NCBI RefSeq assembly: GCF_030013595.1
Contig: NZ_CP122768.1
Length of the DNA stretch: 64,000 bases
Reading direction: 5' to 3' (one strand)
Source of the DNA: Escherichia coli
Lineage (GTDB): Bacteria; Pseudomonadota; Gammaproteobacteria; Enterobacterales; Enterobacteriaceae
Position numbers and translations under genes: made by a program
Shown here: positions 1 to 64,000 of the stretch, piece after piece
Layout of the letters: every line of letters starts with the position of its first letter
How positions within the stretch are numbered: the first letter of the stretch is position 1
The notes under the pieces: model-generated
Databases searched by the model: none
Told to the model about the DNA's origin: nothing
Seen by the model: only the letters and a program-made list of their open reading frames with translations

Positions 1-612
<612 letters not shown>

Positions 613-895
613 TTACATCTTGATAACTCAGTTGAAAATATTATTCAACATACGGCTTTTTTATGGTGAGCTGGCTCACATCTCCCTGACTCTGCGGCAA
701 TATGGCGTCTTTAGTATCTCCTGCTGAACGCCCTTTTTATCCAGCATAAAATTCCGTTCAGAAGCGGATTAGTGGCACTCTGATAATAAGAAATCGCAAA
801 GAAAAAATTCTCCGGCGACGCGGTTTTTAACAGGTGTTCTATGCTTGAAATGAGGTGCTCCACACAGAGAGCGCCGACAACAATGAGGTGCGCGT

Positions 896-2428
896 ATGGC
901 GACGATCGATTCTATGAATAAGGACACCACACGTTTGAGCGATGGACCCGACTGGACGTTCGACCTGCTGGATGTTTATCTGGCAGAGATAGACCGGGTG
1001 GCGAAACTCTACCGGCTGGATACCTACCCGCACCAGATTGAAGTGATAACCTCAGAACAGATGATGGATGCCTACTCCAGCGTCGGCATGCCCATTAACT
1101 ATCCGCACTGGTCATTCGGTAAAAAGTTTATCGAGACTGAACGGCTGTATAAGCACGGTCAGCAAGGACTGGCCTATGAAATCGTCATTAACTCTAACCC
1201 GTGTATCGCTTACCTGATGGAAGAAAACACCATTACCATGCAAGCGCTGGTGATGGCACACGCCTGCTATGGGCATAACTCTTTCTTCAAAAACAATTAC
1301 TTATTCCGTAGCTGGACCGACGCCAGTTCGATTGTCGATTATCTGATTTTTGCCCGTAAATATATTACCGAGTGCGAAGAACGTTATGGCGTTGATGAAG
1401 TAGAACGGCTTCTGGACTCGTGCCACGCGCTGATGAACTACGGCGTGGACCGGTACAAACGCCCGCAAAAAATCTCGCTGCAAGAAGAGAAAGCCCGGCA
1501 GAAAAGTCGCGAAGAGTATCTGCAAAGTCAGGTCAATATGCTCTGGCGTACCCTGCCGAAGCGCGAGGAAGAGAAAACGGTTGCTGAAGCGCGCCGCTAT
1601 CCGTCCGAGCCACAAGAAAACCTGCTCTATTTTATGGAGAAAAATGCGCCACTGCTGGAATCATGGCAGCGTGAAATTCTGCGTATTGTGCGTAAGGTGA
1701 GCCAGTATTTTTATCCGCAAAAACAGACTCAGGTGATGAACGAAGGCTGGGCGACCTTCTGGCACTACACCATCCTTAACCATCTGTATGATGAAGGGAA
1801 AGTAACGGAACGTTTTATGCTGGAGTTTTTGCACAGCCACACCAATGTGGTCTTCCAGCCGCCCTATAACAGCCCGTGGTACAGCGGCATCAACCCGTAT
1901 GCCCTCGGGTTCGCCATGTTCCAGGATATTAAACGGATTTGTCAGTCGCCAACGGAAGAAGACAAATACTGGTTCCCGGATATCGCCGGTTCCGACTGGC
2001 TGGAAACGCTGCATTTCGCGATGCGTGATTTCAAAGATGAGAGTTTTATCAGCCAGTTCCTGTCACCGAAAGTGATGCGTGATTTCCGCTTCTTCACCGT
2101 GCTGGATGACGATCGGCATAATTATCTGGAGATTTCCGCTATTCATAATGAAGAAGGTTATCGGGAGATCCGTAACCGGTTATCGTCTCAATATAATTTA
2201 AGTAATCTGGAGCCGAATATTCAGATCTGGAACGTGGATTTGCGCGGCGACCGTTCGCTGAGGCTGCGTTACATTCCACATAATCGCGCACCGCTGGATC
2301 GGGGGCGCAAAGAAGTACTGAAGCATGTGCATCGCCTGTGGGGATTTGATGTAATGCTGGAACAGCAAAACGAAGACGGCAGCGTCGAGTTGCTGGAACG
2401 TTGCCCGCCGAGAATGGGAAATCTGTAA
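896..2428 (+). CDS. ycgB: SpoVR-family protein YcgB
   Basis: 510-aa ORF, ATG at 896; translation MATIDSMNKDTTRLSDGPDW... recognised as E. coli YcgB; divergent from dadA. Confidence 0.9.
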   Translation: MATIDSMNKDTTRLSDGPDWTFDLLDVYLAEIDRVAKLYRLDTYPHQIEVITSEQMMDAYSSVGMPINYPHWSFGKKFIETERLYKHGQQGLAYEIVINSNPCIAYLMEENTITMQALVMAHACYGHNSFFKNNYLFRSWTDASSIVDYLIFARKYITECEERYGVDEVERLLDSCHALMNYGVDRYKRPQKISLQEEKARQKSREEYLQSQVNMLWRTLPKREEEKTVAEARRYPSEPQENLLYFMEKNAPLLESWQREILRIVRKVSQYFYPQKQTQVMNEGWATFWHYTILNHLYDEGKVTERFMLEFLHSHTNVVFQPPYNSPWYSGINPYALGFAMFQDIKRICQSPTEEDKYWFPDIAGSDWLETLHFAMRDFKDESFISQFLSPKVMRDFRFFTVLDDDRHNYLEISAIHNEEGYREIRNRLSSQYNLSNLEPNIQIWNVDLRGDRSLRLRYIPHNRAPLDRGRKEVLKHVHRLWGFDVMLEQQNEDGSVELLERCPPRMGNL

Positions 2429-2435
2429 AAACAAC

Positions 2436-2466
2436 AAAAACCCCTCGTTTGAGGGGTTTCTTTTTA
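2436..2466. terminator. Bidirectional intrinsic terminator between convergent ycgB and fadR
   Basis: aaaaaCCCCTCgtttGAGGGGtttcttttt: GC stem with A-run upstream and T-run downstream. Confidence 0.6.
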
Positions 2467-2477
2467 AACGGAAGGGA

Positions 2478-3197
2478 TTATCGCCCCTGAATGGCTAAAT
2501 CACCCGGCAGATTTTTCTGCATCCGGTGCCAAATCTCGCCACTCTCATGCCCATAGCGACGCACTGTTTCGTATACCTGATCGTGTGCGCCTTCACTGCA
2601 CAACGCCGACAGTTTGTGGTAGAAGCCCAGCGCCAGGCTGCGCGCTTCCGGATTGGCGAAATAGTGACGACCAATGCGCGTATACAGCCCTTTCATCCCG
2701 TTAAGGATCAGACCGTAAATCGGGTTGCCGGAAGCAAACGCCAGACCGCGGAATATGTTGTAATCCAGCTCGGCAAAGGCATCGGCGTGATCGGCCACTT
2801 CATTAGCGGTAGCCAGCACTTCCTGCGCTTTATCGGGATGCTGACGAAACGCGGTGCGAATAAAAATAGTGGAAATATTGGTACGCACCGACAGCAAATT
2901 ATCAATAAGCTGCGGCACACTTTCGTGATCCAGTCGCGCCAGCGTTTCAAGGATATTTAAACCGGAGGTTTCCCAGAAATTATTCACCTTCGTCGGCTTG
3001 CCATGTTGAATGGTCAACCAGCCATCTCGTGCCAGGCGCTGTAACACTTCACGTAACGTAGTACGCGTCACGCCAATTAATTCTGAAAGTTCACGTTCTG
3101 CGGGCAAAATAGTCCCGGGAGGGAAGCGGTTATTCCAGATACTTTCAATAATGTACTCTTCCGCGAAACCCGCCGGGCTTTGCGCCTTAATGACCAT
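2478..3197 (-). CDS. fadR: Fatty acid metabolism regulator FadR (GntR family)
   Basis: ORF 2478..3221 trimmed to internal Met [61 protein letters not shown] (239 aa) matching FadR. Confidence 0.92.
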
Positions 3198-3418
3198 AGT
3201 GAGATTTCCATAACACAGCAAAACAAAGTTGGACTCATCATACCAGAGGGCTAACTACGCTGATAGCAGACAAAAAGAAGAAAAAAGGGATCAAGGCTTC
3301 ATTTTCCGCATCTCTTTACCCTTGACTATCAAGACTTGCCTCACTCCTGCCTGACCGTTAAGCTTTGCGTTTAAACATAAAAACATCATTGATTATTTGT
3401 AAGGTAAGGGAAACCATC

Positions 3419-4960
3419 ATGGAGATCTCCTGGGGCCGCGCGCTATGGCGCAATTTTTTGGGCCAGTCCCCCGACTGGTACAAACTCGCCCTCATCATTT
3501 TCTTAATCGTAAATCCGTTAATTTTCCTCATCAGCCCTTTCGTCGCTGGCTGGTTGCTGGTAGCGGAATTTATTTTCACTCTGGCGATGGCCCTGAAATG
3601 CTACCCGCTACTCCCCGGTGGTCTGCTGGCTATCGAAGCGGTATTCATCGGCATGACCAGCGCGGAACACGTCCGTGAAGAGGTGGCGGCAAATCTTGAA
3701 GTCTTGCTGTTACTGATGTTTATGGTGGCGGGTATCTATTTTATGAAACAGCTATTGCTGTTCATATTTACCCGTTTGCTGTTAAGCATTCGCTCCAAAA
3801 TGCTGCTGTCGCTCTCTTTTTGCGTGGCGGCGGCGTTCCTCTCCGCGTTCCTCGATGCCTTAACCGTCGTGGCGGTGGTGATCAGCGTTGCAGTCGGTTT
3901 TTATGGGATTTATCACCGCGTAGCCTCTTCCCGTACCGAAGATACCGACCTGCAAGACGATAGTCATATCGACAAGCATTACAAAGTGGTTCTGGAACAG
4001 TTCCGTGGCTTTCTGCGTAGCCTGATGATGCATGCCGGTGTCGGCACCGCATTAGGCGGCGTGATGACCATGGTGGGCGAACCACAGAACCTGATCATCG
4101 CTAAAGCGGCTGGCTGGCATTTTGGCGATTTCTTCCTGCGCATGTCGCCAGTGACCGTTCCGGTTCTGATTTGTGGCCTGTTAACCTGCCTGCTGGTAGA
4201 GAAGCTGCGTTGGTTTGGCTATGGTGAAACGCTGCCGGAGAAAGTCCGCGAAGTACTGCAACAGTTTGACGATCAAAGCCGCCACCAGCGTACCCGTCAG
4301 GATAAAATCCGTCTGATTGTCCAAGCGATTATTGGCGTCTGGCTGGTGACTGCGCTGGCGTTGCATCTGGCGGAAGTTGGCTTGATTGGTTTGTCGGTCA
4401 TTATTCTGGCGACATCATTGACCGGTGTCACCGATGAACATGCTATCGGTAAAGCCTTCACCGAATCTCTGCCATTCACCGCACTGTTGACGGTGTTTTT
4501 CTCGGTAGTCGCGGTGATTATCGACCAACAACTGTTTTCGCCGATTATTCAGTTTGTGTTGCAGGCATCGGAACATGCTCAGCTGTCGCTGTTCTATATT
4601 TTCAACGGTCTGCTGTCATCCATTTCGGATAACGTCTTCGTGGGGACGATTTATATCAACGAAGCGAAAGCGGCAATGGAAAGCGGCGCTATCACGTTGA
4701 AGCAATACGAGCTGCTGGCGGTCGCCATTAATACCGGTACCAATCTGCCCTCTGTCGCTACGCCGAACGGTCAGGCTGCGTTCCTGTTCCTGCTGACCTC
4801 TGCACTCGCGCCATTGATTCGCCTCTCTTATGGCCGCATGGTGTGGATGGCCCTGCCTTACACCCTCGTCCTGACACTCGTCGGACTACTTTGCGTCGAG
4901 TTTACGCTTGCCCCTGTAACCGAATGGTTTATGCAAATGGGCTGGATAGCAACGCTTTGA
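3419..4960 (+). CDS. nhaB: Na+/H+ antiporter NhaB
   Basis: ORF 3365..4960 trimmed to ATG 3419 ([28 protein letters not shown]...), 513 aa polytopic membrane protein matching NhaB. Confidence 0.92.
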
Positions 4961-5105
4961 TAACAACTTACCGGGCATATAAATGCCCGGTTTGCCTTTT
5001 CGCCCGATAATTGTCCAATTGCGTCCTATTTTTGCTGCCTCCTGGTGGCGCAGCGAATGAATTGGTTTAAACTGCGCACTCTATGCATATTGCAGGGAAA
5101 TGATT

Positions 5106-5636
5106 ATGTTGCGATTTTTGAACCAATGTTCACAAGGCCGGGGCGCGTGGCTGTTGATGGCGTTTACTGCTCTGGCACTGGAACTGACGGCGCTGTGGTT
5201 CCAGCATGTGATGTTACTGAAACCTTGCGTGCTCTGTATTTATGAACGCTGCGCGTTATTCGGCGTTCTGGGTGCTGCGCTGATTGGCGCGATCGCCCCG
5301 AAAACTCCGCTGCGTTATGTAGCGATGGTTATCTGGTTGTATAGTGCGTTCCGCGGTGTGCAGTTAACTTACGAGCACACCATGCTTCAGCTCTATCCTT
5401 CGCCGTTTGCGACCTGTGATTTTATGGTTCGTTTCCCGGAATGGCTGCCGCTGGATAAATGGGTGCCGCAAGTGTTTGTCGCCTCTGGCGATTGCGCCGA
5501 GCGTCAGTGGGATTTTTTAGGTCTGGAAATGCCGCAGTGGTTGCTCGGTATTTTTATCGCTTACCTGATTGTCGCGGTGCTGGTGGTGATTTCCCAGCCG
5601 TTTAAAGCGAAAAAACGTGACCTGTTCGGTCGCTAA
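5106..5636 (+). CDS. dsbB: Disulfide bond formation protein B
   Basis: [49 protein letters not shown]..., 176 aa, Cys pairs characteristic of DsbB. Confidence 0.92.
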
Positions 5637-5643
5637 TCCATTC

Positions 5644-5669
5644 AGCGCTCCTGCGGGAGCGCTTTTTTG
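5644..5669 (+). terminator. dsbB intrinsic terminator
   Basis: AGCGCTCCtgcGGGAGCGCT hairpin followed by TTTTTT immediately after dsbB stop. Confidence 0.65.
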
Positions 5670-6379
5670 TGCACAGAAAACCCCCAGCTAGGCTGGGGGT
5701 TCCGGAAAGCTTTCAGCTTTGAGCCAGTTATTAAAACCCCTTTTGATTTGTTAAAACACCTTGCGGTCTGGCAACTGCAAGTGTCAAACAAGAAATCAAA
5801 AGGGGGTCCCAATGGGGGACGAAAAGAGCTTAGCGCACACCCGCTGGAACTGTAAATATCACATAGTTTTTGCGCCGAAATACCGAAGACTGGCGTTTTA
5901 CGGAGAGAAGCGTAGGGCGATAGGCAGTATTTTGAGAAAGCTGTGTGAGTGGAAAAGCGTACGGATTCTGGAAGCAGAGTGCTGCGCAGATCATATCCAT
6001 ATGCTTGTGGAAATCCCACCCAAAATGAGCGTATCCGGCTTTATGGGATATCTGAAAGGGAAAAGCAGTCTGATGCTTTACGAGCAGTTTGGGGATTTGA
6101 AATTCAAATACAGAAACAGGGAGTTCTGGTGCCGAGGGTACTATGTCGATACGGTGGGTAAGAACACGGCGAAGATACAGGACTACATAAAGCACCAGCT
6201 TGAAGAGGATAAAATGGGGGAGCAGTTATCGATTCCATATCCGGGCAGCCCGTTTACGGGCCGTAAGTAACGAAGTTGAATGCAAATGTCAGATCGTATG
6301 CGCCTGTTAGGGCGCGGCTGGTAACAGAGCCTTACAGGCGCATTTGAAAAACCTCCGGCTATGCCGGAGGATATTTATT
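5664..6379 (+). mobile_element. IS200-family insertion sequence, copy A (about 716 bp)
   Basis: Boundaries defined by where this copy and the inverted copy at 30331-31046 stop matching; contains Y1 transposase gene and terminal hairpin CCCCCAGCtaGGCTGGGGG; starts right after the dsbB terminator T-run. Confidence 0.78.
5812..6270 (+). CDS. tnpA: IS200 Y1 (HUH) transposase TnpA
   Basis: MGDEKSLAHTRWNCKYHIVFAPKYRR...CCADHIHMLVEIPPKMSVSGFMGYLKGKSS...YRNREFWCRGYYVDTVGKN; HxH motif and catalytic Tyr region typical of IS200 TnpA (152 aa). Confidence 0.88.
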   Translation: MGDEKSLAHTRWNCKYHIVFAPKYRRLAFYGEKRRAIGSILRKLCEWKSVRILEAECCADHIHMLVEIPPKMSVSGFMGYLKGKSSLMLYEQFGDLKFKYRNREFWCRGYYVDTVGKNTAKIQDYIKHQLEEDKMGEQLSIPYPGSPFTGRK

Positions 6380-6392
6380 CCTGCCACTATGT

Positions 6393-7661
6393 TTATTTGA
6401 CCCGCAGTAAATCAGAACTTCGCGTTGTATAACGTGGTGAAAGCATAGCTCGCTTCATCTGCCATTGTTGTTGGATCCCCTGCCCGGCAAAATAGAGTGT
6501 TCCTCTGCCCTCTTTAGCATTCAGAGTATCCATTACCGCCATCAATTGCTCACTCCCGGGGCGCGGTGCGTTGTCATCGAATAAATTGAGCTGCGCGACT
6601 CCCTGACTAAAGAAATCCCCCAGCATCACGCCCGCTTTTTGGTAGCGATGGCCCGTTTGCCAGATGGCATCCAGAGATCGCGTAGCGGCGTTAATGATAT
6701 CCCTGCTGTCCTGAGTGGGCGTCAGCAGTTTTACCGACGCGCTATTGCCGTAATAAGGTTCATTGAGCGCAAATGGTGACGTCTTAATAAACGTGGAAAT
6801 AAACCGACAATATTGATGCTCACTGCGAAGTTTTTCCGCCGCCCGGGCAGCGTAACTACAAATGGCCTGCCGCATCGACGTATAATCCGTGATGCGTTCA
6901 CCAAACGAACGGGAACAGATAATTTCCTGCTTTGTCGGTGCAAACTCTTCCAGTTGCAAACAGGGTTCACCGCGCAGTTCACGCACCGTTCTTTCGAGCA
7001 CGACATTAAAATGTTTACGGATAAACCGGATATCTGTATCCGCCAAATCGAGAACGGTTTTGATCCCCATCGCGTCCAGTTTTTTGCTGATCCGCCGTCC
7101 AATCCCCCAGACTTCATCCACGGGGAGAGCAGACATTAATTTACGCTGGCGTTCCAGATTTGATAAATCCACCACCCCACCCGTCTGCCGCTGCCATTTT
7201 TTTGCCGCATGATTGGCAAGCTTAGCCAGCGTTTTGGTCTGGGCGATCCCCACGCCAACAGTAAGATGGGTACGTTGTAGCACCGTTGCGCGAATTTCTC
7301 GGCCAAAATCAGTCAGATCGCGACAATTACGCACACCGGTCAGATCGCAGAATGCCTCATCAATACTGTAAATCTCGACGCGGGGCGATAGCTCTTCCAG
7401 CGTCGACATCACCCGATTGCTCATATCGGCGTAAAGCTCATAGTTACTGCTAAAGCAAACCACGCCACAGCGGCGAAACAGATCTTTTTGTTTGAACCAG
7501 GGATCGCCCATTTTAACGCCCAACGCCTTTGCCTCAGCGTTTCGGGCGATAACGCAACCGTCATTATTCGATAGCACAACCACCGGTTTACCCCATAAAT
7601 CAGGGCGAAACACCGTCTCACAGCTGGCATAAAACGCGTTTACATCACAGAGGGCAAACAT
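6393..7661 (-). CDS. umuC: DNA polymerase V catalytic subunit UmuC
   Basis: 422-aa [44 protein letters not shown]... Y-family polymerase; overlaps umuD stop by 1 nt. Confidence 0.92.
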   Translation of the reverse strand: MFALCDVNAFYASCETVFRPDLWGKPVVVLSNNDGCVIARNAEAKALGVKMGDPWFKQKDLFRRCGVVCFSSNYELYADMSNRVMSTLEELSPRVEIYSIDEAFCDLTGVRNCRDLTDFGREIRATVLQRTHLTVGVGIAQTKTLAKLANHAAKKWQRQTGGVVDLSNLERQRKLMSALPVDEVWGIGRRISKKLDAMGIKTVLDLADTDIRFIRKHFNVVLERTVRELRGEPCLQLEEFAPTKQEIICSRSFGERITDYTSMRQAICSYAARAAEKLRSEHQYCRFISTFIKTSPFALNEPYYGNSASVKLLTPTQDSRDIINAATRSLDAIWQTGHRYQKAGVMLGDFFSQGVAQLNLFDDNAPRPGSEQLMAVMDTLNAKEGRGTLYFAGQGIQQQWQMKRAMLSPRYTTRSSDLLRVK

Positions 7662-8080
7662 CAGCGCATCGCCTTAACGACGTGGATCACCACACCAAAG
7701 ACATCCAGCGTATCTTCGCTACTGATGGTAATGGGTGAATATGCACTGTTCATGGGAATAAGCTGCACTGTCGGGCGTAGTTGCAATTTTTTCACCGTAA
7801 ACTCGCCGTCAACAGCAGCGATGACAATATCACCATGGCTGGCGGTAATAGCGCTATCGACAATCAGTAAATCACCGTCACTAATCCCACCGTCAATCAT
7901 AGAATCACCACTTGCTTTGACGAAGTAAGTCGCGCTGGGATGCTGGATCAACAGTTGATTCAGATCGATGCGCTGTTCAACGTAATCTGCGGCCGGTGAA
8001 GGAAAGCCACACTGAACAAGATCGCTAAATAGCGGAAAAGTCACAATTTCGCGGAGATCCGCAGGCTTGATAAACAACAT
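7661..8080 (-). CDS. umuD: DNA polymerase V accessory subunit UmuD
   Basis: 139-aa [45 protein letters not shown]..., LexA-like self-cleaving peptidase fold. Confidence 0.92.
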
Positions 8081-8098
8081 AATAATCTGCCTGAAGTT

Positions 8099-8118
8099 AT
8101 ACTGTTTTTATATACAGT
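8099..8118. promoter_or_regulatory. LexA (SOS) box of umuDC promoter
   Basis: TACTGTTTTTATATACAGTA: CTGT-N8-ACAG palindrome about 20 bp upstream of umuD start codon. Confidence 0.8.
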
Positions 8119-8311
8119 AGTCTGTTCTTGCCAGCAGATCAATACTGATTCAGGCTATCAATATTTGTCGCTGCATAGACTGCTGATTTTTCGTTCTCTT
8201 ATCCTGTGCTCACGCGGCCTTCTGGCGACGACGCTCATCCAGCAGAAATGAAAAATATCACCCGGCTAAAAATAGAATAGAAGCATTCGCCATAATGACA
8301 TTAAACATTGT

Positions 8312-8325
8312 TTGATATTTATCAT
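8312..8325. promoter_or_regulatory. FNR/CRP-type site in hlyE promoter
   Basis: TTGATatttATCAT matches TTGAT-N4-ATCAA consensus, about 130 bp upstream of hlyE ATG. Confidence 0.5.
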
Positions 8326-8451
8326 ATTAATAGAAATAAAGACATTGACGCATCTCGCCCGCCTAACTATGAATTAGATGAAGTAAAATTCATTAATAGT
8401 TGTAAAACAGGAGTTTCATTACAATTTATATATTTAAAGAGGCGAATGATT

Positions 8452-9363
8452 ATGACTGAAATCGTTGCAGATAAAACTGTAGAGGTAGTTAAAAACGCAA
8501 TCGAAACCGCAGATGGAGCATTAGACCTTTATAATAAATATCTCGATCAGGTCATCCCCTGGCAAACCTTCGATGAAACCATAAAAGAGTTAAGTCGCTT
8601 TAAACAGGAGTATTCACAGGCAGCCTCCGTTTTAGTTGGCGATATTAAAACCTTACTTATGGATAGCCAGGATAAGTATTTTGAAGCAACCCAAACGGTG
8701 TATGAATGGTGTGGTGTTGCGACGCAATTGCTCGCAGCGTATATTTTGCTATTTGATGAGTACAATGAGAAGAAAGCATCCGCCCAGAAAGACATTCTCA
8801 TTAAGGTACTGGATGACGGCATCACGAAGCTGAATGAAGCGCAAAAATCCCTGCTGGTAAGCTCACAAAGTTTCAACAACGCTTCCGGGAAACTGCTGGC
8901 GTTAGATAGCCAGTTAACCAATGATTTTTCAGAAAAAAGCAGCTATTTCCAGTCACAGGTAGATAAAATCAGGAAGGAAGCGTATGCCGGTGCCGCAGCC
9001 GGTGTCGTCGCCGGTCCATTTGGATTAATCATTTCCTATTCTATTGCTGCGGGCGTAGTTGAAGGGAAACTGATCCCAGAATTGAAGAACAAGTTAAAAT
9101 CTGTGCAGAGTTTCTTTACCACCCTGTCTAACACGGTTAAACAAGCGAATAAAGATATCGATGCCGCCAAATTGAAATTAACCACCGAAATAGCCGCCAT
9201 CGGGGAGATAAAAACGGAAACTGAAACAACCAGATTCTACGTTGATTATGATGATTTAATGCTTTCTTTGCTAAAAGAAGCGGCCAAAAAAATGATTAAC
9301 ACCTGTAATGAGTATCAGAAAAGACACGGTAAAAAGACACTCTTTGAGGTACCTGAAGTCTGA
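8452..9363 (+). CDS. hlyE: Pore-forming cytolysin HlyE (ClyA/SheA)
   Basis: ORF 8308..9363 trimmed to ATG 8452; MTEIVADKTVEVVKNAIETADGALDLYNKYLDQVIPWQTFDETIKELSRFKQEY... 303 aa. Confidence 0.9.
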   Translation: MTEIVADKTVEVVKNAIETADGALDLYNKYLDQVIPWQTFDETIKELSRFKQEYSQAASVLVGDIKTLLMDSQDKYFEATQTVYEWCGVATQLLAAYILLFDEYNEKKASAQKDILIKVLDDGITKLNEAQKSLLVSSQSFNNASGKLLALDSQLTNDFSEKSSYFQSQVDKIRKEAYAGAAAGVVAGPFGLIISYSIAAGVVEGKLIPELKNKLKSVQSFFTTLSNTVKQANKDIDAAKLKLTTEIAAIGEIKTETETTRFYVDYDDLMLSLLKEAAKKMINTCNEYQKRHGKKTLFEVPEV

Positions 9364-9569
9364 TAAGCGATTATTCTCTCCATGTACTCAAGGTATAAGG
9401 TTTATCACATTTAAAAACACAGCCGTTTTTTAAAGATTGAGAGTTACCTGTTGATAATAAGGTATCGGGTAACTCTCATTATGACAGAGCGCTTTCAAAA
9501 ACAGGGCTACGAAATGGCGAGCATCCAGACGTATATTAAGAAAGCCCCCATCAACATCTATTAAATTTA

Positions 9570-10031
9570 TCACTGCGCCCAGTCAGGTTTATTTAAGATA
9601 TGATCCTGCCAGTCAATCACTTCTGATTCTTTCACTGCGATATGACGCACAGAAATACGTTCGCCATGCATTGCCGCTTTCGAACCAGTAAGCAGCGGAT
9701 GCCACGCAGGTAAATCTTTACCTTCCGCCAGCAAGCGATAAGCGCAGGTCATTGGCAGCCATTCGAATGTTGGCAGATTTTCACGGGTTAATTTAATGCA
9801 GTCGGGTTCAAACTCGAAACGACGTTCGTAGTTCCGACATTGACAGGTTTTAATATTGAGCTGGCGACAGGCGACGTTAGTGAAGTAGATTTCGTCGGTG
9901 TCTTCATCCATCAGTTTATGCAGGCAGCACTGACCGCAACCATCACACAACGACTCCCATTCCGCATCGCTCATTTCGTCCAGGGTTTTACTTTGCCAGA
10001 AAGGTACATCGCTCATCAGGTGTTCCGCCAT
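9570..10031 (-). CDS. ycgN: UPF0260 protein YcgN
   Basis: [39 protein letters not shown]..., 153 aa. Confidence 0.85.
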
Positions 10032-10107
10032 TACGTTAAAACGCACCTTATAACCAGTCTGGCACAGCGATGCAAGTTTTGCCGCCGCTTTCAGGCGGCA
10101 AAAAGTA

Positions 10108-10767
10108 TTACAAAACGCGAGTTGTCAAAGAATGCCCATCGAAAGTGACTGTCAGCTCATCACCACTTTGCAACGGGCCGACGCCATCAGGCGTGCCTGT
10201 CAGCACAACGTCACCGGCCTTGAGGGTAAAGAACTTGCTCATATAAGCGATCAGCGGAACGATTTTATGGATCATGTCCGCAGTCGTACCTTGCTGGCGT
10301 TGTTCGCCGTTTACGCTCAGGCCCAGCGTTGTATTTTGCGGATCGCCGGTGAATTCCGCCGCGGGAATAAACCCGGAAAGCGGACAAGAGTTATCAAACG
10401 CTTTGGCCTTTTCCCACGGCTGCCCGGCTTTCTTCATTTTTCCCTGAACATCACGCAATGTCAGATCGAGCGCCACGCCGTAACCGGCAATGGCTTTACG
10501 GACATGCTCTTCCGTAGCCTGACGCAGCGTCGCGCCAATCAATACCGCCAGTTCGACTTCATGATGAACTGAACCGAAATCGGATGGGATCGCCAATGGC
10601 TGCCGCAGATCGCACAGTGCCGTTTCTGGTTTAATAAACAGCACTGGCTCTTCGGGCACTGCGCTACCCATCTCTTTAATATGTTTGGCATAGTTACTGC
10701 CAACACAGACTACTTTACTCACCGGATAATCCAGCAGCGCACCTTGCCAGTTGTGATGTTGATACAT
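10108..10767 (-). CDS. ycgM: Fumarylacetoacetate hydrolase family protein YcgM
   Basis: 219-aa [54 protein letters not shown]... FAH-fold. Confidence 0.88.
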
Positions 10768-10838
10768 AACGTTCCCCTCACCTTATCGTGGATATGAAAA
10801 CCCGCGCCGACAAAGATAATGCCACCGCCGGATATCGG

Positions 10839-11165
10839 TTATTTGTTCGTGTCGTCTGTTTTCTGCCCCATGACGGAAAGATGTTGCTTCAGCAAATCTT
10901 CGGGTGGTGGCGGTAACTGCAAATAGTAACCTTGCTCGGTTAATGCCTGTTTAACCTTTTCAATATCGGCATTGACCAGTTTCTTCCGCCCATCCAGCGG
11001 CAGAATCATCGCTAACTGAGGCTGACCAAAACCTTTCATCAGTTCCTCAGGTACACGCGAAAAATCGTCTTTTTTTTCGACATATAAATAGGTCTGGTCA
11101 CGCTTGCTGCTTCGATAAATCACACAAAACATACTTTTACTCTTTAAGATGCCAGGTTTTGGCAT
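10839..11165 (-). CDS. ycgL: Protein YcgL
   Basis: 108-aa [56 protein letters not shown]... Confidence 0.85.
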
Positions 11166-11372
11166 AAGCTAACATCAATGAAACCCGCGCCACAAGCCAG
11201 CCAGCTGTAGATTTCTGCGGTTTGTTCAGTCCATGCGCCCTTAATAAGTGATCCCCCGGCAAAAATGCCGCGCCGGGATTTAACCGAACACAGGAAAGCC
11301 ACTGGAATTCTCCTGTAAGGGATTGTTATATTATAACAGTTCATCGTACTCATTCTGAACAGGAGACTACCT

Positions 11373-11774
11373 ATGAAAATCAAGAGCATCAGTAAGGCTG
11401 TATTATTGCTTGTACTGCTAACCTCCACGAGCTTTGCTGCGGGTAAGAATGTCAATGTTGAGTTCAGAAAAGGCCATAGCAGCGCTCAGTACTCCGGCGA
11501 AATAAAGGGATACGATTACGATACATATACCTTCTATGCCAAAAAAGGTCAGAAAGTGCATGTGAGTATCTCTAATGAAGGCGCTGATACTTACCTCTTC
11601 GGGCCAGGAATCGATGATTCTGTTGATTTATCCAGATATTCCCCAGAACTCGATAGTCACGGACAATACTCACTCCCTGCTTCTGGCAAATATGAGCTGC
11701 GAGTGCTGCAAACCCGAAACGACGCCCGTAAAAACAAAACTAAAAAATATAACGTCGATATTCAAATTAAGTAA
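11373..11774 (+). CDS. pliG: Periplasmic inhibitor of g-type lysozyme PliG (YcgK)
   Basis: 133-aa ORF with signal peptide [31 protein letters not shown]... Confidence 0.88.
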
Positions 11775-11893
11775 ATGTCAACCGACGGGGACTCTCCCCG
11801 TCATAAACGTTAACGCCCCACTCCTCTCTGTCGCTCAAGAGGTTAATGACGAATAGCAGACAATGCCGAATAGAACATAATGTAAACAAGGCA

Positions 11894-12262
11894 TCACTCA
11901 CGACACATAAATAACATCTTTGTGGTGGTTTGATTGATTTTTCCACTCCGCTTACCATCCACACCAAAATAACGATCATCACGACATAATTTTTCTTTAA
12001 CATCGCAAAATACACCGTTAGCGAATGTAAATTCGCTGGGATCGTAGCCTTGTAATGATTGTAAGTTTTCAGCGGCTTTTTCGCCGAGATATTTCCTTGT
12101 TAACTCTGGGGAAATGCCATCTGAGTTCACACAAATATACGGGTCGCAAACAACGCCGCACGCCGGAGATTGAAGTCCGCCAGCGTCATTTCCAGACGCC
12201 ATTGATGAGAACATCATCCCCACACCTGACAATCCGATATAAAAAATACGCATCATATTCAT
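11894..12262 (-). CDS. ycgJ: Protein YcgJ (secreted, Cys-rich)
   Basis: 122-aa ORF MNMMRIFYIGLSGVGMMFSSMASGNDAGGLQSPACGVVCDPYICVN... Confidence 0.82.
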   Translation of the reverse strand: MNMMRIFYIGLSGVGMMFSSMASGNDAGGLQSPACGVVCDPYICVNSDGISPELTRKYLGEKAAENLQSLQGYDPSEFTFANGVFCDVKEKLCRDDRYFGVDGKRSGKINQTTTKMLFMCRE

Positions 12263-12781
12263 AGCACATCCTGATAATCCAACCGTACAACACTTATGCT
12301 CATTTCATCATCAATCCGTAATCAAAACCGCTGACCTGGACGAGTTACGATGACCTGACAGAAGTATCAGACGTCTTCTGCGGTTTCTATGATAGAGCAA
12401 TTCTGTGGCGGATATTAAGATAACGGGTATCTGTTCTTTAATGATGCCGCAAAAAATGGAAAGTTAAGAAAGCCTGGCGTGGTGAAAAAATACACTTGCC
12501 TCAATACTGGATATTTAAACAGGTCTGAAGATGCTGTCACGATTAGGGTGCGGAAAAAGGAAGCGTAAATAAGAACAATCAAAAGTACGGCGGCAATGGG
12601 TTGATTGACAAGGGTATTTTTTAAGCTATGAATCAGCGCCATTTATCACAGAATAGACTTTTACTCTGAATAAATGGGAGGGTGACTTGCCTCAATATAA
12701 TCCAGACTATAACATGCCTTATAGTCTTCGGAACATCATCGCGCGCTGGCGATGATTAATAGCTAATTGAGTAAGGCCAGG

Positions 12782-13477
12782 ATGTCAAACACGCCAATCG
12801 AGCTTAAAGGCAGTAGCTTCACTTTATCTGTGGTTCATCTGCATGAGGCAGAACCTAAGGTTATCCATCAGGCGCTGGAAGACAAAATCGCTCAGGCCCC
12901 CGCATTTTTAAAACATGCCCCCGTTGTACTCAACGTCAGTGCACTGGAAGCCCCGGTAAACTGGTCAGCGATGCATAAGGCGGTTTCGGCAACCGGTTTG
13001 CGGGTTATTGGCGTAAGTGGCTGCAAAGATGCGCAACTTAAAGCCGAAATTGAAAAGATGGGGCTGCCTATCCTGACGGAAGGAAAGGAAAAAGCGCCGC
13101 GTCCAGCTCCCGCACCGCAGGCTCCAGCGCAAAATACAACGCCGGTCACAAAAACGCGTTTAATAGATACCCCGGTGCGTTCCGGTCAGCGTATTTATGC
13201 TCCACAATGTGATCTGATTGTTACAAGCCACGTTAGCGCTGGGGCCGAATTGATTGCCGATGGTAACATTCATGTCTATGGCATGATGCGCGGTCGTGCG
13301 CTGGCAGGGGCAAGTGGTGACCGGGAAACGCAAATATTTTGCACGAACCTGATGGCGGAACTGGTGTCCATCGCAGGTGAATACTGGCTGAGTGATCAAA
13401 TCCCAGCAGAATTTTATGGCAAAGCGGCGCGACTGCAGTTAGTCGAAAACGCTTTGACCGTTCAACCGTTAAATTGA
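12782..13477 (+). CDS. minC: Septum site-determining protein MinC
   Basis: ORF trimmed to ATG 12782: [56 protein letters not shown]..., 231 aa. Confidence 0.93.
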
Positions 13478-13500
13478 TCCCTTTTTAACAAGGAATTTCT

Positions 13501-14313
13501 ATGGCACGCATTATTGTTGTTACTTCGGGCAAAGGGGGTGTTGGTAAGACAACCTCCAGCGCGGCCATCGCCACTGGTTTGGCCCAGAAGGGAAAGAAAA
13601 CTGTCGTGATAGATTTTGATATCGGCCTGCGTAATCTCGACCTGATTATGGGTTGTGAACGTCGGGTCGTTTACGATTTCGTCAACGTCATTCAGGGCGA
13701 TGCAACGCTAAATCAGGCGTTAATTAAAGATAAGCGTACTGAAAATCTCTATATTCTTCCGGCATCGCAAACTCGCGATAAAGATGCCCTCACCCGTGAA
13801 GGGGTCGCCAAAGTTCTTGATGATCTGAAAGCGATGGACTTTGAATTTATTGTTTGCGACTCCCCGGCAGGGATTGAGACCGGTGCGCTAATGGCACTCT
13901 ATTTTGCAGACGAAGCCATTATTACCACCAACCCGGAAGTCTCCTCAGTACGCGACTCTGACCGTATTTTAGGCATTCTGGCGTCGAAATCACGCCGCGC
14001 AGAAAATGGCGAAGAGCCTATTAAAGAGCACCTGCTGTTAACGCGCTATAACCCAGGCCGCGTAAGCAGAGGTGACATGCTGAGCATGGAAGATGTGCTG
14101 GAGATCCTGCGCATCAAACTCGTCGGCGTGATCCCAGAGGATCAATCAGTATTGCGCGCCTCTAACCAGGGTGAACCGGTCATTCTCGACATTAACGCCG
14201 ATGCGGGTAAAGCCTACGCAGATACCGTAGAACGTCTGTTGGGAGAAGAACGTCCTTTCCGCTTCATTGAAGAAGAGAAGAAAGGCTTCCTCAAACGCTT
14301 GTTCGGAGGATAA
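13501..14313 (+). CDS. minD: Septum site-determining ATPase MinD
   Basis: MARIIVVTSGKGGVGKTTSSAAIATGLAQKGKKTVVIDFDIGLRNLDL..., deviant Walker A, 270 aa. Confidence 0.95.
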   Translation: MARIIVVTSGKGGVGKTTSSAAIATGLAQKGKKTVVIDFDIGLRNLDLIMGCERRVVYDFVNVIQGDATLNQALIKDKRTENLYILPASQTRDKDALTREGVAKVLDDLKAMDFEFIVCDSPAGIETGALMALYFADEAIITTNPEVSSVRDSDRILGILASKSRRAENGEEPIKEHLLLTRYNPGRVSRGDMLSMEDVLEILRIKLVGVIPEDQSVLRASNQGEPVILDINADAGKAYADTVERLLGEERPFRFIEEEKKGFLKRLFGG

Positions 14314-14316
14314 GTT

Positions 14317-14583
14317 ATGGCATTACTCGATTTCTTTCTCTCGCGGAAGAAAAACACGGCCAACATTGCAAAAGAACGGCTGCAGATTATTGTTGCTGAA
14401 CGCCGTCGCAGCGATGCAGAACCGCATTATCTGCCGCAGTTGCGTAAAGATATTCTTGAGGTCATTTGTAAATACGTACAAATTGATCCTGAGATGGTAA
14501 CCGTACAGCTTGAGCAAAAAGATGGCGATATTTCTATTCTTGAGCTGAACGTGACCTTGCCGGAAGCAGAAGAGCTGAAATAG
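14317..14583 (+). CDS. minE: Cell division topological specificity factor MinE
   Basis: [61 protein letters not shown]..., 88 aa. Confidence 0.95.
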
Positions 14584-14610
14584 GCCCGCTGTAAAAGCGC
14601 ATTTCTCTTC

Positions 14611-14641
14611 AAGGCAGAGTCATCTCTGCCTTGCGTTTTTC
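14611..14641 (+). terminator. minCDE operon intrinsic terminator
   Basis: AAGGCAGAGtcatcTCTGCCTTgcgttttt directly after minE stop. Confidence 0.65.
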
Positions 14642-14908
14642 ATCCCCCTCATCCACGTTTGATAAGAGCGGCGAGTATTCTTGCTGATGCTACTCATTGC
14701 TTCCCCCCTTTACACCTTAATGCCGTTCCCCCCACACAGAACAAATTGTTTATACTTGGCTGAGTAAATAACCTTATTGTTAGTATGGGTATACTGGGTG
14801 ATGATAACCCCGCAATTTCATTATTCATTGTTCTCCCATAGGATGAGGTTTCCCGCCGTAACTGGCGGGCTTTTTTTGCCGCAGAATTTTTACTTTTAAC
14901 ACCCTGTA

Positions 14909-14932
14909 AACGAAAACTGCGCCGAAGCGCAG
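14909..14932 (-). terminator. Intrinsic terminator of autotransporter gene
   Basis: Minus strand reads CTGCGCttcgGCGCAGttttcgttt just downstream of stop at 14948. Confidence 0.55.
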
Positions 14933-14947
14933 TTTAATCGTTGATGG

Positions 14948-17900
14948 TCAGAACGACCAGTTCGCACCAGCCACCGCGTTCCACGGGGATTCCACACCGG
15001 CACCATGGCTATACCCCACCCCGAGATGCCCGCTTAACGAACTGCTGAATGAGGCTTTAATACCTGCCTGATATATTCCACGTCTGCCCGACAAATCATT
15101 GACAAAATTACCGTCATTATTCACTTTCACCCGGTTATCATCGACAAATTCTTTGCGCACAGCCGCCTTCAGCCACGGCTCAACTTCCATGCCGTTCCCC
15201 AGACGCATGTTGTAACTCAGCGTTGCGCCCAGTTCACGATATATACTGCGAGTATCGACTGATTTCGATTCCATACCATTGGATAAATGATATTCGGGGT
15301 TATCAGCGGTGAACCCCGTTAACGATGCATACGGCGTCAGGTTCCAGTTACCATCGGTAAATCGCATCCCGGTTTCAATGTGACCGCCCAGCCCGTTGCT
15401 GCGATAACTGCCGTTGGCGGCTCCACCGCTGCTCATTTTACCGGCTACGTTACTTTCAAAGCGGTTCAGCTTCACGATACCGTCCAGATAGAAACCACTT
15501 TCATGTTCCCAGCTGGCATAGCCCCCCAGAGAATAACTGCCCACACTGCCATGTCCTCCACGATCAAAACCGATATGTGAATGGGAATAACCCATAAAAG
15601 CGCCCAGCGTCGCAATCCCCTCAGGAATATCATTACGGCTGTCGATCCCCACTGTCATTCCGGTCAGCGTCTGCTCAAACCCAGCCCCCGCATCGGTGGT
15701 GACATTATTACGGGTGTTATACGTCGCCCCCCAGACATTATTGTTGTGTGGACTCGCTTTCATTATGTTCAACCGCTCGCGAATACTGTTTAGCTCAGCA
15801 TCAAAGACCAACGGTAATGTTGCTGCCATATTGAGTACGGCAGCCGTAGAAGGCGTGATGCGTTTCTCCGGAACGGGTGTCGGCGTTGGCTCGGGAGTCG
15901 GGTCTGGATTTGGATTTGGATTTGGATTTGGGTTCGGATTTGGATTTGGATTTGGATTTGGATTTGGATTTGGGTTTGGATTTGGATTTGGATTTGGATT
16001 TGGGTTCGGATTTGGGTTCGGATTTGGGTTCGGATTTGGGTTCGGGTTCGGGTTCGGATTTGGATTTGGGTTGACATTATTAGTCAGGTTCCAGTTGCTG
16101 TTGCCGTCGCTTTTCAGGACATACTCATAGGTCCCAAGATCAACGAAACCGCCGGTATTGCCCAGCGAAAACGACGCATCCCCTCCCCCTGTTTTCACCA
16201 GCGTCATCGCATCGTCAGACTGAGGGCTGACGCCGGTATCCTGAACAAAGATTTTAAAATTACCAGTGGCATTGTTGTTGACGACCAGTTGATCGCCCCG
16301 GGAGCCTGCAACGTTGGTATGCAGGTAGAAATTACCGCTGCCGGAAAGTTCACTGGTGGTCAGCGTATTGTAGATATCGTTAGTTGTGGCAGGCGCTGAT
16401 AAATAAACATCACCGTCGTTGAGTAGCAAACTGTTTACTCTATATTCGCAGTTGCTGGTGCCTGCACAGGAATTATTGCTGTTAAGCCAGACACTGCCCC
16501 GGCTGGCAGCCGTCAGGTCGGCAAGCGTCGTATCGACACCATTTCCCAGAGTTAATGTCGCGCTATCGGTAATCCGGACCGCCCCTTCAAGTTTTACTGG
16601 CGTAACATTATCCCGTGGCGTCATTAACGACAGGCTTCCTGTCGCGCCACTGACCGATGCATTCGCCAGCGTACCTGCGTAGACGATTGCCGTCCCACCA
16701 GAGACCTGTAGATCTTCTGCCCGGGCCAGAGCCTGAAACTCATCTTTTGACCGCCCAAGGGTATATTGCCCACCAGAGTTAACCTTTGTGGCGGAGTCCT
16801 GACCCAGGTTTTGCATTGCACCACCCTTGTCAACCGTGGAGTCACGGGCTTCGGTACCTGCTAATACCAATAAATTACCGCCATTTTCCAGCAACATATT
16901 GGTCGCTAAATTGCTGGCAATGGAAAAGGTGCCGTACTGGTGCGTACCGCTGATTTCAATACCGTTAGCCGTGCTCGTCTGGAGAGCGGCACCGCTGTTC
17001 TGGACGATATCTGTCGCTTTGCCATTATCGTTGACTGTCAGCGTTCCGCCTTCATTGATCGTTGTTTTTATTGCCTCTCCGTTAGCTGAAACTGTTTGTA
17101 TTCCGCCGTCGTTAATTGTTGTCTCATTTGCCACACCCTCGACGATTTGTTCACCGCCAGTGAGCGTCGTGCCTGTCGCAGTGGCTTTTGTTTTGACGAT
17201 CTCCCGACCGCCCGCATTGACCTGTGTTTTGGCGGAAGTGGTGTCTGACTCCACGGTTAACACGCCGCCATTTGTCAGCAGGATATTGTTCGCCGCACCC
17301 TGCTCGATGCTGAACGCGACGCCATCAGCGCGTGTCCCTGTGACCCGCGTCGCCCTGGTGGTTGCAACCAACGCGCCCTGACTACTCTGCTGTATCCCCG
17401 TTGCGCTGCCTTTCTCCCGCACATCGAGTATGCCGCCATTGTTAAGTCTGGTGGTATATGCTACAGCCTCCTCGTGGACAATCAGCTTACCGCCAGCATC
17501 AACGATGGTATCTACCGCCGAGGTTTGAGCTACGACCGTCAGTTGGCCGGTATTTTCCAGCACAACATGCTCAGCCCTGCCTCCGGTAATAGTGAAGTGA
17601 GATGACCTCTGGTATCCATCAATATCAGTCCCCGCGCCCGTGTTGGCAACTAAAGCACTCCCCGTGTCCAGGTAAACCCCATGTGCGATACCGCCGGTAT
17701 CGACAATCAGCGTGCCTCCGGCACGAATATTGCTGCCAGTTGCCGTACCTCCTTTCTCAACAACCTGCTTGCTCCCGGAAGAGATATTTGTTGTGTCAGC
17801 TTTCCCGCCGCTCTTGATATTTTGCGTGCCACTGTTGATATTAGTTCCCGTAGCAATACCATGATTATAAATATTCTGTGTACCACCATTAATGATGGTA

Positions 17901-18367
17901 TTTGTCGCGTTTCCGGCAACATCCATAAGCCCGCCATTATCTATTCGGGTCGCATCAGCTTTAGCATTCGTTAAAACTGACATTGTTCCTTTATCGTTAA
18001 TTATCGTTCCTGTAGAAATCCCTCCCTCACTAATTGTCTGGCTGCCACCGTTAATGACTGTATTATTAGCCTGCCCCTGATAAGAGCCATGTCCAGACAC
18101 CTCTTGATGTCCACCAGTATCAATAAGACTTCCATTAGACACCCCGCCATATACCTCCTGCTTGCCGTGATTGATGATATGAGCATTATTTGTTGTACCT
18201 CGTTCATCTACTCTTTGGCTGCCGTCTACAGTCTCATCATTTACAACACCAATAACATTAGAAGTGAAAGCCGTCATCCCGGGAGGGGCATATATCATGG
18301 CAGCTATCAATAAGGAAAGTACTGAGCGGTGAAAATAATAGCGACTGGTTCTGTTCATAAATTTCAT
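14948..18367 (-). CDS. AIDA-I-like (type Va) autotransporter adhesin, apparently intact; sits where K-12 is recalled to carry an autotransporter pseudogene
   Basis: ORF 14948..18487; likely start MKFMNRTSRYYFHRSVLSLLIAAMIYAPPGMTA (extended signal peptide); repetitive passenger, (PN)n linker, C-terminal beta-barrel ending ...AGANWSF. Confidence 0.82.
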   Translation of the reverse strand: MKFMNRTSRYYFHRSVLSLLIAAMIYAPPGMTAFTSNVIGVVNDETVDGSQRVDERGTTNNAHIINHGKQEVYGGVSNGSLIDTGGHQEVSGHGSYQGQANNTVINGGSQTISEGGISTGTIINDKGTMSVLTNAKADATRIDNGGLMDVAGNATNTIINGGTQNIYNHGIATGTNINSGTQNIKSGGKADTTNISSGSKQVVEKGGTATGSNIRAGGTLIVDTGGIAHGVYLDTGSALVANTGAGTDIDGYQRSSHFTITGGRAEHVVLENTGQLTVVAQTSAVDTIVDAGGKLIVHEEAVAYTTRLNNGGILDVREKGSATGIQQSSQGALVATTRATRVTGTRADGVAFSIEQGAANNILLTNGGVLTVESDTTSAKTQVNAGGREIVKTKATATGTTLTGGEQIVEGVANETTINDGGIQTVSANGEAIKTTINEGGTLTVNDNGKATDIVQNSGAALQTSTANGIEISGTHQYGTFSIASNLATNMLLENGGNLLVLAGTEARDSTVDKGGAMQNLGQDSATKVNSGGQYTLGRSKDEFQALARAEDLQVSGGTAIVYAGTLANASVSGATGSLSLMTPRDNVTPVKLEGAVRITDSATLTLGNGVDTTLADLTAASRGSVWLNSNNSCAGTSNCEYRVNSLLLNDGDVYLSAPATTNDIYNTLTTSELSGSGNFYLHTNVAGSRGDQLVVNNNATGNFKIFVQDTGVSPQSDDAMTLVKTGGGDASFSLGNTGGFVDLGTYEYVLKSDGNSNWNLTNNVNPNPNPNPNPNPNPNPNPNPNPNPNPNPNPNPNPNPNPNPNPNPNPNPNPNPNPNPDPTPEPTPTPVPEKRITPSTAAVLNMAATLPLVFDAELNSIRERLNIMKASPHNNNVWGATYNTRNNVTTDAGAGFEQTLTGMTVGIDSRNDIPEGIATLGAFMGYSHSHIGFDRGGHGSVGSYSLGGYASWEHESGFYLDGIVKLNRFESNVAGKMSSGGAANGSYRSNGLGGHIETGMRFTDGNWNLTPYASLTGFTADNPEYHLSNGMESKSVDTRSIYRELGATLSYNMRLGNGMEVEPWLKAAVRKEFVDDNRVKVNNDGNFVNDLSGRRGIYQAGIKASFSSSLSGHLGVGYSHGAGVESPWNAVAGANWSF
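15905..16070. repeat. Tandem hexanucleotide repeat (TGGATT/TGGGTT, about 27 units) encoding in-frame (Pro-Asn)n linker
   Basis: Direct reading: ggatttggatttggatttgg... across about 166 bp; minus-strand translation NPNPNPNP...PDPTPEPTPTP. Confidence 0.9.
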
Positions 18368-18963
18368 CCTCTGAAAAATGAATACTGAGTAGCGTCTAAG
18401 TGACCTAAGCTCTGCTGCAACATCAGCCCGCAGGCACCAGACCAGGGGATTCATCCTGAAGAGACAGCGCAGGTGTATTGTGTTCACCGCTCATCAAAGA
18501 CATCATGATGAAATGATGATATCCCGCATAAGAAAGAGGCACTTTTTAAACGCAGTGCGCTGAAGTGTAGTTGGATAAAAAATCACTCTTTTCTGATAAT
18601 ACTGTCGTACGCTTATTTTTCGACAATGAGGCCGTCGGCAAAATAAAATGACTAATGTAATCGTTGCTGATGAATATCTTCTGCTCACATAAAAATCACA
18701 CAATAATATTGATAAATCAGATTATCTTACCTTTACAACATTGTATTAACAGTCAATGACACTTCTTGAATAAAAATATTGTCAATCAATGAGTTATTTC
18801 TCATTTGAGATTATTCTCATTCCCGTAAAAAACATAATTCCTATCATCACAGTCACGCTCATTTTGAATTATCTGAATAATAGCGAGCGTTCTTTAGTTA
18901 AGCAGATCTTAATTGAAGACGAAATTATTGTGTGTGCAACTTACTTAATACCGGACATCTAAG

Positions 18964-19308
18964 TTGAAGAAAAAAATACTTGCCTTCGGGCTTATCTCAG
19001 CATTGTTCTGCTCCACGCCAGCGATGGCGGATATGAACCGCACCACGAAAGGTGCATTGCTAGGCGCAGGCGTTGGTTTACTTACTGGCAATGGTGTTAA
19101 TGGCATACTGAAAGGTGCAGCTGTTGGCGCTGGTGTTGGTGCAGTAACAGAAAAAGGCCGCGACGGTAAAAATGCGCGTAAAGGTGCAAAAGTGGGTGCC
19201 GCCGTTGGTGCTGTCACTGGCGTTCTGACCGGCAATGGCCTCGAAGGGGCGATTAAAGGTGCCGTGATTGGCGGTACGGGTGGTGCAATTCTGGGTAAAA
19301 TGAAATAA
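18964..19308 (+). CDS. ymgG: Glycine-rich protein YmgG (UPF0757)
   Basis: 114-aa ORF (TTG start) [44 protein letters not shown]... Confidence 0.8.
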
Positions 19309-19317
19309 GGAATGATG

Positions 19318-19647
19318 ATGAAAAAATTTGCTTTACTGGCAGGTCTGTTTGTTTTCGCACCAATGACCTGGGCGCAGGACTACAATATTAAAAACGGTTT
19401 GCCGTCAGAAACCTATATTACTTGCGCAGAAGCCAACGAAATGGCAAAAACTGACAGCGCACAGGTTGCAGAAATTGTTGCGGTAATGGGTAATGCCAGC
19501 GTTGCCAGCCGTGATTTAAAAATTGAGCAATCTCCGGAACTAAGCGCCAAAGTGGTAGAAAAACTGAATCAGGTTTGCGCTAAAGACCCGCAAATGCTGT
19601 TGATCACGGCAATTGATGACACTATGCGTGCTATCGGCAAAAAATAA
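19318..19647 (+). CDS. ymgD: Periplasmic protein YmgD
   Basis: MKKFALLAGLFVFAPMTWAQDYNIKNGLPSETYITCAEANEMAK..., 109 aa with signal peptide. Confidence 0.85.
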   Translation: MKKFALLAGLFVFAPMTWAQDYNIKNGLPSETYITCAEANEMAKTDSAQVAEIVAVMGNASVASRDLKIEQSPELSAKVVEKLNQVCAKDPQMLLITAIDDTMRAIGKK

Positions 19648-19702
19648 TATTTAATATGTTACCGCGTCGATGAATTCGACGCGGTATTTTAGCTAACGGG
19701 GA

Positions 19703-22351
19703 TCAGAACTTATATTTCAGGCCCACCATCATTGCGGTGTCATTGTAGCCATTATCACCCAGCTGCACGCCCACATTACCCCAGACGCTGGCCGCCGGAT
19801 TCAGATTGCCATTTACGCCAAGTTTAATTTCCCCCAGATTACGCGCCCCGTCTTGTTCAACTTTCACACCGTTCATTGAGACAGCAAAATCTTTACTGTT
19901 ATGGATCCAGTTCATTTCAACAAAAGGTTCAAAGTCGTCACCGTGCGGACCGCTGTTTTTCTCCTGAGTACGAATAAAGGTGCGGAAGCCGAGTCGGGTC
20001 TGGATGTTGTTATTTGCGTCATTCTCAATACGTGAGCCATTGGCTTCCGTGTGCGCATTATGATCGACGCCCATCCAGATAGCCTGTGCCTGTGGCTGGA
20101 AGATCCACGTATATTTCGCCGCTTCCAGACCAAAGGATTTATTCAGGGCAAAACCGTAACCCGCTTCCAGCGAGACGGTTGCACCTTTCGCGCTATAGGA
20201 TTCATAGGCTAACTCATCCCCTTTCACCGAGTTTTTAAACCAGCTATATTGCGCCCAGGCGTCAATGTATGCGCCTTTTTTACTGATGTCATCGGCAAAC
20301 CCGGTGGCATACAGCCCTGCGCTATAGCCTCTGACACTCCCTTTCGAACGATAATCCGACACGCTGGAATGAGTTGAGTTGTAGTCGCGGGCATAACCAG
20401 CCAACACTCCCAAACGCCAACTGTCACTGTCGGTAAAACCACCGGTTAACAGATCCGCCCCTAACTGCGAGACGTAGCGATGCGAGGTCGTTCTCAACTG
20501 TCCGTTGCTGTCACGCCAGGCATTATGCCCGCCAATTTGTCGTAGCCAAAGTCGGTTTGAACGCTCCTGTTCAGTTACAGGATCGATGTAGCGCGTTTCA
20601 CCTACACGATCGTTCAGACGCATAACAAAAAGAGTGTTAGCGGCTGCCAGGTTGGCGACGTAACTTCCAGCTTCGGGGCGCAGAACGGGAGTAGGCGCAA
20701 CAGTAGGCGCTGAACTTCCTCCGGAGTTTGTTTCACCGCCGCTCGTTGCCTGGAAGTTAGTTAGATACCAGTTTTTATTGGTCGCTTCGGTATTACCTCG
20801 GGTTAATGAATATTCGTAGGCACCGGCGAAAATCCTCGAATCCTTAATAAATTCCCCATTTGATTCCCCCTCAACGCTGATAATCTCTATCCCATTTAAC
20901 GTGTAAGCCCCGCTGCCTCCTGCATTGGTAACTTTAACTCGGGTTGTTCCGGAGGTATTTCCATTAATAACGACTTTATCCGTAGCTGAATTATCATCAC
21001 CCAATTCAGTTCTGAGATGCAATACGCCATTATTACCAACGTAATTTTCAGTTATTGTTAACCTTGTTGGTTCGAAATCCTTTCCATCTGCCCGGGAAAT
21101 ATAGACCGTACTATTGTCAACCGTGAGCTTGCTCACCGTTGAGTCAGCTTTAATATCCCAGGTACTATTATCTGAAAGCGACAGATAGGTATGAGTGCTA
21201 TCATCTGTTGAAAGATTGGCTGAACCCGTTATTTTTGAATTAGATGCATCGATGGACAAATGACCTTTAATATTATTGATAAAAACATCTGCAGCCGATG
21301 ATACCTCACTATCCGTAATGGTCACGTTACTCGTCTCATTTTTATTGTAGAGGATTTCATTTACTGACCGTAGTGAGCTACCAGATAAAATATCTACCGT
21401 TGCTTCCTGACCATTTATGGAAGACTCCAGCACAATTCCAGCCCCCTGATGCGCGACTGCAGATGTATTTTTCAGCGTCACCTTGCCGCCATTATAAATT
21501 TTAGCAATCGCGGCGTCAGGACCCGTTGTATGAATTTCTCCCTGGTTAAATGAAACTGTCCCCTGGCGAGCAGCGATGGCATGAGCATTGTCCCCATGCG
21601 TGGTAATATCAACATCGGTTAATGTAACGCTGGCATTGGTATAATCAAGCTTGTCATCAGCCTTGACGACAGTGCCATTAGCGTACGCGGCATAACTTTC
21701 TGTTCCGTGGGTTGTTATCTCCCCTTTTGCCATATCCAGTTTTGCTATGGCGTTATTTTCATTACTTCCTGTATCGGCAGTACTTTCTTCATCAAGAGAA
21801 GATACACACGCACGCGCGCTTCCGGGAGATGCACACGCAAGAACGCCGACTGCGTGATTACCCGCAGTAACAATAAAAGTATTATTTCCGTCAGAAAAAG
21901 AGGGGGTAACCGAACCGTCAGAGTTGACTCTTATTATGGTATCAGTATTCAGGTTTCCATCAACTTGACTTAACAAACCAACAGAATAATCTCCCGTCGT
22001 GACAATCGTATTATTACCCCGCAAAGTGACAGCACCGCCATATTCACTTACGACTGCGCTAGCTGTATATACTTTGCTTAGAGGACTATTGTCAGAAGGA
22101 TATAAACCGCCCGTTGTTACAATGACGCCATTGTTAATGGTTAAATTGCTACCCTCTCCTGCAACAGATACACCGTAACTTCCATTACCCGTTGTTATAA
22201 CTAGCGCATTATCAATATCTTTTACTTCTCTATCTTTTATTGCCACAGCATGTTTATGTTCCTCGTGCTGAATAAACTGATCAGCATATGCATTACCCAC
22301 CGCCAAAGCAATAAGTCCTAAACTAAACCCGGGGAGTTTTTTCAGTTTCAT
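19703..22351 (-). CDS. Autotransporter adhesin, apparently intact; sits at the ymgF/ymgD position where K-12 is recalled to carry the ycgH pseudogene
   Basis: 882-aa ORF, ATG 22351, signal peptide MKLKKLPGFSLGLIALAVGNAYA, C-terminal beta-barrel ending ...MMVGLKYKF. Confidence 0.82.
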   Translation of the reverse strand: MKLKKLPGFSLGLIALAVGNAYADQFIQHEEHKHAVAIKDREVKDIDNALVITTGNGSYGVSVAGEGSNLTINNGVIVTTGGLYPSDNSPLSKVYTASAVVSEYGGAVTLRGNNTIVTTGDYSVGLLSQVDGNLNTDTIIRVNSDGSVTPSFSDGNNTFIVTAGNHAVGVLACASPGSARACVSSLDEESTADTGSNENNAIAKLDMAKGEITTHGTESYAAYANGTVVKADDKLDYTNASVTLTDVDITTHGDNAHAIAARQGTVSFNQGEIHTTGPDAAIAKIYNGGKVTLKNTSAVAHQGAGIVLESSINGQEATVDILSGSSLRSVNEILYNKNETSNVTITDSEVSSAADVFINNIKGHLSIDASNSKITGSANLSTDDSTHTYLSLSDNSTWDIKADSTVSKLTVDNSTVYISRADGKDFEPTRLTITENYVGNNGVLHLRTELGDDNSATDKVVINGNTSGTTRVKVTNAGGSGAYTLNGIEIISVEGESNGEFIKDSRIFAGAYEYSLTRGNTEATNKNWYLTNFQATSGGETNSGGSSAPTVAPTPVLRPEAGSYVANLAAANTLFVMRLNDRVGETRYIDPVTEQERSNRLWLRQIGGHNAWRDSNGQLRTTSHRYVSQLGADLLTGGFTDSDSWRLGVLAGYARDYNSTHSSVSDYRSKGSVRGYSAGLYATGFADDISKKGAYIDAWAQYSWFKNSVKGDELAYESYSAKGATVSLEAGYGFALNKSFGLEAAKYTWIFQPQAQAIWMGVDHNAHTEANGSRIENDANNNIQTRLGFRTFIRTQEKNSGPHGDDFEPFVEMNWIHNSKDFAVSMNGVKVEQDGARNLGEIKLGVNGNLNPAASVWGNVGVQLGDNGYNDTAMMVGLKYKF

Positions 22352-22750
22352 AGATTAACCATCCATTCATTGGATTAACAAACATTCCTGGTCAAATAAC
22401 CTATGCGTTCAGATTATCAAAACGTAGGGTAAAGACAAAAACAAAAGCACAAAAAATTTAAATAGATAAACAGCGACAATATATAAATGATAAATAAGTC
22501 GGCATTATCATTTTTCACCTTATTTTCATGACATTGATCACTTTGAGGTGACGATTTTGTTTAACAAATAACTCTTCGACATCACAATCATTGATAGTTG
22601 CCATAGAAATTATTTCGATGATATATAAAACCAACTATGATAACACCAGGGTTGACAACTATTTGCGCAATAATTCCTTTCCTTCAATGATCCAGGCGTT
22701 CACTGTCAGCACCCCATTCAGCCGCATACTGACAGTGAGAAACTGAAAGA

Positions 22751-22969
22751 TTATTGCTGATCCCTGTGGCTGACGAGTCTTTCCCTTAATCGATTAACCA
22801 GATTGATCGCCAGCCAAACAAGGGCATTAAGCAAATTTATCGTCACAAGCACTTCTCCCAGCCCGGTACTGGGTTTTGCAATAAGAATGACCAGGAGGGT
22901 GATCAGCATAAATGCAATGGAAAAGATGATATAGAGAGTGAAATAATCCAGATTATTACTATTGTTCAT
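22751..22969 (-). CDS. ymgF: Inner membrane protein YmgF
   Basis: MNNSNNLDYFTLYIIFSIAFMLITLLVILIAKPSTGLGEVLVTINLLNALVWLAINLVNRLRERLVSHRDQQ (72 aa). Confidence 0.82.
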   Translation of the reverse strand: MNNSNNLDYFTLYIIFSIAFMLITLLVILIAKPSTGLGEVLVTINLLNALVWLAINLVNRLRERLVSHRDQQ

Positions 22970-23100
22970 GCTACTAATGGCAATCCTGTCAAAACTTTCA
23001 AACAATTATAGCAAACAAAATAATGAACAATAGTAACAAGAGGCAACGAGCTAATTAGCTGTCTATAATTACACCGCACCATGGCCTTACTGATCGATTT

Positions 23101-24624
23101 TCACTCAACCACAACCTTCACCTTCGGTTTAGAAAGGATAATTTTGACCAAGTCGATGTATGTTACCGGTTTATAGAAATAATAACCCTGCTGAAATGTG
23201 ATATTATTTTGATTCAGATAGTCAAGTTGTTCTTTCGTTTCGACACCTTCAGCGACGATACTGATCGAAAGTTTACGCGCCAGATCCAATACACAATCCA
23301 GAATCCGAGTTGATTCTGGGTCTGCGTTTACGCGGCCAACGAAACTGTGATCAATTTTGATATAATCAATATGCAGGTCATGCAGATAAGAAAGCCCTGA
23401 GTAGCCAGTACCGAAATCATCCAGCGCGATGACAAAACCATTTTCATGCAGAATGTTCAACCGCTGAACCAGACTTTCATCAACATTTAATGGCTCACGC
23501 TCGGTAACTTCCAGAACGAGGTTTAAATCGCGACGGGTAAAACTGTCACGGTAATTTAAGCACTCGTCGACAAATGTCGGCGAAATAATATGCGAGGCGC
23601 TAAAATTAATCCCAATATGAAAACCTTCCGGCAGTTTACTCGCGATAGCGTTCATCTGTCTGGCAACCTGATTCATGAGGCTTTGCGTAAGCGGAAGGAT
23701 TAATCCGGATTTTTCAGCAAGTGGAATAAATGCCGCGGGTGATATATATCCACCGTGGGGGTGTTTCCAGCGGGCTAACACCTCAACTCCCCGCAATGTC
23801 CCTTCCCGACCATTTACCACAGGTTGGTAAAAAGGGACGATCTCCCCATTATTTATAGCCCGTCGCAGGATCTCTTCAGGCGTTGCGCTTTTATTGAAAT
23901 ACCTATCAAGCAGCAAAGCAGCGGCGCAGGCGATTAACAGAATAAATATCAATATCCCAAAGCCTTTATCGATAAGTCTGTAGAAGCTAAAGAGTGGTGG
24001 CGGGTTAAAGATAATAGTGAAATTATATTTTGTGGAGTGAACCTTCTCGGTATAGGGATAACGTCCATTAAGCGTCATCACATCACCCGTAGGTCCAATA
24101 ATGTCATCCGCCACGCGTAATACATACCTTACCCCTTTCAAGGGTACATTAAGCGCCCCGCGAATATGCTGATCACTTATCGTAACCAAAATGCGCGTAT
24201 CTGCAAATTGGCTCTGATAGAGCAGGATAGGTAATCTATTAACGGTGTCGATTGCCGGAGCCAACAGTAAATTACTGTCCGGGAAAACAGGAATACGAGA
24301 CAGCAGGACCCGATTCCCCGGTAAGGATGTACACCAGACCGTTCCCTGTTTGAGAATGATGATTGTGCGCAGGTGAGGTTTCAGAGCTGCTTCAGTGCCA
24401 AGCTGATATTGCTCCTCGAGGTCGCATTCCTTCCCGGCAATGTTAACCGCTGTTTGAGTCGCCTGTGACGCTTCTTCAAGTATATGATTGATATTGTTGG
24501 CGGCATATCTCGCTCCCGCCAGGTACTCTGCTTTTGCGGAATACCAGAGCTGGATGTTCAAAATAGCGACACCGGTTATAAACAAGCATATCGCAATGAA
24601 GATGGGTATGAGTGTATTGCGCAT
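23101..24624 (-). CDS. pdeG: c-di-GMP phosphodiesterase PdeG (YcgG), CSS-EAL type
   Basis: 507-aa ORF with N-terminal TM helix and C-terminal EAL domain (...EVLARWKHP..., ...IALDDFGTGYS...). Confidence 0.85.
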   Translation of the reverse strand: MRNTLIPIFIAICLFITGVAILNIQLWYSAKAEYLAGARYAANNINHILEEASQATQTAVNIAGKECDLEEQYQLGTEAALKPHLRTIIILKQGTVWCTSLPGNRVLLSRIPVFPDSNLLLAPAIDTVNRLPILLYQSQFADTRILVTISDQHIRGALNVPLKGVRYVLRVADDIIGPTGDVMTLNGRYPYTEKVHSTKYNFTIIFNPPPLFSFYRLIDKGFGILIFILLIACAAALLLDRYFNKSATPEEILRRAINNGEIVPFYQPVVNGREGTLRGVEVLARWKHPHGGYISPAAFIPLAEKSGLILPLTQSLMNQVARQMNAIASKLPEGFHIGINFSASHIISPTFVDECLNYRDSFTRRDLNLVLEVTEREPLNVDESLVQRLNILHENGFVIALDDFGTGYSGLSYLHDLHIDYIKIDHSFVGRVNADPESTRILDCVLDLARKLSISIVAEGVETKEQLDYLNQNNITFQQGYYFYKPVTYIDLVKIILSKPKVKVVVE

Positions 24625-24959
24625 TCACTTGTCCCGGCCAAAGGGTTTAATACATAAAAATGACATTCATTCGCTCGCGCTGGCGTCTACAGAGAGCATG
24701 GTAGAGAGCATCACAAATATCCACGCCCAAGGTAAAATTTTCTCCATCTTCATCTAACCTATTAATTATTGAGCATAATGTAGGCAGAATTAAACAAATT
24801 AGGCGGGATATCAGGCGTCAAGAATGGAAAACGAGTGCTCGCCATTCTTGTTTTCTCCCTGATATTGTGGATATATTAAGAAAGCATAACGCCTGAAATG
24901 CTCACTTTGCACCAACATGGCGATACATCAGATCTTTATTCTGAAAACTTACACAAGTT

Positions 24960-25208
24960 CTAAGAGAGCATGGATTCCCTGTCATTAATAATGATATCCG
25001 TTAGTGTAGTCTTATGCATTTCAATGTACTGCAAGATTTGCAGATAGAGATCAGAAAGAATCACACTAGTTTCATCTTTTAAACGCAAGCGTAAAGCCTG
25101 ATCAATAATATGACTATCAACATATCCATGCGTCATGAACACCTCCCTCTCGAGATTTTTAAACAAAGCACATTGAAAAATAAATCTCTCTGGGATTGAA
25201 TTATTCAT
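24960..25208 (-). CDS. ymgC: Protein YmgC
   Basis: MNNSIPERFIFQCALFKNLEREVFMTHGYVDSHIIDQALRLRLKDETSVILSDLYLQILQYIEMHK..., 82 aa. Confidence 0.8.
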   Translation of the reverse strand: MNNSIPERFIFQCALFKNLEREVFMTHGYVDSHIIDQALRLRLKDETSVILSDLYLQILQYIEMHKTTLTDIIINDRESMLS

Positions 25209-25320
25209 GTCAGCCTCGTAGGAATAGTGACCCAATAAAATTATGCTGTGTATAGTCTAAAGCGACAGACAAAAATAAGATGACTGAGTTTTCTATAAAC
25301 TTATACTTAATAATTAAAAG

Positions 25321-25587
25321 TTACATATCATCAGCTGTGTATCGCAACACGATTTCCAGTGTTTTTCTAATCACATCAGCTTTGAGAATATCACTTGTTG
25401 TTTCCAGAGAGTGTATCAGACTTAAGATAATATTTTTATTATTAACATTATCGCCTGAAAGCATTAAATTGGTCACAGCCTGCCCTAACACAGCTGACTC
25501 TTCTTCTAACAAATTACCTGAACTACGAAAGTAGCTTGATAACGCTTTATCAGTTATTGCATTATGAATTGTAGTATCTTCAAGCAT
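25321..25587 (-). CDS. ariR: Regulator of acid resistance/biofilm AriR (YmgB)
   Basis: 88-aa [65 protein letters not shown]... Confidence 0.85.
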
Positions 25588-25615
25588 GGTAACCTCTCAT
25601 CTTACTTATGAAATT

Positions 25616-25888
25616 TTAATGTATTCTGTTTATTTTCTTACCATTGAACATACTTTTATTGTCAGCTATCGCTGTTCTTCTGTTTGGCTCTCCTGTATCA
25701 CTGTTGCTAAAATCACGAATTATGCTGTCAATTAAATCTCGTCGGAAAGCAGTTTCCTCAGCCGATTTCATTACGAGTAATTGCTTAATAAGAGTCTGTA
25801 ACGAAAAATTTATCTTCATGCGCAGTATATGGAGCACCGCCTGGCCAGTAATTTCATATTTTATACTTTCATTATCAGATGTCTTCAT
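25616..25888 (-). CDS. ymgA: Connector protein YmgA
   Basis: 90-aa ORF MKTSDNESIKYEITGQAVLHILRMKINFSLQTLIKQLLVMKSAEETAFRRDL... Confidence 0.82.
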   Translation of the reverse strand: MKTSDNESIKYEITGQAVLHILRMKINFSLQTLIKQLLVMKSAEETAFRRDLIDSIIRDFSNSDTGEPNRRTAIADNKSMFNGKKINRIH

Positions 25889-25930
25889 AACGACTTCATA
25901 GATAACCTGTTAAATAATCAGGCTGTTGCA

Positions 25931-26167
25931 TTATTCAAAAAGCAACCCAATTAGTGCATTATAATGTTTCTGTTCCTCTTCCCCTGTCGCTTGTTCCAGT
26001 CGGCAAAGAAGTTTGGCACAAAGCGACTTTCGACTCAGATTACGTCCATCTTTCAAAATCTCAGTCACAATTTCCCCGAGAGTTTCCTGCTGAGTAGGCA
26101 AGTTAGCTTTTGCAAAGTAACGAGTGATTGCTCCCGCAGAATCTAAAGTCACTGAATTTTGATGCAT
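25931..26167 (-). CDS. ycgZ: Connector protein YcgZ
   Basis: 78-aa ORF MHQNSVTLDSAGAITRYFAKANLPTQQETLGEIVTEILKDGRNLSRKSLCAKLL...; first gene of ycgZ-ymgA-ariR-ymgC operon divergent from bluF. Confidence 0.82.
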   Translation of the reverse strand: MHQNSVTLDSAGAITRYFAKANLPTQQETLGEIVTEILKDGRNLSRKSLCAKLLCRLEQATGEEEQKHYNALIGLLFE

Positions 26168-26480
26168 GCTACGCCTCTGTTAAAAATGTTAATCAATGTT
26201 AAGTGAGGTAACAATAGCAAACTTGTACGAAATATGTGTACAGAATGATAAGTTAATTTTTTGCATTTAGTGCTAATACATATATAACAACAGGTTATGA
26301 TAAAAAATATTGCATCATTTAAATGACAACCTATACAAGAATTTTCGCCAACTCATCTTCAACTTTTTCCATTTTTTATCAATGTAAAGAAACAGTTATG
26401 TTTTGGTATTAAAAGAAAGACACCGGAAGATATGTCTGTTACCGTCTTACTCTCGCCTCTCCCATAACCCTGGACAGTTA

Positions 26481-27692
26481 ATGCTTACCACCCTTATTTA
26501 TCGTAGCCATATACGTGACGACGAACCTGTCAAAAAAATCGAAGAAATGGTTTCGATAGCAAATCGCAGGAACATGCAGTCTGACGTAACAGGGATCTTA
26601 CTGTTTAATGGTTCTCATTTTTTCCAGCTTCTGGAAGGTCCGGAAGAACAGGTTAAAATGATATATCGGGCTATATGCCAGGATCCACGGCACTATAATA
26701 TTGTTGAGCTGCTGTGCGATTACGCGCCTGCTCGCCGTTTTGGCAAAGCGGGAATGGAATTATTTGATTTGCGCCTGCACGAGCGAGATGACGTTTTACA
26801 GGCCGTATTCGACAAAGGCACATCAAAATTTCAGCTAACTTATGATGACAGAGCGCTACAATTTTTTCGTACTTTTGTCCTTGCAACCGAACAAGCAACC
26901 TATTTCGAGATCCCTGCCGAAGACTCCTGGCTTTTTATCGCTGACGGATCTGATAAAGAACTTGATTCCTGTACCCTTTCACCAACTATAAACGACCACT
27001 TTGCCTTTCATCCTATTGTCGATCCCTTATCGCGGCGGATAATCGCTTTTGAAGCCATTGTGCAAAAAAATGAAGACAGCCCGTCAGCTATAGCGGTTGG
27101 GCAGCGTAAAGAAGGGGAAATCTATACAGCGGATCTCAAAAGTAAGGCGCTTGCATTCGCGATGGCACACGCACTTGACCTCGGTGATAAAATGATTTCA
27201 ATCAATCTATTACCTATGACCCTGGTTAACGAACCTGACGCAGTCTCTTTTTTACTTGATGAAATAAAGGCCAATGCTCTGGTGCCTGAACAAATCATCG
27301 TTGAATTTACTGAAAGTGAAGTCATATCTCGGTTTGATGAGTTTGCAGAAGCGATTAAATCGCTTAAGGCTGCCGGTATCAGTGTAGCAATTGATCATTT
27401 TGGCGCAGGTTTTGCCGGTTTGTTACTCCTGTCACGCTTCCAGCCTGACAGAATTAAAATCAGTCAGGAATTGATTACCAATGTTCATAAAAGCGGGCCA
27501 CGGCAGGCAATTATTCAAGCGATCATAAAATGCTGTACATCACTTGAAATTCAAGTCAGTGCTATGGGCGTGGCAACACCAGAAGAGTGGATGTGGCTTG
27601 AATCCGCAGGAATTGAGATGTTTCAGGGAGATCTGTTTGCTAAAGCTAAATTGAATGGTATCCCTTCAGTTGCGTGGCCAGAGAAAAAATAA
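26481..27692 (+). CDS. bluF: Blue-light sensor BluF (YcgF), BLUF + degenerate EAL domain
   Basis: ORF trimmed to ATG 26481: MLTTLIYRSHIRDDEPVKKIEEMVSIANRRNMQSDVTGILLFNGSHFFQLLEGPEEQV..., 403 aa. Confidence 0.88.
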   Translation: MLTTLIYRSHIRDDEPVKKIEEMVSIANRRNMQSDVTGILLFNGSHFFQLLEGPEEQVKMIYRAICQDPRHYNIVELLCDYAPARRFGKAGMELFDLRLHERDDVLQAVFDKGTSKFQLTYDDRALQFFRTFVLATEQATYFEIPAEDSWLFIADGSDKELDSCTLSPTINDHFAFHPIVDPLSRRIIAFEAIVQKNEDSPSAIAVGQRKEGEIYTADLKSKALAFAMAHALDLGDKMISINLLPMTLVNEPDAVSFLLDEIKANALVPEQIIVEFTESEVISRFDEFAEAIKSLKAAGISVAIDHFGAGFAGLLLLSRFQPDRIKISQELITNVHKSGPRQAIIQAIIKCCTSLEIQVSAMGVATPEEWMWLESAGIEMFQGDLFAKAKLNGIPSVAWPEKK

Positions 27693-27896
27693 TTTTCAGC
27701 ACATTATTTCACATGATTTCAGTAAATCATCGTGAAAATGAATACGTTATGTTTAAATTTAATCCACATTAAAAATAATGTTTCATTCAATTTAGCTGAA
27801 ATCTTATTTATACTTTGTACAATTTTAGCGTATATTGTACAAAGTATTATTGGGTCGTGTACAGGCGACGGAGATTTGTGACCGCAAGGAGGAATT

Positions 27897-28628
27897 GTGG
27901 CTTATTACAGCATTGGTGATGTTGCTGAACGTTGCGGGATTAATCCTGTCACTCTCCGGGCCTGGCAACGCCGCTACGGTTTGTTAAAACCACAGCGCAG
28001 TGAAGGCGGACACCGACTCTTTGATGAAGAAGACATACAACGCATCGAAGAGATCAAGCGTTGGATAAGTAATGGCGTCCCTGTAGGCAAAGTTAAAGCA
28101 TTACTGGAAACCACCAGCCAGGATACGGAAGATGACTGGAGCCGCCTGCAAGAAGAGATGATGTCAATTCTTCGTATGGCTAATCCTGCCAAACTACGCG
28201 CGAGAATTATTTCACTGGGTCGAGAGTACCCAGTAGATCAATTGATTAATCATGTTTACCTTCCTGTTCGCCAGCGTCTCGTGCTTGATCACAACACCTC
28301 CCGCATTATGAGCAGTATGTTTGACGGCGCATTAATTGAATACGCAGCAGCCTCGCTTTTCGAAATGCGCCGTAAGCCCGGTAAAGAAGCCATTCTGATG
28401 GCGTGGAATGTTGAAGAGAGAGCACGATTGTGGCTGGAAGCATGGCGTTTATCATTGTCAGGATGGCACATTTCTGTTCTTGCTGATCCCATTGAAGCGC
28501 CGCGCCCGGAACTGTTCCCAACGCAAACATTGATTGTCTGGACAGGCATGGCACCAACGAGAAGGCAAAACGAACTTTTACAACACTGGGGTGAGCAAGG
28601 TTATAAAGTCATCTTTCATGCCCCCTAA
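27897..28628 (+). CDS. bluR: MerR-family repressor BluR (YcgE)
   Basis: 243-aa [59 protein letters not shown]..., MerR HTH. Confidence 0.88.
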
Positions 28629-28848
28629 TTTCACCTTTATCCCGCCCCTTAGACAGAATCTTATAATCTGAACCCACAACAGCGTTTGTACCGGAGCTGG
28701 TCCGTTGCAAAATGCTCACCGGGAGAATTCAGGTAATCCCCCTTTCACACTTTGTACATATCACAGCCAAAGGACAGACCAGATTGAAGTGGTAAAACCG
28801 ATCGTGCACACTACGCAGTCTCACAACTAACAAGAGGTTATTATCCTG

Positions 28849-29253
28849 ATGGATCAGGTTGTTGTTTTTCAAAAGATGTTTGAGCAAGTGAGAAAAGAGC
28901 AAAACTTCTCCTGGTTTTATTCAGAATTAAAACATCACCGTATTGCACATTACATTTATTATCTGGCTACGGATAACATCAGAATTATTACTCACGATGA
29001 CACGGTTTTGTTATTAAGAGGAACCAGGAACCTGTTAAAAGTTAGTACGACCAAGAACCCTGCTAAAATAAAAGAGGCCGCATTGCTTCATATTTGCGGA
29101 AAATCAACATTTCGGGAATACTGTTCAACACTGGCAGACGCGGGCGTTTTCCGGTGGGTTACTGATGTTAATCATAACAAACGCAGTTACTACGCCATTG
29201 ATAATACGCTTTTATATATTGAAGATGTAGAAAATAATAAACCATTAATCTAG
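28849..29253 (+). CDS. ycgX: Protein YcgX (DUF1398-like)
   Basis: 134-aa ORF MDQVVVFQKMFEQVRKEQNFSWFYSELKHHRIAHYIYYLATDNIRIITHDD...; position between bluR and iraM. Confidence 0.75.
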   Translation: MDQVVVFQKMFEQVRKEQNFSWFYSELKHHRIAHYIYYLATDNIRIITHDDTVLLLRGTRNLLKVSTTKNPAKIKEAALLHICGKSTFREYCSTLADAGVFRWVTDVNHNKRSYYAIDNTLLYIEDVENNKPLI

Positions 29254-29462
29254 CTAAAGTTGGATGCTTAAAAAATGCTTCATAATTCAGTAAGGCATTA
29301 GCATAATGGAAATAAAAGTGCAGAGACTATTCATATGGATGAGTAATACTATCTTTTTATTGCCACCCATAAATAATCACCAGATCAATACTATCAACTT
29401 GATATTTGAAATGTGATCACTTGACTTTTGATACGTTATTTTATAGCGGTTAACATATTTAT

Positions 29463-29513
29463 AAAAAACAACGGGCGTGCCATACGCCCGTTTCAATACT
29501 TAACGCACATGTG
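29463..29513. repeat. Third, diverged copy of the icd 3'-end/terminator (att-associated) element
   Basis: aaaaACAACGGGCGTGccATACGCCCGTTTCAATAcTTAACgcACATGTg aligns with 31042-31090 and 58582-58630 (icd terminator hairpin plus last icd codons). Confidence 0.7.
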
Positions 29514-29958
29514 TTTTGGTTTAGTCATCATCCGGTTATATGTATTTTAGCCAGGAATGGGTTAAACCATTCCTATATAACTAAAAAATTGAAACCTTAT
29601 TCTCATGTCATGCTTATATTCGTCATTATCGTTATATAAAAAGGCCAACCATAATGTTTAGCAAATTGGCACAAAGTAGTATAAAGGCTATGTTTTAATT
29701 ACAGGATGTTCAGTCATTTGAATGTATAACATTTTAGCTAAACAAATCTAAAACGAAGTGAATAATTTAATGTTTTCACTAAATCTCATTTTGTTTAATA
29801 TCTATTGAGATTTCTTGCTTTAAATTTTGTTTTATATAAACAATGGTTTTAATTTTTAATTAATTTGTTTTTTTGAGAGGGTAATATACTCATATGCAAA
29901 ATCAAGAAATAAACATCCTAATGAACCATATTAAATACCGTGGGATAAGACATAACAA

Positions 29959-30282
29959 ATGAAGTGGATAGTAATTGACACGGTAATTCAACCTACATGC
30001 GGCATATCTTTTTCAGCCATATGGGGTGATATGAAAATGATCATCTGGTATCAATCTACTATATTTCTCCCTCCTGGAAGTATATTTACACCGGTTAAGT
30101 CTGGTATTATCCTTAAGGATAAAGAATACCCTATTACTATTTATAACATCACACCATTCAACAAGGATTTATGGAGTTTACTCAAAAGCAGTCAAGAGTG
30201 TCCTCCAGGAGAAAGCGAAATAACAAATAAATGTTTACATAATAGTTGTATTATAAAAATATGCCCATATGGACTCAAGTAA
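29959..30282 (+). CDS. iraM: Anti-adaptor protein IraM (stabilises RpoS)
   Basis: 107-aa [65 protein letters not shown]..., AT-rich context. Confidence 0.88.
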
Positions 30283-30330
30283 TGGTCTTCATATAAATAT
30301 TCTCGACATGATATTAATAATATCCACATA

Positions 30331-31046
30331 AATAAATATCCTCCGGCATAGCCGGAGGTTTTTCAAATGCGCCTGTAAGGCTCTGTTACCAGCCGCGCCC
30401 TAACAGGCGCATACGATCTGACATTTGCATTCAACTTCGTTACTTACGGCCCGTAAACGGGCTGCCCGGATATGGAATCGATAACTGCTCCCCCATTTTA
30501 TCCTCTTCAAGCTGGTGCTTTATGTAGTCCTGTATCTTCGCCGTGTTCTTACCCACCGTATCGACATAGTACCCTCGGCACCAGAACTCCCTGTTTCTGT
30601 ATTTGAATTTCAAATCCCCAAACTGCTCGTAAAGCATCAGACTGCTTTTCCCTTTCAGATATCCCATAAAGCCGGATACGCTCATTTTGGGTGGGATTTC
30701 CACAAGCATATGGATATGATCTGCGCAGCACTCTGCTTCCAGAATCCGTACGCTTTTCCACTCACACAGCTTTCTCAAAATACTGCCTATCGCCCTACGC
30801 TTCTCTCCGTAAAACGCCAGTCTTCGGTATTTCGGCGCAAAAACTATGTGATATTTACAGTTCCAGCGGGTGTGCGCTAAGCTCTTTTCGTCCCCCATTG
30901 GGACCCCCTTTTGATTTCTTGTTTGACACTTGCAGTTGCCAGACCGCAAGGTGTTTTAACAAATCAAAAGGGGTTTTAATAACTGGCTCAAAGCTGAAAG
31001 CTTTCCGGAACCCCCAGCCTAGCTGGGGGTTTTCTGTGCACAAAAA
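30331..31046 (-). mobile_element. IS200-family insertion sequence, copy B (inverted relative to copy A)
   Basis: Reverse complement of 30331-31046 matches 5664-6379 essentially base for base; encodes an identical TnpA; one end abuts the icdC terminator hairpin. Confidence 0.8.
30440..30898 (-). CDS. tnpA: IS200 Y1 transposase TnpA (second copy)
   Basis: Protein identical to the ORF at 5812..6270. Confidence 0.88.
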   Translation of the reverse strand: MGDEKSLAHTRWNCKYHIVFAPKYRRLAFYGEKRRAIGSILRKLCEWKSVRILEAECCADHIHMLVEIPPKMSVSGFMGYLKGKSSLMLYEQFGDLKFKYRNREFWCRGYYVDTVGKNTAKIQDYIKHQLEEDKMGEQLSIPYPGSPFTGRK

Positions 31047-31093
31047 CAACGGGCGTGTTATACGCCCGTTTCAATATTTAACACATGTAGAGA

Positions 31094-31257
31094 TTACATG
31101 TTCTTGATGATCGCATCACCAAACTCGCTACATTTCAGCAATTTAGCGCCTTCCATCAGACGTTCGAAGTCATAGGTTACGGTCTTGGCGTTGATTGCGC
31201 CTTCCATACCTTTAACAATCAGGTCTGCGGCTTCAGTCCAGCCCATATGGCGTAACA
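31094..31257 (-). pseudogene. icdC: icdC: displaced chromosomal 3' fragment of icd (last ~53 codons), left by prophage integration
   Basis: 31094-31254 aligns with the 3' end of intact icd (58633-58796) with scattered substitutions; similarity stops near 31255; preceded by the same terminator hairpin (31048-31070). Confidence 0.85.
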
Positions 31258-31767
31258 GTATATAAAAACATTAAGTTCAATTCATTGATATTTAATGATA
31301 AAAATTATTTTATTGTCTTTTTATTAGCCAAAATCAACTTTATTCAACCGTTTGATTTCATTGACGTTCGTTTTTATTTTGGGGAAAGGTTTTCTCTACC
31401 ATTTATATCCAAATTACAAGTCTACATTTTATTAACATCTCAATACATGTGAGGCCTTGCAGACCTTTGTGAGACCTTATGTGTCTCTGTTTTGTCCCAC
31501 CTTGTATTACGACTTGCATAGCCAATGAAGATAAATGTGACGACAAACGGCGCGGCAGTCTTCTTTTCCTTCATACTTTCCCCACCCAGCATGCATACCT
31601 TTATGCCATAACTGAAGTTTATGTCTGTTATGAGCGATGAGCGGAAGTTCACTACTTCATGACTAACATTGAAGTGTCCTAAGCAACGGGGAGCAGCTCA
31701 AGGAGTGTGTTAGTGCAATTACACTAACACAGCTACTAAAAATAAAAATACCAAAACTACAGTTATT

Positions 31768-32883
31768 CTATGCGCCTGGATTGGGTTCGATCATACTCAG
31801 CGTTTTTGCTATTTTCTTAATCTCATCATCATTATCCAAAAAAGAGGCGTCTTTTATTACCACAGTACGCTCTTCTTGTAATAGCTCACCTATTTTTTCT
31901 TCTATAAAATCTAAGGTTGGCATTATAATCTGGATGTCTCGAGAAAAAGTAGTTTTTGCATCTTCTATACTGTTGAATCCATTATGTATATGAGTGAATA
32001 TTCTCTTTTTAAACTGTATGTCTTCTGGATTTCCCACTAACTGACTGAAATCTCCTTTCATAACTCTTTCGCTTGTTTCAAAGAGCTGTATTGCTATCGA
32101 GTCGATTAATTCCTTTTTGGACAGAGATGCTTGTTCATAAAATTTGGTGACTAACTCTGTTGGTAACTTTCTTGAGACGACTTTAATGGACAGTCTCTGA
32201 AATAGGTAAGGTGCCACCACGCCCACACTGAAAGGGTGAATCCTCCCTGGATTTAATAATTTTATTGTGACGTTTTCAAAAACTAGCTCATTGATTTTAC
32301 TATTTATGAATTCCATTAAATACTTATCTAATGATAATGTTACCGACGCAACCGCTTCTATCACTTGTTTAAATGGCTCGCCTTTCAAGGATTTAAAAAA
32401 CTCTTTGTTATAACCAAAGAAATCCACAAAACCTAAATTTATTCGATTTTCTTCTTTAGTATTTGAAATGCGAATTTGAAGTTGTTTTAAGTCTTCATCG
32501 GTCAAGTATTTTAAACCATAGTCATCAAGCGCGTTACGTATAACTTTATCTGCAGATTCTAAGTCGATTACAGTTTTTACATTAAAAAACAATGATAACA
32601 ATGAATCATACTTATGAACTCGCAAGGTTAAATCTGTTGCATTTGATGCGGTTACATTTATACGTCTCAAAAGATCAATAACTTTACTAATTGGTAGGCT
32701 GTTTTCAAAAATTTTGAATGACTCGTATTCAGATACAACATCTTTTATATACTTACTGATAGTATGAGACTTTATTTCCACCTCAACTTCGGTTGAGTAA
32801 GAATGAATTAGTGAGTTTGTAGTTTCAGCGATGTCATTTGATACATACAACTTATATTCGAAACAATCAGGAGCGGGAAGCAA
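31768..32883 (-). CDS. Continuation reading frame of the Mrr-like gene (about 370 codons, unknown function); no independent start, probably joined by a frameshift
   Basis: Open for 371 codons in AT-rich DNA but first in-frame ATG is about 190 codons in; no SD before the TTG at 32883; overlaps upstream ORF by 76 nt in a different frame. Confidence 0.5.
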   Translation of the reverse strand: MLPAPDCFEYKLYVSNDIAETTNSLIHSYSTEVEVEIKSHTISKYIKDVVSEYESFKIFENSLPISKVIDLLRRINVTASNATDLTLRVHKYDSLLSLFFNVKTVIDLESADKVIRNALDDYGLKYLTDEDLKQLQIRISNTKEENRINLGFVDFFGYNKEFFKSLKGEPFKQVIEAVASVTLSLDKYLMEFINSKINELVFENVTIKLLNPGRIHPFSVGVVAPYLFQRLSIKVVSRKLPTELVTKFYEQASLSKKELIDSIAIQLFETSERVMKGDFSQLVGNPEDIQFKKRIFTHIHNGFNSIEDAKTTFSRDIQIIMPTLDFIEEKIGELLQEERTVVIKDASFLDNDDEIKKIAKTLSMIEPNPGA

Positions 32884-33233
32884 CTATTATCAATAATGGA
32901 AAACAATAAAAATTTAATTATTTCTCTTAATGCTTGCGGTCTAGTTATTCTACCTTGCATTTTTTTACATTGTATTAAACCACTTACAACACCGTTATGG
33001 TATAGCACGCAGTCGCGTCCTCTTTCAGAAACTCCTTGCATTAAAGATATTGAGGATATATTTTTATGCTTTCCATCTTCAATTTCGTTCTTTACTAACA
33101 AATAACATAGCAACTCAAATTCTCGATCACCTAATTCTGAAAAGGGAAGCAATCCGATACCAGAATCTATAGTCCATGGTCTATATCCTGATTGAGCCTC
33201 GATATTAATTTGTTCGTCACTGATTTTTTTCAC
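32808..33233 (-). CDS. Mrr-like PD-(D/E)xK restriction-endonuclease catalytic domain protein (N-terminal part of a probably longer gene)
   Basis: GTG start at 33233 with strong SD (AAGGAGatttaaGTG); translation ...LGDREFELLCYLLVKNEIEDGKHKNISSISLMQGVSERGRDCVLYHNGVVSGLIQCKKMQGRITRPQALREII fits the Mrr_cat pattern (FExL..LL, GxD, QxK, later R). Confidence 0.6.
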   Translation of the reverse strand: MKKISDEQINIEAQSGYRPWTIDSGIGLLPFSELGDREFELLCYLLVKNEIEDGKHKNISSISLMQGVSERGRDCVLYHNGVVSGLIQCKKMQGRITRPQALREIIKFLLFSIIDNSCFPLLIVSNISCMYQMTSLKLQTH

Positions 33234-33548
33234 TTAAATCTCCTTCTAATCTTATTGACCTACTCCCTACATTGTAACAGGGGATGATGATAAGGTGTAT
33301 CTTTCGAGCTATAAGCACGATAAATAAGTGATTAAAAATGACTCTTTAAACTATTTTAATTTAAAAAATTAATTGTTAGTTCTAATTATGGTATGAGGGC
33401 ATTTTCGGCATAGTTCTAACCATATACTTTGGTAAAAATGACTGTTACGGAACAGACCATAGTAATGCCTGCTATTGGCACGGAGCGGGCCGCCTGAGCG
33501 CCGTGGGGTCTGCAAACGGTAAGCATACCGATAACTATACGCTTGGCC

Positions 33549-33968
33549 TTAGTAACTTTTGCTCCCCTCAATAAATCCGCCATCTTTTATCGGACTGCAA
33601 TGTCCTTCTTCATCAATCAGTTGCTCGTCTTTCAGGTAGGTATATCGATAGATAATTGAGCCATTATCCATCTCACCATTGGTTCGTTTCATTAGGAGAG
33701 TAAAATGTAACGGGCTGTCCCTATATCGAGCTATTCCATGAATATTGGCAAGTACCTCATATTGACGCTCAGGTGATAACCCTTTAAATACATCGAGATA
33801 TCCATGGAATGTTCCATAGAGTGAAGAAGTGTAGATCAGTCGCTGCTCTGGACCAGTAACTTTAAGAGTAATTTGTTCACCCGTATTACAGGTTAGCTTG
33901 GCGGGAAATGTCTCAGCCTGAGCAGAAGAAATAGTCAAGCTTAAAATTATCAGGTAGCAATATTTCAT
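33549..33968 (-). CDS. Secreted (signal-peptide) protein of unknown function, prophage cargo
   Basis: ATG at 33968; MKYCYLIILSLTISSAQA|ETFPAKLTCNTGEQITLKV... (AxA signal peptidase site); AT-rich. Confidence 0.6.
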   Translation of the reverse strand: MKYCYLIILSLTISSAQAETFPAKLTCNTGEQITLKVTGPEQRLIYTSSLYGTFHGYLDVFKGLSPERQYEVLANIHGIARYRDSPLHFTLLMKRTNGEMDNGSIIYRYTYLKDEQLIDEEGHCSPIKDGGFIEGSKSY

Positions 33969-34252
33969 GTGATTAGAATGTCCAAAACTAACATGTATAC
34001 TCGGGATTCTATAACTAGTTGGATGTAGACCCAAGATGTATTGGACTATTCTTCGGTTGTAGTTGGTCAAATCATATATTTTATGTCAGCAATGTCTACT
34101 TTTGGCACATAGCAGACCAGAGACACTGGCGTAAAGCCATGGAGGATCGGTGGGAGGAGGTAAAAATCCTCTCATGCAAAAAATACGCAAAATCGATAAC
34201 AGTTGGAAATCATTCAATACTCGCACTATCGGAAGTTCACCAGCCAGTCGTA

Positions 34253-34290
34253 GCACGTTCTTGCATATGACGTGGCTACGGGTTTCGAGA
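34253..34290. repeat. Direct repeat R1: diverged copy of the pinE 3' end plus terminator hairpin
   Basis: gtAGCACGtTCTTGCATAtGACGTGgCTACGGgTTTC aligns with 35270-35305 (gcAGCACGaTCTTGCATAcGACGTGCTACGGTTTC). Confidence 0.7.
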
Positions 34291-34376
34291 CCGACCCGAT
34301 CATCAAACGAAACATAAAATTAGCTCACATTATGAGGAAAGGTATCTTTTTGCGCTATGTAAATTCAAAGGGTTAG

Positions 34377-35246
<870 letters not shown>

Positions 35247-35269
35247 GTCTTTAAGTGATAAGCATAAAC

Positions 35270-35305
35270 CGCAGCACGATCTTGCATACGACGTGCTACG
35301 GTTTC
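35270..35305. repeat. Direct repeat R2: pinE 3' end/terminator hairpin
   Basis: Hairpin GCAGCACG-13nt-CGTGCTAC immediately after pinE stop codon; partner of R1. Confidence 0.7.
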
Positions 35306-35858
35306 ATTTATCTCCGACCGGAAACTTCTTATACAAAGTCGATACACCCACATCGTAGATAATCGCCACCTTCTGGCGAGGAGTTCCTGCTGCAATTAAT
35401 CTTCCGGCTTGTGCCCATTGTTCTGGTGTAAGTTTGGGACGACGTCCACCAATTCGTCCCTGTGCGCGAGCAGCTTCCAGTCCAGCTTTTGTTCGTTCAA
35501 CAATCAGTTCACGCTCCATTTCAGCCAGGGCACCCATCACATGAAAGAAAAAGCGTCCCATTGGTGTGCTGGTATCAATTGAATCCGTCAGACTATGAAA
35601 GTTGATGCCTCGTTCGCGCAACTCCTCCACCAACACGACAAGATGCCGCATACTACGCCCCAGCCGATCCAGCTTCCAGACAACCAGAGTGTCACCTGCC
35701 GATAATGTCCTGAGCAGTTTTTTCAGTCCCGGCCTTTCGGACTTTGTGCCGCTTATCTTGTCTTCAAAAATCAGCTCGCATCCTGCACAGTTCAGCGCAT
35801 TACGTTGTAGATCTGTGTTCTGGTCATTTGTTGATACGCGTACATAGCCAATAAGCAT
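35304..35858 (-). CDS. pinE: Serine DNA invertase Pin (Gin/Hin/Cin family)
   Basis: MLIGYVRVSTNDQNTDLQRNALNCAGCELIFEDKISGTKSERPGLKKLLRTLSAGDTLVVWKLDRLGRSMRHLV..., 184 aa, catalytic Ser in VRVSTNDQ; ORF trimmed to ATG 35858. Confidence 0.88.
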   Translation of the reverse strand: MLIGYVRVSTNDQNTDLQRNALNCAGCELIFEDKISGTKSERPGLKKLLRTLSAGDTLVVWKLDRLGRSMRHLVVLVEELRERGINFHSLTDSIDTSTPMGRFFFHVMGALAEMERELIVERTKAGLEAARAQGRIGGRRPKLTPEQWAQAGRLIAAGTPRQKVAIIYDVGVSTLYKKFPVGDK

Positions 35859-35884
35859 GGTAGATCCCCCTGACAAAAGCAGGA

Positions 35885-36283
35885 ATGATGCCATTTGCTC
35901 GTTATTTCTGCATTTTCATAAACGTTGGTTTGGGAGAAGCGGCAAAGAGGAATGTGGGGACAGGAGAAAATCAGGTACCGGATATGAACAGCTTTGGTAA
36001 CTCATTGACCGCCAATGGATACCAGAAATTACCTGGGGGGATGATTATTCAATGGGGGAGTTTTTCTGTCTCACCAACCGGAGGAAGTGTTGGAACAGTT
36101 GATATAACATTACCTGTAGCTTTCCCTGCTGCTTGTCGTTCGGTAAACGCTCTTATTTCAACTAATGATCCTTCTGCCCGTTCTGTGGGCTTTGATATTG
36201 GAAGTACCAACAGAACTAAAATCAGATTTACTTACACTTCTGCTACAACAAATTCAATTTACTGGATGGCTGTGGGGTATTAA
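35885..36283 (+). CDS. Alternative tail-fibre C-terminal (variable) segment, currently in unfused orientation
   Basis: Reading frame open from 35864 without conserved fibre N-terminus; followed 3 nt later by a tail-fibre-assembly gene. Confidence 0.5.
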   Translation: MMPFARYFCIFINVGLGEAAKRNVGTGENQVPDMNSFGNSLTANGYQKLPGGMIIQWGSFSVSPTGGSVGTVDITLPVAFPAACRSVNALISTNDPSARSVGFDIGSTNRTKIRFTYTSATTNSIYWMAVGY

Positions 36284-36285
36284 CT

Positions 36286-36717
36286 ATGGAAAAGACATAT
36301 TATTTTAATCCCTCTGATTCGGGATTTTATATTTCACCAGATAGCCAAACCATTCCTGAGAACGCTACGAAAATAAACTTTACTATTTATTCTGAGTTCG
36401 CAGGAGTTGCATGGCCTGATGGTAAAATACTTGGTTCAGATAAAAATGGTTTTCCAGCATGGCAGGATGCGCCACCACTTACCAGCGAAGAATTAATCTC
36501 AATCGCTGAATCAAATAAACAGCGATTAGTTAATCAGGCCAACGAATACATGAACAGTAAACAATGGCCTGGTAAAGCGGCGATTGGTCGTCTGAAAGGT
36601 GAGGAACTGGCGCAATATAATTTGTGGCTGGATTATCTGGACGCACTGGAACTGGTCGATACTTCCAGTGCGCCAGATATTGAATGGCCTACTCCTCCGG
36701 CAGTTCAGGCCAGATGA
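36286..36717 (+). CDS. Tail fibre assembly protein (alternative orientation)
   Basis: 143-aa ORF ending ...[28 protein letters not shown]; C-terminus similar to minus-strand Tfa (...[25 protein letters not shown]). Confidence 0.65.
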   Translation: MEKTYYFNPSDSGFYISPDSQTIPENATKINFTIYSEFAGVAWPDGKILGSDKNGFPAWQDAPPLTSEELISIAESNKQRLVNQANEYMNSKQWPGKAAIGRLKGEELAQYNLWLDYLDALELVDTSSAPDIEWPTPPAVQAR

Positions 36718-37294
36718 CATCCGGCGCGGTACTGGTATCTGTTGCCGTCACCGCGTCAATGTAATCCAGCACAGTGTTAAGTCGGGTGGTCTCTGCCTGC
36801 ATCAGCTTCCGCCCGGCCTGCAATTTCAGTTGAATCAGACTAATGGAAGCCATTGCAGTATCAATCAGTGACTGACGTTGTGCTTCTGCCGCGTCTACTG
36901 CGGCGCTATGCTGTGTCTCAGTATCCGTTACCCATTTCTCACCATCCCATTTATCGTATGGCGTTAACGGGGCGATAGTGGTTGTTTTTTCGGGGTAATC
37001 ACCCGGAGTTGTGATTTCTTTGGCGTCTCCCGTTTCGGTGTTATAGACGATTTCACCGCGATGGTCTGGTACATATTCCCATGAGTTAAAATCTGCAGAG
37101 CGGCAGATTGCATAACCAGCTTTGTAGGTGCCTGGAGCATCTAAACAGGAATATGCCGGAATGCCGACACCAACAGCAAGATATTCAGTTGAAGCTGAAA
37201 TATACTCCCGACTCATGACGTCAAAGTTATAAACAGTAATTTCTCCTGCCATAGTGGCAATTAATTCACTGTTTAATTCTGCGTTATTCATCAT
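36689..37294 (-). CDS. Tail fibre assembly protein
   Basis: 201-aa ORF immediately downstream of tail fibre gene (4-nt overlap); conserved Tfa C-terminal motif. Confidence 0.7.
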
Positions 37295-38076
37295 GCGGCC
37301 CTCACAATATAATTAAAGGCGATGTTACGTGGACGATTTTCATTTGCTGTTGGAACAACATTTGCCGCCGAGAAGTGAACATCTTGTCGGATTTTTCGGT
37401 CATTAGCGTATGTCATAGACACATTGATGTTATTCCGGACTGAGGTACCTCCGTAAAAAGCTCCACTCACACTTTGAACATCGACAATTGCATTAATTTC
37501 GCTGTTTACGCGCAACTGACCAAAACCGCCAGTAATGTTTCGAATAGCATCTCCTTGCGATGAAAGCAGAGTTCGCCCACTATCCACACCACGTTCATCA
37601 TCCCAGCCACGAATAAACTCACCGCGTAAATCAGGCAATTTATTTGTCGGGTAAGACTTTGCCAGTTCCGGGTATTCTTCAGCAGAAAAAGCCGCACCAT
37701 TGCATTTCAGCCAGCCTGTTGGTGGAGTGGCTGAAGGCCACGGAACAGGCACACCAACGGGTAATGCCGAACCTTCTCCCAAACCAAGGTTTTCGAGAGC
37801 TGTTTTCACCGTGCCATCCGATTTGATATCGCCAAACGGATTCTTGCGGCTTAACAGCAGCGCACGAAGCGCGGTAAGCAGCTGGTCATGCCGCCCCTTC
37901 TCCAGGCTGGCACCGGATGCCTCCACAACGCTGCAAAGCTCCTCCTGCAACATGTCAAAGTAGTCATCATCCAGATCGGTGGCAGGCGTGCCGGTCTGGG
38001 GGTTACCACGGGTAAAACCGTTCTTACCCGCGCCGAACTTATCCTTCTGCGCGGTTTTCGTGTCTATACGATGCAT
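37291..38076 (-). CDS. Tail fibre protein (constant N-terminus fused to current variable C-terminus)
   Basis: 261-aa [50 protein letters not shown]... ending ...[11 protein letters not shown]. Confidence 0.7.
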
Positions 38077-38079
38077 GGA

Positions 38080-38664
38080 TTACTCCGGATATTTAAAAAT
38101 CACATAGGTATGCGACGGGCAGAGTTTGTTAAGAACACACTCGACAACGGTGTCCCCCCAGAAGCGCAGCGCGGAATCACAGGGATCGCCACATGTCATC
38201 CAGGTGGTGTTGGTGGCGGCTGGCATGTTGACCTGCCAGTAATACCGCCATTCAGGCGCATTCACCGCGTCAGTACAGGCCGATGAGCAGGTGAACGTGC
38301 TTTTGTCGTATCGCGTGATGTTGGCATCCAGTCTGCCCAGGGCAGCAAGCTGTGCAAGATAAAAATTCTCGTTGATGCCGCCCGCCAGGTTAACCTTCGC
38401 ATCCAGCCGTTGCTGACGCTGGCGAAGGGTCTGTGTCCCTGTAGGAATACATTCATCCGGCAGGCCGCACAGACGCTCCCAGCGATTTATCAGTTCGGTG
38501 GTGGTGCGCGGATCCAGCTCCCGCATCAGGGCATCCGCACGCTGATGAACGCGGGTTAATGACGGTGCCGCACCGGCAATCGCCGGATCGCTGGCTGACC
38601 ACGCCGGACCGGGCGGCAACAGTGCTGACAACAGACGGATGTAATCATCGTTTGTCACGTCCAT
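38080..38664 (-). CDS. Tail/baseplate protein (Mu gp48-like)
   Basis: 194-aa ORF between baseplate J gene and tail fibre gene; gene order matches Mu tail module. Confidence 0.6.
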
Positions 38665-39713
38665 GAAATCGCCCCCAGAACCGCCAGTTCATTTTTTGCA
38701 ATGGTGATATTGTCCGCCGGTGCAAGCAACTGATGGCTGTATTCCCCGTTCGCACCGGAAATCGCTTCACTGATACGTGACACCTTCAGTTCTCCCTGCG
38801 GATAACCATCACGCAGCAGGAACGAACGCAACTCCGCGGTGATGGCAGCCCGTATTTCCGGTGTGTCCGGCGTAACACGGATATGAAAATCCACCGTATG
38901 TGCCACCGGCCTGAACACATACAAATCAGAGCCTGCCACCGGGGCCAGTGGCCCGATATGTTGTCTTGCCGCCGTTTCCGTTGATTCTTCCGGAATGGGA
39001 TTAATCAGGTCACTGCTGGCAATCATCACACCGACAGTCCCCGTTCCCATCCAGTGTCGGTATGTCCATGCGCGGGTAATGCCAGGCACTTCTTTAGCCC
39101 AGACGACATAGTCCCCGTCAGCCCCGCCCTGCGGCGTCCAGTAATACCGCTCAATGACGCGGGCGCGCCACGTTTCCAGCTCTTCAGTATCAAATCCGCC
39201 TGTCAGGGTGTCAGCCACACCGGAAGACGGCAGACCATTCACCGGCGTGACCAGGATTAATGCCGTACCGTCGTCAGCGTTACCGACCGCACCTGCACTT
39301 GAGCAGGCGATCGGCACGCGCAGGACACCACCGGAGCTGATTGCATCGTCAGTTGTCGTGTACTGCACCAGGTCATCGCGCTGAATAACACTCCCGGCAG
39401 TCACCTTCAGGCCATCGCTGACACCTTCCCAGCGCATATACCCGCTGGCAACCGTGGCTCCCTTGCGCGGACACCGTTTCATCGCAGCATGTCGCGCCAA
39501 CCAGGACTCATCGCACAGGTCAGGCAGCATATTCATTGCCAGATAATCGATGTAACCGTAGACCGTATGCAGCGCCGCCGCATACACCTTTGCCCGCACG
39601 TCTTCATCCATGCGCCGGAGCGTGTCGCTGACGTCCAGCCTGGCGAATAAATCGTTACGGAGCATACTGATATTTTCTGCCAGCGTCGGGCGCTGAAATT
39701 CACTGTCCGCCAT
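38655..39713 (-). CDS. Baseplate J-like protein (Mu gp47-like)
   Basis: 352-aa ORF; size and position in Mu-like order. Confidence 0.65.
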
Positions 39714-40128
39714 GCGTTATCGCACTCCACAGATCATCAAAAGAAATCATTACTGGTCCATCACGACGCCAGAGGGTGATACTGTTACCCAGCTCATTAA
39801 TCCCGGTGCGGCGGATATCCAGATCAATACGGGACACCACGCCGTCATCAGTCATCCATTGCAGGCATTCGCGGATATATCCCCTTACCGTCTGCACCAG
39901 CTGATTGGTCAGTTTGCTGCGCTGAAGCAGCCACAGTCGGGAGCCGTAACGGTCATTCTGTACCGCAGGCCAGGTATCCCCCCACCATCCCATCGGGACG
40001 TCGGCATTGTCATCAGGCTCCGCCCGCCGCCAGGTGAACAGGGAAATCACCACGGCGCGGGTCAGCGGATCCAGCGGTGCGCTGGCGCAGGTGCGTTTAC
40101 CGTTCACCGTCAGCCACAGTTCCATCAT
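39700..40128 (-). CDS. Baseplate protein (Mu gp46 / gp25-like)
   Basis: 142-aa ORF; position between V-like and J-like genes. Confidence 0.55.
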   Translation of the reverse strand: MMELWLTVNGKRTCASAPLDPLTRAVVISLFTWRRAEPDDNADVPMGWWGDTWPAVQNDRYGSRLWLLQRSKLTNQLVQTVRGYIRECLQWMTDDGVVSRIDLDIRRTGINELGNSITLWRRDGPVMISFDDLWSAITHGGQ

Positions 40129-40673
40129 GCCTCCATCGCTTTATCAGGTTTGTCGGTGTTACTGCCCTGACCGTTCTCTCTGTGACGATGCCCGTTATAG
40201 GCAAGCCGCATCGCTGACATGGTGGTGCCGCCGGAGTCGCACAGGTCTTTCACTTGTCCGGTCACTTCCAGATCCATTTCAAAACGTGCTTCAGTTGCAT
40301 TGCGAAACGTGATCGTTTTCCCTGCACCGTCCACCACGATCCCCTCCCGGGTCAGCGTCACAGACTGCCCCTGATCGTCATAGACAGCCACCTCACCCGT
40401 CTGCAGCCCTTTCAGGCGGTAGCGCCGGTCCGACACCGTAACAACCACCGCATGAGAACGGTCGCCATCCGGAAACAACACCACCGCTTCCGCACCGCTG
40501 TTTGCCCTTGCGGTAAAACCGTAGGGTTCAAGATGTTCAACCCCGGCTTTGGGTTCACCGGCAATCAGGGACACATCCACGGTCTGACATTTCGTGGCGG
40601 CACTGATGCTTTTCACCACGGCCCGCCCAATCAGGCCGAGAAGTTGTCGCTGCATGGCTTCAATCGTCCTCAT
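40125..40673 (-). CDS. Baseplate assembly protein V-like (Mu gp45-like spike)
   Basis: 182-aa ORF; position. Confidence 0.6.
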   Translation of the reverse strand: MRTIEAMQRQLLGLIGRAVVKSISAATKCQTVDVSLIAGEPKAGVEHLEPYGFTARANSGAEAVVLFPDGDRSHAVVVTVSDRRYRLKGLQTGEVAVYDDQGQSVTLTREGIVVDGAGKTITFRNATEARFEMDLEVTGQVKDLCDSGGTTMSAMRLAYNGHRHRENGQGSNTDKPDKAMEA

Positions 40674-41752
40674 CAGAACGGGTCCTCCTGTACTCTGGCT
40701 TTTTTCTTTTTCCGCGCGCCGGGGGCTTCGGGTCCAGGCAGATAAGCATCAGGCGGGCCGACACGGATTTCCGTCAGGGTGCCGTTCTGGTCCTGAGTAA
40801 ACGTGACTTCCGAGACAAGCAGTTCGGTATTGTCGAAACCACAGACCGGATCGAAGACAATCACCCGCTGGTTGGGCTGCCACAGCGTACCGTTACCCTG
40901 TCGCCAGCCCTGCACCACATAGGTGGTTTCATCCGTCCGCGCCGCCCGTTGCCGGGCTTCAAAGTCAGCACGCGCAATACAGCCTGCCCCCGTAGCCTGC
41001 CCTGTCTGCCTGATATACATCGGACGGTAACGGGCAATAAATGCGTCTTCTGTGCGGGCCCGCAGCGCGGTGGTGGTGGCCTCACCGAAATCATCGTCGT
41101 TTCCGGCACGCTGCCCCGCCACCTGGTAAACAGAAAACCGCTCCCGGATACTCTTCTCCGTATCGCAGGAAAGGATGTTTTCCCCGAGTACCAGCGCGGT
41201 ATGTGCCCGCGTTGAGCCAATACCGCCAATCACCAGCCTGCCGTGCGAGTCGTCGTAAGCCAGCGCCTGCTGCTGACCGAGTATTTTGTTGATCACCTCG
41301 ATCACCGTTTCACCGTGATCAGGCTGGACATCAGGAATAACACCCGACGGCGCACCGCTGTTCACCACCTCAATGCCGAAAGGCGCAGCAAGCGCCTGCG
41401 CAATCTGTACCAGCGATCGTCCGTTAAACTGTGTCGGTTCGGCTGCACAGTCAATCAGGTCAGCGGTCAGACTACGTCCGGCAATACCGGTGCTGACCGA
41501 ACGGGCATCGTAACGAACGGGCGTCGCCTCCACCCAGCCAGTGATCACCAGCTCATCACCAATCAGCACTTCCACTTTTGAACCGTTTTTAATGCGCGGC
41601 TGAAGCGTGGTGATACCCTCATCTCCCGGCCACTGGCGGGTGATCTCCACACTGAAATCCCGCGCCAGTCGTTCAACACCGGCACCGATGCGCACCGATG
41701 TCCAGCCATTCCACTCCCGGCCATTTACCCGTAGCGTGACGTTATCGTTCAT
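40673..41752 (-). CDS. Baseplate hub / tail protein (Mu gp44-like)
   Basis: 359-aa ORF; position following DNA circulation gene. Confidence 0.6.
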   Translation of the reverse strand: MNDNVTLRVNGREWNGWTSVRIGAGVERLARDFSVEITRQWPGDEGITTLQPRIKNGSKVEVLIGDELVITGWVEATPVRYDARSVSTGIAGRSLTADLIDCAAEPTQFNGRSLVQIAQALAAPFGIEVVNSGAPSGVIPDVQPDHGETVIEVINKILGQQQALAYDDSHGRLVIGGIGSTRAHTALVLGENILSCDTEKSIRERFSVYQVAGQRAGNDDDFGEATTTALRARTEDAFIARYRPMYIRQTGQATGAGCIARADFEARQRAARTDETTYVVQGWRQGNGTLWQPNQRVIVFDPVCGFDNTELLVSEVTFTQDQNGTLTEIRVGPPDAYLPGPEAPGARKKKKARVQEDPF

Positions 41753-43077
41753 TGCACTGGCACCTTCAGAGGGATCACCGGCACAAAGCCGGGATGCGTA
41801 ATGGCATTACGCCGGATAATGTCCCCGTCACGCGCCGCGTTATCAAACCAGGTCGCCGCCAGCACCAGCGCGGGTAAAACCTCATCCGGCGTGCGCTGAA
41901 TGATCCGTGCAGACTGTTCAAGGCGCGTGTTGATATCCGCATTCAGATCTGCTTTCACCCGGCGCAGCGCCAGAAACAGCGCATCACTGGTTGTACGGGA
42001 CAACTCCTTATCAATTGCCGTATTCAGTGTGTCGCGAATGTCAGTCAGTTCTTCCCACGTTGGCAGGTCAACCGTGCTTTTCACCGCCGGTGCATTGTTC
42101 AGTGCCGGATGCGTGACGGAAGGCCAGCCAGTGCTCTGCGCGGGTGTTGTTGCCTGCCCCACTGCGGCATTCTGCATCACCGCGGAAGTTGTTGGCGCAG
42201 GCAATCGGGTGACGGCATACGCCGCTTCGCTGATTGCGGTCGTACGAAGGATGCTGGCAACCACGTTACGCTGCTGTGTCGCCGTGGCGGTGGTTTTACT
42301 GTCCGTTTTCCAGACGCCGCGCGGTTGCAGATCGCTGCCAAGGCTGACACCGGAAAGCGTTTTGATCATGGTGACCAGGTCGCTGGCGTTACCATAAAGG
42401 CGTTTCCCGGTACGCCACATTTTCTGCACCTGCTCAACGAAATTTTTGCCTGACGATGGTGGCGGCAGAAGTACCGAGATATCCCCCTGCAACAGCCTGG
42501 CAGCATCCGATACGGCAGAATCCACCACTTTCATCGCATCAGAAACATACCCAAGCATTGTGCTGGCATTACCGACGACGTCGTTCTGCACAAAATCCGC
42601 CACGCCATCGATACTGAAACCGCTGAAGCTGTCACTGATGCAGTTATCCAGTGCAGAACAGGATGACATCAGCGTCTGCGCCGTCGCCGCACCTGATGTG
42701 GGGTAAGAGAGTTCTCCTGCTTCGACAAACTTCAGGTCAAAGCGGACAATACGCCCTTCACTTTTCGATGTGCTGACCCGAACTTCCCCGTCAACACAGA
42801 CTTTCAGCTCACCGTATGTCGGATGGACAAGCGTGCCGGGACCGGGTTTATTCAGCGCGTCAATCAGGCGATCGCGCTGGTCAAAGCAGTCATCTCCCAC
42901 CACATAAGCCGTGATGGACGGGCGAAAAGTGATTTTCCCCAGGTCTTCGGTATAGGGTTTGTCGCGGTTCGGGTATTCATGTGTTTCCACACGGCGACCG
43001 GTTCCCGCACTTTCTTCTTCAACCTTAAACGGCACACCTCGAAATGACGCATCCTGAAGCCTGTCTTTCCACGTCAT
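41749..43077 (-). CDS. DNA circulation protein (Mu gp43-like)
   Basis: ATG at 43077 with SD GGAG 5 nt upstream; MTWKDRLQDASFRGVPFKVEEESAGTGRRVETHEYPNRDKPYTEDLG... (conserved N-terminal motif of this family). Confidence 0.7.
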   Translation of the reverse strand: MTWKDRLQDASFRGVPFKVEEESAGTGRRVETHEYPNRDKPYTEDLGKITFRPSITAYVVGDDCFDQRDRLIDALNKPGPGTLVHPTYGELKVCVDGEVRVSTSKSEGRIVRFDLKFVEAGELSYPTSGAATAQTLMSSCSALDNCISDSFSGFSIDGVADFVQNDVVGNASTMLGYVSDAMKVVDSAVSDAARLLQGDISVLLPPPSSGKNFVEQVQKMWRTGKRLYGNASDLVTMIKTLSGVSLGSDLQPRGVWKTDSKTTATATQQRNVVASILRTTAISEAAYAVTRLPAPTTSAVMQNAAVGQATTPAQSTGWPSVTHPALNNAPAVKSTVDLPTWEELTDIRDTLNTAIDKELSRTTSDALFLALRRVKADLNADINTRLEQSARIIQRTPDEVLPALVLAATWFDNAARDGDIIRRNAITHPGFVPVIPLKVPVQ

Positions 43078-43087
43078 ATACACTCCG

Positions 43088-43118
43088 AAAATAAAAAAGC
43101 CACCTATTAGAAGGTGGC
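43088..43118 (-). terminator. Intrinsic terminator of the moron gene, located inside the tail operon
   Basis: Minus strand: GCCACCTattagAAGGTGGC followed by ttttttatttt. Confidence 0.7.
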
Positions 43119-43138
43119 CTTGTAATGAATTTTATTAA

Positions 43139-53129: not shown

Positions 53130-53311
53130 TATTTACCTCCGCCGACAGACGACTGTGTACGGTCGAGATATCGCGCCACCAGCCACGACCAGAACAGGCA
53201 CAACGCCCCGGCAACAACAAACCCCGCCGGGGGATAAATCAGCCAGGCACCATACGCCAGCAAAAGCGCCCCCAGCACGCCCACCAGAGGCGCGAGAATC
53301 AGCATGATCAT
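53129..53311 (-). CDS. Small two-helix membrane protein between terminase and portal genes
   Basis: 60-aa [52 protein letters not shown]..., SD GAGGT, stop overlaps portal start (TAGTG). Confidence 0.6.
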
Positions 53312-53322
53312 AATTACCTCAG

Positions 53323-55056
53323 TTAAAGCGAGCGGATCCCATAGGACTCAATGTGGTCAGACAACGTGTCTTCTTTCTCGTACAGCATGGCTCTGCCAAC
53401 CGCCATAATCAGCGCAACTGCACCATCGATTTTGTTTTCCGCCTGCTCTTTGACGGGCTTCACCACATCATCGTTACCCGGAATGGTTTTGCCGACCACG
53501 TTGCCGATACACCAGGTCATGATGGGATTGCCATCATGATGAAAGCGCCCCGATTCAATTGCCGCTTCCAGCTCTTTCATCGGGTCGGACATGTTGGTGT
53601 AGTTCTGAATGATAGTGATGGGGTTCAGGTCTTCATCAGCCAGGTCATGTGACAGCCCGGTCGCCCCGAAGGGGTCGATGGGTGACTCACTGACCGGGCT
53701 GATTTTGTTCGCCGCTTTGGCCTCCTCGAGGATGTAGCGATAATCCACCTCCGCACCATCGGTAACGGTCAGAACGCCCATTACCACCCATTTCTGAAAG
53801 CGTTCGGCTGTCCGTCGATCTTCATTTTTCTCGACACTGTACACCGTGTCATACGGTACCCAGAAACGCGGGGCCACACTGTAGTAATGCGTTTTACCGT
53901 CAATCTCGCGGGTATAAAGTCGCGCCATGCTGTTCATATCCAGCTTACGCGCCAGGTCAAAGGCCAGAATGCACGGCTGCCCCTCGAACTGCTCAAGGGT
54001 CAGTGATTTATCCTCGCAGCTCTGCCAGCTCACCAGGTTGAAATACGCCGAACGCGCCGACACCCAGATATTGAGGTGCTTTGTTTTAAAGACGTTTGCC
54101 AGACGGGCGTTATTTTTCGCACGCTGCTGCTGACTTAACAAAAATTCGCGATAAACCGACACGCCAATATTCGGGTTAGCTTTTTCCAGCACCTGCGGGT
54201 CGGTCCAGTCATCGCCTTCGTCAACGGTATAGATGATCCCGAACAGTTCATCGTTGGGTACCGACCCGTTGAGCATCTCGATAACTTCCCGCCGCTTGTC
54301 GTAGCACGGCCCCTCAATGTTGTACCCGGCAGTAGTAATGGCCCACATCAGTGGCTGACGTCGCGCCCCCATCCCGGTAAGCATCGTGGTGTAAAGCGCA
54401 TCGGTGGCGTGCTCGTGATATTCATCCACCACCGCACAGTGGGGTGATGATCCATCACCGGGGTTACCGATCAGCGGTTCAAACCGCGCGCCATCCTCCG
54501 GACGGTTCATGTTTGAGGCGTTAACCTCAATCCCGAACGCTTCCGTCAGCATGGGCGTGCGTTTACACATCAGTCGCGCCGGGCGAAAGACTTCCCACGC
54601 CTGTTTCTCTGTCGTGGCACCGGAATACACTTCCGCGCCAAACTCGTTATCACAGGCAAAACAATACAGGGCAACACCGGCAGAGATTGCTGATTTGCCG
54701 TTCTTACGGGGGATTTCGGTATACACCTCCCGGAAGCGGCGCAACCGGGTGCCTTTATTGACCCAGCCAAACGCACAGCAGATCACAAAGAGCTGCCACG
54801 GCTCCAGCGTGATGGGCATCCTCTTGAATGCCCACTCACCCTTGGTGTGCGGCAACAGCTGAATAAATTTGGCGGCCCGTTCAGCCAGGTCCTTGTCGAA
54901 GCGGTAACGAAACGACTTACTTTTTTCCGCCATCAGGTCATCAAGATGGCGCTGGCAGGCCTGAATCACAAACTGGCAGGCCACAATCTTTCCGCGAACG
55001 ACATCCCGGGCATACTGATTGGCAGCATTTACGTTGGGGTAAGATTTCCGGCTCAT
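53323..55056 (-). CDS. Terminase large subunit
   Basis: 577-aa ORF with Walker A-like IPRKNGKS and Walker B-like VVDEYHEH, C-terminal nuclease region. Confidence 0.85.
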
Positions 55057-55556
55057 GATTCGATGATTTTCAGAAACGGGTTAGTAGCTTTCTTCTGCCC
55101 CGCCAGGCCAATCAGACGCTGGCGGCTGCTGGGGTCGAGTCCGAGCATTGCCCCCGTGCTGCTCATCTCGGACTCCTGTTCTTTTTTGGCGGTCAGCTCA
55201 GGATTTTTGACCATACCGCCCATTGCACCGGTGATGGTGTTGCCCTGTCTGGCAATATTTTTCACGGCACGTCGCCAGAACTCATAGGCCACACACCACC
55301 GCTCAAGCACCGCGAGGTCAGTCACGCACAGCAGGCCCTGACCGCAAAGTTCTTTAGTTGTCAGTTGCCACATGATCGTGGCGAGAGGGAGATCTTCTTC
55401 AGCGAACCACTCCGGTGGCTCAACACCTTTGATGGGCGTAAAAACAGGTTCATCTTTATTCAGGGCTCGCTTGCCGGGGTTTCCGGCCAGCGCCTTGCGC
55501 GCCGTTGGCTTGGGGCGACGCCCGGAACGCCCCGCCGTTCCAGCCATATGCGGCAC
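55053..55556 (-). CDS. Terminase small subunit (P27 family)
   Basis: 167-aa [40 protein letters not shown]...; 4-nt overlap with large subunit gene. Confidence 0.75.
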
Positions 55557-55672
55557 TCCTGGTTAAATTTCATTTTTCGCGGGTATAAAAAAACGATGGG
55601 GCGGGCAGTCCGGAAGACGTCAGGTCACAGAGATTTGACCCGCCCCTCCCCTCAGACAGTTGAGAATTATTA

Positions 55673-56023
55673 TCACTTTAGCCGTTCACGGGCCGTCTTC
55701 GCCTTATGGCACGGCCAGCACAGGCTCTGCAGATTACTGTCTGCATCGGTGCCGCCATGCGCTTTAGGGATGATGTGGTCAACGGTTTTCGCCTCACGCA
55801 CCACACCAGCACGCAGACATAACTGACACAGGCCTTTGTCACGCTTCAATATGCGCGCGCGGATACTGTCCCACTTCGAACCGTAGCCGCGCTGATGACG
55901 GGATTGCCCCGGCTTGTATTGTTTCCAGCCTTCGTTTTTGTGGCTTTCGCAGTAGCCTGACGGGTCTGTAGTGGTATTACGGCAGCCGCGAACGCGGCAG
56001 GCTTTTGGGATTCGTGATGGCAT
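55673..56023 (-). CDS. HNH endonuclease (terminase-associated)
   Basis: ATG 56023 with SD GGAG; MPSRIPKACRVRGCRNTTT...CQLCLRAGVVREAKTVDHIIPKAHGGTDADSNLQSLCWPCHKAKT. Confidence 0.8.
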   Translation of the reverse strand: MPSRIPKACRVRGCRNTTTDPSGYCESHKNEGWKQYKPGQSRHQRGYGSKWDSIRARILKRDKGLCQLCLRAGVVREAKTVDHIIPKAHGGTDADSNLQSLCWPCHKAKTARERLK

Positions 56024-56246
56024 ATGTACTCCAATGAAGAAGCCACCGACATAGCCTCCTCCATTCATCGTGAAACTATTTTCATCTACGCAGTCATGAA
56101 TTCTTTGTAGAGTTGTGATCAATACAACTCACTAATGGAGAGGCTTGTCCAACACGTTGGACAAGTTTCCTGTTTGATTTACTGGACACTATAGAAGGAC
56201 AGAATGCCTTCCTCACTCGAATAACATTAATTAAGGAGGTTCAACA

Positions 56247-57575
56247 CTGATGAATCCCCTAATGATTTTGGTAAAAATCATTAAGTTAAGGTGGATACAC
56301 ATCTTGTCATATGATCAAATGGTTTCGCGAAAAATCAATAATCAGACAACAAGATGTGCGAACTCGATATTTTACACGACTCTCTTTACCAATTCTGCCC
56401 CGAATTACACTTAAAACGACTCAACAGCTTAACGTTGGCTTGCCACGCATTACTTGACTGTAAAACTCTCACTCTTACCGAACTTGGCCGTAACCTGCCA
56501 ACCAAAGCGAGAACAAAACATAACATCAAACGAATCGACCGATTGTTAGGTAATCGTCACCTCCACAAAGAGCGACTCGCTGTATACCGTTGGCATGCTA
56601 GCTTTATCTGTTCGGGCAATACGATGCCCATTGTACTTGTTGACTGGTCTGATATTCGTGAGCAAAAACGACTTATGGTATTGCGAGCTTCAGTCGCACT
56701 ACACGGTCGTTCTGTTACTCTTTATGAGAAAGCGTTCCCGCTTTCAGAGCAATGTTCAAAGAAAGCTCATGACCAATTTCTAGCCGACCTTGCGAGCATT
56801 CTACCGAGTAACACCACACCGCTCATTGTCAGTGATGCTGGCTTTAAAGTGCCATGGTATAAATCCGTTGAGAAGCTGGGTTGGTACTGGTTAAGTCGAG
56901 TAAGAGGAAAAGTACAATATGCAGACCTAGGAGCGGAAAACTGGAAACCTATCAGCAACTTACATGATATGTCATCTAGTCACTCAAAGACTTTAGGCTA
57001 TAAGAGGCTGACTAAAAGCAATCCAATCTCATGCCAAATTCTATTGTATAAATCTCGCTCTAAAGGCCGAAAAAATCAGCGCTCGACACGGACTCATTGT
57101 CACCACCCGTCACCTAAAATCTACTCAGCGTCGGCAAAGGAGCCATGGGTTCTAGCAACTAACTTACCTGTTGAAATTCGAACACCCAAACAACTTGTTA
57201 ATATCTATTCGAAGCGAATGCAGATTGAAGAAACCTTCCGAGACTTGAAAAGTCCTGCCTACGGACTAGGCCTACGCCATAGCCGAACGAGCAGCTCAGA
57301 GCGTTTTGATATCATGCTGCTAATCGCCCTGATGCTTCAACTAACATGTTGGCTTGCGGGCGTTCATGCTCAGAAACAAGGTTGGGACAAGCACTTCCAG
57401 GCTAACACAGTCAGAAATCGAAACGTACTCTCAACAGTTCGCTTAGGCATGGAAGTTTTGCGGCATTCTGGCTACACAATAACAAGGGAAGACTTACTCG
57501 TGGCTGCAACCCTACTAGCTCAAAATTTATTCACACATGGTTACGCTTTGGGGAAATTATGAGGGGATCTCTCAG
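56247..57575 (+). mobile_element. IS10 (1329 bp, complete), no flanking 9-bp target duplication
   Basis: Outside end CTGATGAATCCCCTAATGATTTTGGTAAAAATCATTAAG at 56247, inside end ...TTATGAGGGGATCTCTCAG at 57575; flanks ggttcaaca / tattaagcg differ. Confidence 0.9.
56354..57562 (+). CDS. IS10 transposase
   Basis: 402-aa ORF MCELDILHDSLYQFCPELHLKRLNSLTLACHALLDCKTLTLTELGRNLPTKARTKHNIKRIDRLLGNRHLHKE... recognised as IS10 Tnp. Confidence 0.92.
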   Translation: MCELDILHDSLYQFCPELHLKRLNSLTLACHALLDCKTLTLTELGRNLPTKARTKHNIKRIDRLLGNRHLHKERLAVYRWHASFICSGNTMPIVLVDWSDIREQKRLMVLRASVALHGRSVTLYEKAFPLSEQCSKKAHDQFLADLASILPSNTTPLIVSDAGFKVPWYKSVEKLGWYWLSRVRGKVQYADLGAENWKPISNLHDMSSSHSKTLGYKRLTKSNPISCQILLYKSRSKGRKNQRSTRTHCHHPSPKIYSASAKEPWVLATNLPVEIRTPKQLVNIYSKRMQIEETFRDLKSPAYGLGLRHSRTSSSERFDIMLLIALMLQLTCWLAGVHAQKQGWDKHFQANTVRNRNVLSTVRLGMEVLRHSGYTITREDLLVAATLLAQNLFTHGYALGKL

Positions 57576-57604
57576 TATTAAGCGTCAATGAGCGTCTGGA
57601 AAGA

Positions 57605-58519
57605 ATGAAAGGCAGGCGCTCAGACATTACGGTGACAGAATGGCTTGATAAATATATTTCTATCCAGGAGGACAGGCTGCAACATAATGAACTAAGACCC
57701 AACTCCTATCGGCAAAAAGGCAAACCCATTCGTCTTTTCCGTGAGCATTGTGGAATGCAACACCTCAAGGATATTACCGCACTTGATATTGCCGAAATAA
57801 TTGATGCTGTAAAGGCTGAAGGTCATAACAGGATGGCGCAAGTCGTGAGAATGGTGTTGATCGACGTCTTCAAAGAAGCACAACACGCAGGACATGTTCC
57901 GCCAGGATTTAACCCAGCGCAGGCAACAAAACAACCGCGAAATCGAGTAAACCGCCAAAGATTGTCACTGCCCGAATGGCAGGCAATATTTGAAAGCGTA
58001 AGCAGACGGCAGCCCTATTTAAAATGCGGCATGCTACTTGCTCTTGTTACTGGACAACGTTTAGGCGATATCTGCAATTTGAAATTCTCTGATATATGGG
58101 ACGACATGTTGCACATTACTCAGGAAAAAACCGGTTCAAAACTTGCTATTCCGCTTAACCTGAAATGCGATGCTCTGAATATTACCCTTCGTGAAGTTAT
58201 ATCTCAGTGCAGGGATGCTGTTGTTAGTAAATATCTGGTCCATTACCGTCACACTACCTCTCAAGCAAACAGAGGAGACCAGGTTTCTGCAAATACTCTG
58301 ACAACGGCTTTTAAAAAGGCCCGGGAAAAATGTGGCATAAAATGGGAGCAAGGAACTGCGCCCACATTTCATGAGCAGCGATCTCTGTCAGAACGGTTAT
58401 ATCGGGAACAGGGTCTGGATACGCAAAAGTTGTTAGGCCATAAATCCAGAAAAATGACCGACCGATACAATGATGATCGTGGTAAAGACTGGATTATCGT
58501 AGATATCAAAACAGCATAG
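57605..58519 (+). CDS. Phage tyrosine integrase (lambda Int-like), apparently lacking the N-terminal arm-binding domain
   Basis: 304-aa ORF; ...LLALVTGQRLGDICNLKFSDI...GTAPTFHEQRSLSERLYREQ...LLGHKSRKMTDRYNDD (R...HxxR...Y catalytic signature); aligns to lambda Int from about residue 60 onward. Confidence 0.8.
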   Translation: MKGRRSDITVTEWLDKYISIQEDRLQHNELRPNSYRQKGKPIRLFREHCGMQHLKDITALDIAEIIDAVKAEGHNRMAQVVRMVLIDVFKEAQHAGHVPPGFNPAQATKQPRNRVNRQRLSLPEWQAIFESVSRRQPYLKCGMLLALVTGQRLGDICNLKFSDIWDDMLHITQEKTGSKLAIPLNLKCDALNITLREVISQCRDAVVSKYLVHYRHTTSQANRGDQVSANTLTTAFKKAREKCGIKWEQGTAPTFHEQRSLSERLYREQGLDTQKLLGHKSRKMTDRYNDDRGKDWIIVDIKTA

Positions 58520-58581
58520 AAAATAGCCAGTTTTGGGGAAGGGTTTTGGGGAAAGTTTTGGGGAAGATTTTACATCATCAT

Positions 58582-58609
58582 AAAACAACGGGCGTGTTAT
58601 ACGCCCGTT
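58582..58609 (-). terminator. icd intrinsic terminator (phage-supplied copy)
   Basis: Minus strand: AACGGGCGTATAACACGCCCGTT followed by gtttt, 24 nt after icd stop. Confidence 0.65.
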
Positions 58610-58632
58610 TCAATATTTAACACATGTAGAGA

Positions 58633-59883
58633 TTACATGTTCTTGATGATTGCATCACCAAACTCGCTGCATTTCAGCAGTTTAGCACCTTCCATCAGAC
58701 GTTCGAAGTCATAGGTTACGGTCTTGGCGTTGATTGCGCCTTCCATACCTTTAACAATCAAGTCTGCGGCTTCAGTCCAGCCCATATGGCGCAGCATCAT
58801 CTCAGCGGAGAGAATAATAGAGCCTGGGTTTACTTTGTCCTGACCGGCATATTTCGGCGCAGTACCGTGGGTGGCTTCAAACAGGGCGCATTCGTCACCG
58901 ATGTTTGCGCCTGGGGCGATACCGATACCGCCGACCTGTGCAGCCAGAGCGTCAGAAATGTAGTCACCGTTCAGGTTCATACAGGCGATAACATCATATT
59001 CAGCCGGACGCAGCAGGATCTGTTGCAGGAATGCGTCAGCAATCACGTCTTTAATGACGATCTCTTTGCCGGTATTCGGGTTTTTAACTTTCAGCCACGG
59101 GCCGCCGTCGATCAGTTCACCGCCAAACTCTTCACGCGCCAGCTGGTAGCCCCAGTCTTTAAACGCGCCTTCGGTGAACTTCATGATGTTGCCTTTGTGC
59201 ACCAGGGTCACAGAGTCACGATCGTTAGCAATTGCGTATTCGATCGCTGCACGAACCAGACGTTTGGTGCCTTCTTCCGAACACGGCTTAATACCGATAC
59301 CGCAATGTTCCGGGAAGCGAATTTTCTTCACGCCCATCTCTTCACGCAGGAATTTAATCACTTTCTCGGCGTCGGCAGAGTCAGCTTTCCATTCGATACC
59401 CGCATAAATGTCTTCCGAGTTTTCACGGAAGATAACCATATCGGTCAGTTCAGGGTGTTTAACCGGGCTTGGAGTGCCCTGATAGTAACGTACCGGACGC
59501 AGGCAGATGTAGAGATCCAGTTCCTGACGCAGGGCAACGTTCAGAGAGCGAATACCGCCACCAACCGGAGTGGTCAGCGGACCTTTAATGGCAACGCGAT
59601 ATTCACGAATCAGATCAAGGGTTTCAGCAGGCAGCCAGACATCCTGACCATAAACCTGTGTGGATTTTTCACCGGTGTAAATTTCCATCCAGGAGATTTT
59701 ACGCTCGCCTTTATAGGCTTTCTCGACTGCAGCGTCGACCACTTTCAGCATGGCTGGGGTTACATCTACACCGATTCCATCACCTTCAATGTAAGGGATA
59801 ATCGGATTTTCAGGAACGTTGAGTTTGCCGTTTTGCAGGGTGATCTTCTTGCCTTGTGCCGGAACAACTACTTTACTTTCCAT
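58633..59883 (-). CDS. icd: Isocitrate dehydrogenase (NADP), 3' end supplied by prophage
   Basis: 416-aa [76 protein letters not shown]... Confidence 0.95.
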
Positions 59884-60054
59884 TCACCTCTCCTTCGAGC
59901 GCTACTGGTTTGCTCGTCTGCCACCACGTTGCATATGCGTTTGCGTCCTGCGATACGGATGCTTTAGAGCAATTTTTTGTTAATGATTTGTAATTGGCTT
60001 GTCAATACTACCCTATTGTTTGCCGTCATGAAAGATGCGCGTTATTAGGCTATA

Positions 60055-60708
60055 ATGCGGCAATTCATAATCTCTGAAAATACCATGCAAAAAACTTCTT
60101 TTAGAAATCACCAGGTTAAGCGATTCAGCTCGCAACGTTCTACCAGGCGTAAACCTGAAAACCAGCCCACGCGTGTGATCCTGTTCAATAAACCCTACGA
60201 TGTTCTTCCGCAGTTCACCGATGAAGCCGGACGCAAAACATTAAAAGAATTCATCCCGGTTCAGGGCGTTTATGCAGCAGGTCGTCTTGACCGCGATAGC
60301 GAAGGGTTACTGGTGCTGACCAATAACGGCGCGTTGCAGGCGCGTTTAACCCAGCCGGGTAAACGCACCGGAAAAATCTATTATGTGCAGGTGGAAGGTA
60401 TTCCCACACAAGACGCACTTGAAGCCTTGCGCAATGGCGTAACCTTAAATGATGGCCCTACCCTGCCCGCAGGCGTAGAGCTGGTTGACGAACCCGCGTG
60501 GTTATGGCCGCGGAATCCACCAATTCGTGAACGCAAAAGTATTCCCACCAGCTGGCTGAAGATCACCTTATATGAAGGACGTAATCGCCAGGTGCGCCGC
60601 ATGACCGCCCATGTTGGTTTCCCCACGCTGCGACTGATTCGCTATGCGATGGGTGATTACTCTTTGGATAATCTTGCCAACGGCGAATGGCGAGAAGCGA
60701 CAGATTAA
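60055..60708 (+). CDS. rluE: 23S rRNA pseudouridine synthase RluE
   Basis: 217-aa [92 protein letters not shown]. Confidence 0.88.
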
Positions 60709-60717
60709 GGACGCAAA

Positions 60718-61179
60718 ATGTTTAAACCGCACGTTACCGTTGCTTGCGTGGTGCACGCAGAAGGCAAATTTTTAGTCGTTGAAGAGACGATTAATGGTAA
60801 AGCGTTATGGAACCAACCTGCCGGGCATCTGGAAGCCGATGAAACCTTAGTGGAAGCCGCCGCCCGTGAGCTGTGGGAAGAAACCGGCATCAGCGCGCAA
60901 CCGCAACACTTTATTCGTATGCATCAGTGGATTGCGCCAGATAAAACGCCGTTTTTGCGTTTCCTGTTTGCTATTGAGCTTGAGCAAATATGCCCGACCC
61001 AGCCTCATGACAGCGATATCGACTGCTGCCGTTGGGTTAGCGCCGAAGAAATTTTACAGGCGTCAAATCTTCGTTCGCCACTGGTGGCGGAAAGTATTCG
61101 TTGTTATCAAAGCGGGCAACGCTATCCGCTAGAGATGATTGGCGATTTTAACTGGCCTTTTACAAAGGGTGTCATCTAA
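60718..61179 (+). CDS. nudJ: Nudix hydrolase NudJ
   Basis: 153-aa [61 protein letters not shown] (Nudix box). Confidence 0.88.
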
Positions 61180-61232
61180 AAGGCTGCGTGATAGAATACG
61201 CCGCCTTGAAGTTCAATGTCGTGAGTGATCCA

Positions 61233-62339
61233 ATGTCTGAAACCGCAAAAAAAGTAATCGTCGGCATGTCCGGCGGTGTCGATTCCTCCGTTTCTGCCTG
61301 GCTGTTGCAACAACAGGGATATCAGGTCGAAGGCCTGTTTATGAAGAACTGGGAAGAAGACGACGGTGAGGAATATTGCACAGCGGCAGCGGATCTGGCT
61401 GATGCCCAGGCTGTCTGCGACAAGCTCGGCATTGAACTGCACACCGTTAACTTTGCTGCCGAGTACTGGGACAACGTCTTCGAACTGTTCCTTGCCGAAT
61501 ATAAAGCCGGTCGCACGCCGAATCCGGATATTCTGTGCAACAAAGAGATCAAATTTAAAGCCTTCCTCGAATTTGCCGCTGAAGATTTAGGTGCCGATTA
61601 TATCGCTACCGGTCATTACGTACGTCGGGCAGATGTCGATGGCAAGAGCCGCCTGCTGCGTGGTCTGGACAGCAATAAAGACCAGAGCTACTTCCTTTAT
61701 ACGCTCAGCCATGAGCAGATTGCGCAAAGCCTGTTCCCGGTCGGCGAACTGGAAAAACCGCAGGTGCGTAAGATTGCTGAAGATCTCGGTCTGGTCACCG
61801 CGAAGAAAAAAGACTCTACCGGCATTTGCTTCATTGGCGAGCGTAAATTCCGCGAGTTCCTGGGCCGTTATCTCCCGGCGCAACCGGGCAAAATCATTAC
61901 CGTCGATGGCGATGAAATTGGTGAGCACCAGGGGCTGATGTATCACACCCTCGGTCAGCGTAAAGGTCTGGGTATCGGTGGCACCAAAGACGGCACCGAA
62001 GAACCGTGGTATGTGGTCGATAAAGACGTCGAAAACAACATTCTGATTGTTGCGCAGGGCCATGAACACCCGCGTCTGATGTCTGTCGGTCTGATTGCCC
62101 AGCAGCTGCACTGGGTCGATCGCGAGCCGTTCACCGGTACTATGCGTTGCACAGTAAAAACCCGCTATCGCCAGACCGAGATCCCGTGCACCGTCAAGGC
62201 GCTGGACGATGATCGCATTGAAGTGATTTTCGATGAGCCGGTTGCCGCCGTGACGCCGGGCCAGTCTGCCGTTTTCTATAACGGTGAAGTGTGCCTCGGT
62301 GGCGGTATTATTGAGCAGCGTCTGCCGCTGCCGGTCTGA
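61233..62339 (+). CDS. mnmA: tRNA 2-thiouridylase MnmA
   Basis: ORF trimmed to ATG 61233: [44 protein letters not shown]... (PP-loop SGGxDS), 368 aa. Confidence 0.9.
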
Positions 62340-62374
62340 TTATTATCTTTACTTAAAACAAGGAAGCAGTGAAC

Positions 62375-63016
62375 GTGGCAAAGAATTACTATGACATCAC
62401 CCTCGCCCTAGCCGGTATTTGTCAGTCGGCACGCCTGGTGCAACAACTCGCTCACCAGGGGCATTGTGATGCCGATGCGCTACACGTCTCACTCAACAGT
62501 ATTATTGATATGAACCCCAGCTCGACGCTGGCGGTTTTTGGCGGCAGCGAAGCCAACCTGCGCGTCGGGCTGGAAACCTTGCTCGGCGTGCTCAATGCCA
62601 GCAGTCGCCAGGGCTTAAACGCTGAGTTAACCCGCTACACACTCAGCCTGATGGTGCTTGAGCGCAAACTCTCCTCAGCGAAAGGTGCGCTCGACACTCT
62701 GGGCAACCGGATCAACGGCCTGCAACGCCAGCTCGAACACTTCGATTTACAGTCCGAAACGCTGATGAGCGCGATGGCTGCTATCTATGTTGATGTGATT
62801 AGCCCGCTTGGCCCGCGCATTCAGGTAACCGGTTCCCCTGCTGTACTGCAAAGCCCACAAGTGCAGGCGAAAGTTCGCGCAACCCTGCTGGCAGGCATTC
62901 GCGCCGCCGTGCTCTGGCACCAGGTTGGCGGCGGACGTCTGCAACTGATGTTTTCTCGTAATCGCCTGACCACTCAGGCAAAACAAATTCTTGCTCATTT
63001 AACCCCGGAGTTGTGA
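62375..63016 (+). CDS. hflD: Lysogenisation regulator HflD
   Basis: GTG start at 62375 (alternative GTG at 62369): (M)[49 protein letters not shown]... Confidence 0.85.

Positions 63017-64000
<984 letters not shown>

Follow-up and report, generated by a model that had tools for sequence, protein, structure and literature searches.

In the 64-kb stretch of Escherichia coli DNA analyzed here (hereafter the window, meaning the whole stretch at its full length), two copies of an insertion sequence (IS) lie in opposite orientations around a block of some 24 kb, each of them beside a terminator. This raises the question of what the element is, how its two copies came to occupy these positions, and whether they bear on the block that they enclose.

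Identity and boundaries of the element

A repeat search of the window found a single pair of long inverted repeats, 5664-6379 (+) and 30331-31046 (-), with arms of 716 nt and a spacing of 23,951 nt; no other long inverted repeats were found in the 64 kb. After comparison with empty sites, the mobile unit was delimited to 711 bp in each case (Table 1), and the outer 5 nt of each arm (TTTTT) proved to be the T-tracts of two unrelated terminators. The first-pass annotation of this DNA had described two essentially identical, inverted IS200 copies. The precise alignment agrees, being 100% complementary over the 716 nt, and the two 711-bp units are 100% identical in opposite orientations. The pair thus stands while the ends originally assigned do not, as each left end had included 5 nt of flanking T-tract.

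The assignment to IS200 also held, with support from Pfam, NCBIfam and Rfam. The sole ORF of the element, intact in both copies and unaccompanied by tnpB, encodes a TnpA that matches Pfam Y1_Tnp (PF01797, E=9e-37, profile positions 2-121 of 121) and NCBIfam transpos_IS200 (NF033573, 144 bits, cut-off 55), and that contains both H61-I-H63 and Y125-x3-Q129. The RNA layout of the left end, comprising a terminator hairpin, a 5′ UTR stem-loop and the art200/STnc490 region, agrees with that published for IS200, in which a terminator hairpin at nt 12-34 is the counterpart of the left-end hairpin of copy A (PMC4513863). The left and right subterminal hairpins differ in sequence, and A-rich bases are found 5′ of both (CAGAAAA and TGAAAAA). 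In a terminator scan, the right-end hairpin of copy A was terminator-like on both strands. Terminal inverted repeats are absent, with GTGCAC at one end and TTTATT at the other.

Table 1. Coordinates of the two IS copies, their parts and the surrounding features in the window.
Feature	Position	Strand	Basis or remarks
dsbB intrinsic terminator, target of copy A	5644-5668	+	Stem 5644-5663 plus T-tract; terminator-like in the scan; fold -10.1 kcal/mol, z=-3.6
IS200-group IS, copy A, 711 bp	5669-6379	+	Empty site in L001 and L129 reads GCGCTTTTTT directly followed by CCTGCC
Left-end subterminal hairpin, copy A	5679-5701	+	10-bp stem, 3-nt loop; ssDNA fold -11.7 kcal/mol, z=-3.7
STnc490 (art200/tnpA 5′ UTR region), copy A	5679-5802	+	Rfam RF01405, 146.4 bits, gathering score 56
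tnpA of copy A, 152-aa Y1/HUH transposase	5812-6270	+	Pfam, NCBIfam, H61-I-H63 and Y125-x3-Q129
Right-end subterminal hairpin, copy A	6352-6370	+	8-bp stem, -10 kcal/mol; followed by ATATTTATT, the element end
Block between the inverted copies, umuC to iraM, 23,951 bp	6380-30330		Collinear with and 99.9% identical to HCP5S3_I2
Site C, paralogue of the icd terminator, unoccupied	29464-29492	-	44-nt repeat, 91%; terminator-like
IS200-group IS, copy B, 711 bp	30331-31041	-	Empty sites used for comparison of the flanks: L002 and L129
Right-end hairpin, copy B	30340-30358	-	Terminator-like on both strands
tnpA of copy B	30440-30898	-	Same ORF as in copy A
STnc490, copy B	30908-31031	-	Rfam RF01405, 146.4 bits
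Left-end hairpin, copy B	31009-31031	-	Inside the STnc490 match
icdC terminator, target of copy B	31042-31070	-	Stem 31070-31048, then GTTTTT; terminator-like in the scan; -11.5 kcal/mol, z=-4.4
icdC, displaced icd 3′ end	31043-31257	-	215-nt repeat, 97% identical to 58582-58796

Insertion sites and recency

Copy A is located in the convergent spacer between dsbB and umuC. The last position of the dsbB ORF is 5636, and the T-tract of its terminator, ending at 5668, directly touches the left end of the IS; at the opposite side, the element ends 13 bp before the umuC stop codon, which starts at 6393. With 5669-6379 removed, the sequence aligns to that of the nearest relative without gaps and at 100% identity. 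Among 5426 complete E. coli genomes, this site was uninterrupted in 5417 and filled in one, Z0117EC0056, where the inserted copy has a mosaic structure with IS200C-type bases at 551-667. Copy B is located downstream of the icdC remnant and adjacent to iraM. An ORF within icdC (31094-31246) corresponds to the Icd C-terminus and is annotated in relatives as a truncated dehydrogenase; the T-tract of the icdC terminator extends to 31042, and the left end of the IS is at 31041. These locations, including both terminator contacts and the 13-bp gap, are those that had been proposed at first pass. The anticipated absence of target duplication was confirmed at site A, where the junction is clean. At site B there is likewise no duplication, but the junction lacks 2 nt relative to a clean insertion: the empty allele reads TTTTATT and the window reads TTTTT-IS, a net gain of 709 bp.

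The window junction at site B (TTTTT-IS-TATGTGG) is the same as in two alleles filled by IS200C (L126 and L127), and junctions at the icd terminator show net gains of 709, 710 or 712 bp. We considered a 709-nt unit (T+G...GGATATTT) as well as a 1-nt shift of the frame; neither fits the empty sites A and C, and the deficit at B remains. The icd-terminator site carries an insertion in 215 of the 5426 genomes, in these cases of the 96%-identical IS200C subtype, and site C is occupied by IS200C in Z0117EC0056, L125, L126 and L127, the insertion in Z0117EC0056 being clean and without target duplication. IS200 has landed repeatedly at the icd terminator as well as at its paralogue. In approximately 150 genomes, icd-IS200C-ymgL was found in one piece, an arrangement that might be taken for an IS200-mediated deletion of iraM. 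However, 1039 genomes that lack iraM and have a single terminator carry no IS, and insertion into this state explains icd-IS200C-ymgL equally well, so we do not claim a deletion.

The nearest relative, HCP5S3_I2, is 99.9% identical over the 24-kb block and has IS200 at neither end, with 0 mismatches in the flanks over about 4 kb at site A and 2.2 kb at site B. Since both sites are empty in so close a relative, both copies are recent. The element belongs to a sequence subtype (TnpA WP_000502112) distinct from IS200C (WP_000526135), and over its full length it shares 96% identity with IS200C copies and 87% with Yersinia IS1541. The 5426 E. coli genomes contain 10,269 IS200 places in all, and PGAP has annotated copies 100% identical to the present element in over 200 genomes of the species; those behind ybiJ, fdnI and oppF lie directly after a hairpin and T-run in convergent spacers.

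The block between the copies

In agreement with the gene content first assigned to it, the block contains, according to the annotation of the 99.9%-identical relative, umuDC, hlyE, ycgJ-N, minCDE, autotransporters, pdeG, ymgA-C/ariR, bluF, bluR, ycgX and iraM. The window is collinear with the nearest relative and with the K-12 gene order, and the block is in its ancestral orientation in the sequenced molecule. The orientation of each element follows the strand of its terminator, and dsbB and icdC face each other, which accounts for the inverted arrangement of the copies. It is a reasonable prediction that RecA-dependent recombination between such copies could invert the 24-kb block, and RecA-type rearrangements driven by copies of IS1541 are on record for Y. 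pestis (PMC12755819). A search for the inversion isomer (a query joining the dsbB flank, the IS and the iraM flank, at least 80% coverage) gave no match in 5426 complete genomes, a result with almost no power because only Z0117EC0056 carries copies at both ends; in that genome the block is collinear and not inverted.

Insertion behind terminators in the IS200 clade

We analyzed 112 distinct left flanks obtained by a scan of genome contigs (Yersinia, Vibrio, MAGs and others). T was present at position -1 in 99 of them, at -2 in 109, at -4 in 93, at -5 in 107 and at -6 in 92 (about 83-97%), giving the consensus TTTNTT immediately before the insertion point. A perfect stem of at least 5 bp was found in 80% of the flanks; the corresponding values were 14.5% for random positions and 12.9% for TTTTT runs. 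When the flanks were compared with 912 intergenic-like TTTNTT sites located outside ORFs of at least 100 aa, folds of -10 kcal/mol or better were found in 95-96% and 19%, respectively (p=1.5e-31, Mann-Whitney test). The association with terminators is general, and that with hairpins very strong in the IS200 clade, although its extent could be inflated by survivor bias, the flanks being those of copies fixed in genomes. The insertion point is nearly constant within the T-tail, and T continues at +1 in 21 of 36 cases. A fixed distance from stem to cleavage, such as the 9 nt of the right end, was not supported, as the spacing ranged from 0 to 9 nt, depending on the way in which A:T pairs were counted. 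In Y. pestis, tandem copies directly follow the right end of another copy, with right end and left end joined exactly, which suggests that the right end, too, can serve as a target. The head-to-tail junction has the sequence expected either of a circle junction or of an insertion next to a right end.

The first-pass annotation had attributed the terminator-adjacent positions to hairpin-targeted insertion behavior known for IS200/IS605 elements. This wording is only partly accurate. The association is real, and a recent preprint has reported it for the family, with terminators upstream of the insertions (10.1101/2025.07.22.666184); in the established mechanism, however, a left-end guide pairs with a target of four or five nucleotides, and the hairpins that are recognized are the element's own (PMC5934647).

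Discussion

The locus is very probably explained by one IS200-group element that transposed twice in the recent past, each time without target duplication and directly 3′ of a terminator T-tract. By analogy with IS608 and ISDra2, TnpA would mobilize the top strand in single-stranded form. The A-rich stretch immediately before the left-end hairpin (CAGAAAA) may pair with the T-rich target, whose consensus TTTNTT nearly equals the element's own right-end cleavage motif, TTTATT, and a stable hairpin just upstream may be a second, strong determinant of where copies occur. Landing behind a terminator is nearly harmless. The upstream terminator is retained and no ORF disrupted, the right-end hairpin gives the convergent gene a terminator-like structure, and tnpA remains shielded from read-through. 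We tentatively suggest that TnpA could capture terminators as look-alikes of its own right end, with a GC hairpin, a short spacer and TTTNTT in common. If this is the case, target choice would depend on structure plus motif, unlike the motif-only choice of IS608 and ISDra2; terminators would constitute a defined safe harbor on either replication strand; and the odd junctions at the icd terminator may represent register-slipped cleavage in T-rich motifs.

Alternatively, a T-rich pentanucleotide may suffice, with purifying selection leaving only the harmless copies behind terminators and with no targeting of hairpins. The A-rich CAGAAAA and TGAAAAA are suited to base pairing with T-rich motifs in the manner of the IS608 guides (PMC5934647), our data consist of fixed genomic copies rather than de novo events, and the variable spacing between stem and insertion would also be consistent with this explanation. 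We nevertheless consider it unlikely, given that motif-matched sites outside ORFs rarely have a strong upstream fold (19% against 95-96%), that the precision of the insertion point within the T-tail is not expected from selection alone, and that the tandem copies target a right-end hairpin with TTTATT.

Two further explanations concern the history of the copies rather than their targets. Copy B could be an older IS200C at the icd terminator whose internal sequence was replaced, through gene conversion, with that of a window-type copy. Its junction, identical to those of IS200C-filled alleles, is what one would expect in that case, and the site A mosaic of Z0117EC0056 indicates that conversion between IS200 subtypes does happen. 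Conversion would, however, have had to extend to all 27-29 subtype differences, from position 150 to 667, and a window-type copy was present at site B in none of the genomes of the collection (best 97.5%). We regard this origin as quite improbable mainly because site B is empty in the nearest relative, which shows 0 mismatches in the 2.2-kb flanks. An artefact of assembly, in which one of the copies would be a misplaced or mispolished repeat, is far less credible still. Perfect identity over 711 bp is a typical product of consensus polishing of repeats, and polishing could account for part of the 100% identity of the copies; yet the unique flanks of each copy agree with known genomic neighbors at every base, IS200 is present at both positions in independent complete genomes, and the junctions are structured exactly as in hundreds of other copies.

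The source genome is little affected: the insertions break no gene, both neighboring terminators are kept and the block has its normal orientation. The element is a known one, behaving as expected. What the locus adds is a well-dated movement of IS200, which has been described as almost dormant, with two identical copies acquired since the 99.9%-identical relative split off, and an illustration of the precision with which IS200 lands behind terminator hairpins. Together with the block between them, which holds minCDE, umuDC and the bluRF/ymg biofilm genes, the two copies form a potential inversion cassette. Our survey of flanks quantifies terminator-adjacent insertion in the IS200 clade and could guide biochemical work on whether the transposase reads the hairpin at all.

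Comparison with known systems

The closest counterparts are IS200/IS200C of Salmonella and E. coli and IS1541 of Yersinia pestis, which share the size of about 710 bp, a single Y1/HUH tnpA, the lack of terminal inverted repeats, and a left end with a terminator hairpin, a second stem-loop in the 5′ UTR and art200/STnc490. We found no essential difference from them, other than a dsbB/umuC position that is nearly unique (1 of 5426 genomes). IS608 of H. pylori and ISDra2 of D. radiodurans similarly have two subterminal hairpins and insert 3′ of a short conserved motif without duplication (PMC5934647); in the present element, putative A-rich guides 5′ of both hairpins match the T-rich cleavage motifs. 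In IS608 and ISDra2, base pairing selects TTAC or TTGAT, and a hairpin at the target is not reported to be required, in contrast to the present element, with a hairpin before about 96% of its targets. They also prefer the lagging-strand template. Throughout the window, the + strand has a negative GC skew, from which we infer the - strand to be the lagging-strand template; copy B would be on it, whereas the oppositely oriented copy A would be on the leading-strand template, contrary to that rule (n=2 copies).

Other mobile elements seek out hairpins as well. Group IIC introns insert at intrinsic terminators. As proposed here for IS200, an extragenic GC-rich hairpin serves as the landing mark, with near-neutral insertions, for IS that target REP hairpins (IS1397/ISPpu9-type; ISPpu9, PMC8450116) and for RAYT/REP systems. 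TnpA also gives a weak profile match to the RAYT proteins (PMC8266576). These hairpin-seeking elements rely on retrohoming or on DDE or IS110-type transposases, whereas IS200 uses a Y1 HUH enzyme and inserts after the T-tail and not inside the palindrome.

IS200 copies and their boundaries

Exactly one long inverted repeat is present in the window, its arms separated by 23,951 nt. Each arm contains one 152-aa ORF encoding a Y1/HUH transposase that is full length by Pfam (PF01797, E=9e-37) and scores 144 bits with NCBIfam NF033573 (cut-off 55). It has HIH at residues 61-63 and Y125-x3-Q129, and each arm matches Rfam STnc490 (146 bits). Folding gave unlike subterminal hairpins at the left and right ends. 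This is the published IS200 layout (PMC4513863), in agreement with the first-pass annotation, which had proposed two inverted, essentially identical IS200 copies. Copies with 100% identity occur in many E. coli genomes, where PGAP labels them "IS200/IS605 family transposase".

The empty dsbB/umuC spacer reads GCGCTTTTTT|CCTGCC both in O158:H23 and in the nearest relative, HCP5S3_I2. When exactly copy A was removed, the window aligned to this relative over 3.9 kb with no gaps and no mismatches, so the mobile unit is 711 bp long and target duplication is absent. The unit starts with GTGCACAG and ends with GGATATTTATT, with a cut point uncertain by up to 2 nt owing to the terminal TT. This comparison, which had been suggested for defining the insertion point and checking for duplication, settles the absence of duplication at this site and places the insertion point to within those 2 nt. 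The five T's included in the repeat are part of two unrelated terminators and not of the element. The annotation had also placed copy A against the dsbB terminator and just short of the umuC stop, and copy B against the icdC terminator; all three placements hold (see table).

Features of the region (window coordinates)
Feature	Coordinates	Strand	Remarks
Inverted-repeat arms	5664-6379 / 30331-31046		716 nt, 100% complementary
dsbB end	5636
dsbB terminator	stem 5644-5663, T-tract to 5668		fold -10.1 kcal/mol
IS200 copy A	5669-6379	+	ends 13 bp before umuC stop codon
Rfam C0299 sRNA match	8140-8218	-	112 bits, just past umuD
Degenerate tandem repeat	15850-16102		6/12/18 nt, GGATTT/GGGTTC units; 13 overlapping 91-nt copies
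Direct icd-terminator copies	29464-29507 / 31042-31085		44 nt, 91%
IS200 copy B	30331-31041	-
icdC terminator	stem 31070-31048	-	adjoined by copy B
icdC	31043-31257
Insert in icd	31258-58581		~27.3 kb; GC higher (0.53-0.55)
icd 3′ end	58582-58796		215-nt repeat of icdC, 97% identical

At the icdC junction, the empty allele (GTTG-TTTTATT-TATGTGG, identical in the nearest relative) is replaced by GTTG-TTTTT-[IS]-TATGTGG, a net gain of 709 bp where 711 were expected. Net insertion at this site (window 31041-31046/30331; loci L124-L127 of other genomes) varies among genomes (709, 710 or 711 bp). L126 and L127 have the window's junction with IS200C, a 96%-identical subtype, and the 709-bp form is therefore seen with two subtypes; L124 is the clean product, TTTTATT[IS]; and the right junction of L125 has an additional T, as does that of the dsbB/umuC copy of genome Z0117EC0056. 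Other boundary models for the element failed to reconcile all sites. The 2-nt deficit possibly reflects register-slipped cleavage in T-rich motifs, or a change after insertion.

icdC is the displaced 3′ end of icd, lying across the insert from its counterpart. The insert together with the repeat has the hallmarks of an e14-like prophage that integrated into icd. The direct terminator copies flank iraM-ymgK (~1.58 kb), and in 1039 complete genomes, among them Nissle 1917 and ATCC 11775, iraM is missing and only one terminator is present, so the iraM module is indel-like and bounded by terminator repeats. The arrangement icd-IS200C-ymgL occurs in ~150 genomes. The tandem repeat lies within a ypjA/ehaD-like autotransporter gene, for which the annotation of the nearest relative gives a frameshift.

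Age, distribution and potential for inversion

The 24-kb block from umuC to iraM is collinear with and 99.9% identical to that of HCP5S3_I2, which lacks both IS200 copies and the insert in icd; both copies were thus gained after the split from that relative. This late arrival and the mutual identity of the copies indicate recent transposition of IS200, which is usually described as nearly dormant (PMC4513863). HCP5S3_I2 carries ISVsa5 (IS4-like; L129 4942-6150) between umuD and hlyE, absent from the window, so each lineage has gained a different IS in the block.

Of 5426 complete genomes, 5417 have an uninterrupted dsbB/umuC site, and in one, Z0117EC0056, it is filled. The icd-terminator/iraM site was empty in 3818 genomes and filled in 215, the resident being IS200C in every genome examined, which shows 27-29 differences to the window copy; the closest match to IS plus iraM flank reached 97.5%. 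The paralogous icd terminator, empty in the window, holds IS200C in several genomes. The Z0117EC0056 dsbB/umuC copy (NZ_CP098201.1, 35657-36367) differs from the window copy at 7 positions and is mosaic, with a window-type left part and IS200C-type bases at 551-667, a pattern that indicates gene conversion between IS200 subtypes. In this genome, IS200C also occupies the two icd-terminator paralogues.

The block is in the ancestral orientation in the window. A composite query (dsbB flank, IS, iraM flank) had no complete match among the 5426 genomes, only one of which has copies at both ends, and these differ at 22-23 positions. In Y. pestis, IS1541 copies serve as the homologous sequences in RecA-type rearrangements (PMC12755819), and exchange between subtypes is evident in the mosaic copy; inversion between copies A and B, as the annotation had envisaged, is therefore a plausible prediction.

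Terminator adjacency and target choice

A pattern scan with the left-end hairpin, using one genome per species, gave 120 loci; after BLAST against the element, 112 distinct left flanks were taken, excluding tandem ones, from Y. pestis, Vibrio, Dickeya, Brenneria and MAGs labelled Mailhella, Bacillota and Oxalobacter. T occupied positions -6, -5, -4, -2 and -1 in 83-97% of flanks, with -3 variable (consensus TTTNTT|). A perfect stem of at least 5 bp whose end is no more than 12 nt from the insertion point was present in 80% of flanks, compared to 14.5% of random positions and 12.9% of TTTTT runs from the same loci, and 96% folded at -10 kcal/mol or below, versus 19% of 912 TTTNTT sites outside long ORFs (p=1.5e-31). 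Identical-subtype copies behind ybiJ, fdnI and oppF, three more E. coli sites, gave the same hairpin/T-run picture. Tandem Y. pestis copies lie directly behind the right end of another copy, and this end, a GC hairpin followed by ATATTTATT, is terminator-like on both strands in a simple scan. A preprint (10.1101/2025.07.22.666184) independently reports that no IS family has a stronger signal of this kind than the terminator-like sequences upstream of IS200/IS605. The left-end hairpin, and in part the element, was also found in MAGs labelled Bacillota, Peptococcaceae, Mailhella, Desulfovibrio, Oxalobacter and Saccharibacteria (L004-L079; taxa are MAG labels), often at contig ends and again right behind a hairpin and T-run; this spread may be a real host range or may come from contaminated bins.

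The annotation had invoked hairpin-targeted insertion. Adjacency to terminators is strong in our survey, but the family mechanism, derived from IS608 and ISDra2, is one of short-motif guide pairing: TnpA binds the element's own subterminal hairpins, and a guide immediately 5′ of the left hairpin base-pairs with the 4-5-nt target and so selects it (PMC5934647). In the window's element, A-rich stretches lie on the 5′ side of both hairpins (CAGAAAA and TGAAAAA); by analogy, such guides would fit the T-rich cleavage motifs, TTTNTT at the target and TTTATT at the right end. A putative further requirement for a hairpin has statistical support. The terminator could be recognized as a look-alike of the element's right end, or the T-tail beside a folded hairpin could be accessible in single-stranded DNA. 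Survival of harmless insertions only could also account for part of the association. Neither copy interrupts an ORF, and the T-tracts of both upstream terminators are kept. Read on the other strand, the hairpin of the right end is followed by TTTTTCAAAT, 22 nt beyond the umuC stop and 58 nt beyond that of iraM, so convergent transcripts run into a terminator-like structure.

The interest of these findings lies in recent IS200 activity, a potential inversion cassette and a clean quantitative link to terminators. Plus-strand GC skew is negative throughout the window, making the minus strand the inferred lagging-strand template; on this assignment, and for two copies, copy B conforms to the family orientation rule whereas copy A does not, and orientation in the window follows the strand of the terminator. 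The element is already known and behaves as its clade does.

Follow-up and report, generated by a model that had tools for sequence, protein, structure and literature searches.

An orphan terminator downstream of minE in Escherichia coli as the probable 3′ end of an Escherichia-restricted, Hfq-binding small RNA candidate

The 364 bp that separate minE from a convergent autotransporter gene contain three hairpin terminators in the E. coli DNA analysed here, a 64,000-nucleotide stretch of contig NZ_CP122768.1 (assembly GCF_030013595.1; hereafter, the window). The middle hairpin lies on the minE strand, 230 nt past the minE terminator, and is probably the Rho-independent terminator of a small RNA (sRNA) candidate that binds Hfq and is restricted to Escherichia. 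The locus combines a terminator under selective conservation, the lack of a conserved ORF and, in published data from strain K-12, an association with Hfq that has the chimera geometry of an sRNA. The proposed RNA would be ~75–80 nt long (~77 nt for ~14801–14877, plus strand), with a predicted 5′ end at about 14801–14804, and would end at the orphan terminator. The initial annotation, made from the same DNA, had left open whether this terminator belonged to a small protein gene or to an sRNA. It is the latter reading that gains support, from the conserved block, from a 1-nt deletion tolerated in ST131 and from the Hfq RIL-seq behaviour of the K-12 locus. The features discussed are listed in Table 1.

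Table 1. Features between minE and the autotransporter gene, in window coordinates.
Feature	Position	Strand	Remarks
minE (minCDE operon)	14317–14583	+	Window gene, E. coli
minE intrinsic terminator	14610–14640	+	Stem 14610–14633, 10 bp, 4-nt loop; T5 14636–14640; dG −16.5 kcal/mol
Variable C-rich, G-poor spacer, rut-like	14642–14759	+	GC skew to −0.56 at 14680–14759
Conserved upstream block CTGAGTAAATAACCTTAT	14760–14777	+	Near-invariant across the eight aligned alleles (seven E. coli, one E. albertii); surroundings diverge
TATACT, candidate −10-like hexamer	14790–14795	+	No −35 match; varies between alleles
Proposed sRNA body	14801–14851	+	A/U-rich; CUCCC motif; UUU just 5′ of terminator; 5′ end predicted
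Intrinsic terminator of the proposed sRNA	14852–14877	+	CCCGCC-GUAACU-GGCGGG, C, U7
Autotransporter terminator hairpin	14914–14935	−	Minus-strand T-run; dG −13.2 kcal/mol; kept in E. albertii
Autotransporter gene, AIDA-type, convergent	14948–18487	−	1179 residues

The orphan hairpin has the anatomy of an intrinsic terminator, that is, a GC-rich hairpin with an immediate U-tract on the transcribed strand. Its stem (14852–14869) comprises 6 bp, namely five G-C or C-G pairs plus one G-C pair in the middle, closes a 6-nt loop (dG −11.8 kcal/mol) and is followed by C14870 and by seven T residues at 14871–14877, the only T7 run of the intergenic region. It is present in both the minimum-energy and the centroid folds and, as E. 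albertii and ~5300 E. coli genomes have retained it, is more than a chance occurrence. The initial annotation had described a strong plus-strand terminator, distinct from that of minE and without an annotated gene, and on all three points we agree: the minE terminator has its own 10-bp stem and T5 run, and no feature is annotated at the hairpin in any of the RefSeq records sampled. Only its end had been placed one base too far, at 14878. The hairpin is one-directional, as its minus-strand side continues as AAACCTCATCC, without a T-run. For this reason, and because the autotransporter gene ends in a terminator of its own, a bidirectional terminator serving that gene was ruled out. An Hfq-binding module is reportedly made of a terminator with a long 3′ U-tail (at least 6–7 nt) and a preceding U-rich stretch (Otaka 2011; Ishikawa 2012); here, C and U7 come right after the 6-bp GC-rich stem, and UUU directly precedes it.

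Selective conservation was assessed in an alignment of seven E. coli alleles and E. albertii, counting differences against the window. The core, 14797–14878, differs from K-12 at 1 of 82 positions, against 38 of 290 in the rest of the intergenic region (Fisher p=8e-4). The corresponding counts are 2 of 82 and 41 of 290 for O157, and 8 of 82 against 150 of 302 for E. albertii (Fisher p=5e-12). A run of 57 consecutive bases (14812–14868) is identical between the window and E. albertii. By segment, identity with E. albertii is 42% in the spacer that follows the minE terminator, 89% in the body, 87% in the hairpin and U-tract and 31% in the following spacer. Among the seven E. coli alleles, 3 of the 55 columns at 14797–14851 vary, and the mean pairwise identity of the post-minE-terminator spacer is 87%; no other stretch between the two genes varies as much from allele to allele, indels included. 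The initial annotation had suggested examining the conservation of the short ORF and of the hairpin: the hairpin and the body upstream of it are strongly conserved, while the ORF is not. No covariation was detected in the hairpin (0 compensatory pairs), the aligned alleles being too similar. Its stem is slightly weakened, and not repaired, in two alleles, by a C-A mismatch in ABU 83972 and by the loss of one pair in E. albertii.

The same pattern holds at the population level. The intergenic region was found in 5411 out of 5426 complete E. coli genomes, in one copy each, and an 84-nt core in 5315 genomes (~98% of the complete genomes). This core is ≥95% identical to the window in 5311 out of 5316 matching E. 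coli records, and the whole intergenic region is 90–95% identical to it in ~4200 out of 5413 records. The element is also retained where the adjoining autotransporter gene has been cut to a 344-bp 3′ remnant (ycgI), as in K-12, ST131, ABU 83972 and others; EPEC has such a remnant too. It had no match in phage sequences and, with a single copy per genome, an origin as a repeat or mobile-element remnant was ruled out. The matches labelled as plasmid are non-mobilizable records, three of them of 4.8–4.9 Mb, and are probably chromosomal sequence filed as plasmid.

Beyond E. coli, we searched 80–82 Enterobacteriaceae minE loci, fetched via MinE, with blastn and nhmmer. Only E. coli and E. albertii carried the element, which in either species sits between minE and the autotransporter gene. 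These searches detected no copy near minE in Salmonella, Citrobacter, Klebsiella, Enterobacter or the other genera sampled, nor in three Escherichia genomes (E. whittamii, Escherichia sp. E1V33 and SCPM-O-B-8794, a divergent record under the label E. coli). That these three lack what E. coli and E. albertii share implies either loss or transfer. In the latter genomes (loci L004, L006 and L008, positions 2765–3240), minE is followed by an unrelated AT-rich region and then by a gene apparently encoding a signal peptide. A comparison with Rfam 15 returned no match overlapping 14760–14878, even at E-values up to 10; the nearest, OmrA-B at 14880–14941, is at chance level (17.6 bits, with a gathering score of 40).

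Evidence that this locus yields an Hfq-associated RNA comes from the re-analysis by Bar et al. 2021 of the RIL-seq data of Melamed 2016 (PMC8175672, Table S1), obtained in K-12 and not in the window strain. There, an RNA named 'minE.ycgI.IGR' accounts for 137 chimeric fragments with 5 unique partners in stationary phase, 12 fragments in exponential phase and none under iron limitation. Its Second-In-Chimera score is 0.8 which, with five partners, means that it is second in every chimera, the side on which sRNAs are found; its partners are target-like and its U-tract length is 7. The resulting sRNA score is 0.276 (cut-off 0.1), with RybB at 0.29 and Spf at 0.23 in the same sheet (PMC8175672). 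The K-12 intergenic region has a single T7 run, the one after the hairpin, and no A7 run; together with the U-tract length of 7, this places the Hfq-bound fragments on the minE strand and within 50 nt of the hairpin. 'minE.ycgI.IGR' is thus assigned to the orphan hairpin from its U-tract length and from the way in which such RNAs are named. The entry has the status 'Predicted here' and was not among the candidates tested by northern blot, a test that confirmed 9 out of 11 in that study (PMC8175672). We found no discussion of it in any searchable main text.

A second RIL-seq record that bears the name of minE was considered and rejected as the candidate. In EPEC, a chimera between 'minE.ymgJ.IGR' and ArcZ is supported by 22 fragments (odds ratio ~2700), but the RNA involved, at NC_011601 1330963–1330975 (minus strand), corresponds to window positions ~15147–15159 (plus strand), on the strand opposite the 3′ end of the autotransporter remnant. 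This makes it a different RNA, ~270 nt downstream of the orphan terminator. Since it lies on the minE strand, it indicates that some plus-strand transcription occurs beyond the hairpin.

If the RNA acts as these data suggest, Hfq would be bound through the U7 tail, the expected proximal-face site, and through the U-rich stretch before the hairpin. Base pairing would most likely involve the conserved, unstructured body (~14808–14851), which contains UUCAUUGUUCUCCCAUAGGAUGAGG with the CUCCC motif. The fold of the body is weak (z=−0.78), and the RNA is predicted to be mostly unpaired apart from the terminator, so that the 57-nt run identical in E. albertii would offer an accessible seed. The RNA would act in trans on mRNAs, mainly in stationary phase. 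A duplex-energy scan for targets, which covered the 64-kb window, returned only spurious sites, the best being antisense to umuC and to a phage-tail-like gene.

In these respects the candidate resembles the Hfq-dependent, intergenic, trans-acting sRNAs of the RybB, MicA, CyaR and Spf type. It shares with them a length of about 75–90 nt (as predicted for the candidate), a GC-rich hairpin with at least seven U residues, a U-rich stretch before it and a conserved unstructured body, as well as the second position in RIL-seq chimeras with target-like RNAs and a score that falls between those of RybB and Spf. It differs from them in its narrower range (E. coli and E. albertii only, among 82 minE loci), in its 137 chimeras, compared to thousands for the classical sRNAs, and in being unnamed and without an Rfam family, known from a RIL-seq score and from sequence. 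A closer comparison is with AllZ, FadZ, KilS, XylZ, ZbiJ and BhsB, which come from the same data set and scoring (scores of 0.10–0.51, compared to 0.276) and share the stationary-phase bias and U-tracts of 7–8 (PMC8175672). These six have been confirmed by northern blot as Hfq-dependent, whereas the candidate is only listed. Moreover, sRNAs of the AllZ type mostly share the terminator of their host gene, while the minE gene upstream of the candidate has its own, efficient terminator 230 nt away, with a Rho region in between.

This Rho region was identified from published MG1655 data. The dominant Term-seq 3′ end is that of the minE terminator, at MG1655 1224224/5 within the matching T-run (PMC7815308; Adams 2021). 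The same study reports a Rho-termination signal, among its stronger ones, at minus-strand position 1224064 (Rho score 24.9, p=3.6e-67), with upstream/downstream read counts of 230/18 in untreated cells and 293/571 with bicyclomycin, the downstream interval being 800 nt (PMC7815308). This position maps to window 14791, the second base of TATACT, just 3′ of the rut-like spacer, which is rich in C and poor in G (GC skew −0.56). The excess of downstream over upstream reads with bicyclomycin may reflect transcription that starts at or beyond 1224064 under Rho inhibition. The curated Term-seq list has no 3′ end at the hairpin itself (expected at MG1655 1223978–1223984) in LB at OD 0.4, LB at OD 2.0 or M63 glucose (PMC7815308). 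The initial annotation had proposed looking for transcript 3′ ends at this site alongside conservation of the hairpin: in this one study, under its three conditions, none is found there, whereas the hairpin is conserved.

Provided that the sRNA is real, we lean towards its transcription from a promoter of its own, formed by TATACT and the conserved block at about −42 to −25, rather than its release by cleavage of minCDE read-through. Three considerations favour this origin: a strong intrinsic terminator and a site of Rho termination lie between minE and the element; conservation is lowest in the spacer; and a conserved block is present at ~−42 to −25 from the start predicted by TATACT, with expression biased towards stationary phase. 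The block (14760–14777) would occupy that interval if transcription started near 14802 and may be a promoter or regulator-binding region or else part of a precursor. The TATACT element noted in the initial annotation is present, at 14790–14795 and not at 14785–14790. It reads TATGCT, TATCCT or TATCCA in other alleles and CATTCT in E. albertii. No TTGACA-like −35 element was found at 16–18 bp from it, and a sigma-70 promoter scan reported nothing in the stretch of the element. Inspection by eye for sigma-28, sigma-E, PhoP-box and GAD-box sequences turned up partial matches only, which are not relied on. One of them is a PhoP-box-like direct repeat at 14747–14763, TGTTTA-N5-GGCTGA in the window and TGTTTA-N5-GGTTGA in K-12 (locus L001, 4171–4187), which lies upstream of the conserved block and is poorly conserved in E. 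albertii. An FlhDC SELEX peak was ruled out as a relevant regulator site, as it lies inside minE.

A 3′UTR-type origin, in which the same Hfq-binding RNA is cut by RNase E from minCDE read-through, differs from an own promoter in biogenesis only, and we consider it rather unlikely. The element does lie downstream of an expressed operon on the same strand, there is no recognisable −35 and TATACT varies between alleles, and many RIL-seq 'IGR' candidates have proved to be 3′UTR-derived, according to the legend of Table S1 (PMC8175672). Moreover, when the whole of 14642–14878 is folded, CCCUCAUCC (14646–14654), just past the minE terminator, pairs with GGAUGAGG (14842–14849), with z=−2.85; this modelled pairing could be relevant if the RNA came from a read-through precursor. 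However, CCCUCAUCC is not conserved in E. albertii, and the spacer that such a precursor would include is less conserved than any other part of the region and unalignable with that species, whereas the conserved block falls where the −35 or activator region of a promoter would be expected. The dominant 3′ end at the minE terminator and the strong Rho region before the element also stand against it. Chimeras are ~10 times more numerous in stationary than in exponential phase, which would be unexpected for a by-product of a cell-division operon; this bias and the Rho region between minE and the element argue against simple minCDE read-through.

A more detailed version of the own-promoter reading can be put forward tentatively: an Escherichia sRNA that is Hfq-dependent, induced in stationary phase from an atypical promoter, maintained by strong purifying selection since the split of E. 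coli and E. albertii while the adhesin gene next to it decayed, and endowed with a small regulon. K-12 would then have an sRNA of the core genome, so far without a name, beside an operon that is among its most studied. Within it, a promoter lacking a −35 element may depend on an activator or on sigma-S, and the position between minCDE and the autotransporter gene possibly points to a regulon of envelope, adhesin or cell-division functions.

It is improbable that the hairpin is a fail-safe or insulating terminator without any RNA function. Under this explanation, transcripts that escape the minE terminator would be stopped by Rho at the C-rich spacer and then by the hairpin, shielding the convergent autotransporter gene from antisense minCDE transcription, and the Hfq-bound RNA would be a stable 3′ remnant. 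The arrangement is that of tandem terminators, with a second same-strand terminator 230 nt after that of minE, a C-rich, rut-like spacer and the Rho signal at window 14791. Neither an independent start nor a convincing promoter was found, and the lack of a Term-seq 3′ end at the hairpin fits with little transcription reaching it. Yet a fail-safe terminator needs only a hairpin and a T-run, whereas in this locus the 55 unstructured bases upstream of the hairpin are the best conserved, and they are conserved even where the autotransporter gene is reduced to its 344-bp remnant. In addition, it leaves unexplained why an RNA captured paired on Hfq is always second in its chimeras, with five target-like partners and a stationary-phase bias.

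The remaining possibility, a small-protein gene, is close to refuted, since the ORFs have no conserved start, frame or length and their products are absent from the protein collection searched. It would involve either of two reading frames that are open in the window. The first is the 32-codon ORF of the initial annotation (MITPQF..., here ORF32), which exists, with its ATG at 14801 and not near 14788; a transcription start exactly at A14801 would place it at the first base of the transcript, where it might be translated leaderless from the TATACT promoter. Its stop codon (14897–14899) lies 20 nt past the T-run, so that an RNA ending at the terminator would lack a stop codon. Because this stop is beyond the terminator and outside the conserved block, the length of ORF32 varies between alleles (14, 25, 32, 45 or 47 codons), and a 1-nt deletion shifts its frame in ST131. 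The second, ORF18, extends from the ATG at 14785 to the TAG at 14841 (MGILGDDNPAISLFIVLP). Six of the eight alleles, E. albertii included, keep this frame open behind an ATG or GTG, but O157 has GTT at the start position, ST131 carries a frameshift and three of its five substitutions relative to E. albertii alter the amino acid. No purine-rich Shine-Dalgarno sequence was found upstream of either ATG, and the alignment of the eight alleles showed no third-position pattern in either frame. Six ORF products were tested, none of which is present in a collection of ~15 billion predicted proteins; a K-12 small-protein tagging survey has nothing in the minE intergenic region, for which no small protein was found reported in the literature. 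Thus, neither a conserved ORF nor a ribosome-binding site with a stop codon inside the transcript was found. The 1-nt deletion in ST131, the start loss in O157 and the conservation at the nucleotide level indicate that the constraint is on nucleotides and not on codons. The dual-function RNAs SgrS/SgrT and AzuCR likewise combine a short transcript (here, a proposed one) with short ORFs; those of the candidate differ in that their length, frame and start are not conserved and that one has no stop inside the terminated transcript.

If confirmed, the candidate would add one more Hfq-dependent sRNA to the core genome of E. coli, next to minCDE, unannotated in RefSeq and not in Rfam. What was already known amounts to one computational flag in a line of a supplementary table, for an RNA that is unnamed and unannotated. 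The present analysis adds its exact anatomy and selective conservation, shows that it is confined to E. coli and E. albertii, excludes a small protein and connects the element with the Rho and Term-seq data. Elements of this kind are ordinary, and no new kind of biology is opened by it. With its narrow range, and having survived next to an autotransporter gene in decay, it is well suited to studies of the origin and fixation of young sRNAs. In practice, 14797–14878 merits annotation as a candidate non-coding RNA, and edits made 'downstream of minE' should not be presumed neutral.

Some further observations were made on the surroundings of the element. In the window, the autotransporter gene encodes an apparently intact adhesin (AIDA/pertactin-type), labelled 'YpjA/EhaD-like' in relatives, with a linker repeat at 15905–16069 in which a 6-nt unit occurs 27.5 times (a Pro-Asn repeat); the same gene is annotated as frameshifted in one near-identical strain. 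Farther away, two minus-strand ORFs of 359 and 444 residues (40673–43083) are putative Mu-type phage tail/baseplate genes, and the window may, thus, include a prophage. For UTI89, a screen for fragments that induce filamentation showed enrichment of the whole ycgI-to-minC region (C1357–C1361), for which, according to its authors, linkage to minC may be the simple reason (PMC6206680). Finally, ~100 complete E. coli genomes carry a deletion from just past the minE terminator to ymgI that removes the core together with the autotransporter remnant and ymgJ, as seen in E. coli O150:H6 FEX669 (locus L088, 1501–1650). These strains are natural knock-outs of the sRNA candidate that can be compared with other strains.

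Follow-up and report, generated by a model that had tools for sequence, protein, structure and literature searches.

Between minE and ymgJ, the 64-kb stretch of Escherichia coli DNA that was analysed (hereafter the window) carries an autotransporter adhesin gene with a long hexanucleotide tandem repeat inside its coding sequence. The features of the gene, with the evidence for each, are as follows.

14948..18358, minus strand: intact gene for an autotransporter adhesin of AIDA-I type (type Va), 1136 codons and a stop
16769..18079, minus strand: passenger beta-helix with AIDA-type repeats, residues 94-530 (domain matches, YpjA comparison)
16082..16438, minus strand: Pertactin-like (autochaperone/junction) domain, residues 641-759 (PF03212, E=1.1e-45; 1DAB alignment)
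15905..16072, minus strand: (Asn-Pro)28 hexanucleotide VNTR, residues 763-818 (TRF, frame reading, orthologous arrays)
15860..15904, minus strand: non-repetitive X-Pro linker tail DPTPEPTPTPVPEKR, residues 819-833 (orthologue reads)
15749..15859, minus strand: segment ITPSTAAVLNMAATLPLVFDAELNSIRERL..., residues ~834-870, putative pore alpha-helix (family alignment, Vag8/BrkA alignment)
15017..15736, minus strand: outer-membrane beta-barrel translocator, residues 875-1114 (PF03797)

That the open reading frame is an intact autotransporter, as the initial annotation had proposed, is borne out by a signal-peptide-like N-terminus, AIDA repeats, the Pertactin domain, the beta-domain and a C-terminus ending in ...NWSF. 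The N-terminus, MNRTSRYYFHRSVLSLLIAAMIYAPPGMTA, is a putative Sec signal peptide, being of the form expected and matching that of K-12 YpjA; the signal peptide of YpjA (29 aa) serves as a biopart (PMC13101318). Within the passenger, Pfam detected eight PF16168 AIDA repeats with E <= 0.001, and TIGR04415 repeats were likewise matched by NCBIfam. The Autotransporter beta-domain of Pfam (PF03797) covers residues 875-1114 with E=5.7e-46, TIGR01414 of NCBIfam matches with 306.8 bits (cut-off 16), and the last residue of the protein is aromatic, as in type Va barrels. Judged by these domain matches, the predicted product is a classical type Va autotransporter, an AIDA-I / SAAT-like adhesin.

The gene is named ypjA/EhaD by PGAP/RefSeq, a name assigned by similarity alone. 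Orthology to K-12 ypjA was considered and is ruled out by the different locus, the shorter passenger and the replaced linker. The ypjA gene of K-12 lies elsewhere, in the CP4-57 region beside ypjF (ypjF/yfjZ), and at the minE-ymgJ position K-12 has only the pseudogene remnant ycgI. We conclude that the gene in the window represents the ycgI locus, a pseudogene in K-12, in intact form and is not an orthologue of ypjA. YpjA/EhaD of K-12 and O157:H7 is instead a paralogue with the same domain order and ~95% identity over most of the C-terminal ~830 aa, although it occupies a different chromosomal locus and in K-12 its passenger is ~390 aa longer. The X-Pro linker of the paralogue occupies the same place as the repeat tract and has the same ...TPTPVPEKR end, but is a mixture of KP, DP, NP and IP, with 15-20 units and few length variants. 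Given the ~95% identity over the C-terminal ~830 aa, recombination between the ycgI locus and ypjA could also shuffle linker alleles. Related cryptic autotransporters of E. coli have been reported to be silenced in K-12.

TRF found one array at the locus, at 15905-16069 (period 6, 27.5 copies, 86% matches, no indels, consensus TGGATT). Read in the frame of the gene, on the minus coding strand, the tract contains 28 units in 168 bases (15905-16072), in agreement with the initial estimate of about 27 TGGATT/TGGGTT units at 15905-16070. Variants CGGATT and CGGGTT also occur in the tract beside these two forms. On the coding strand the units are spelled AATCCA (14 units, denoted a), AACCCA (7 units, b), AATCCG (5 units, c) and AACCCG (2 units, d), in the order b a c d d b c b c b c b a a a a b a a a a a c b a a a a. 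The four spellings are synonymous, and all 28 units encode Asn-Pro. The repeat is the sole sizeable tandem array in the window. A three-unit 18-mer, allowing up to 2 mismatches, gave 17 matches in the window, every one within the tract, against 0.02 expected by chance, and the observed count was reached in none of 100 shuffles. Two further open reading frames overlap the tract, a plus-strand frame at 15696-16130 and a minus-strand frame at 15790-16077; both were rejected as genes, being read-throughs of the NP repeat in other frames as (Gly-Phe)n and (Gln-Ile/Arg-Thr)n, respectively.

We mapped the tract relative to proteins of solved structure by sequence alignment to PDB entries. Residues 663-760 align to the C-terminal end of pertactin as crystallised (1DAB) and residues 854-1136 to the barrel of BrkA (3QQ2), which places the repeat as a linker between passenger and translocator, as had been suggested from the DNA. 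The tract starts 3 residues past the end of the Pertactin-like domain of the passenger and ends ~35 residues ahead of the stretch matched by translocator barrels of known structure. (NP)28 followed by DPTPEPTPTPVP is accordingly a stretch of alternating X-Pro between folded domains, the Pertactin domain and the translocator. Residues ~834-870 form an invariant block in the family alignment and align to the first part of the translocator structures of Vag8 and BrkA; they are predicted to form the alpha-helix that threads the pore of the barrel. An AlphaFold2 model of residues 641-1136, built on an 8-sequence alignment, was too poor to interpret (mean pLDDT 37, pTM 0.28). EF-P-dependent ribosome stalling at the tract was rejected by reasoning, as the tract has no consecutive prolines.

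To compare repeat number across strains, we read 20 orthologous arrays base by base and found a range of 19-38 units. The counts read were 19, 19, 20, 21, 22, 24, 25, 26, 27, 27 (plus one Asn-Leu unit), 28, 28, 29, 30, 32, 33, 34, 35, 37, 38 and 38. Seventeen different lengths were present among 80 complete genomes (59 usable records and 21 further records, measured as spans), a sample of ~80 of the 423 complete genomes that carry the gene in which clones are over-represented. With intergenic indels of 1-3 bp calibrated, all differences in span relative to the query are multiples of 6 bp, and one record with an IS element inside was left out of the count. The expectation that linker length would be polymorphic between isolates is thus confirmed by direct comparison. 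Slippage had also been expected to keep the frame, and all 20 arrays consist of whole 6-bp units with the same flanking codons and an intact downstream frame. The only non-synonymous unit seen was AATCTA (Asn-Leu), and the copy that contains it is annotated as a pseudogene with a frameshift. Length changes are restricted to three internally pure sub-blocks, with the orthologues following the formula bacdd-(bc)n-b-a(k)-cb-a(m) and changing by 6 bp at a time, or by 12 bp where the 'cb' pair is involved. Neither the 5' 'bacdd' block nor the codon context on either flank varies across orthologues, and the linker tail is unchanged in all 20 orthologues read. On/off phase variation was rejected for this locus, because with a 6-bp repeat unit the frame is kept in every allele.

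A potential concern with these length differences is that they might be artefacts of assembling or sequencing a repeat longer than a short read. The tract, at 114-228 bp, is near or above typical short-read length, and draft contigs begin inside it or stop just ahead of it. An artefact is nevertheless scarcely credible as the source of the polymorphism. All 20 arrays are made of whole units, are ordered internally and differ only in the pure sub-blocks, whereas indel errors of long reads would yield frameshifts, none of which was seen inside the arrays. Independent complete assemblies of one clone agree exactly, and the nearest genome, SC418, shares the 28 units of the window, with a single synonymous SNP. 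The suggestion that the repeat is a likely source of assembly error is plausible and borne out in part: draft contigs of ~0.5 kb do break at the tract, but the near-identical paralogue ypjA could cause the same breaks.

Comparison of the arrays with ~1.8 kb of flanking sequence indicates how readily the copy number changes. Arrays L005, L006, L010, L011 and L013 have 0 flank SNPs, yet contain 27, 38, 37, 38' and 35 units, respectively; similarly, L009, L016, L017 and L018 have 0 flank SNPs, yet contain 19, 20, 26 and 25 units. These zero-SNP groups hold 4-5 distinct arrays apiece, with unit differences of up to 11. Pairs L004/L008 and L007/L015 have 29/30 and 21/22 units. The tract is an in-frame coding VNTR whose copy number changes faster than point substitutions accumulate in its flanks. 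Its rate would be ~10^4 times the per-site substitution rate, because ~7 length changes are set against at most 1 SNP in the 1.8 kb flank. Within clones, length was the same for each of the pairs ETEC6333/6334, ETEC4070/4071 and ETEC4077/4079, for EC556/571/581 and for three PRO_A isolates. Length heterogeneity within a culture is probably too low to see, because isolates of the same clone carry identical alleles, and an absence of heterogeneity at the read level would therefore not refute the polymorphism.

The phase-variable contingency loci of Neisseria and Haemophilus are likewise short repeats in surface genes that change by slippage; the NP unit differs from these in being a multiple of 3, and its apparent rate, judged from the stability of clones, is much lower. 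The tract would mutate far more slowly than these classical loci, which would account for the stable appearance of clones.

The nearest likenesses to the tract are found among other proline-rich envelope segments. Pertactin, a type Va autotransporter of Bordetella, has at the C-terminal end of its beta-helical passenger a proline-rich tandem repeat, R2 ((PQP)n), whose copy number varies in frame between alleles and species (PMC8931430). R2 differs from the NP tract in its tripeptide unit, its handful of copies as against 19-38 units, the genus of its host and its history of study as a vaccine-antigen polymorphism. TibA, a self-associating autotransporter of ETEC and an AIDA-I/SAAT-type adhesin, has a proline-rich domain (627-677) between its junction and membrane-embedded domains (PMC3835316). 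Compared by description, this domain has the same topological position as the NP tract; that paper reports neither a pure dipeptide microsatellite nor length polymorphism for it. The linker-region search of the protein database was swamped by low-complexity Pro-rich matches and short partial proteins; it gave a few useful linker variants but no distribution of tract lengths, and a TonB-annotated protein was among its compositional matches. X-Pro dipeptide repeats act as extended inter-domain spacers of the envelope in TonB, as (Glu-Pro)n(Lys-Pro)n, and in the Ala-Pro hinge of OmpA. These are periplasmic and have charged X residues, in contrast to the presumably extracellular NP tract, and to our knowledge they are not hypervariable VNTRs within a species. 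By analogy, the NP tract resembles an X-Pro spacer of the kind seen in pertactin R2, the TibA proline-rich domain and the TonB rods.

A decoy role has been proposed for the repeat regions of pertactin and for the NANP repeats of the Plasmodium circumsporozoite protein, and the NP tract might similarly be an exposed Asn/Pro-rich repeat that draws antibody as an immunodominant decoy and alters recognition when its length changes. In composition the tract does match PDB chains of the circumsporozoite protein, and its position equals that of pertactin R2, whose repeat number is variable among Bordetella alleles (PMC8931430). Even so, we regard antigenic variation of this kind as very unlikely: more or fewer identical NP units make no new epitopes, most E. 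coli can do without the locus, and antibodies against R1 or R2 were not found in the pertactin paper (PMC8931430).

The tract, a compound hexanucleotide VNTR that preserves the frame, probably encodes an extended spacer that is tolerated at many lengths, with mostly neutral variation. Its copy number would change through slippage during replication or through unequal recombination among units of identical sequence. As regards the purity of the repeat, the mixed KP/DP/NP linker of the paralogue ypjA has only 4 lengths in the sample. From its position, the NP peptide would form a non-globular, extended X-Pro spacer where the barrel opens to the cell exterior, setting the distance of the adhesin stalk from the outer membrane at up to ~3 Å per residue if polyproline-II-like. 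The protein appears to tolerate a wide spread of spacer lengths, so that most of the differences observed are probably neutral or under weak selection. At the tract position, an X-Pro linker is entirely lacking in Ag43-like relatives and consists of just (NP)3 in other alleles. The strict retention of Asn-Pro, with synonymous variants only, could mean that the sequence itself matters and not just its length.

A rather unlikely alternative to a mostly neutral spacer is that its length is under diversifying or local selection, tuning the reach of the adhesin through O-antigen or capsule, or cell packing in auto-aggregation, so that the VNTR would be a quantitative contingency locus. Polyproline II extends ~3.1 Å per residue, and the range of lengths, ~12-24 nm if fully extended, would be similar to the thickness of O-antigen. 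Capsule reportedly shields short adhesins (Schembri et al., in 2004), a point that we take here as established knowledge in favour of selection on length. Very high allelic diversity beside near-identical flanks, and the occurrence of only synonymous unit variants in the tract of the window, are consistent with such selection. In Salmonella, O-antigen masks epitopes on short surface-displayed autotransporter constructs (PMC4858243), which also favours it. On the other hand, slippage by itself would give high diversity, and no link of length to serotype or host was visible in the sample. In addition, the gene is missing or a remnant in ~92% of complete genomes and is often inactivated, by IS1203 insertion or frameshifts, which argues for weak selection on the locus. 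The specific mechanism, a length rheostat as opposed to an on/off switch, in which frequent in-frame slippage supplies standing lengths from which selection fits reach to O-antigen, capsule or aggregate spacing, is in our judgement unlikely. Asn-Pro bonds are chemically prone to slow spontaneous cleavage via Asn cyclisation, and in a remoter variant the 28 Asn-Pro bonds would time a slow self-release of the passenger.

We searched the literature on ycgI, on ypjA tandem repeats and on polymorphism of proline-rich autotransporter linkers, and did not find this VNTR. A review of autotransporters treats YpjA only as a biofilm-associated member of group 4, without structural data (PMC9289746). The in-frame variation of the spacer is real, yet it is of an ordinary kind for surface proteins and involves no new mechanism. 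For genome analysis, the RefSeq label 'ypjA' spans two different loci, and the tract probably leads to contigs that are broken or of the wrong size. The tract could also provide a highly discriminating, frame-neutral typing marker, with at least 17 alleles in 80 genomes, for the ~8% of E. coli that carry the gene. Its alleles and relatives form a natural length series of 0, 3, ~20 mixed and 19-38 pure units, which is relevant to the engineering of autotransporter surface display and may be used to probe the stand-off that an adhesin needs through LPS or capsule.

The hexanucleotide tract was described accurately in the initial annotation. TRF detects a period-6 tandem array on the plus strand at 15905-16069 (27.5 copies, consensus TGGATT, 86% matches, no indels), and no other tandem array of substantial size occurs in the 64 kb; a three-unit 18-mer has 17 matches with at most two mismatches in the window, all within the tract, against a chance expectation of 0.02. 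The array lies inside a long minus-strand ORF (14948-18487) in which an ATG at 18358 gives a protein of 1136 aa; this reading matches the RefSeq CDS of the nearest genome, SC418 (NZ_LR778147), with 3 SNPs over 3411 bp. In this frame the array encodes 28 Asn-Pro units, spelled AATCCA (a, 14 units), AACCCA (b, 7), AATCCG (c, 5) and AACCCG (d, 2), all four synonymous. Downstream of the array comes an X-Pro tail that is not repetitive, DPTPEPTPTPVPEKR.

Features of the autotransporter encoded at 14948-18358
Residues 94-530, minus strand: eight AIDA repeats (Pfam, E <= 0.001)
Residues 641-759, minus strand: Pertactin domain (Pfam, E = 1.1e-45)
15905-16072, minus strand: NP tract, 28 consecutive Asn-Pro codon pairs (residues 763-818), read in the autotransporter frame
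Residues 875-1114, minus strand: Autotransporter beta-domain (Pfam, E = 5.7e-46)

Two mechanical ORFs over the tract, 15696-16130 (plus strand) and 15790-16077 (minus strand), are not genes; they give (Gly-Phe)n and Gln-Ile/Arg-Thr repeats and are artefacts of a stop-free repeat read in other frames. Significant phmmer matches of residues 763-818 to PDB chains (E ~1e-13), namely Plasmodium circumsporozoite chains with NANP/NPNA repeats and the 'AaBgIC' chain (8zvk), are compositional and do not reflect homology. TRF also reports three small imperfect repeats in the window, at 11844-11882 (17 bp x2.3), 30291-30338 (20 bp x2.5) and 58529-58571 (13 bp x3.4).

Pfam domains and alignment to solved structures support the placement of the tract as a linker that joins passenger to translocator in an intact autotransporter. 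The protein scores 306.8 bits with the autotransporter barrel model TIGR01414 (NCBIfam) and ends in ...NWSF; none of the NCBIfam equivalog models for Ag43, AIDA-I and YfaL reached its cut-off. In sequence alignments, residues 663-760 pair with the C-terminal end of the pertactin passenger (1DAB residues 436-534), the BrkA translocator (3QQ2) covers residues 854-1136, and the Vag8 alignment begins at residue 828. The tract thus starts three residues past the end of the pertactin-like passenger and ends approximately 35 residues ahead of the first residue aligned to the crystallised barrel domain. Between tract and barrel lies a conserved segment, ITPSTAAVLNMAATLPLVFDAELNSIRERL, that is invariant across relatives and is predicted to be the pore-spanning helix by its likeness to other type Va proteins; an AlphaFold2 attempt (mean pLDDT 37) was not used as evidence for this helix.

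RefSeq/PGAP labels the gene, in the window as in L001 and L019, ypjA/EhaD. The gene and its SC418 copy are located between minCDE and ymgJ/ymgG/ymgD, where K-12 has just a 344-bp pseudogene, ycgI (b4521), whereas the true ypjA of K-12 (1526 aa) is in the CP4-57 region and adjoins ypjF. The window protein is ~95% identical to K-12 YpjA over most of the C-terminal ~830 residues, but does not contain ~390 aa of the YpjA passenger repeats and differs in its linker. The different locus, shorter passenger and different linker identify the window gene, as judged by sequence and position, as a paralogue of ypjA that represents the ycgI locus in its intact form. A minE-anchored query recovers the gene, at a coverage of 80% or more of the query, in 423 of the 5426 complete E. 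coli genomes; the remainder carry remnants. Most genomes have two matching places, so calls of 'ypjA' presence or absence in adhesin surveys may conflate two loci. Three orthologues are inactivated (L003, NZ_CM149870; L011, NZ_AP027440; H110, NZ_CP080235), two of which carry a frameshift annotation, while an IS1203 insertion splits the other. A second intact autotransporter (19703-22351, minus strand, 882 aa), whose counterpart in the nearest genome is annotated as 'ECIAI39_1904 family autotransporter adhesin', sits where K-12 has the pseudogene ycgH, so that both autotransporters of this locus that have decayed in K-12 are intact in the window.

Elsewhere in the window, a 3' fragment of icd is present twice (31043-31649, and 58580-58791 within the icd ORF 58633-59883), and between the copies lies a block of ~27 kb whose ORFs are mostly on the minus strand; the 13-bp repeat at 58529-58571 adjoins the icd fragment at the block's junction. 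The block resembles a prophage or an island that occupies the e14/icd attachment site. Homology to SC418 ends at ~31.6 kb, and the content of the block differs from that of the lambdoid prophage at the same site in SC418.

The tract varies in length between isolates, as had been predicted. Among the 60 best minE-anchored matches, one of which was left out due to an interrupting IS element, the matched span ranges from 54 bp shorter to 61 bp longer than the 1971-bp query; 21 further genomes came from a second search that used the shortest allele as query. Arrays were read base by base in 19 orthologues, SC418 and the window, giving 19, 19, 20, 21, 22, 24, 25, 26, 27, 27 (plus one Asn-Leu unit), 28, 28, 29, 30, 32, 33, 34, 35, 37, 38 and 38 units. 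Each array consists of complete 6-bp units between identical flanking codons, and span offsets of 1-3 bp trace to indels in the intergenic region near minE. Once the remaining spans are calibrated, the 80 genomes show 17 lengths (19-22, 24-30, 32-35, 37 and 38 units). All arrays follow one formula, bacdd-(bc)n-b-a(k)-cb-a(m), in which the 5' block bacdd is invariant and variation is limited to the 12-bp (bc) block (2-8 copies) and two pure AATCCA runs (~2-5 and ~4-16 copies). This confinement to internally identical sub-arrays fits the expectation of slippage or unequal exchange and would not arise from random sequencing error. The sole non-synonymous unit, AATCTA (Asn-Leu), is in the frameshifted L003 copy, and all variants in intact genes are synonymous; the few independent mutations involved hint that the Asn-Pro identity of the units is maintained.

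We also examined tempo. Five porcine ETEC isolates from Belgium, the Netherlands and Japan (L005, L006, L010, L011, L013) have no SNPs in ~1.8 kb of flank and carry 27, 38, 37, 38 (of other composition) and 35 units, respectively; with the extra porcine ETEC genomes of the second search included, the arrays on this flank haplotype number 27, 32, 33, 34, 35, 37 and, in two distinct versions, 38 units. A second group with no flank SNPs (L009, L016, L017, L018) has 19, 20, 26 and 25 units, and two identical-flank pairs have 29/30 (L004/L008) and 21/22 (L007/L015). Isolates that evidently belong to one clone share identical arrays (ETEC6333/6334, ETEC4070/4071, ETEC4077/4079, EC556/571/581, three PRO_A isolates, and 16 records with 24 units). 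From ~7 length changes against at most one SNP in 1.8 kb, we roughly estimate a per-locus length-change rate ~10^4 times the per-site substitution rate, which is high for a chromosomal site, yet apparently orders of magnitude under that of classical phase-variable repeats. Heterogeneity among reads within a culture is therefore likely to be undetectable.

The repeat had also been proposed as a source of assembly error. Many database entries are partial proteins on ~0.5 kb contigs, some ending exactly at ...NWNLT(N), just ahead of the tract (clusters P0007, 53 members, and P0008, 194 members), and others starting within it (P0018, 136 members); two such contigs, when read, confirmed the start or stop at the tract. 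These breaks fit the proposal but do not decide it, because near-identical paralogues that diverge at the linker are alone enough to fork an assembly graph. That the length polymorphism is itself an assembly or sequencing artefact is rejected, given that the arrays are internally ordered and that independent assemblies of the same clone agree.

Comparison with relatives places the tract in a variable position. The true ypjA linker, unlike the pure NP tract, is a mixed X-Pro run (KPNPDPIPNPKPDPKPDPKPDPNPKPDPTPDPTPTPVP in K-12; 15-20 X-Pro units in the O157:H7 variant and two further variants), and a spread sample matched to a 766-bp query yields just four span lengths (652, 670, 676 and 682 bp), which fits repeat purity as the driver of instability. 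Other database alleles have (NP)3 alone followed by KPDPTP..., Escherichia albertii homologues have DP/KP mixtures, and in Ag43-like relatives the junction domain is joined directly to the conserved ITPST... segment without an X-Pro linker. The position tolerates 0 to ~45 X-Pro units, which argues that the tract is probably an accessory spacer and not part of the secretion machinery. The closest analogues include the pertactin R2 (PQP)n region, the YpjA linker, X-Pro rods of the TonB type, and the proline-rich domain of TibA between its junction region and membrane domain (PMC3835316).

As a slippage-type VNTR that stays in frame, the tract makes the Asn-Pro run between the passenger base and translocator longer or shorter; on/off phase variation is excluded, as the 6-bp unit keeps the frame. 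The run would form a spacer that is non-globular, extended and placed outside the barrel on its extracellular side. Alternation of X and Pro is known to make stiff, extended stretches, as in the Glu-Pro/Lys-Pro region of TonB. With ~3 Å for each residue, a run of 19-38 units would reach roughly 12-24 nm, a length of the same order as an O-antigen layer, which masks short surface-displayed constructs (PMC4858243). This scale would suit a rheostat, with E. coli exploiting rather than merely tolerating variation in spacer length, but we consider this unlikely: remnants in ~92% of genomes, the IS1203 insertion and the frameshifted copies point to frequent loss or inactivation, which favours weak selection. 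An antigenic role, as discussed for the pertactin R1/R2 repeats (PMC8931430), is conceivable by analogy but improbable, and more identical units would supply no new epitopes.

Full-text literature searches found no description of the NP VNTR or of an intact ycgI-locus gene. What is new is the VNTR itself; in-frame repeat polymorphism in a surface-protein spacer is a kind already known, and no new mechanism is shown. The VNTR is useful for typing, for assembly, and as a natural linker-length series.

Follow-up and report, generated by a model that had tools for sequence, protein, structure and literature searches.

Do some strains of Escherichia coli keep in working order the two autotransporter genes that are disrupted in K-12 on either side of ymgG and ymgD? 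The question is raised by a 64,000-nucleotide stretch of E. coli DNA (RefSeq assembly GCF_030013595.1, contig NZ_CP122768.1; 'the window'), in which two long open reading frames, both on the minus strand, flank these genes: gene A in the minE–ymgJ locus, and gene B in the ycgH locus. A first-pass annotation read both as uninterrupted from signal peptide to aromatic-terminal beta-barrel, took K-12 to be disrupted at both positions, and proposed that this strain retains functional adhesins or biofilm factors. Our answer, given with considerable confidence if not with certainty, is that genes A and B are intact classical autotransporters (type Va, AIDA-I-type), and that working versions of both are absent from K-12. 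The difference between strains is real, but of an ordinary kind. Public genome annotation already has names for the two genes, and the finding is known at the level of the catalogue.

The two reading frames

The mechanically called ORF A (14948..18487, minus strand) begins with GTG and runs for 1179 aa without an internal stop; the gene B ORF (19703..22351, minus strand) begins with ATG and runs, likewise unbroken, for 882 aa. The chance that random sequence would remain free of stops is (61/64)^1136, or ∼2e-24, for gene A and (61/64)^882, or ∼4e-19, for gene B. In SC418, a genome nearly identical to this one, PGAP annotates each as an intact CDS, and both are annotated as intact in seven independently sequenced genomes, SC418 among them. 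Among 5426 complete genomes, the two are full-length together in 95, of which ∼70% are annotated as intact for both.

Uninterrupted reading frames are thus confirmed for both genes, but the length of 1179 aa is not. The first 43 codons of the mechanical ORF (VNTIHLRCLF...; 18359..18487, minus strand) have no signal-peptide character and are probably untranslated leader, outside the gene A protein. AGAGGA lies 8–9 nt ahead of the ATG at 18358, at Shine–Dalgarno distance; the PGAP start matches this ATG in seven intact orthologues, that of SC418 included; and a signal peptide begins here, at M44 of the mechanical ORF. Together, these identify ATG 18358 as the true start, making gene A (14948..18358, minus strand) a gene of 1136 aa.

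Architecture and surroundings of gene A

Read from the translation, the signal peptide of gene A (aa 1–30; 18269..18358, minus strand) is MNRTSRYYFHRSVLSLLIAAMIYAPPGMTA, followed by FTS, with a basic n-region, a hydrophobic core, and small residues at –3 and –1. Pfam finds six AIDA repeats (PF16168), a Pertactin region and an Autotransporter beta-domain, and there are seven repeats of the heptosylation-target type (TIGR04415). The pertactin-like, or autochaperone, region occupies aa 641–759 (16082..16438, minus strand; PF03212, E=1.1e-45). The beta-domain (aa ∼875–1136; 14951..15736, minus strand; PF03797, E=6.1e-46; TIGR01414) ends in ..ANWSF and matches, in a search of PDB sequences, the beta-domains of BrkA and Vag8; that search also matched gene A to the AidA-I family adhesin, TibA and Ag43 (1e-27 to 1e-30). 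Signal peptide, PF03797 translocator, AIDA/Pertactin passenger and aromatic C-terminus are marks of type Va, and gene A displays each of them.

A proline-rich (NP)n linker (15869..16072, minus strand) is encoded by a hexanucleotide repeat of 27.5 copies (TRF array 15905–16069, period 6). It varies in length among strains from 34 to 68 aa, and gene A lengths run from 1108 to 1140 aa in 2-aa steps. A protein-homologue search with gene A returned mostly fragments and passed over the entries for YpjA and for full-length gene A, a failure that probably reflects the weight of the (NP)n tract in the word index; we left this search out of our counts.

Upstream of gene A and co-directional with it lie a 39-aa ORF (18423..18542, minus strand), conserved in the same position relative to ypjA and to the orthologue in E. 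albertii, and ymgJ (18503..18688, minus strand), which falls inside the block homologous to the ypjA upstream region. The small envelope proteins ymgI, ymgG and ymgD (18789..19647, plus strand; ymgG 18964–19308, ymgD 19312–19647), recognized by annotation and by Pfam (Gly-zipper_YMGG, YmgD), are divergent from gene A and convergent with gene B. Where ymgD and gene B converge, a consensus scan picked out, between their stops, a terminator-like, GC-rich hairpin with an 11-bp stem (19660..19686). The promoter and terminator scans yielded consensus matches alone, among them spurious 'terminators' inside the NP repeat, and we draw no regulatory evidence from them. The regions upstream of the genes are AT-rich (GC 0.33–0.39). 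A one-base indel separates SC418 from the window.

Loss of gene A in K-12 and other E. coli

At the minE-proximal site, K-12 MG1655 has a 344-bp autotransporter remnant, the pseudogene 'ycgI', annotated as 'frameshifted; incomplete; missing N-terminus'. Comparison of the window with K-12 by blastn, and of junction sequences, accounts for it: K-12 has lost 3095 bp (window 15293–18387), with no more than 1 bp of microhomology at the junction. The deletion takes the start codon of gene A, 29 bp upstream, and all of the gene except its last 345 bp. What remains shares locus and orientation with gene A and is 95–98% identical to these last 345 bp, but it has no start codon, no passenger and little of the barrel, and is frameshifted besides. 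The same segment is absent from 83% of complete E. coli genomes, and gene A is lost in at least this share of them. Because the K-12 junction is common to 4522 of the 5426, we regard it as one old deletion allele, now dominant in the species.

Full-length gene A is found in 422 of these 5426 genomes (∼8%). Substitution rates point to purifying selection on such intact copies: gene A has a dN/dS of 0.09–0.16 when compared with three intact orthologues that have diverged from it, at dS values reaching 0.14. Among close relatives of this strain some copies are broken, by a stop in O17_K12a, by IS insertions in H176 and H177, and by a frameshift in the closest relative, HCP5S3_I2, where the gene is one base shorter and annotated as 'frameshifted'.

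Gene A and the YpjA/EhaD lineage

PGAP names gene A ypjA, and the resemblance to YpjA/EhaD (b2647 in K-12; EhaD in EHEC) is close. Both have AIDA repeats, pertactin region and barrel, and K-12 ypjA and gene A are collinear, including a ∼385-bp upstream leader (homology reaches 18742). Against K-12 ypjA the collinear DNA is 87–95% identical; by segment, identity ranges from 83 to 95%, standing at 93–95% in the 3′ 2.5 kb and 83–87% in the 5′ 1.3 kb. The beta-domains are 95% identical in aa sequence and the N-terminal 110 aa 74.5%; the best single tblastn alignment gives ∼72%. Gene A is 390 aa shorter than YpjA, however, and is without two of its passenger blocks (∼217 and ∼199 codons), whereas its (NP)n linker is the longer, at 68 aa versus 38 aa. 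The loci differ as well: gene A has minE and ymgJ on its two sides, while ypjA adjoins ssrA (ssrA-ypjA-ypjCB-ileY). Gene A and ypjA proper occur together in one chromosome, and 'paralogue of YpjA/EhaD' is the description that suits gene A best.

We considered, and rejected, the idea that ypjA is part of the CP4-57 prophage island. In K-12 it is distal to CP4-57-type genes, but in O17_K12a it lies directly beside ssrA, with no prophage; ypjA is a chromosomal neighbour of the CP4-57 integration site, instead. The idea that gene conversion has linked gene A with ypjA was rejected also, since identity within genomes equals that between genomes.

In E. albertii, the same minE/ymgI slot holds a 1475-aa AIDA-repeat autotransporter that is an outgroup to gene A and YpjA alike. 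Because an autotransporter is found there too, we place gene A in the slot that is ancestral for the YpjA/EhaD lineage. For gene A, then, the strain can properly be said to 'retain' what K-12 has lost; for gene B it cannot, because the passenger is an allele other than that of K-12 ycgH.

Gene B and the ycgH slot

The exact protein of gene B appears in NCBI and UniRef as 'ECIAI39_1904 family autotransporter adhesin', on 38 contigs; its cluster relatives are 94–98% identical, and intact ECIAI39_1904 protein is present on hundreds of contigs. E. coli IAI39, the source of the type, carries in this same ymgD–ymgF locus a CDS of 882 aa that shows no substantial difference from gene B. No NCBIfam HMM named ECIAI39_1904 scored on gene B in our NCBIfam search, and the name appears to have been given via another PGAP rule. 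ECIAI39_1904 is among the autotransporter genes screened from VFDB (PMC5654935); the searchable literature holds no published function for the family.

Gene B opens with a textbook signal peptide by reading of the translation, MKLKKLPGFSLGLIALAVGNAYA followed by DQF (aa 1–23; 22283..22351, minus strand), and Pfam finds AC_1/Pertactin and Autotransporter beta-domain matches (PF03797, E=9e-39). In its AlphaFold (AF2) model (pLDDT 84.5), residues 34–531 are all-beta, 559–573 form a helix, and 600–881 form a barrel. The passenger (aa ∼24–545; 20717..22282, minus strand) is predicted to be a pertactin-like beta-helix; the model has structural matches to pertactin and IcsA, and the AC_1 autochaperone (aa 404–516; 20804–21142, minus strand) lies within it. 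Linker helix (aa 559–573) and barrel (aa 600–882) together span 19706..20677 (minus strand) and end in ..LKYKF, and the barrel superposes on the AIDA-I transport unit, 4MEE (Foldseek TM 0.94, rmsd 2.0; phmmer E=2.7e-81). Here, too, the type Va marks are present: signal peptide, PF03797 barrel with its helix, beta passenger with autochaperone, and aromatic C-terminus. The domain annotation suggested at first pass has therefore returned a full autotransporter architecture for each gene.

K-12 ycgH is annotated as 'frameshifted; internal stop', and alignment places the stop near codon 507 and the frameshift near codon 858. K-12 is thus indeed disrupted at both positions, as the first-pass annotation supposed, by deletion in 'ycgI' and by stop and frameshift in ycgH; when the window is aligned with these pseudogenes, the lesions map in K-12 and the window ORFs stay open. 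Even so, gene B is not an unbroken K-12 ycgH. YcgH, which has an intact 887-aa form in other strains such as KY 1497, shares with gene B its locus, Pfam architecture, signal peptide (100% identical) and beta-domain (98%). The passengers (aa ∼24–545), in contrast, are 44% identical in aa sequence, with sharp boundaries. Over window 22285–20720 DNA identity falls to 45–65%, and dS exceeds 2, which is to say that synonymous sites are saturated. Only 66 relatives of the gene B passenger were found at E<=1e-3 among 1.84e9 representatives. Judged by this divergence, the passenger is a different, old cassette, and we read the ycgH slot as one in which three or more such cassettes are exchangeable while signal peptide and barrel are conserved.

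Gene B is, from its substitutions, only weakly constrained overall. Its dN/dS is 0.26–0.45, with ∼1.3 in the passenger on few changes and ∼0.15–0.17 in the barrel and autochaperone. It has been inactivated independently in K-12, W/KO11FL, HCM-24C-3, O145 RM8988, XJ5.2 and PS_131_S11, and from this repetition we take gene B to be dispensable; it may be drifting. A sigma-S ChIP peak within K-12 ycgH is intragenic (PMC4447067).

What the proteins might do

If these proteins behave as their architecture suggests, a Sec signal peptide would direct each to the periplasm, where the C-terminal 12-stranded barrel would insert in the outer membrane and the passenger would thread out, C-terminus first. 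Export would be driven as the pertactin-like autochaperone folds and the beta-helix grows upon it, and the beta-helix would remain at the surface as an adhesin. That both are functional adhesins or biofilm factors, as proposed at first pass, we infer from their intactness, domains and dN/dS and from the biofilm phenotype reported for YpjA/EhaD; their secretion, surface display, adhesion or biofilm function, and conditions of expression are deductions of the same kind.

For gene A we can be somewhat more specific. It alone of the two resembles the self-associating proteins AIDA-I, Ag43 and TibA in having AIDA-type beta-helix repeats of ∼19 aa, and its paralogues YpjA/EhaD are associated with biofilm formation (PMC9289746, PMC12547504). 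By analogy with these AIDA/Ag43-type repeats and this paralogy, gene A, if expressed, most likely promotes biofilm and the adhesion of cells to one another or to surfaces. No NCBIfam equivalog score comes near its cut-off, and gene A does not reach equivalog level for auto_Ag43 (186 bits versus a cut-off of 1200) or auto_AIDA-I (160 versus 1200). By gene order, no heptosyltransferase of the aah/tibC type adjoins gene A; its neighbours are minE, the 39-aa ORF, ymgJ and ymgI. In the laboratory, autotransporter adhesins of K-12 such as YpjA are silent, and the AT-rich upstream regions seen here are compatible with silencing.

Alternative explanations

Open reading frames need not be useful ones, and the two genes could be cryptic or decaying, intact merely for want of a lesion yet and contributing nothing to fitness. 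We consider this doubtful, but it is the alternative we take most seriously. Gene B has been broken again and again, its passenger has a dN/dS of ∼1.3, most genomes, that of the closest relative among them, have gene A missing or disrupted, and the upstream regions are AT-rich. The dN/dS of gene A is not neutral, however; nor do the values for the barrel and autochaperone of gene B, or the hundreds of contigs with an intact ECIAI39_1904 protein, sit well with simple decay.

It is a good deal less probable that gene A arose recently, when a copy of ypjA entered the min locus by recombination and re-created a full-length gene there. The PGAP name, the high identity of the 3′ 2.5 kb and the homologous leader would all be explained in this way, but not the lower identity of the 5′ 1.3 kb, the two missing ypjA blocks, or the occupied slot in E. 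albertii. K-12-type remnants, moreover, are the 3′ end of this same gene, still in place, and the equality of within- and between-genome identities carries no sign of recent conversion. Least probable of all, to the point where we give it scarcely any weight, is that intactness is an artefact of sequencing or assembly. The hexanucleotide array is error-prone, and the nearest genome is one base shorter and 'frameshifted' in gene A; against this stand the seven independently sequenced genomes in which both genes are intact, and the recurrence of the exact gene B protein on 38 contigs.

A wider reading

Returning to the reading of gene A as ancestral and of both genes as intact, we offer tentatively, as a possibility rather than an expectation, the following picture. 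Within the YpjA/EhaD lineage the min-locus gene would be ancestral, and E. coli would have kept it as a long-lived presence/absence polymorphism: 83% of genomes, from different phylogroups, have a single old deletion allele of 3.1 kb, and ∼8% a full-length allele under purifying selection. In the ycgH slot, passenger cassettes would be exchanged whole while signal peptide and barrel stay fixed. The two loci might together form a small hot spot of surface-antigen variation in the BluRF/YcgZ-YmgAB biofilm-control neighbourhood, shaped by the benefit of adhesion on the one hand and its cost in exposure to immunity and phage on the other. If this is so, adhesin typing that calls 'ypjA' by BLAST lumps two loci together.

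The name 'ypjA', as PGAP applies it, can denote either of two paralogous loci, and, with 83–95% DNA identity between them, the same probably holds for adhesin-typing tools. The practical value of all this is modest; no new kind of system is revealed, and no long-standing question is opened. The comparison does explain what the K-12 pseudogenes ycgI and ycgH originally were, and natural strains (∼1% of complete genomes) offer both min-region autotransporters intact for study.

Two intact autotransporter genes

Two long open reading frames on the minus strand, separated from each other by ymgJ, ymgI, ymgG and ymgD, are flanked by minCDE at one end and by ymgF and pdeG at the opposite end. Gene A, next to minE, runs from 14948 to 18487 (1179 aa, GTG start), and gene B, at the ycgH locus, from 19703 to 22351 (882 aa, ATG start). 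Both are open over exactly the coordinates of the first-pass annotation, and by simple arithmetic the chance of frames this long is ~1e-19 to 1e-24. Domain annotation with Pfam gives a complete autotransporter architecture in each—six AIDA-repeat stretches, a Pertactin region and an Autotransporter beta-domain in gene A; an AC_1/Pertactin autochaperone and a beta-domain in gene B—and NCBIfam supports the domain assignment (TIGR01414), with no named equivalog at cut-off for either. The parts shown are the signal peptides, the beta-helical passengers with their autochaperone, a linker helix, the barrel and an aromatic residue at the C-terminus.

The length of 1179 aa, however, applies to gene A as a mechanical frame and not as a protein. 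Signal-peptide character is absent from its first 43 codons; the ATG at 18358 follows AGAGGA at the proper distance, opens a typical signal peptide (MNRTSRYYFHRSVLSLLIAAMIYAPPGMTA|FTS), and is the PGAP start in every intact orthologue inspected. Because all three point to this ATG, the gene A protein is 1136 aa. Strains differ in this length by multiples of 2 aa, between 1108 and 1140 aa, owing to copy-number change in the hexanucleotide array (15905–16069, 27.5 copies) of its (NP)n linker. Linker composition differs in ypjA and in E. albertii. The repeat also skewed a word-indexed protein search and, separately, gave spurious terminator-like matches.

Loss in K-12 and in the population

The first-pass annotation placed pseudogenes at both positions in K-12, correctly, and alignment locates the lesions. 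Near minE, MG1655 keeps 344 bp of an autotransporter gene, under the annotation 'frameshifted; incomplete; missing N-terminus': a clean deletion, corresponding to window 15293–18387 and with junction microhomology of at most 1 bp, has taken the start codon of gene A together with the 29 bp before it, and leaves only the last 345 bp of the gene. K-12 ycgH, annotated 'frameshifted; internal stop', is interrupted in frame by a stop near codon 507 and changes frame near codon 858. The deletion spares the segment 18423–18742, in which ymgJ and a 39-aa ORF lie upstream of gene A and in its orientation. Both ORFs belong to a block with a second copy upstream of ypjA, and the part around the 39-aa ORF is conserved ahead of the E. 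albertii orthologue too; this segment could serve the autotransporter lineage as a leader or as a regulatory element.

Counted with a 6-kb query whose flanks shut out matches at the ypjA locus, full-length gene A occupies the min locus in 422 of 5426 complete E. coli genomes (7.8%). An 81-bp probe across the junction that the deletion left in K-12 finds an unbroken match in 4522 (83%), and a ypjA-specific block is present in 2756 (51%). The K-12-type loss is one deletion allele, found in K-12, W, O145, UTI89 and IAI39, which belong to different phylogroups. Where gene A survives it is clearly under purifying selection: dN/dS between intact orthologues is 0.09–0.16, at dS 0.09–0.14.

Gene B is under weaker selection. 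Its dN/dS is 0.26–0.45 overall, ~0.15–0.17 in barrel and autochaperone, and ~1.3 in the passenger within the family, on few substitutions. Window-type gene B DNA reaches a coverage of 80% or more in 1783 genomes, many of them broken in differing ways—a stop in HCM-24C-3, a frameshift and a stop in O145 RM8988, a deletion in XJ5.2, a stop in PS_131_S11, and two pieces (69 and 773 aa) in E. coli W/KO11FL—and the largest protein cluster is the 773-aa form. Presence and absence of the two genes occur in all four combinations. A joint query, built to fall below 80% coverage if gene A is deleted or if the passenger is of the YcgH type, finds both in 95 genomes (1.75%). Both are annotated intact in seven of ten of these inspected; the others have a gene A stop, a gene A frameshift and a gene B stop, and two further listed genomes carry IS elements in gene A. 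The both-intact state belongs to a minority of about 1% of complete genomes but is not unique.

Gene A as a retention, gene B as a different cassette

Gene A is collinear with K-12 ypjA (EhaD), an AIDA-I-type adhesin gene, over a stretch that begins ~385 bp before its start codon and ends 10 bp beyond its stop codon, with DNA identity of 83–87% over the 5' 1.3 kb and 93–95% over the 3' 2.5 kb; two in-frame blocks of the ypjA passenger (~217 and ~199 codons) are missing from gene A, and its (NP)n linker is the longer one. Hence the PGAP symbol 'ypjA', seen on the min-locus gene in the annotated genomes inspected, so that genomes with both loci hold two genes of that name; BLAST-based adhesin typing would not separate them at 83–95% identity. 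Gene A is nevertheless a separate locus. The proper ypjA adjoins ssrA in O17_K12a, in the order smpB-ssrA-ypjA-ypjCB-ileY when no element is integrated (K-12 has CP4-57-type genes on the ssrA-facing side), and both genes occur together, ~1.68 Mb apart, in O17_K12a and in NZ_OZ392441.1. Identity between the two is the same within one genome as between genomes, and so gives no sign of recent gene conversion. The ypjA alleles of O17_K12a and K-12 are only 94% identical in DNA, and ypjA is annotated as frameshifted in MG1655 assembly NZ_CP025268, probably an assembly or strain variant.

In E. albertii the same slot, ymgI to minE, holds a 1475-aa AIDA-repeat autotransporter whose beta-domain is 78–79% identical to those of gene A and YpjA, which are 95% identical to each other. 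These identities make it an outgroup to both; the ancestral position of the YpjA/EhaD lineage is therefore the min locus, where gene A has been retained. Sequence comparison matches the passenger of gene A to solved passengers of the AidA-I family, TibA and Ag43 (E 1e-27 to 1e-30), and the C-terminus of gene A to the barrels of BrkA and Vag8.

That this strain 'retains' what K-12 has lost therefore stands for gene A but not for gene B. Against an intact K-12-type YcgH (887 aa, strain KY 1497), gene B has 96–100% DNA identity in promoter region, signal peptide and beta-domain, whereas the whole passenger (window ~22285–20720, aa ~24–545) is 45–65% identical in DNA and 44% in protein, with synonymous sites saturated. 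Gene B thus joins an old passenger cassette of another kind to a secretion chassis common to both alleles; it is not an unbroken K-12 ycgH. A third cassette (880 aa) sits at the ycgH slot of another Escherichia lineage, 91% identical in minCDE, in which gene A, ymgI and ymgJ are all absent; in E. albertii the slot, ymgD to ymgF, is empty of any gene.

For the N-terminal passenger of gene B, a search of 1.84 billion cluster representatives gives only 66 relatives at E ≤ 1e-3. An AlphaFold model from 27 sequences is confident (pLDDT 84.5, pTM 0.77), with an all-beta passenger (34–531) aligning with pertactin and with the autochaperone of IcsA, a linker helix (559–573), and a barrel (600–881) that superposes on the AIDA-I transport unit 4MEE (TM 0.94, rmsd 2.0 Å) and matches it in sequence. 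The exact 882-aa protein is in NCBI and UniRef (38 contigs) as 'ECIAI39_1904 family autotransporter adhesin', with a sibling sequence in 904 contigs; IAI39 has an 882-aa gene of this family at the same locus. The name appears in one paper, for a gene in its VFDB-based screen of autotransporters that is present in ST38, ST405 and ST648 and absent from ST131 (PMC5654935); we found no functional study.

Function and expression

If both proteins follow the well-established type Va pathway, they would be exported by Sec, their barrels inserted with BAM assistance, and their passengers moved out C-to-N, driven by autochaperone folding, and displayed on the surface. Gene A likely promotes aggregation or biofilm, as reported for its relative YpjA/EhaD (PMC9289746, PMC12547504). 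Gene B is, from its relatives, a putative adhesin. The regions upstream of both are AT-rich (GC 0.33–0.39), compatible with silencing, to which K-12 autotransporters are subject; a promoter scan gave consensus matches only. A sigma-S RNA polymerase ChIP-seq peak is reported to lie inside the K-12 ycgH pseudogene (K-12 coordinates 1219400–1219949; PMC4447067).

The first-pass observation, of two full-length genes, is borne out, and its conditional reading, of functional adhesin or biofilm factors kept where K-12 is broken, is supported with these refinements. Both genes are already catalogued and named, and their joint integrity is ordinary E. coli accessory-allele variation; what is gained is evolutionary detail—an ancestral slot for YpjA/EhaD, one deletion allele found in most genomes, and the exchange of passenger cassettes at ycgH.

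Other features of the window

A myovirus-like prophage (35300–58520) abuts icd (58633–59883), the region of e14 in K-12. It includes baseplate J (38655–39713), tail sheath (46360–47856), major capsid (50040–51245) and large terminase (53323–55056), with an IS transposase (56354–57562) and a tyrosine integrase (57605–58519). Between iraM and the prophage, the segment 31768–35246 encodes a 371-aa ORF with no Pfam match (31768–32883, minus strand) and one with a LEM-3-like GIY-YIG nuclease domain (34422–35246, plus strand); its ORFs could be accessory or defence cargo.

Follow-up and report, generated by a model that had tools for sequence, protein, structure and literature searches.

Between ymgF and a downstream autotransporter gene, the 64,000-nt stretch of Escherichia coli DNA analyzed here (contig NZ_CP122768.1, hereafter the window) carries a short inverted repeat. 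The locus raises the question of whether this repeat acts as DNA, such as a protein-binding site or a member of a dispersed repeat family, or as RNA. The most likely answer is that it is an ordinary conserved RNA stem-loop that ends the E. coli ymgF transcript. The genes around the repeat are arranged as follows.

22751–22969, minus strand: ymgF, encoding a 72-aa cell-division-associated inner-membrane protein (ORF list; RefSeq annotations of strains GN25 and MG1655)
22751–22753, minus strand: ymgF stop codon, TAA
19703–22351, minus strand: ycgH-type autotransporter, an intact 882-aa ORF annotated in GN25 as "ECIAI39_1904 family autotransporter adhesin"
23101–24624: pdeG, upstream of ymgF

The stem starts 12 nt past the ymgF TAA on the ymgF coding (minus) strand, and 349 nt separate the end of the hairpin from the autotransporter start codon (22351). 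The ORF list and the RefSeq annotation thereby confirm the initial annotation, which had placed the repeat downstream of ymgF and ahead of the autotransporter (ycgH) promoter region. At 34% GC, the 399-nt intergenic region is AT-rich, and it is 100% identical in E. coli strain GN25. By alignment and annotation, the equivalent of the hairpin in MG1655 is located at 1219214–1219252 on the plus strand, where no annotation was present in the records inspected. The autotransporter of the window corresponds to ycgH, a gene that is frameshifted or a pseudogene in K-12 and fragmented in B2-type strains. In genomic SELEX papers, H-NS and sigma-70 RNA polymerase are reported to bind the ymgF>ycgH spacer and minor-sigma RNA polymerases the ycgG>ymgF spacer, and a sigma-S ChIP-seq study reports a peak at ycgH (1219400–1219949). 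The sigma-70 promoter given by the Ishihama group for ymgF>ycgH (TTGACA-19-TATAAG) was not found in the intergenic region, and its sole match, with one mismatch, was inside ycgH. On the pdeG side of ymgF, published K-12 Term-seq data place antisense RNA 3′ ends inside pdeG (MG1655 1218676 and 1218619, minus strand, corresponding to about 23222–23333 on the window plus strand) and a Rho-termination region at MG1655 1218730 in the pdeG antisense. These 3′ ends imply that an antisense transcript enters the pdeG 3′ end from the ymgF side, and a promoter-like site was found at 22997–23024 on the plus strand, the same strand as this transcript.

A repeat finder returned perfect 10-nt arms, TCACTGTCAG at 22700–22709 and CTGACAGTGA at 22729–22738, with 19 nt between them. 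The initial annotation had reported a 9-bp repeat, CACTGTCAG-N19-CTGACAGTG, at 22691–22727; the motif exists and its 19-nt gap was correct, but the coordinates were about 10 nt too far to the left (the 9-nt arms are really at 22701–22709 and 22729–22737), and each perfect arm is 10 rather than 9 nt long. Folding the region as minus-strand RNA added the pairs U·G, A-U and U·G between 22726–22728 and 22710–22712, for a 13-pair stem with a 13-nt loop. The parts of the hairpin, read as RNA, are listed below.

22739–22750, minus strand: stop-codon-to-stem spacer of 12 nt, UCUUUCAGUUUC, in which half of the columns vary among Escherichia lineages
22729–22738, minus strand: 5′ arm of the RNA stem, UCACUGUCAG on the minus strand, containing the variable position 22732
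22710–22728, minus strand: the 19 nt between the perfect arms, as delimited in the folds, with 8 of 19 columns varying between lineages
22700–22709, minus strand: 3′ arm of the RNA stem, CUGACAGUGA on the minus strand, containing 22706, the partner of 22732

Perfect inverted repeats of 10 nt with loops of 3–30 nt gave 22 k-mer hits (~15 loci) in the whole window, compared with 1.9 ± 1.7 per window in 100 dinucleotide-preserving shuffles, and the majority of those present are not chance events. A single repeat of this kind per 64 kb could still originate by chance, with a prior of roughly 10%; such an origin is unlikely for a repeat that directly follows a stop codon and is kept in relatives. 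An 81-nt region containing the hairpin folded better than shuffled sequences on both strands (z = −3.1 for the minus strand and −3.95 for the plus strand).

We then compared E. coli haplotypes with loci from a scan of species-representative genomes, which returned E. whittamii, Escherichia sp. E1V33, the divergent "E. coli" strain SCPM-O-B-8794 and E. albertii; ycgH is absent from E. whittamii, SCPM-O-B-8794 and E. albertii. In E. whittamii, E1V33 and SCPM-O-B-8794, whose ymgF DNA is ~87% identical to the window, both 10-nt arms were unchanged and the loop and the stop-to-stem spacer had diverged. Variable columns numbered 2 of 20 in the arms, both in one pair, against 14 of 31 in the loop and spacer (Fisher p = 0.012) and 25 of 72 at ymgF third codon positions (p = 0.05). 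E. albertii has ymgF without the hairpin, and the sequence after its ymgF gave z = −0.77. Conservation in close relatives, which the initial annotation had proposed checking, thus extends to three lineages outside E. coli with identical arms and not to E. albertii.

The sole variable core pair, 22732/22706, occurs in three states: U·G in K-12-type strains and in E. whittamii, E1V33 and SCPM-O-B-8794; U-A in the window type, to which O157:H7 belongs; and C-G in strains of B2 type, among them 83972 and Nissle 1917. Since U·G is present in all three other lineages, it is presumably the ancestral state. Exact matches over 45 nt numbered 3891 for the K-12 type, 619 for the window type and 473 for the B2 type, together 99.1% of 5027 copies, and all three main haplotypes keep 10 of 10 pairs. 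A few of the rare E. coli haplotypes, of which ~44 exist, were sampled. One of them (strain wlxctx60) changes the loop-closing G-C to G·U, which still pairs on minus-strand RNA, and another (strain 23CRST011) changes the first extension pair from U·G to C-G and so improves the pairing on the same strand.

These variants indicate the strand on which the structure would form, for U·G and G·U can pair in the minus-strand (ymgF-sense) RNA but become C·A mismatches on the plus strand, so that only in ymgF-sense RNA do all three states of 22732/22706 pair. The sense hairpin was predicted at −17.6 to −22.5 kcal/mol in all lineages (about −19 to −22.5 kcal/mol in E. coli), compared with −9.0 to −16.6 kcal/mol for the antisense, and RNAalifold recovered the 10-pair stem. 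Formal covariation was not significant, 85 of 500 shuffles equaling the observed score, because the lineages have diverged too little; 9–10 of the 13 pairs never vary. The three states at 22732/22706 are likewise only modest evidence, as G·U transitions restore pairing automatically. By a rough estimate, 4 of 4 pair-preserving events would have a probability of about 0.02–0.1 under no constraint.

With this evidence, the two suggestions of the initial annotation, a REP-like element or a protein-binding site, can be weighed. About two 10-nt inverted-repeat matches per 64 kb are expected by chance and the element is extragenic, which would suit a chance palindrome or a dispersed repeat such as a REP-like one. 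It shares with REP/BIME elements an extragenic location, imperfect palindromic symmetry and the capacity to form an RNA hairpin at a gene 3′ end, where it could stabilize the upstream mRNA. Unlike them, it is restricted to one locus and has no resemblance to the REP consensus. In BLAST searches with 61-nt and 45-nt segments, ~5025 of 5426 complete E. coli genomes carried it, with a median of 1 location each and a maximum of 2; the cases of two reflect duplicated regions or plasmid-borne copies of the locus. The exact arms (9-mer) did not occur in the 64-kb window outside the hairpin locus, and an Rfam scan of 21800–23600 at E ≤ 10 returned only two meaningless sub-threshold matches (a plant miRNA and a Rickettsia sRNA). 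The REP-like suggestion was accordingly dropped, and with the hairpin kept across four Escherichia lineages, a dispersed repeat or chance palindrome appears extremely improbable. The initial annotation had also held that a motif both unique and not conserved would speak against its suggestions; the motif is indeed unique, but its arms are kept in relatives. In favor of a palindromic DNA operator for a dimeric regulator of ycgH (or ymgF), the form in this strain has perfect 10-bp symmetry and lies in an AT-rich (34% GC) regulatory region with reported H-NS binding, and arm conservation alone cannot separate DNA-level from RNA-level constraint. The majority and presumably ancestral form (77% of E. 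coli copies and the three other lineages) is nevertheless asymmetric, with T versus C at the mirrored position, and so an imperfect DNA palindrome that makes a valid U·G pair as RNA. The derived forms, both symmetric, differ in their half-sites (CACTGTCAG in one, CACTGCCAG in the other), and a further variant gives G·U rather than a symmetric DNA change; symmetric half-sites conserved as DNA were therefore not found. From B-DNA geometry, the half-site centers, 29 bp (~2.8 helical turns) apart, would lie on different helix faces, a poor arrangement for a simple dimer. The element is moreover separated from the ycgH start codon by ~350 bp and is retained by lineages without ycgH. ChIP and SELEX occupancy consisted only of low-resolution reports (H-NS, sigma-70 and sigma-S) for the intergenic region or ycgH, none centered on the repeat. 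Protein binding therefore fits the locus less well than an RNA hairpin does, and we consider an operator improbable.

Several other candidates were rejected. Homology in other lineages stops at the stem both for a plus-strand 51-aa ORF with a TTG start (22591–22746) and for a minus-strand 22-codon ORF starting at an ATG in the loop, an ATG that the loops of the other lineages do not have. The stem of 10–13 bp is probably too short for an RNase III site, which needs ~20 bp, and the gap of CTGT...ACAG is 25 nt rather than the 8 nt of a LexA-type box. Three GGA motifs just after the E. coli stem, possible CsrA sites, are not conserved in other lineages. Apart from these, CACTGTCAG with up to one mismatch occurred 26 times in the whole window (10 ± 3 expected), 21 of the 26 on the plus strand. 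This excess probably reflects biased codon or oligonucleotide usage (CTG and CAG codons) and not a family of motifs, and none of the other CACTGTCAG-like sites in the window pairs up as an inverted repeat.

The sequence that follows the stem differs between E. coli and the other lineages. It reads AACGCCTGGATC in E. coli, compared with AACGTTTTTTCA in SCPM-O-B-8794, AATGTTTTATCC in E1V33 and AACGTCTTATCC in E. whittamii. No T-run follows the stem on either strand in the window, no U-tract occurs within 60 nt in E. coli, and a terminator consensus scan found no terminator-like site on either strand. The initial judgment that the repeat lacks a T-run and is not a typical terminator was thus correct, the stem being followed by ACGCCUGGAUCA. 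A T6 tract (AACGUUUUUU) comes directly after the stem in SCPM-O-B-8794, and a partial tract is present in E1V33. E. coli and these three lineages are homologous from upstream of ymgF across the whole hairpin, and the homology ends 1–6 nt past the stem. Beyond this point the three lineages have T-rich sequence and then a shared segment, ~137 nt or more, that is missing from E. coli. In E1V33, homology resumes after ~137 nt at window position 22678, upstream of ycgH, and in E. whittamii and SCPM-O-B-8794 it resumes near 19803 and 19727, next to ymgD. On the simplest reading of these alignments, ymgF once had a terminator-like hairpin with a T-rich tail, and a deletion in the E. coli lineage took the tail and left the stem, which would have been kept from then on. 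The E. coli hairpin would then have no T-run because this deletion (~137 nt, starting 1–6 nt after the stem) removed it.

Efficient intrinsic termination by E. coli RNA polymerase requires a U-tract, and the E. coli hairpin is for this reason probably a poor terminator. It resembles an intrinsic terminator in its fairly GC-rich stem 3′ of the stop codon and in the T6 that follows the same stem in SCPM-O-B-8794. It has the stable sense stem-loop after the stop codon that defines such terminators, but neither the U-tract (at least ~5 U within 8 nt), which in E. coli is gone with the ~137-nt segment, nor the short loop, its own loop of 13–19 nt being larger than the 3–8 nt of typical terminator hairpins. 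We regard it as an unannotated gene-end RNA hairpin of a known kind and not a REP element. Our preferred reading, to which we assign a probability of about 0.5, is that the stem-loop lies at the 3′ end of the ymgF transcript, derives from a terminator and now serves as an exonuclease barrier that defines or stabilizes the mRNA 3′ end.

In mechanistic terms, the inverted repeat, read from the minus strand, would encode an RNA stem-loop closing the ymgF transcription unit, and we infer that it is transcribed within the ymgF mRNA. By itself it has most likely ceased to be an efficient terminator. Transcription would instead stop farther downstream, after which the hairpin would block 3′-to-5′ exonucleases (PNPase and RNase II) and thus set the mRNA 3′ end, defining and stabilizing it. 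The hairpin may also pause RNA polymerase, or insulate, ahead of the ycgH promoter region. Such a role is similar to that of the 3′ stem-loops of Rho-dependent transcripts for which Dar and Sorek (2018) give evidence of protection from PNPase and RNase II. The ymgF hairpin is alike in being stable, on the sense strand, just after the CDS and without a uridine-rich tract. It is unlike them in that its downstream sequence is G-over-C rather than C-over-G, and in that its loop is longer than their distribution. Of the features of this class, the hairpin thus has the structure and not the C-over-G composition. Some results count against the proposed role. The ratio C/G was 0.71 over the 100 nt 3′ of the stem, which leaves no rut-like C-over-G bias, and 0.75 over the 348-nt intergenic stretch. 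The Term-seq supplementary tables of Adams et al. 2021 contain neither an RNA 3′ end nor a Rho (bicyclomycin-sensitive) region between MG1655 positions 1219000 and 1219399, and the SMRT-Cappable-seq supplements do not mention ymgF. If ymgF, in an H-NS-bound locus, is assumed to be expressed at a low level in laboratory cultures, this could explain the missing 3′ end.

The hairpin might instead be a functionless relic, the ancestral ymgF terminator stem whose U-tract was lost in the E. coli deletion too recently for the stem to have decayed. The tail missing in E. coli next to the T-rich tails of related lineages, the lack of a mapped 3′ end at the hairpin in K-12 and the ability of E. albertii to do without it are all consistent with a relic, and shallow divergence makes invariant arms weak evidence of selection. 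The arms are nonetheless less variable than both the loop and spacer and the ymgF third codon positions, the three haplotypes that account for nearly all E. coli copies each keep the full set of core pairs, and two lineages have independently upgraded U·G to a Watson-Crick pair, which is not the pattern of a decaying sequence; a relic is thus unlikely, if still plausible. It is also conceivable, though quite unlikely, that the hairpin is a still-active weak or conditional terminator or pause site that insulates the ycgH promoter from pdeG-ymgF read-through. Its stability, its location between the ymgF stop codon and the region of reported sigma-70 and sigma-S RNA polymerase and H-NS binding upstream of ycgH, and the resemblance of the same stem with T6 in SCPM-O-B-8794 to a real intrinsic terminator argue for this, against which stand the E. 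coli sequence, free of a U-tract for 60 nt, and the lack of a 3′ end mapped at the site.

The base of the hairpin also coincides with places where the locus has been rearranged.

22694–22699, no strand assigned: edge of the conserved block (BLAST boundaries), where homology to E. whittamii, E1V33 and SCPM-O-B-8794 ends
22690–22750 of the window: structural breakpoints at the hairpin base, with counterparts at ~3985–4001 of the compared locus L004 and at ~1707–1775 of loci L013–L016

At least four independent structural changes end within ~10 nt of this base: the ~137-nt loss in E. coli; the junction at which ycgH is either present or missing (E. whittamii and SCPM-O-B-8794); in E. coli strain CT01, an IS1 element inserted 6 nt after the stem, with the 5′ part of ycgH deleted; and the break in E. 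albertii, where homology stops at 22745, 7 nt before the stem. The hairpin could on this basis be a fragile or recombinogenic point that sets where the locus rearranges, or else a conserved cis-acting RNA that couples ymgF expression to that of the ycgH adhesin, both of which we judge decidedly improbable. A simpler explanation of the breakpoint clustering is that only rearrangements sparing the ymgF unit survive.

As an RNA stem-loop at the gene end, the hairpin shows where the ymgF transcription unit of E. coli probably ends and is of little importance beyond annotation. It would be a small, clear example of a terminator hairpin that has outlived its U-tract after a deletion, and one in which a U·G pair was fixed independently as U-A or C-G in different E. 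coli lineages. Studies of how ymgF or the ycgH autotransporter (intact in this strain) is expressed may benefit from it, and it is a possible test case for whether hairpins without U-tracts stabilize 3′ ends.

Other repeats in the window were longer. An IS200/IS605-type element is present as two 100% identical 716-nt copies in inverted orientation (5664–6379 and 30331–31046), 23,951 nt apart, each with a 169-aa ORF that we take to be an IS200/IS605-type (Y1) transposase. The ymgF/ycgH/min region lies entirely between the two copies, which could recombine and so invert the intervening segment. A 215-nt direct repeat, 97% identical between its copies, was found at 31043–31257 and 58582–58796, one copy abutting the IS200-type element. 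This repeat contains a short hairpin, AACGGGCGT-N5-ACGCCCGTT, that is found also at 29470.

Follow-up and report, generated by a model that had tools for sequence, protein, structure and literature searches.

Organization of the iraM-icd Locus

The window, i.e., the whole 64 kb stretch of Escherichia coli DNA analyzed here, carries iraM between two copies of the icd terminator (copies A and B) and a third (copy C) beside the intact icd gene. The bracket formed by copies A and B is bordered on its distal side by ycgX (28849-29253, plus strand), a DUF1398 family gene recognized from the ORF list and the RefSeq annotation of matching loci, which is present regardless of the presence of iraM. It is followed by ymgL (29306-29416, plus strand), a small ORF of 36 codons found by homology to annotated ymgL, its coordinates being taken from strain 7/2, which is identical here. 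Comparison with Citrobacter assigned positions 29414-29469 to the ancestral distal flank of the icd terminator, approximately 57 nt including the A-run. Copy A itself (29463-29512, minus strand), delimited by match statistics and a terminator scan, is a displaced, decaying icd terminator without icd codons; its 9-bp stem (29470-29478 and 29484-29492) has GCCAT as its loop, and after the hairpin come 20 nt of the icd 3' spacer, CACATGT being the last of them.

The iraM mini-island (29513-30330, plus strand) comprises 818 nt; empty-site genomes lack it as one unit. It consists of the iraM upstream region, ymgK (29654-29698), iraM (29959-30282, plus strand), which encodes a 107-aa anti-adaptor of RssB (Pfam PF11183), and a 3' flank of 48 nt. 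Adjacent to it lies IS200C (711 bp; 30331-31041, minus strand) with tnpA at 30440-30898 and the 5' UTR RNA STnc490 at 30908-31031 (Rfam match). Copy B (31043-31088, minus strand), identified by BLAST and the terminator scan, comprises terminator and spacer and is still joined to a displaced icd 3' fragment, icdC (31094-31252, minus strand), which holds the last 52 codons and the stop codon of icd and forms the outer att of the current prophage; equivalent loci elsewhere are annotated as partial isocitrate dehydrogenase. The prophage integrated in icd (31253-58581), the youngest layer of the locus, is delimited by a 210-nt repeat at both ends. Copy C (58582-58627, minus strand; BLAST) is the phage-supplied terminator and spacer that now serves the intact icd coding sequence (58633-59883).

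Copy A Is a Diverged icd Terminator

A BLAST search of the window with the intact icd 3' region returned three matches, 29465-29512 for copy A (89.6% identity over 48 nt, three mismatches, one gap, E = 6e-12), 31043-31252 for copy B together with icdC (97.6% over 210 nt) and 58582-58791 for copy C. Positions 29463-29512 are a diverged icd terminator plus 3' spacer, identical at 44 of 48 positions with one gap. No fourth terminator copy was found in the 64 kb window, the next-ranked BLAST match having an E value of 0.13. A 40-nt pattern allowing up to three mismatches matched copies A, B and C and nowhere else in the window, and found no match in any of 100 dinucleotide-preserving shuffles. A sequence-only reading of the locus had proposed a third, diverged terminator copy between ycgX and iraM, and the E value and the shuffles bear this out, the match being far better than that of a generic terminator hairpin. 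The same reading had placed the terminator together with adjacent icd codons at all three sites; the terminator copies are there, but the intervals it quoted contain no icd codons. The icd stop codon lies at 31094-31096 and 58633-58635, five bases past the end of the common element, and in the window the right flank of copy A bore no significant resemblance to icd codons (p = 0.24-0.89).

Copies A and B have the same orientation and bracket positions 29513-31042. Besides the 9-bp stem and loop, their likeness takes in the A-run and, as far as CACATGT, the 20-nt spacer, and because of this extent copy A is more than a mere common hairpin. The two copies differ in the loop (CC versus TT), by one T-to-C change and by one extra G, and their longest identical runs measure 16-17 nt. 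A coincidental likeness between GC-rich intrinsic terminators could draw on the stem being a simple GC-rich 9-bp palindrome, and on a region rich in terminator-like sites (seven found versus 1.3 expected). However, the identity extends through the non-structural spacer, the search statistics and the lack of any further copy in 64 kb point away from chance, copy A has on one side a flank orthologous to that of the ancestral icd, and the orthologous copy in the 6.2 kb island variant described below runs into the icd stop codon and codons. We regard coincidence as practically out of the question.

Copy A Is under Relaxed Constraint

On the minus strand, copy A forms a 9-bp stem with six GC pairs and a 5-nt loop, followed by the tail GTTTTTTATA, and is predicted to be terminator-like. 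Read on the plus strand, which is that of ycgX and ymgL, the hairpin has TTTCAATA after it, and the terminator scan did not call it. No minus-strand gene lies upstream of copy A, and nothing there requires termination.

If copy A were maintained by function, it might act as a terminator or insulator that shields the PhoP-controlled iraM promoter from ycgX-ymgL or antisense transcripts. Consistent with such a role, its hairpin is intact in the window, with a predicted stability of -15.3 kcal/mol, and in several further lineages, it is positioned approximately 50 nt past ymgL, and it is kept in approximately 98% of iraM-bearing genomes. Yet the terminator scan passes on the minus strand only, and the K-12 and O103 lineages have fixed stem-breaking substitutions (-10.2 and -9.9 kcal/mol, respectively), whereas every copy B or single copy reaches -15.3 kcal/mol or better, with the stem intact in all genomes examined. 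Furthermore, the A-run of copy A is interrupted in LR-62-2, IS200 and IS1 have inserted at or in copy A in other genomes with no apparent penalty, and the equivalent copy in the large island variant (copy A') was lost altogether by a 435-nt deletion in EC42405, which was examined; a second genome shows the same truncated match. A function for copy A thus appears very unlikely; copy A is under relaxed constraint and decaying, and copy B is never so in the genomes examined. Four diagnostic differences of copy A are common to all lineages compared, and as all of them are changes to G/C or an extra G, which is unusual for neutral decay, part of this sequence may be foreign.

Empty Sites and Outgroups Carry a Single Terminator

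We surveyed 5,426 complete E. coli genomes for the components of the locus. The iraM coding sequence was present in 3,935 of them, the mini-island at a coverage of at least 80% in 3,882, and copy A with its right flank in 3,876. Discrepant genomes between the iraM and copy A counts that we examined proved to be IS insertions; iraM unaccompanied by the repeat had been named as a finding that would speak against the bracket, and in fact the two occur together in essentially all cases. In approximately 3,900 E. coli genomes the iraM block (0.82 kb, 29% GC) sits exactly between two terminator copies.

Precise empty-site alleles with a single terminator and no iraM were found in 1,104 genomes, a set termed B2-type, with phylogroup assigned for a minority of genomes. 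In APEC O1, ATCC 11775, Nissle and ST131, one terminator and icd directly follow the sequence that forms the left flank of copy A, and in Citrobacter species, E. whittamii and Escherichia sp. E1V33 one terminator likewise follows icd and iraM is absent. The left flank of copy A (approximately 57 nt) is similar to the Citrobacter sequence distal to the icd terminator, a similarity reached in 0 of 500 shuffles; no such similarity was detected between the left flank of copy B and this Citrobacter flank (p about 0.9). A single terminator copy is the ancestral and the B2 state. A tree of the flanks for polarizing the B2 empty site was star-like. A/B chimeric terminators, a sign of inter-repeat deletion, were absent from all 5,426 genomes, although a crossover within the first 16 nt would escape detection, and among species representatives the A-type loop (CC) did not occur as a natural icd terminator allele.

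A 6.2 kb Island Occupies the Same Site

At the same icd site, 19 genomes carry a 6.2 kb island with a ymgB-like gene, an iraM homologue (iraM'), trkG and an ORF of 455 aa, along with IS remnants. Its terminal repeat is longer (70 nt, 81% identity, E = 6e-15). The outer repeat retains the icd stop codon and approximately five codons, and the inner repeat is adjoined by 57 nt of Citrobacter-like ancestral distal flank. A longer icdC remnant, beyond these codons, was marginal and dependent on the scoring scheme (p = 0.013-0.10), an observation that weighs against an integration history.

Homology of the small island's iraM 3' flank to the 6.2 kb variant extends as far as the A-run, where the sequence changes to the copy B terminator. 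At the left end, homology between the small block and the variant restarts at GTTTTGG, and copies A and A' have the derived motif ATACTT in common. This junction analysis supports the view that the iraM block of the window would be a deletion derivative of an island like the 6.2 kb variant. The earlier suggestion that the AT-rich iraM segment is itself a remnant island gains support both from this possible derivation by deletions and from its GC content, 29.3% versus 48.3% for the window.

The large-variant haplotype is very divergent, with nucleotide identities of 80-88% in the 3' half of ycgX and 80% in iraM, so that the two island forms could be separate integrations of related elements. 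Divergence between the small- and large-island haplotypes starts at a breakpoint inside ycgX, at approximately position 29000, and the icd gene of the large variant is divergent as well; homologous import therefore does occur at this locus.

The iraM Block Resembles Phage Cargo

We examined the context of several groups of IraM homologues. For five the setting is a lambdoid prophage, with the gene placed between Q/stx and the lysis genes; one occupies the same icd site in the 6.2 kb island, and one (P0013) has IS21-type transposase genes as neighbors and no called phage gene in the vicinity. The phage-borne homologues, morons of lambdoid and Stx prophages, have 57-73% protein identity to IraM, and in some of these phages the moron is accompanied by a DUF1398 gene, with the relative order and orientation seen for ycgX and iraM. 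The terminator element is found in the attachment region of phage 21 and lambda-like phages. Searching the phage collection with the iraM upstream region and the island ends matched only the iraM coding sequence (approximately 72%) and the terminator element. The prophage setting of most IraM homologues examined, trkG and the IS remnants of the large variant, and the 29% GC of the block mark the cargo as being of phage or mobile-element type. IMG/VR matches in which the A-type terminator seemed viral were rejected as prophage predictions overrunning the host flank.

Neither the 0.82 kb nor the 6.2 kb island contains an integrase, an excisionase or a recognizable phage structural gene. The 455-aa ORF gave weak PHROG matches only, these being of unknown function, and has no relatives in IMG/VR, and the phage collection and IMG/VR yielded no intact element with iraM-type cargo beside an icd-type attP. 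Each of these observations speaks against an integration history. As the integrase is absent, the mechanism of integration and the "att" status of the repeats are read from structure.

IS200 and the Current Prophage Are Later Additions

IS200C lies flush against the A-run of copy B and shows 100% identity to another copy at 5664-6379; the near-identical strain 7/2 carries an IS-free allele. Terminator hairpins seem to be favored by IS200 on their A-run side. In other genomes IS200 is found beside copy A, beside both copies or beside the single terminator, and sometimes outside copy A, and its junctions at copies A and B do not fit one simple insertion model. IS200 is a later, independent insertion. 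It had been proposed that iraM and this IS200 copy are both bracketed by att-related repeats, which holds for their positions, since both lie between copies A and B in the window, but the IS200 is not an island component.

The integrase gene of the current prophage (57605-58519) is truncated by IS10, and the same prophage flank is present in E. albertii. In genomes without a prophage in icd, copy B is the working icd terminator, approximately 50 nt past iraM. In the window, 5 nt separate the end of the iraM bracket repeat from the icd stop codon; copy A therefore does not include the e14/phage 21-type crossover region, which lies approximately 160 nt into icd.

Discussion

Copy A is probably the fossil junction, an att-like scar, of an island that was inserted at the icd 3' end and has since been trimmed, rather than a working part of the locus. 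That the repeat marks an earlier integration at the icd site had already been proposed, and the empty sites in 1,104 genomes, the single-terminator outgroups and the 6.2 kb variant support it. The ancestral order would have been distal flank, one terminator, spacer and icd. At the icd 3' end an element of 6 kb or more would then have inserted, most probably a lambdoid prophage or else an integrative element related to one, which carried iraM and, as in the large variant, a ymgB-like gene, trkG and the 455-aa ORF. It may have supplied its own icd 3' end, terminator and distal flank, which stayed with icd as copy B, and the resident copy would have been displaced outward to ycgX as copy A. Insertion by an integrase, the assignment of copy A as resident and copy B as imported, and the order and timing of the deletions are inferred.

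Deletions would subsequently have cut the element to 0.82 kb. On the right side, the iraM 3' flank would have been joined at the A-run straight to the copy B terminator, which could now serve both convergent genes; on the left side, the displaced icd stub and approximately 230 nt would have been lost, leaving the terminator and the 20-nt spacer. Copy A, presumably no longer needed, would have been free to drift. As identity between copies A and B runs for just 16-17 nt, loss of iraM by inter-repeat recombination should be rare. A later prophage would have entered icd, giving rise to icdC and copy C, and IS200 would have inserted beside copy B.

An alternative route is import by recombination, in which the island came from a related species where it already lay beside icd, terminator and flank, with a homologous crossover in icd and an illegitimate one close to the recipient icd 3' end, so that the terminator of the recipient stayed in place as copy A. 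With its Citrobacter-like flank of 57 nt, the inner copy of the large variant resembles captured chromosomal DNA rather than a phage arm, no integrase is present, and the large-variant haplotype has its recombination breakpoint in ycgX together with a divergent icd. Against this, the site is a proven integrase target for phage 21, e14-type and lambdoid prophages, including the one in the window, direct repeats of the target 3' end around phage-type cargo are a classic signature of integration, and an illegitimate crossover would have had to duplicate the terminator exactly, which is less probable than its having been carried by an attP. Import by recombination is unlikely as the origin of the bracket, and we favor integration at icd followed by reduction.

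More speculatively, and on balance we would not expect it to hold in full, the icd 3' end could be a multi-layer accretion site at which successive lambdoid prophages left a number of chromosomal genes regulating stress and biofilm behavior, namely iraM, ycgX and perhaps the adjacent ymgB/ariR-type genes, each locked in as its att repeats decayed below recombination length. iraM and ycgX would then be antisense morons that flanked the lysis cassette of one ancestral phage, their order and orientation being kept in present Stx phages, and B2 strains would have lost iraM by precise inter-repeat deletion.

The island history explains why iraM is cleanly present in some E. coli lineages and absent from others, and since the iraM product is an anti-adaptor that stabilizes RpoS, this difference should affect Mg-starvation and stress responses. 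It also offers an example of domestication, in which a phage accessory gene would have become a fixed host regulator once its element had integrated at a gene 3' end, been pared down to that gene and taken over the host terminator, and the outer repeat had decayed. For testing the proposed order of events, the 6.2 kb variant found in 19 genomes offers a natural intermediate. Altogether, the iraM bracket, at a phage integration site that is well known, adds a tidy but expected chapter to the history of the E. coli genome.

Genomic islands accrete in tandem at tRNA and tmRNA attachment sites, where several att repeats lie in series. The icd site is similar in that successive elements have used one site, each with a direct repeat, older layers lie outward and decay, and three copies stand in series. 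It differs in that the elements target the terminator region of a gene that encodes a protein and the older layer has been cut to one domesticated regulator gene.

A close comparison is with e14, phage 21 and other lambdoid prophages, which integrate in the icd 3' end and create the icdC pseudogene, according to the account of Hill et al. (1989) given in PMC6379469. The iraM bracket involves the same target gene end, and in both cases the incoming DNA replaces the 3' end and terminator, moving the resident copy distally as a direct repeat. The youngest layer of the window (31043-31252 versus 58582-58791) reflects exactly this process. In contrast, the common repeat of the iraM bracket comprises terminator and 20-nt spacer (48 nt), without the approximately 160 nt of icd codons, an integrase is absent, the cargo is 0.82 kb, and the bracket lies outside the attR of e14. 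The literature places iraM "on e14" (PMC4045071); however, iraM is neither on e14 nor in plain core chromosome but in its own, older, repeat-bracketed remnant. No paper on the third copy or the large variant was found in the literature searched, which lacks early J. Bacteriol. work on icd and e14.

Rac carries trkG, and a trkG-type gene is present in the large variant. Cryptic ("grounded") prophage remnants in E. coli, such as Rac (PMC6379469), have undergone progressive deletion that spares useful cargo, as at the iraM site, but the reduction at iraM is far more extreme, with zero phage genes remaining. IraL and IraM-like morons occur in lambdoid and Stx prophages (PMC4045071), belong to the same family as the iraM product (PF11183) and are likewise AT-rich accessory cargo; their homology to iraM is confined to the coding sequence, and whereas they lie between Q/stx and lysis genes of recognizable prophages, iraM stands alone beside icd.

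Three Copies of the icd Terminator

The window is oriented opposite to the K-12 map: bluF (26403-27692), bluR (27897-28628), ycgX (28849-29253) and iraM (29959-30282), all on the plus strand, are followed by an IS200 copy (30331-31041, minus strand), icdC, the displaced 3' fragment of icd (31094-31252, minus strand), the current prophage (31253-58581) and the intact icd (58633-59883, minus strand). When the 3' region of the intact icd was used as a BLAST query on the window, it matched the expected 210-nt att repeat (31043-31252, 97.6% identity) and, as a third match, a terminator copy beside ycgX at 29465-29512 (copy A; 89.6% over 48 nt, three mismatches and one gap, E=6e-12), with no further window match better than E=0.13. 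A 40-nt pattern allowing up to three mismatches occurred at exactly three window sites, namely copy A and the copies beside icdC (copy B) and intact icd (copy C), and was found in none of 100 dinucleotide-preserving shuffles. The third copy that the sequence-only reading had placed upstream of iraM is thus confirmed. As the copies have in common an A-run, a 9-bp perfect stem with a 5-nt loop and a 20-nt non-structural spacer ending in CACATGT, the element is more than a generic hairpin. The icd stop codon is situated 5 nt past its end, so the adjacent icd codons that the same reading had included in its intervals are not there, and to the right of copy A no relation to icd could be detected.

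The comparison of copies A and B covered 11 genomes with iraM, drawn from several lineages, and the single copy of five genomes that lack it. Every copy A departs from copy B by the same four differences (loop CC, one T>C and one inserted G). Additional stem-breaking changes are lineage-specific (K-12 type, -10.2 kcal/mol; O103 type, -9.9 kcal/mol), and in one lineage the A-run is interrupted; the stem is perfect in every copy B and every single copy compared (-15.3 kcal/mol or better). Only the minus strand of the element passed the terminator scan, and on that strand there is no gene upstream of copy A. In these respects, copy A behaves like a relic. Efficient RecA-dependent recombination usually needs about 25 nt of identity, and the two longest stretches of identity between copies A and B span 16 and 17 nt, so that iraM loss by deletion between the repeats would now be rare.

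Ancestral State and Distribution

A terminator-stem scan of one genome per species found the stem once, directly after icd, in Citrobacter braakii, C. amalonaticus, Citrobacter sp. Cu233, E. whittamii and Escherichia sp. E1V33; neither iraM nor ycgX lies near icd in these five outgroups (flanks of ~0.7 kb to ~9 kb searched). The 57 nt distal to the Citrobacter terminator share homology with the left flank of copy A (0/500 shuffles) and none with that of copy B (p ~0.9). The single outgroup terminator and the Citrobacter match on the copy A side indicate an ancestral order of flank, one terminator and icd, into which the iraM block and one extra terminator copy were inserted.

A significant flank match to E. 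coli was obtained only for Citrobacter sp. Cu233, C. braakii and one MAG. Across the outgroup icd loci (L011-L015) and E. coli, the DNA past the terminator and short distal flank varies by lineage: a yeeN-like and a YkgJ-like gene in Escherichia sp. E1V33, an IS element and large uncharacterised ORFs in Citrobacter sp. Cu233, and ycgX and bluRF in E. coli. The site just distal to the short flank looks like a further hot spot of variable DNA.

Among 5,426 complete E. coli genomes, the iraM coding sequence was present in 3,935, copy A with its right flank in 3,876, and the 818-nt inter-repeat block (at least 80% coverage) in 3,882; iraM and the repeat thus almost always occur together. In the cases examined, all disrupted junctions in iraM genomes were IS insertions (IS200, IS1 or ISEc20). 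Eight iraM matches of this survey fell on plasmid-classed records.

A precise empty site, in which the left flank of copy A joins straight onto a single terminator and icd, was found in 1,104 of the 5,426 genomes. Examples are APEC O1, ATCC 11775, Nissle 1917 and ST131 strains, which we take to be phylogroup B2. The island may never have been gained in B2 or may have been precisely lost there. The small block and the larger form described below are deeply split, which hints at an old insertion with secondary loss in B2, while the absence of A/B chimeric terminators from every empty site argues mildly against such a loss; the flank tree is star-like.

A 6.2 kb Island at the Same Site

An IraM homologue 73% identical to the window protein led to 19 E. 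coli genomes (e.g., NZ_CP098223.1) in which the ycgX-icd interval measures 6.2 kb. From ycgX onwards, this large form contains a flank, terminator A' and the icd stop codon with ~5 icd codons; ~230 nt; a homologue of the iraM upstream region; a ymgB/ariR-family gene; iraM' with its own hairpin terminator; a 75-aa ORF; trkG; IS remnants; a 455-aa ORF; and a Citrobacter-like 57-nt flank with terminator B', followed by icd. Its repeat is 70 nt long (81% identity, E=6e-15) and extends as far as the reading frame of icd. In two large-variant genomes the match was truncated and lacked the A' region; in the one of these that was examined, EC42405, A' is gone through a 435-nt deletion.

Both ends of the small block (29513-30330) match the large form. 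On the right, the 48 nt 3' of iraM are homologous up to an A-run (…CCAAAAAC), past which the large form continues into iraM's own terminator and the small form into the copy B terminator, the pattern expected if a deletion had occurred between two A-runs. At the left end the match picks up again at GTTTTGG (29513), and the icd stub and ~230 nt are absent from the small block. Copies A and A' have a derived base in common (ATACTT versus ATATTT). The most economical reading of these sequences is that the 0.82 kb block is a deletion derivative of such a large island. Together, the empty sites, the outgroups and the larger form at the same site support the earlier interpretation of the iraM segment as a remnant island.

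From roughly mid-ycgX onwards, the large-variant haplotype diverges strongly (bluR 98.5%, the 3' half of ycgX 80-88% and iraM 80% identical). Between the window and the large-island genomes, identity drops sharply at ~29000 inside ycgX (8270-8950 in the large-island locus L042), from 93-100% to 80-88%, falling further to 45-70% in the intergenic flank. This drop indicates that ycgX is mosaic, with the divergent block beginning inside the gene and not at the terminator repeat. Import of the large-variant haplotype from a distant lineage is one possible explanation of the divergence; independent integration of two related elements is another.

Proposed History and Present Mobile Elements

We infer from the structure, because no integrase survives in either the small block or the 6.2 kb form, that an element entered at the icd 3' end and displaced the resident terminator copy; recombination-based import is the main rival for the entry step. 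The element would have brought a replacement 3' end, terminator and flank, the displaced copy becoming copy A. In the most likely history, deletions then trimmed the element to iraM, fusing it to the copy B terminator, and copy A decayed. A later prophage generated icdC and copy C, and IS200 inserted right against copy B.

The integrase of the current icd prophage (57605-58519, 304 aa) is apparently N-terminally truncated and has an IS10-type transposase gene (56354-57562) immediately upstream, so that the prophage is probably no longer able to excise. Motifs of the type GTTTTGGGGAA, possibly arm-type binding sites of the integrase, are repeated just inside both prophage ends (58536-58575 and 31377-31393), with three tandem copies adjoining copy C; the same prophage flank also adjoins icd in E. 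albertii (L010). At the distal end, adjoining icdC, the prophage carries two large AT-rich ORFs (371 and 141 aa; 31768-33233, minus strand).

Both window IS200 copies (30331-31041 and 5664-6379) lie flush with the A-run side of an intrinsic terminator hairpin, the first adjoining copy B and the second AAAAAAGCGCTCCCGCAGGAGCGCT (~5640-5664). Elsewhere IS200 takes the same relative position beside copy A, both copies or the single terminator (SCU-102, ETEC1748 and GPEC657). This recurrence suggests a target preference for terminator ends; the exact junctions fit no one simple insertion model. In ETEC1748 (L009), two directly repeated IS200 copies surround copy A and iraM, and recombination between them would yield exactly the GPEC657 (L003) order of ycgX, IS200, terminator and icd without iraM; if this occurs, IS elements provide a second way of losing iraM. 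These two genomes have flanks that are not closely related, and they are therefore not ancestor and descendant. In strain 7/2, otherwise nearly identical to the window at this locus, the copy B loop is inverted (GTTAT to ATAAC) on an unchanged stem (1506-1528 of its locus, window 31048-31070), resembling the outcome of a template switch inside the hairpin.

Origin of the Cargo and Comparison with Known Systems

The low GC content noted for the iraM block stands (29.3%, versus 48.3% for the window). Genomic context was examined for seven groups of IraM homologues. Lambdoid prophages, among them Stx2 phages and a prophage of E. albertii, carry five of these groups as antisense morons, placed between the lysis genes and Q (or stx). 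A sixth is that of the 6.2 kb island, and the seventh (P0013) adjoins IS21-type transposase genes in a neighbourhood where no phage genes were called. Homology with the phage iraM copies is confined to the coding sequence. Some of these phages carry a DUF1398 gene (ycgX family) on the same strand at the far side of the lysis cassette, which matches the arrangement of ycgX and iraM relative to icd in both order and orientation. It is therefore possible that ycgX, too, is a relic of a prophage, perhaps of the layer that brought iraM or of an older one. Such pairs flank the lysis cassette in two Stx prophage loci, L047 (2236-5673) and L048 (537-3975).

The presence of iraM has been described as variable and its location as "on the e14 prophage" (PMC4045071), and e14 and the icdC duplication have been described (PMC6379469). 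In the searchable literature, we found no description of the third terminator copy or of the large variant. The locus clearly corrects the usual description of where iraM lies, and is of moderate interest for E. coli genome evolution and RpoS control, although the kind of finding is unsurprising. The icd terminator lies in the attachment region of phage 21 and many lambda-like phages, and the locus represents one more degenerate island bearing att-like repeats at this known phage integration hot spot, one that includes a natural intermediate form.
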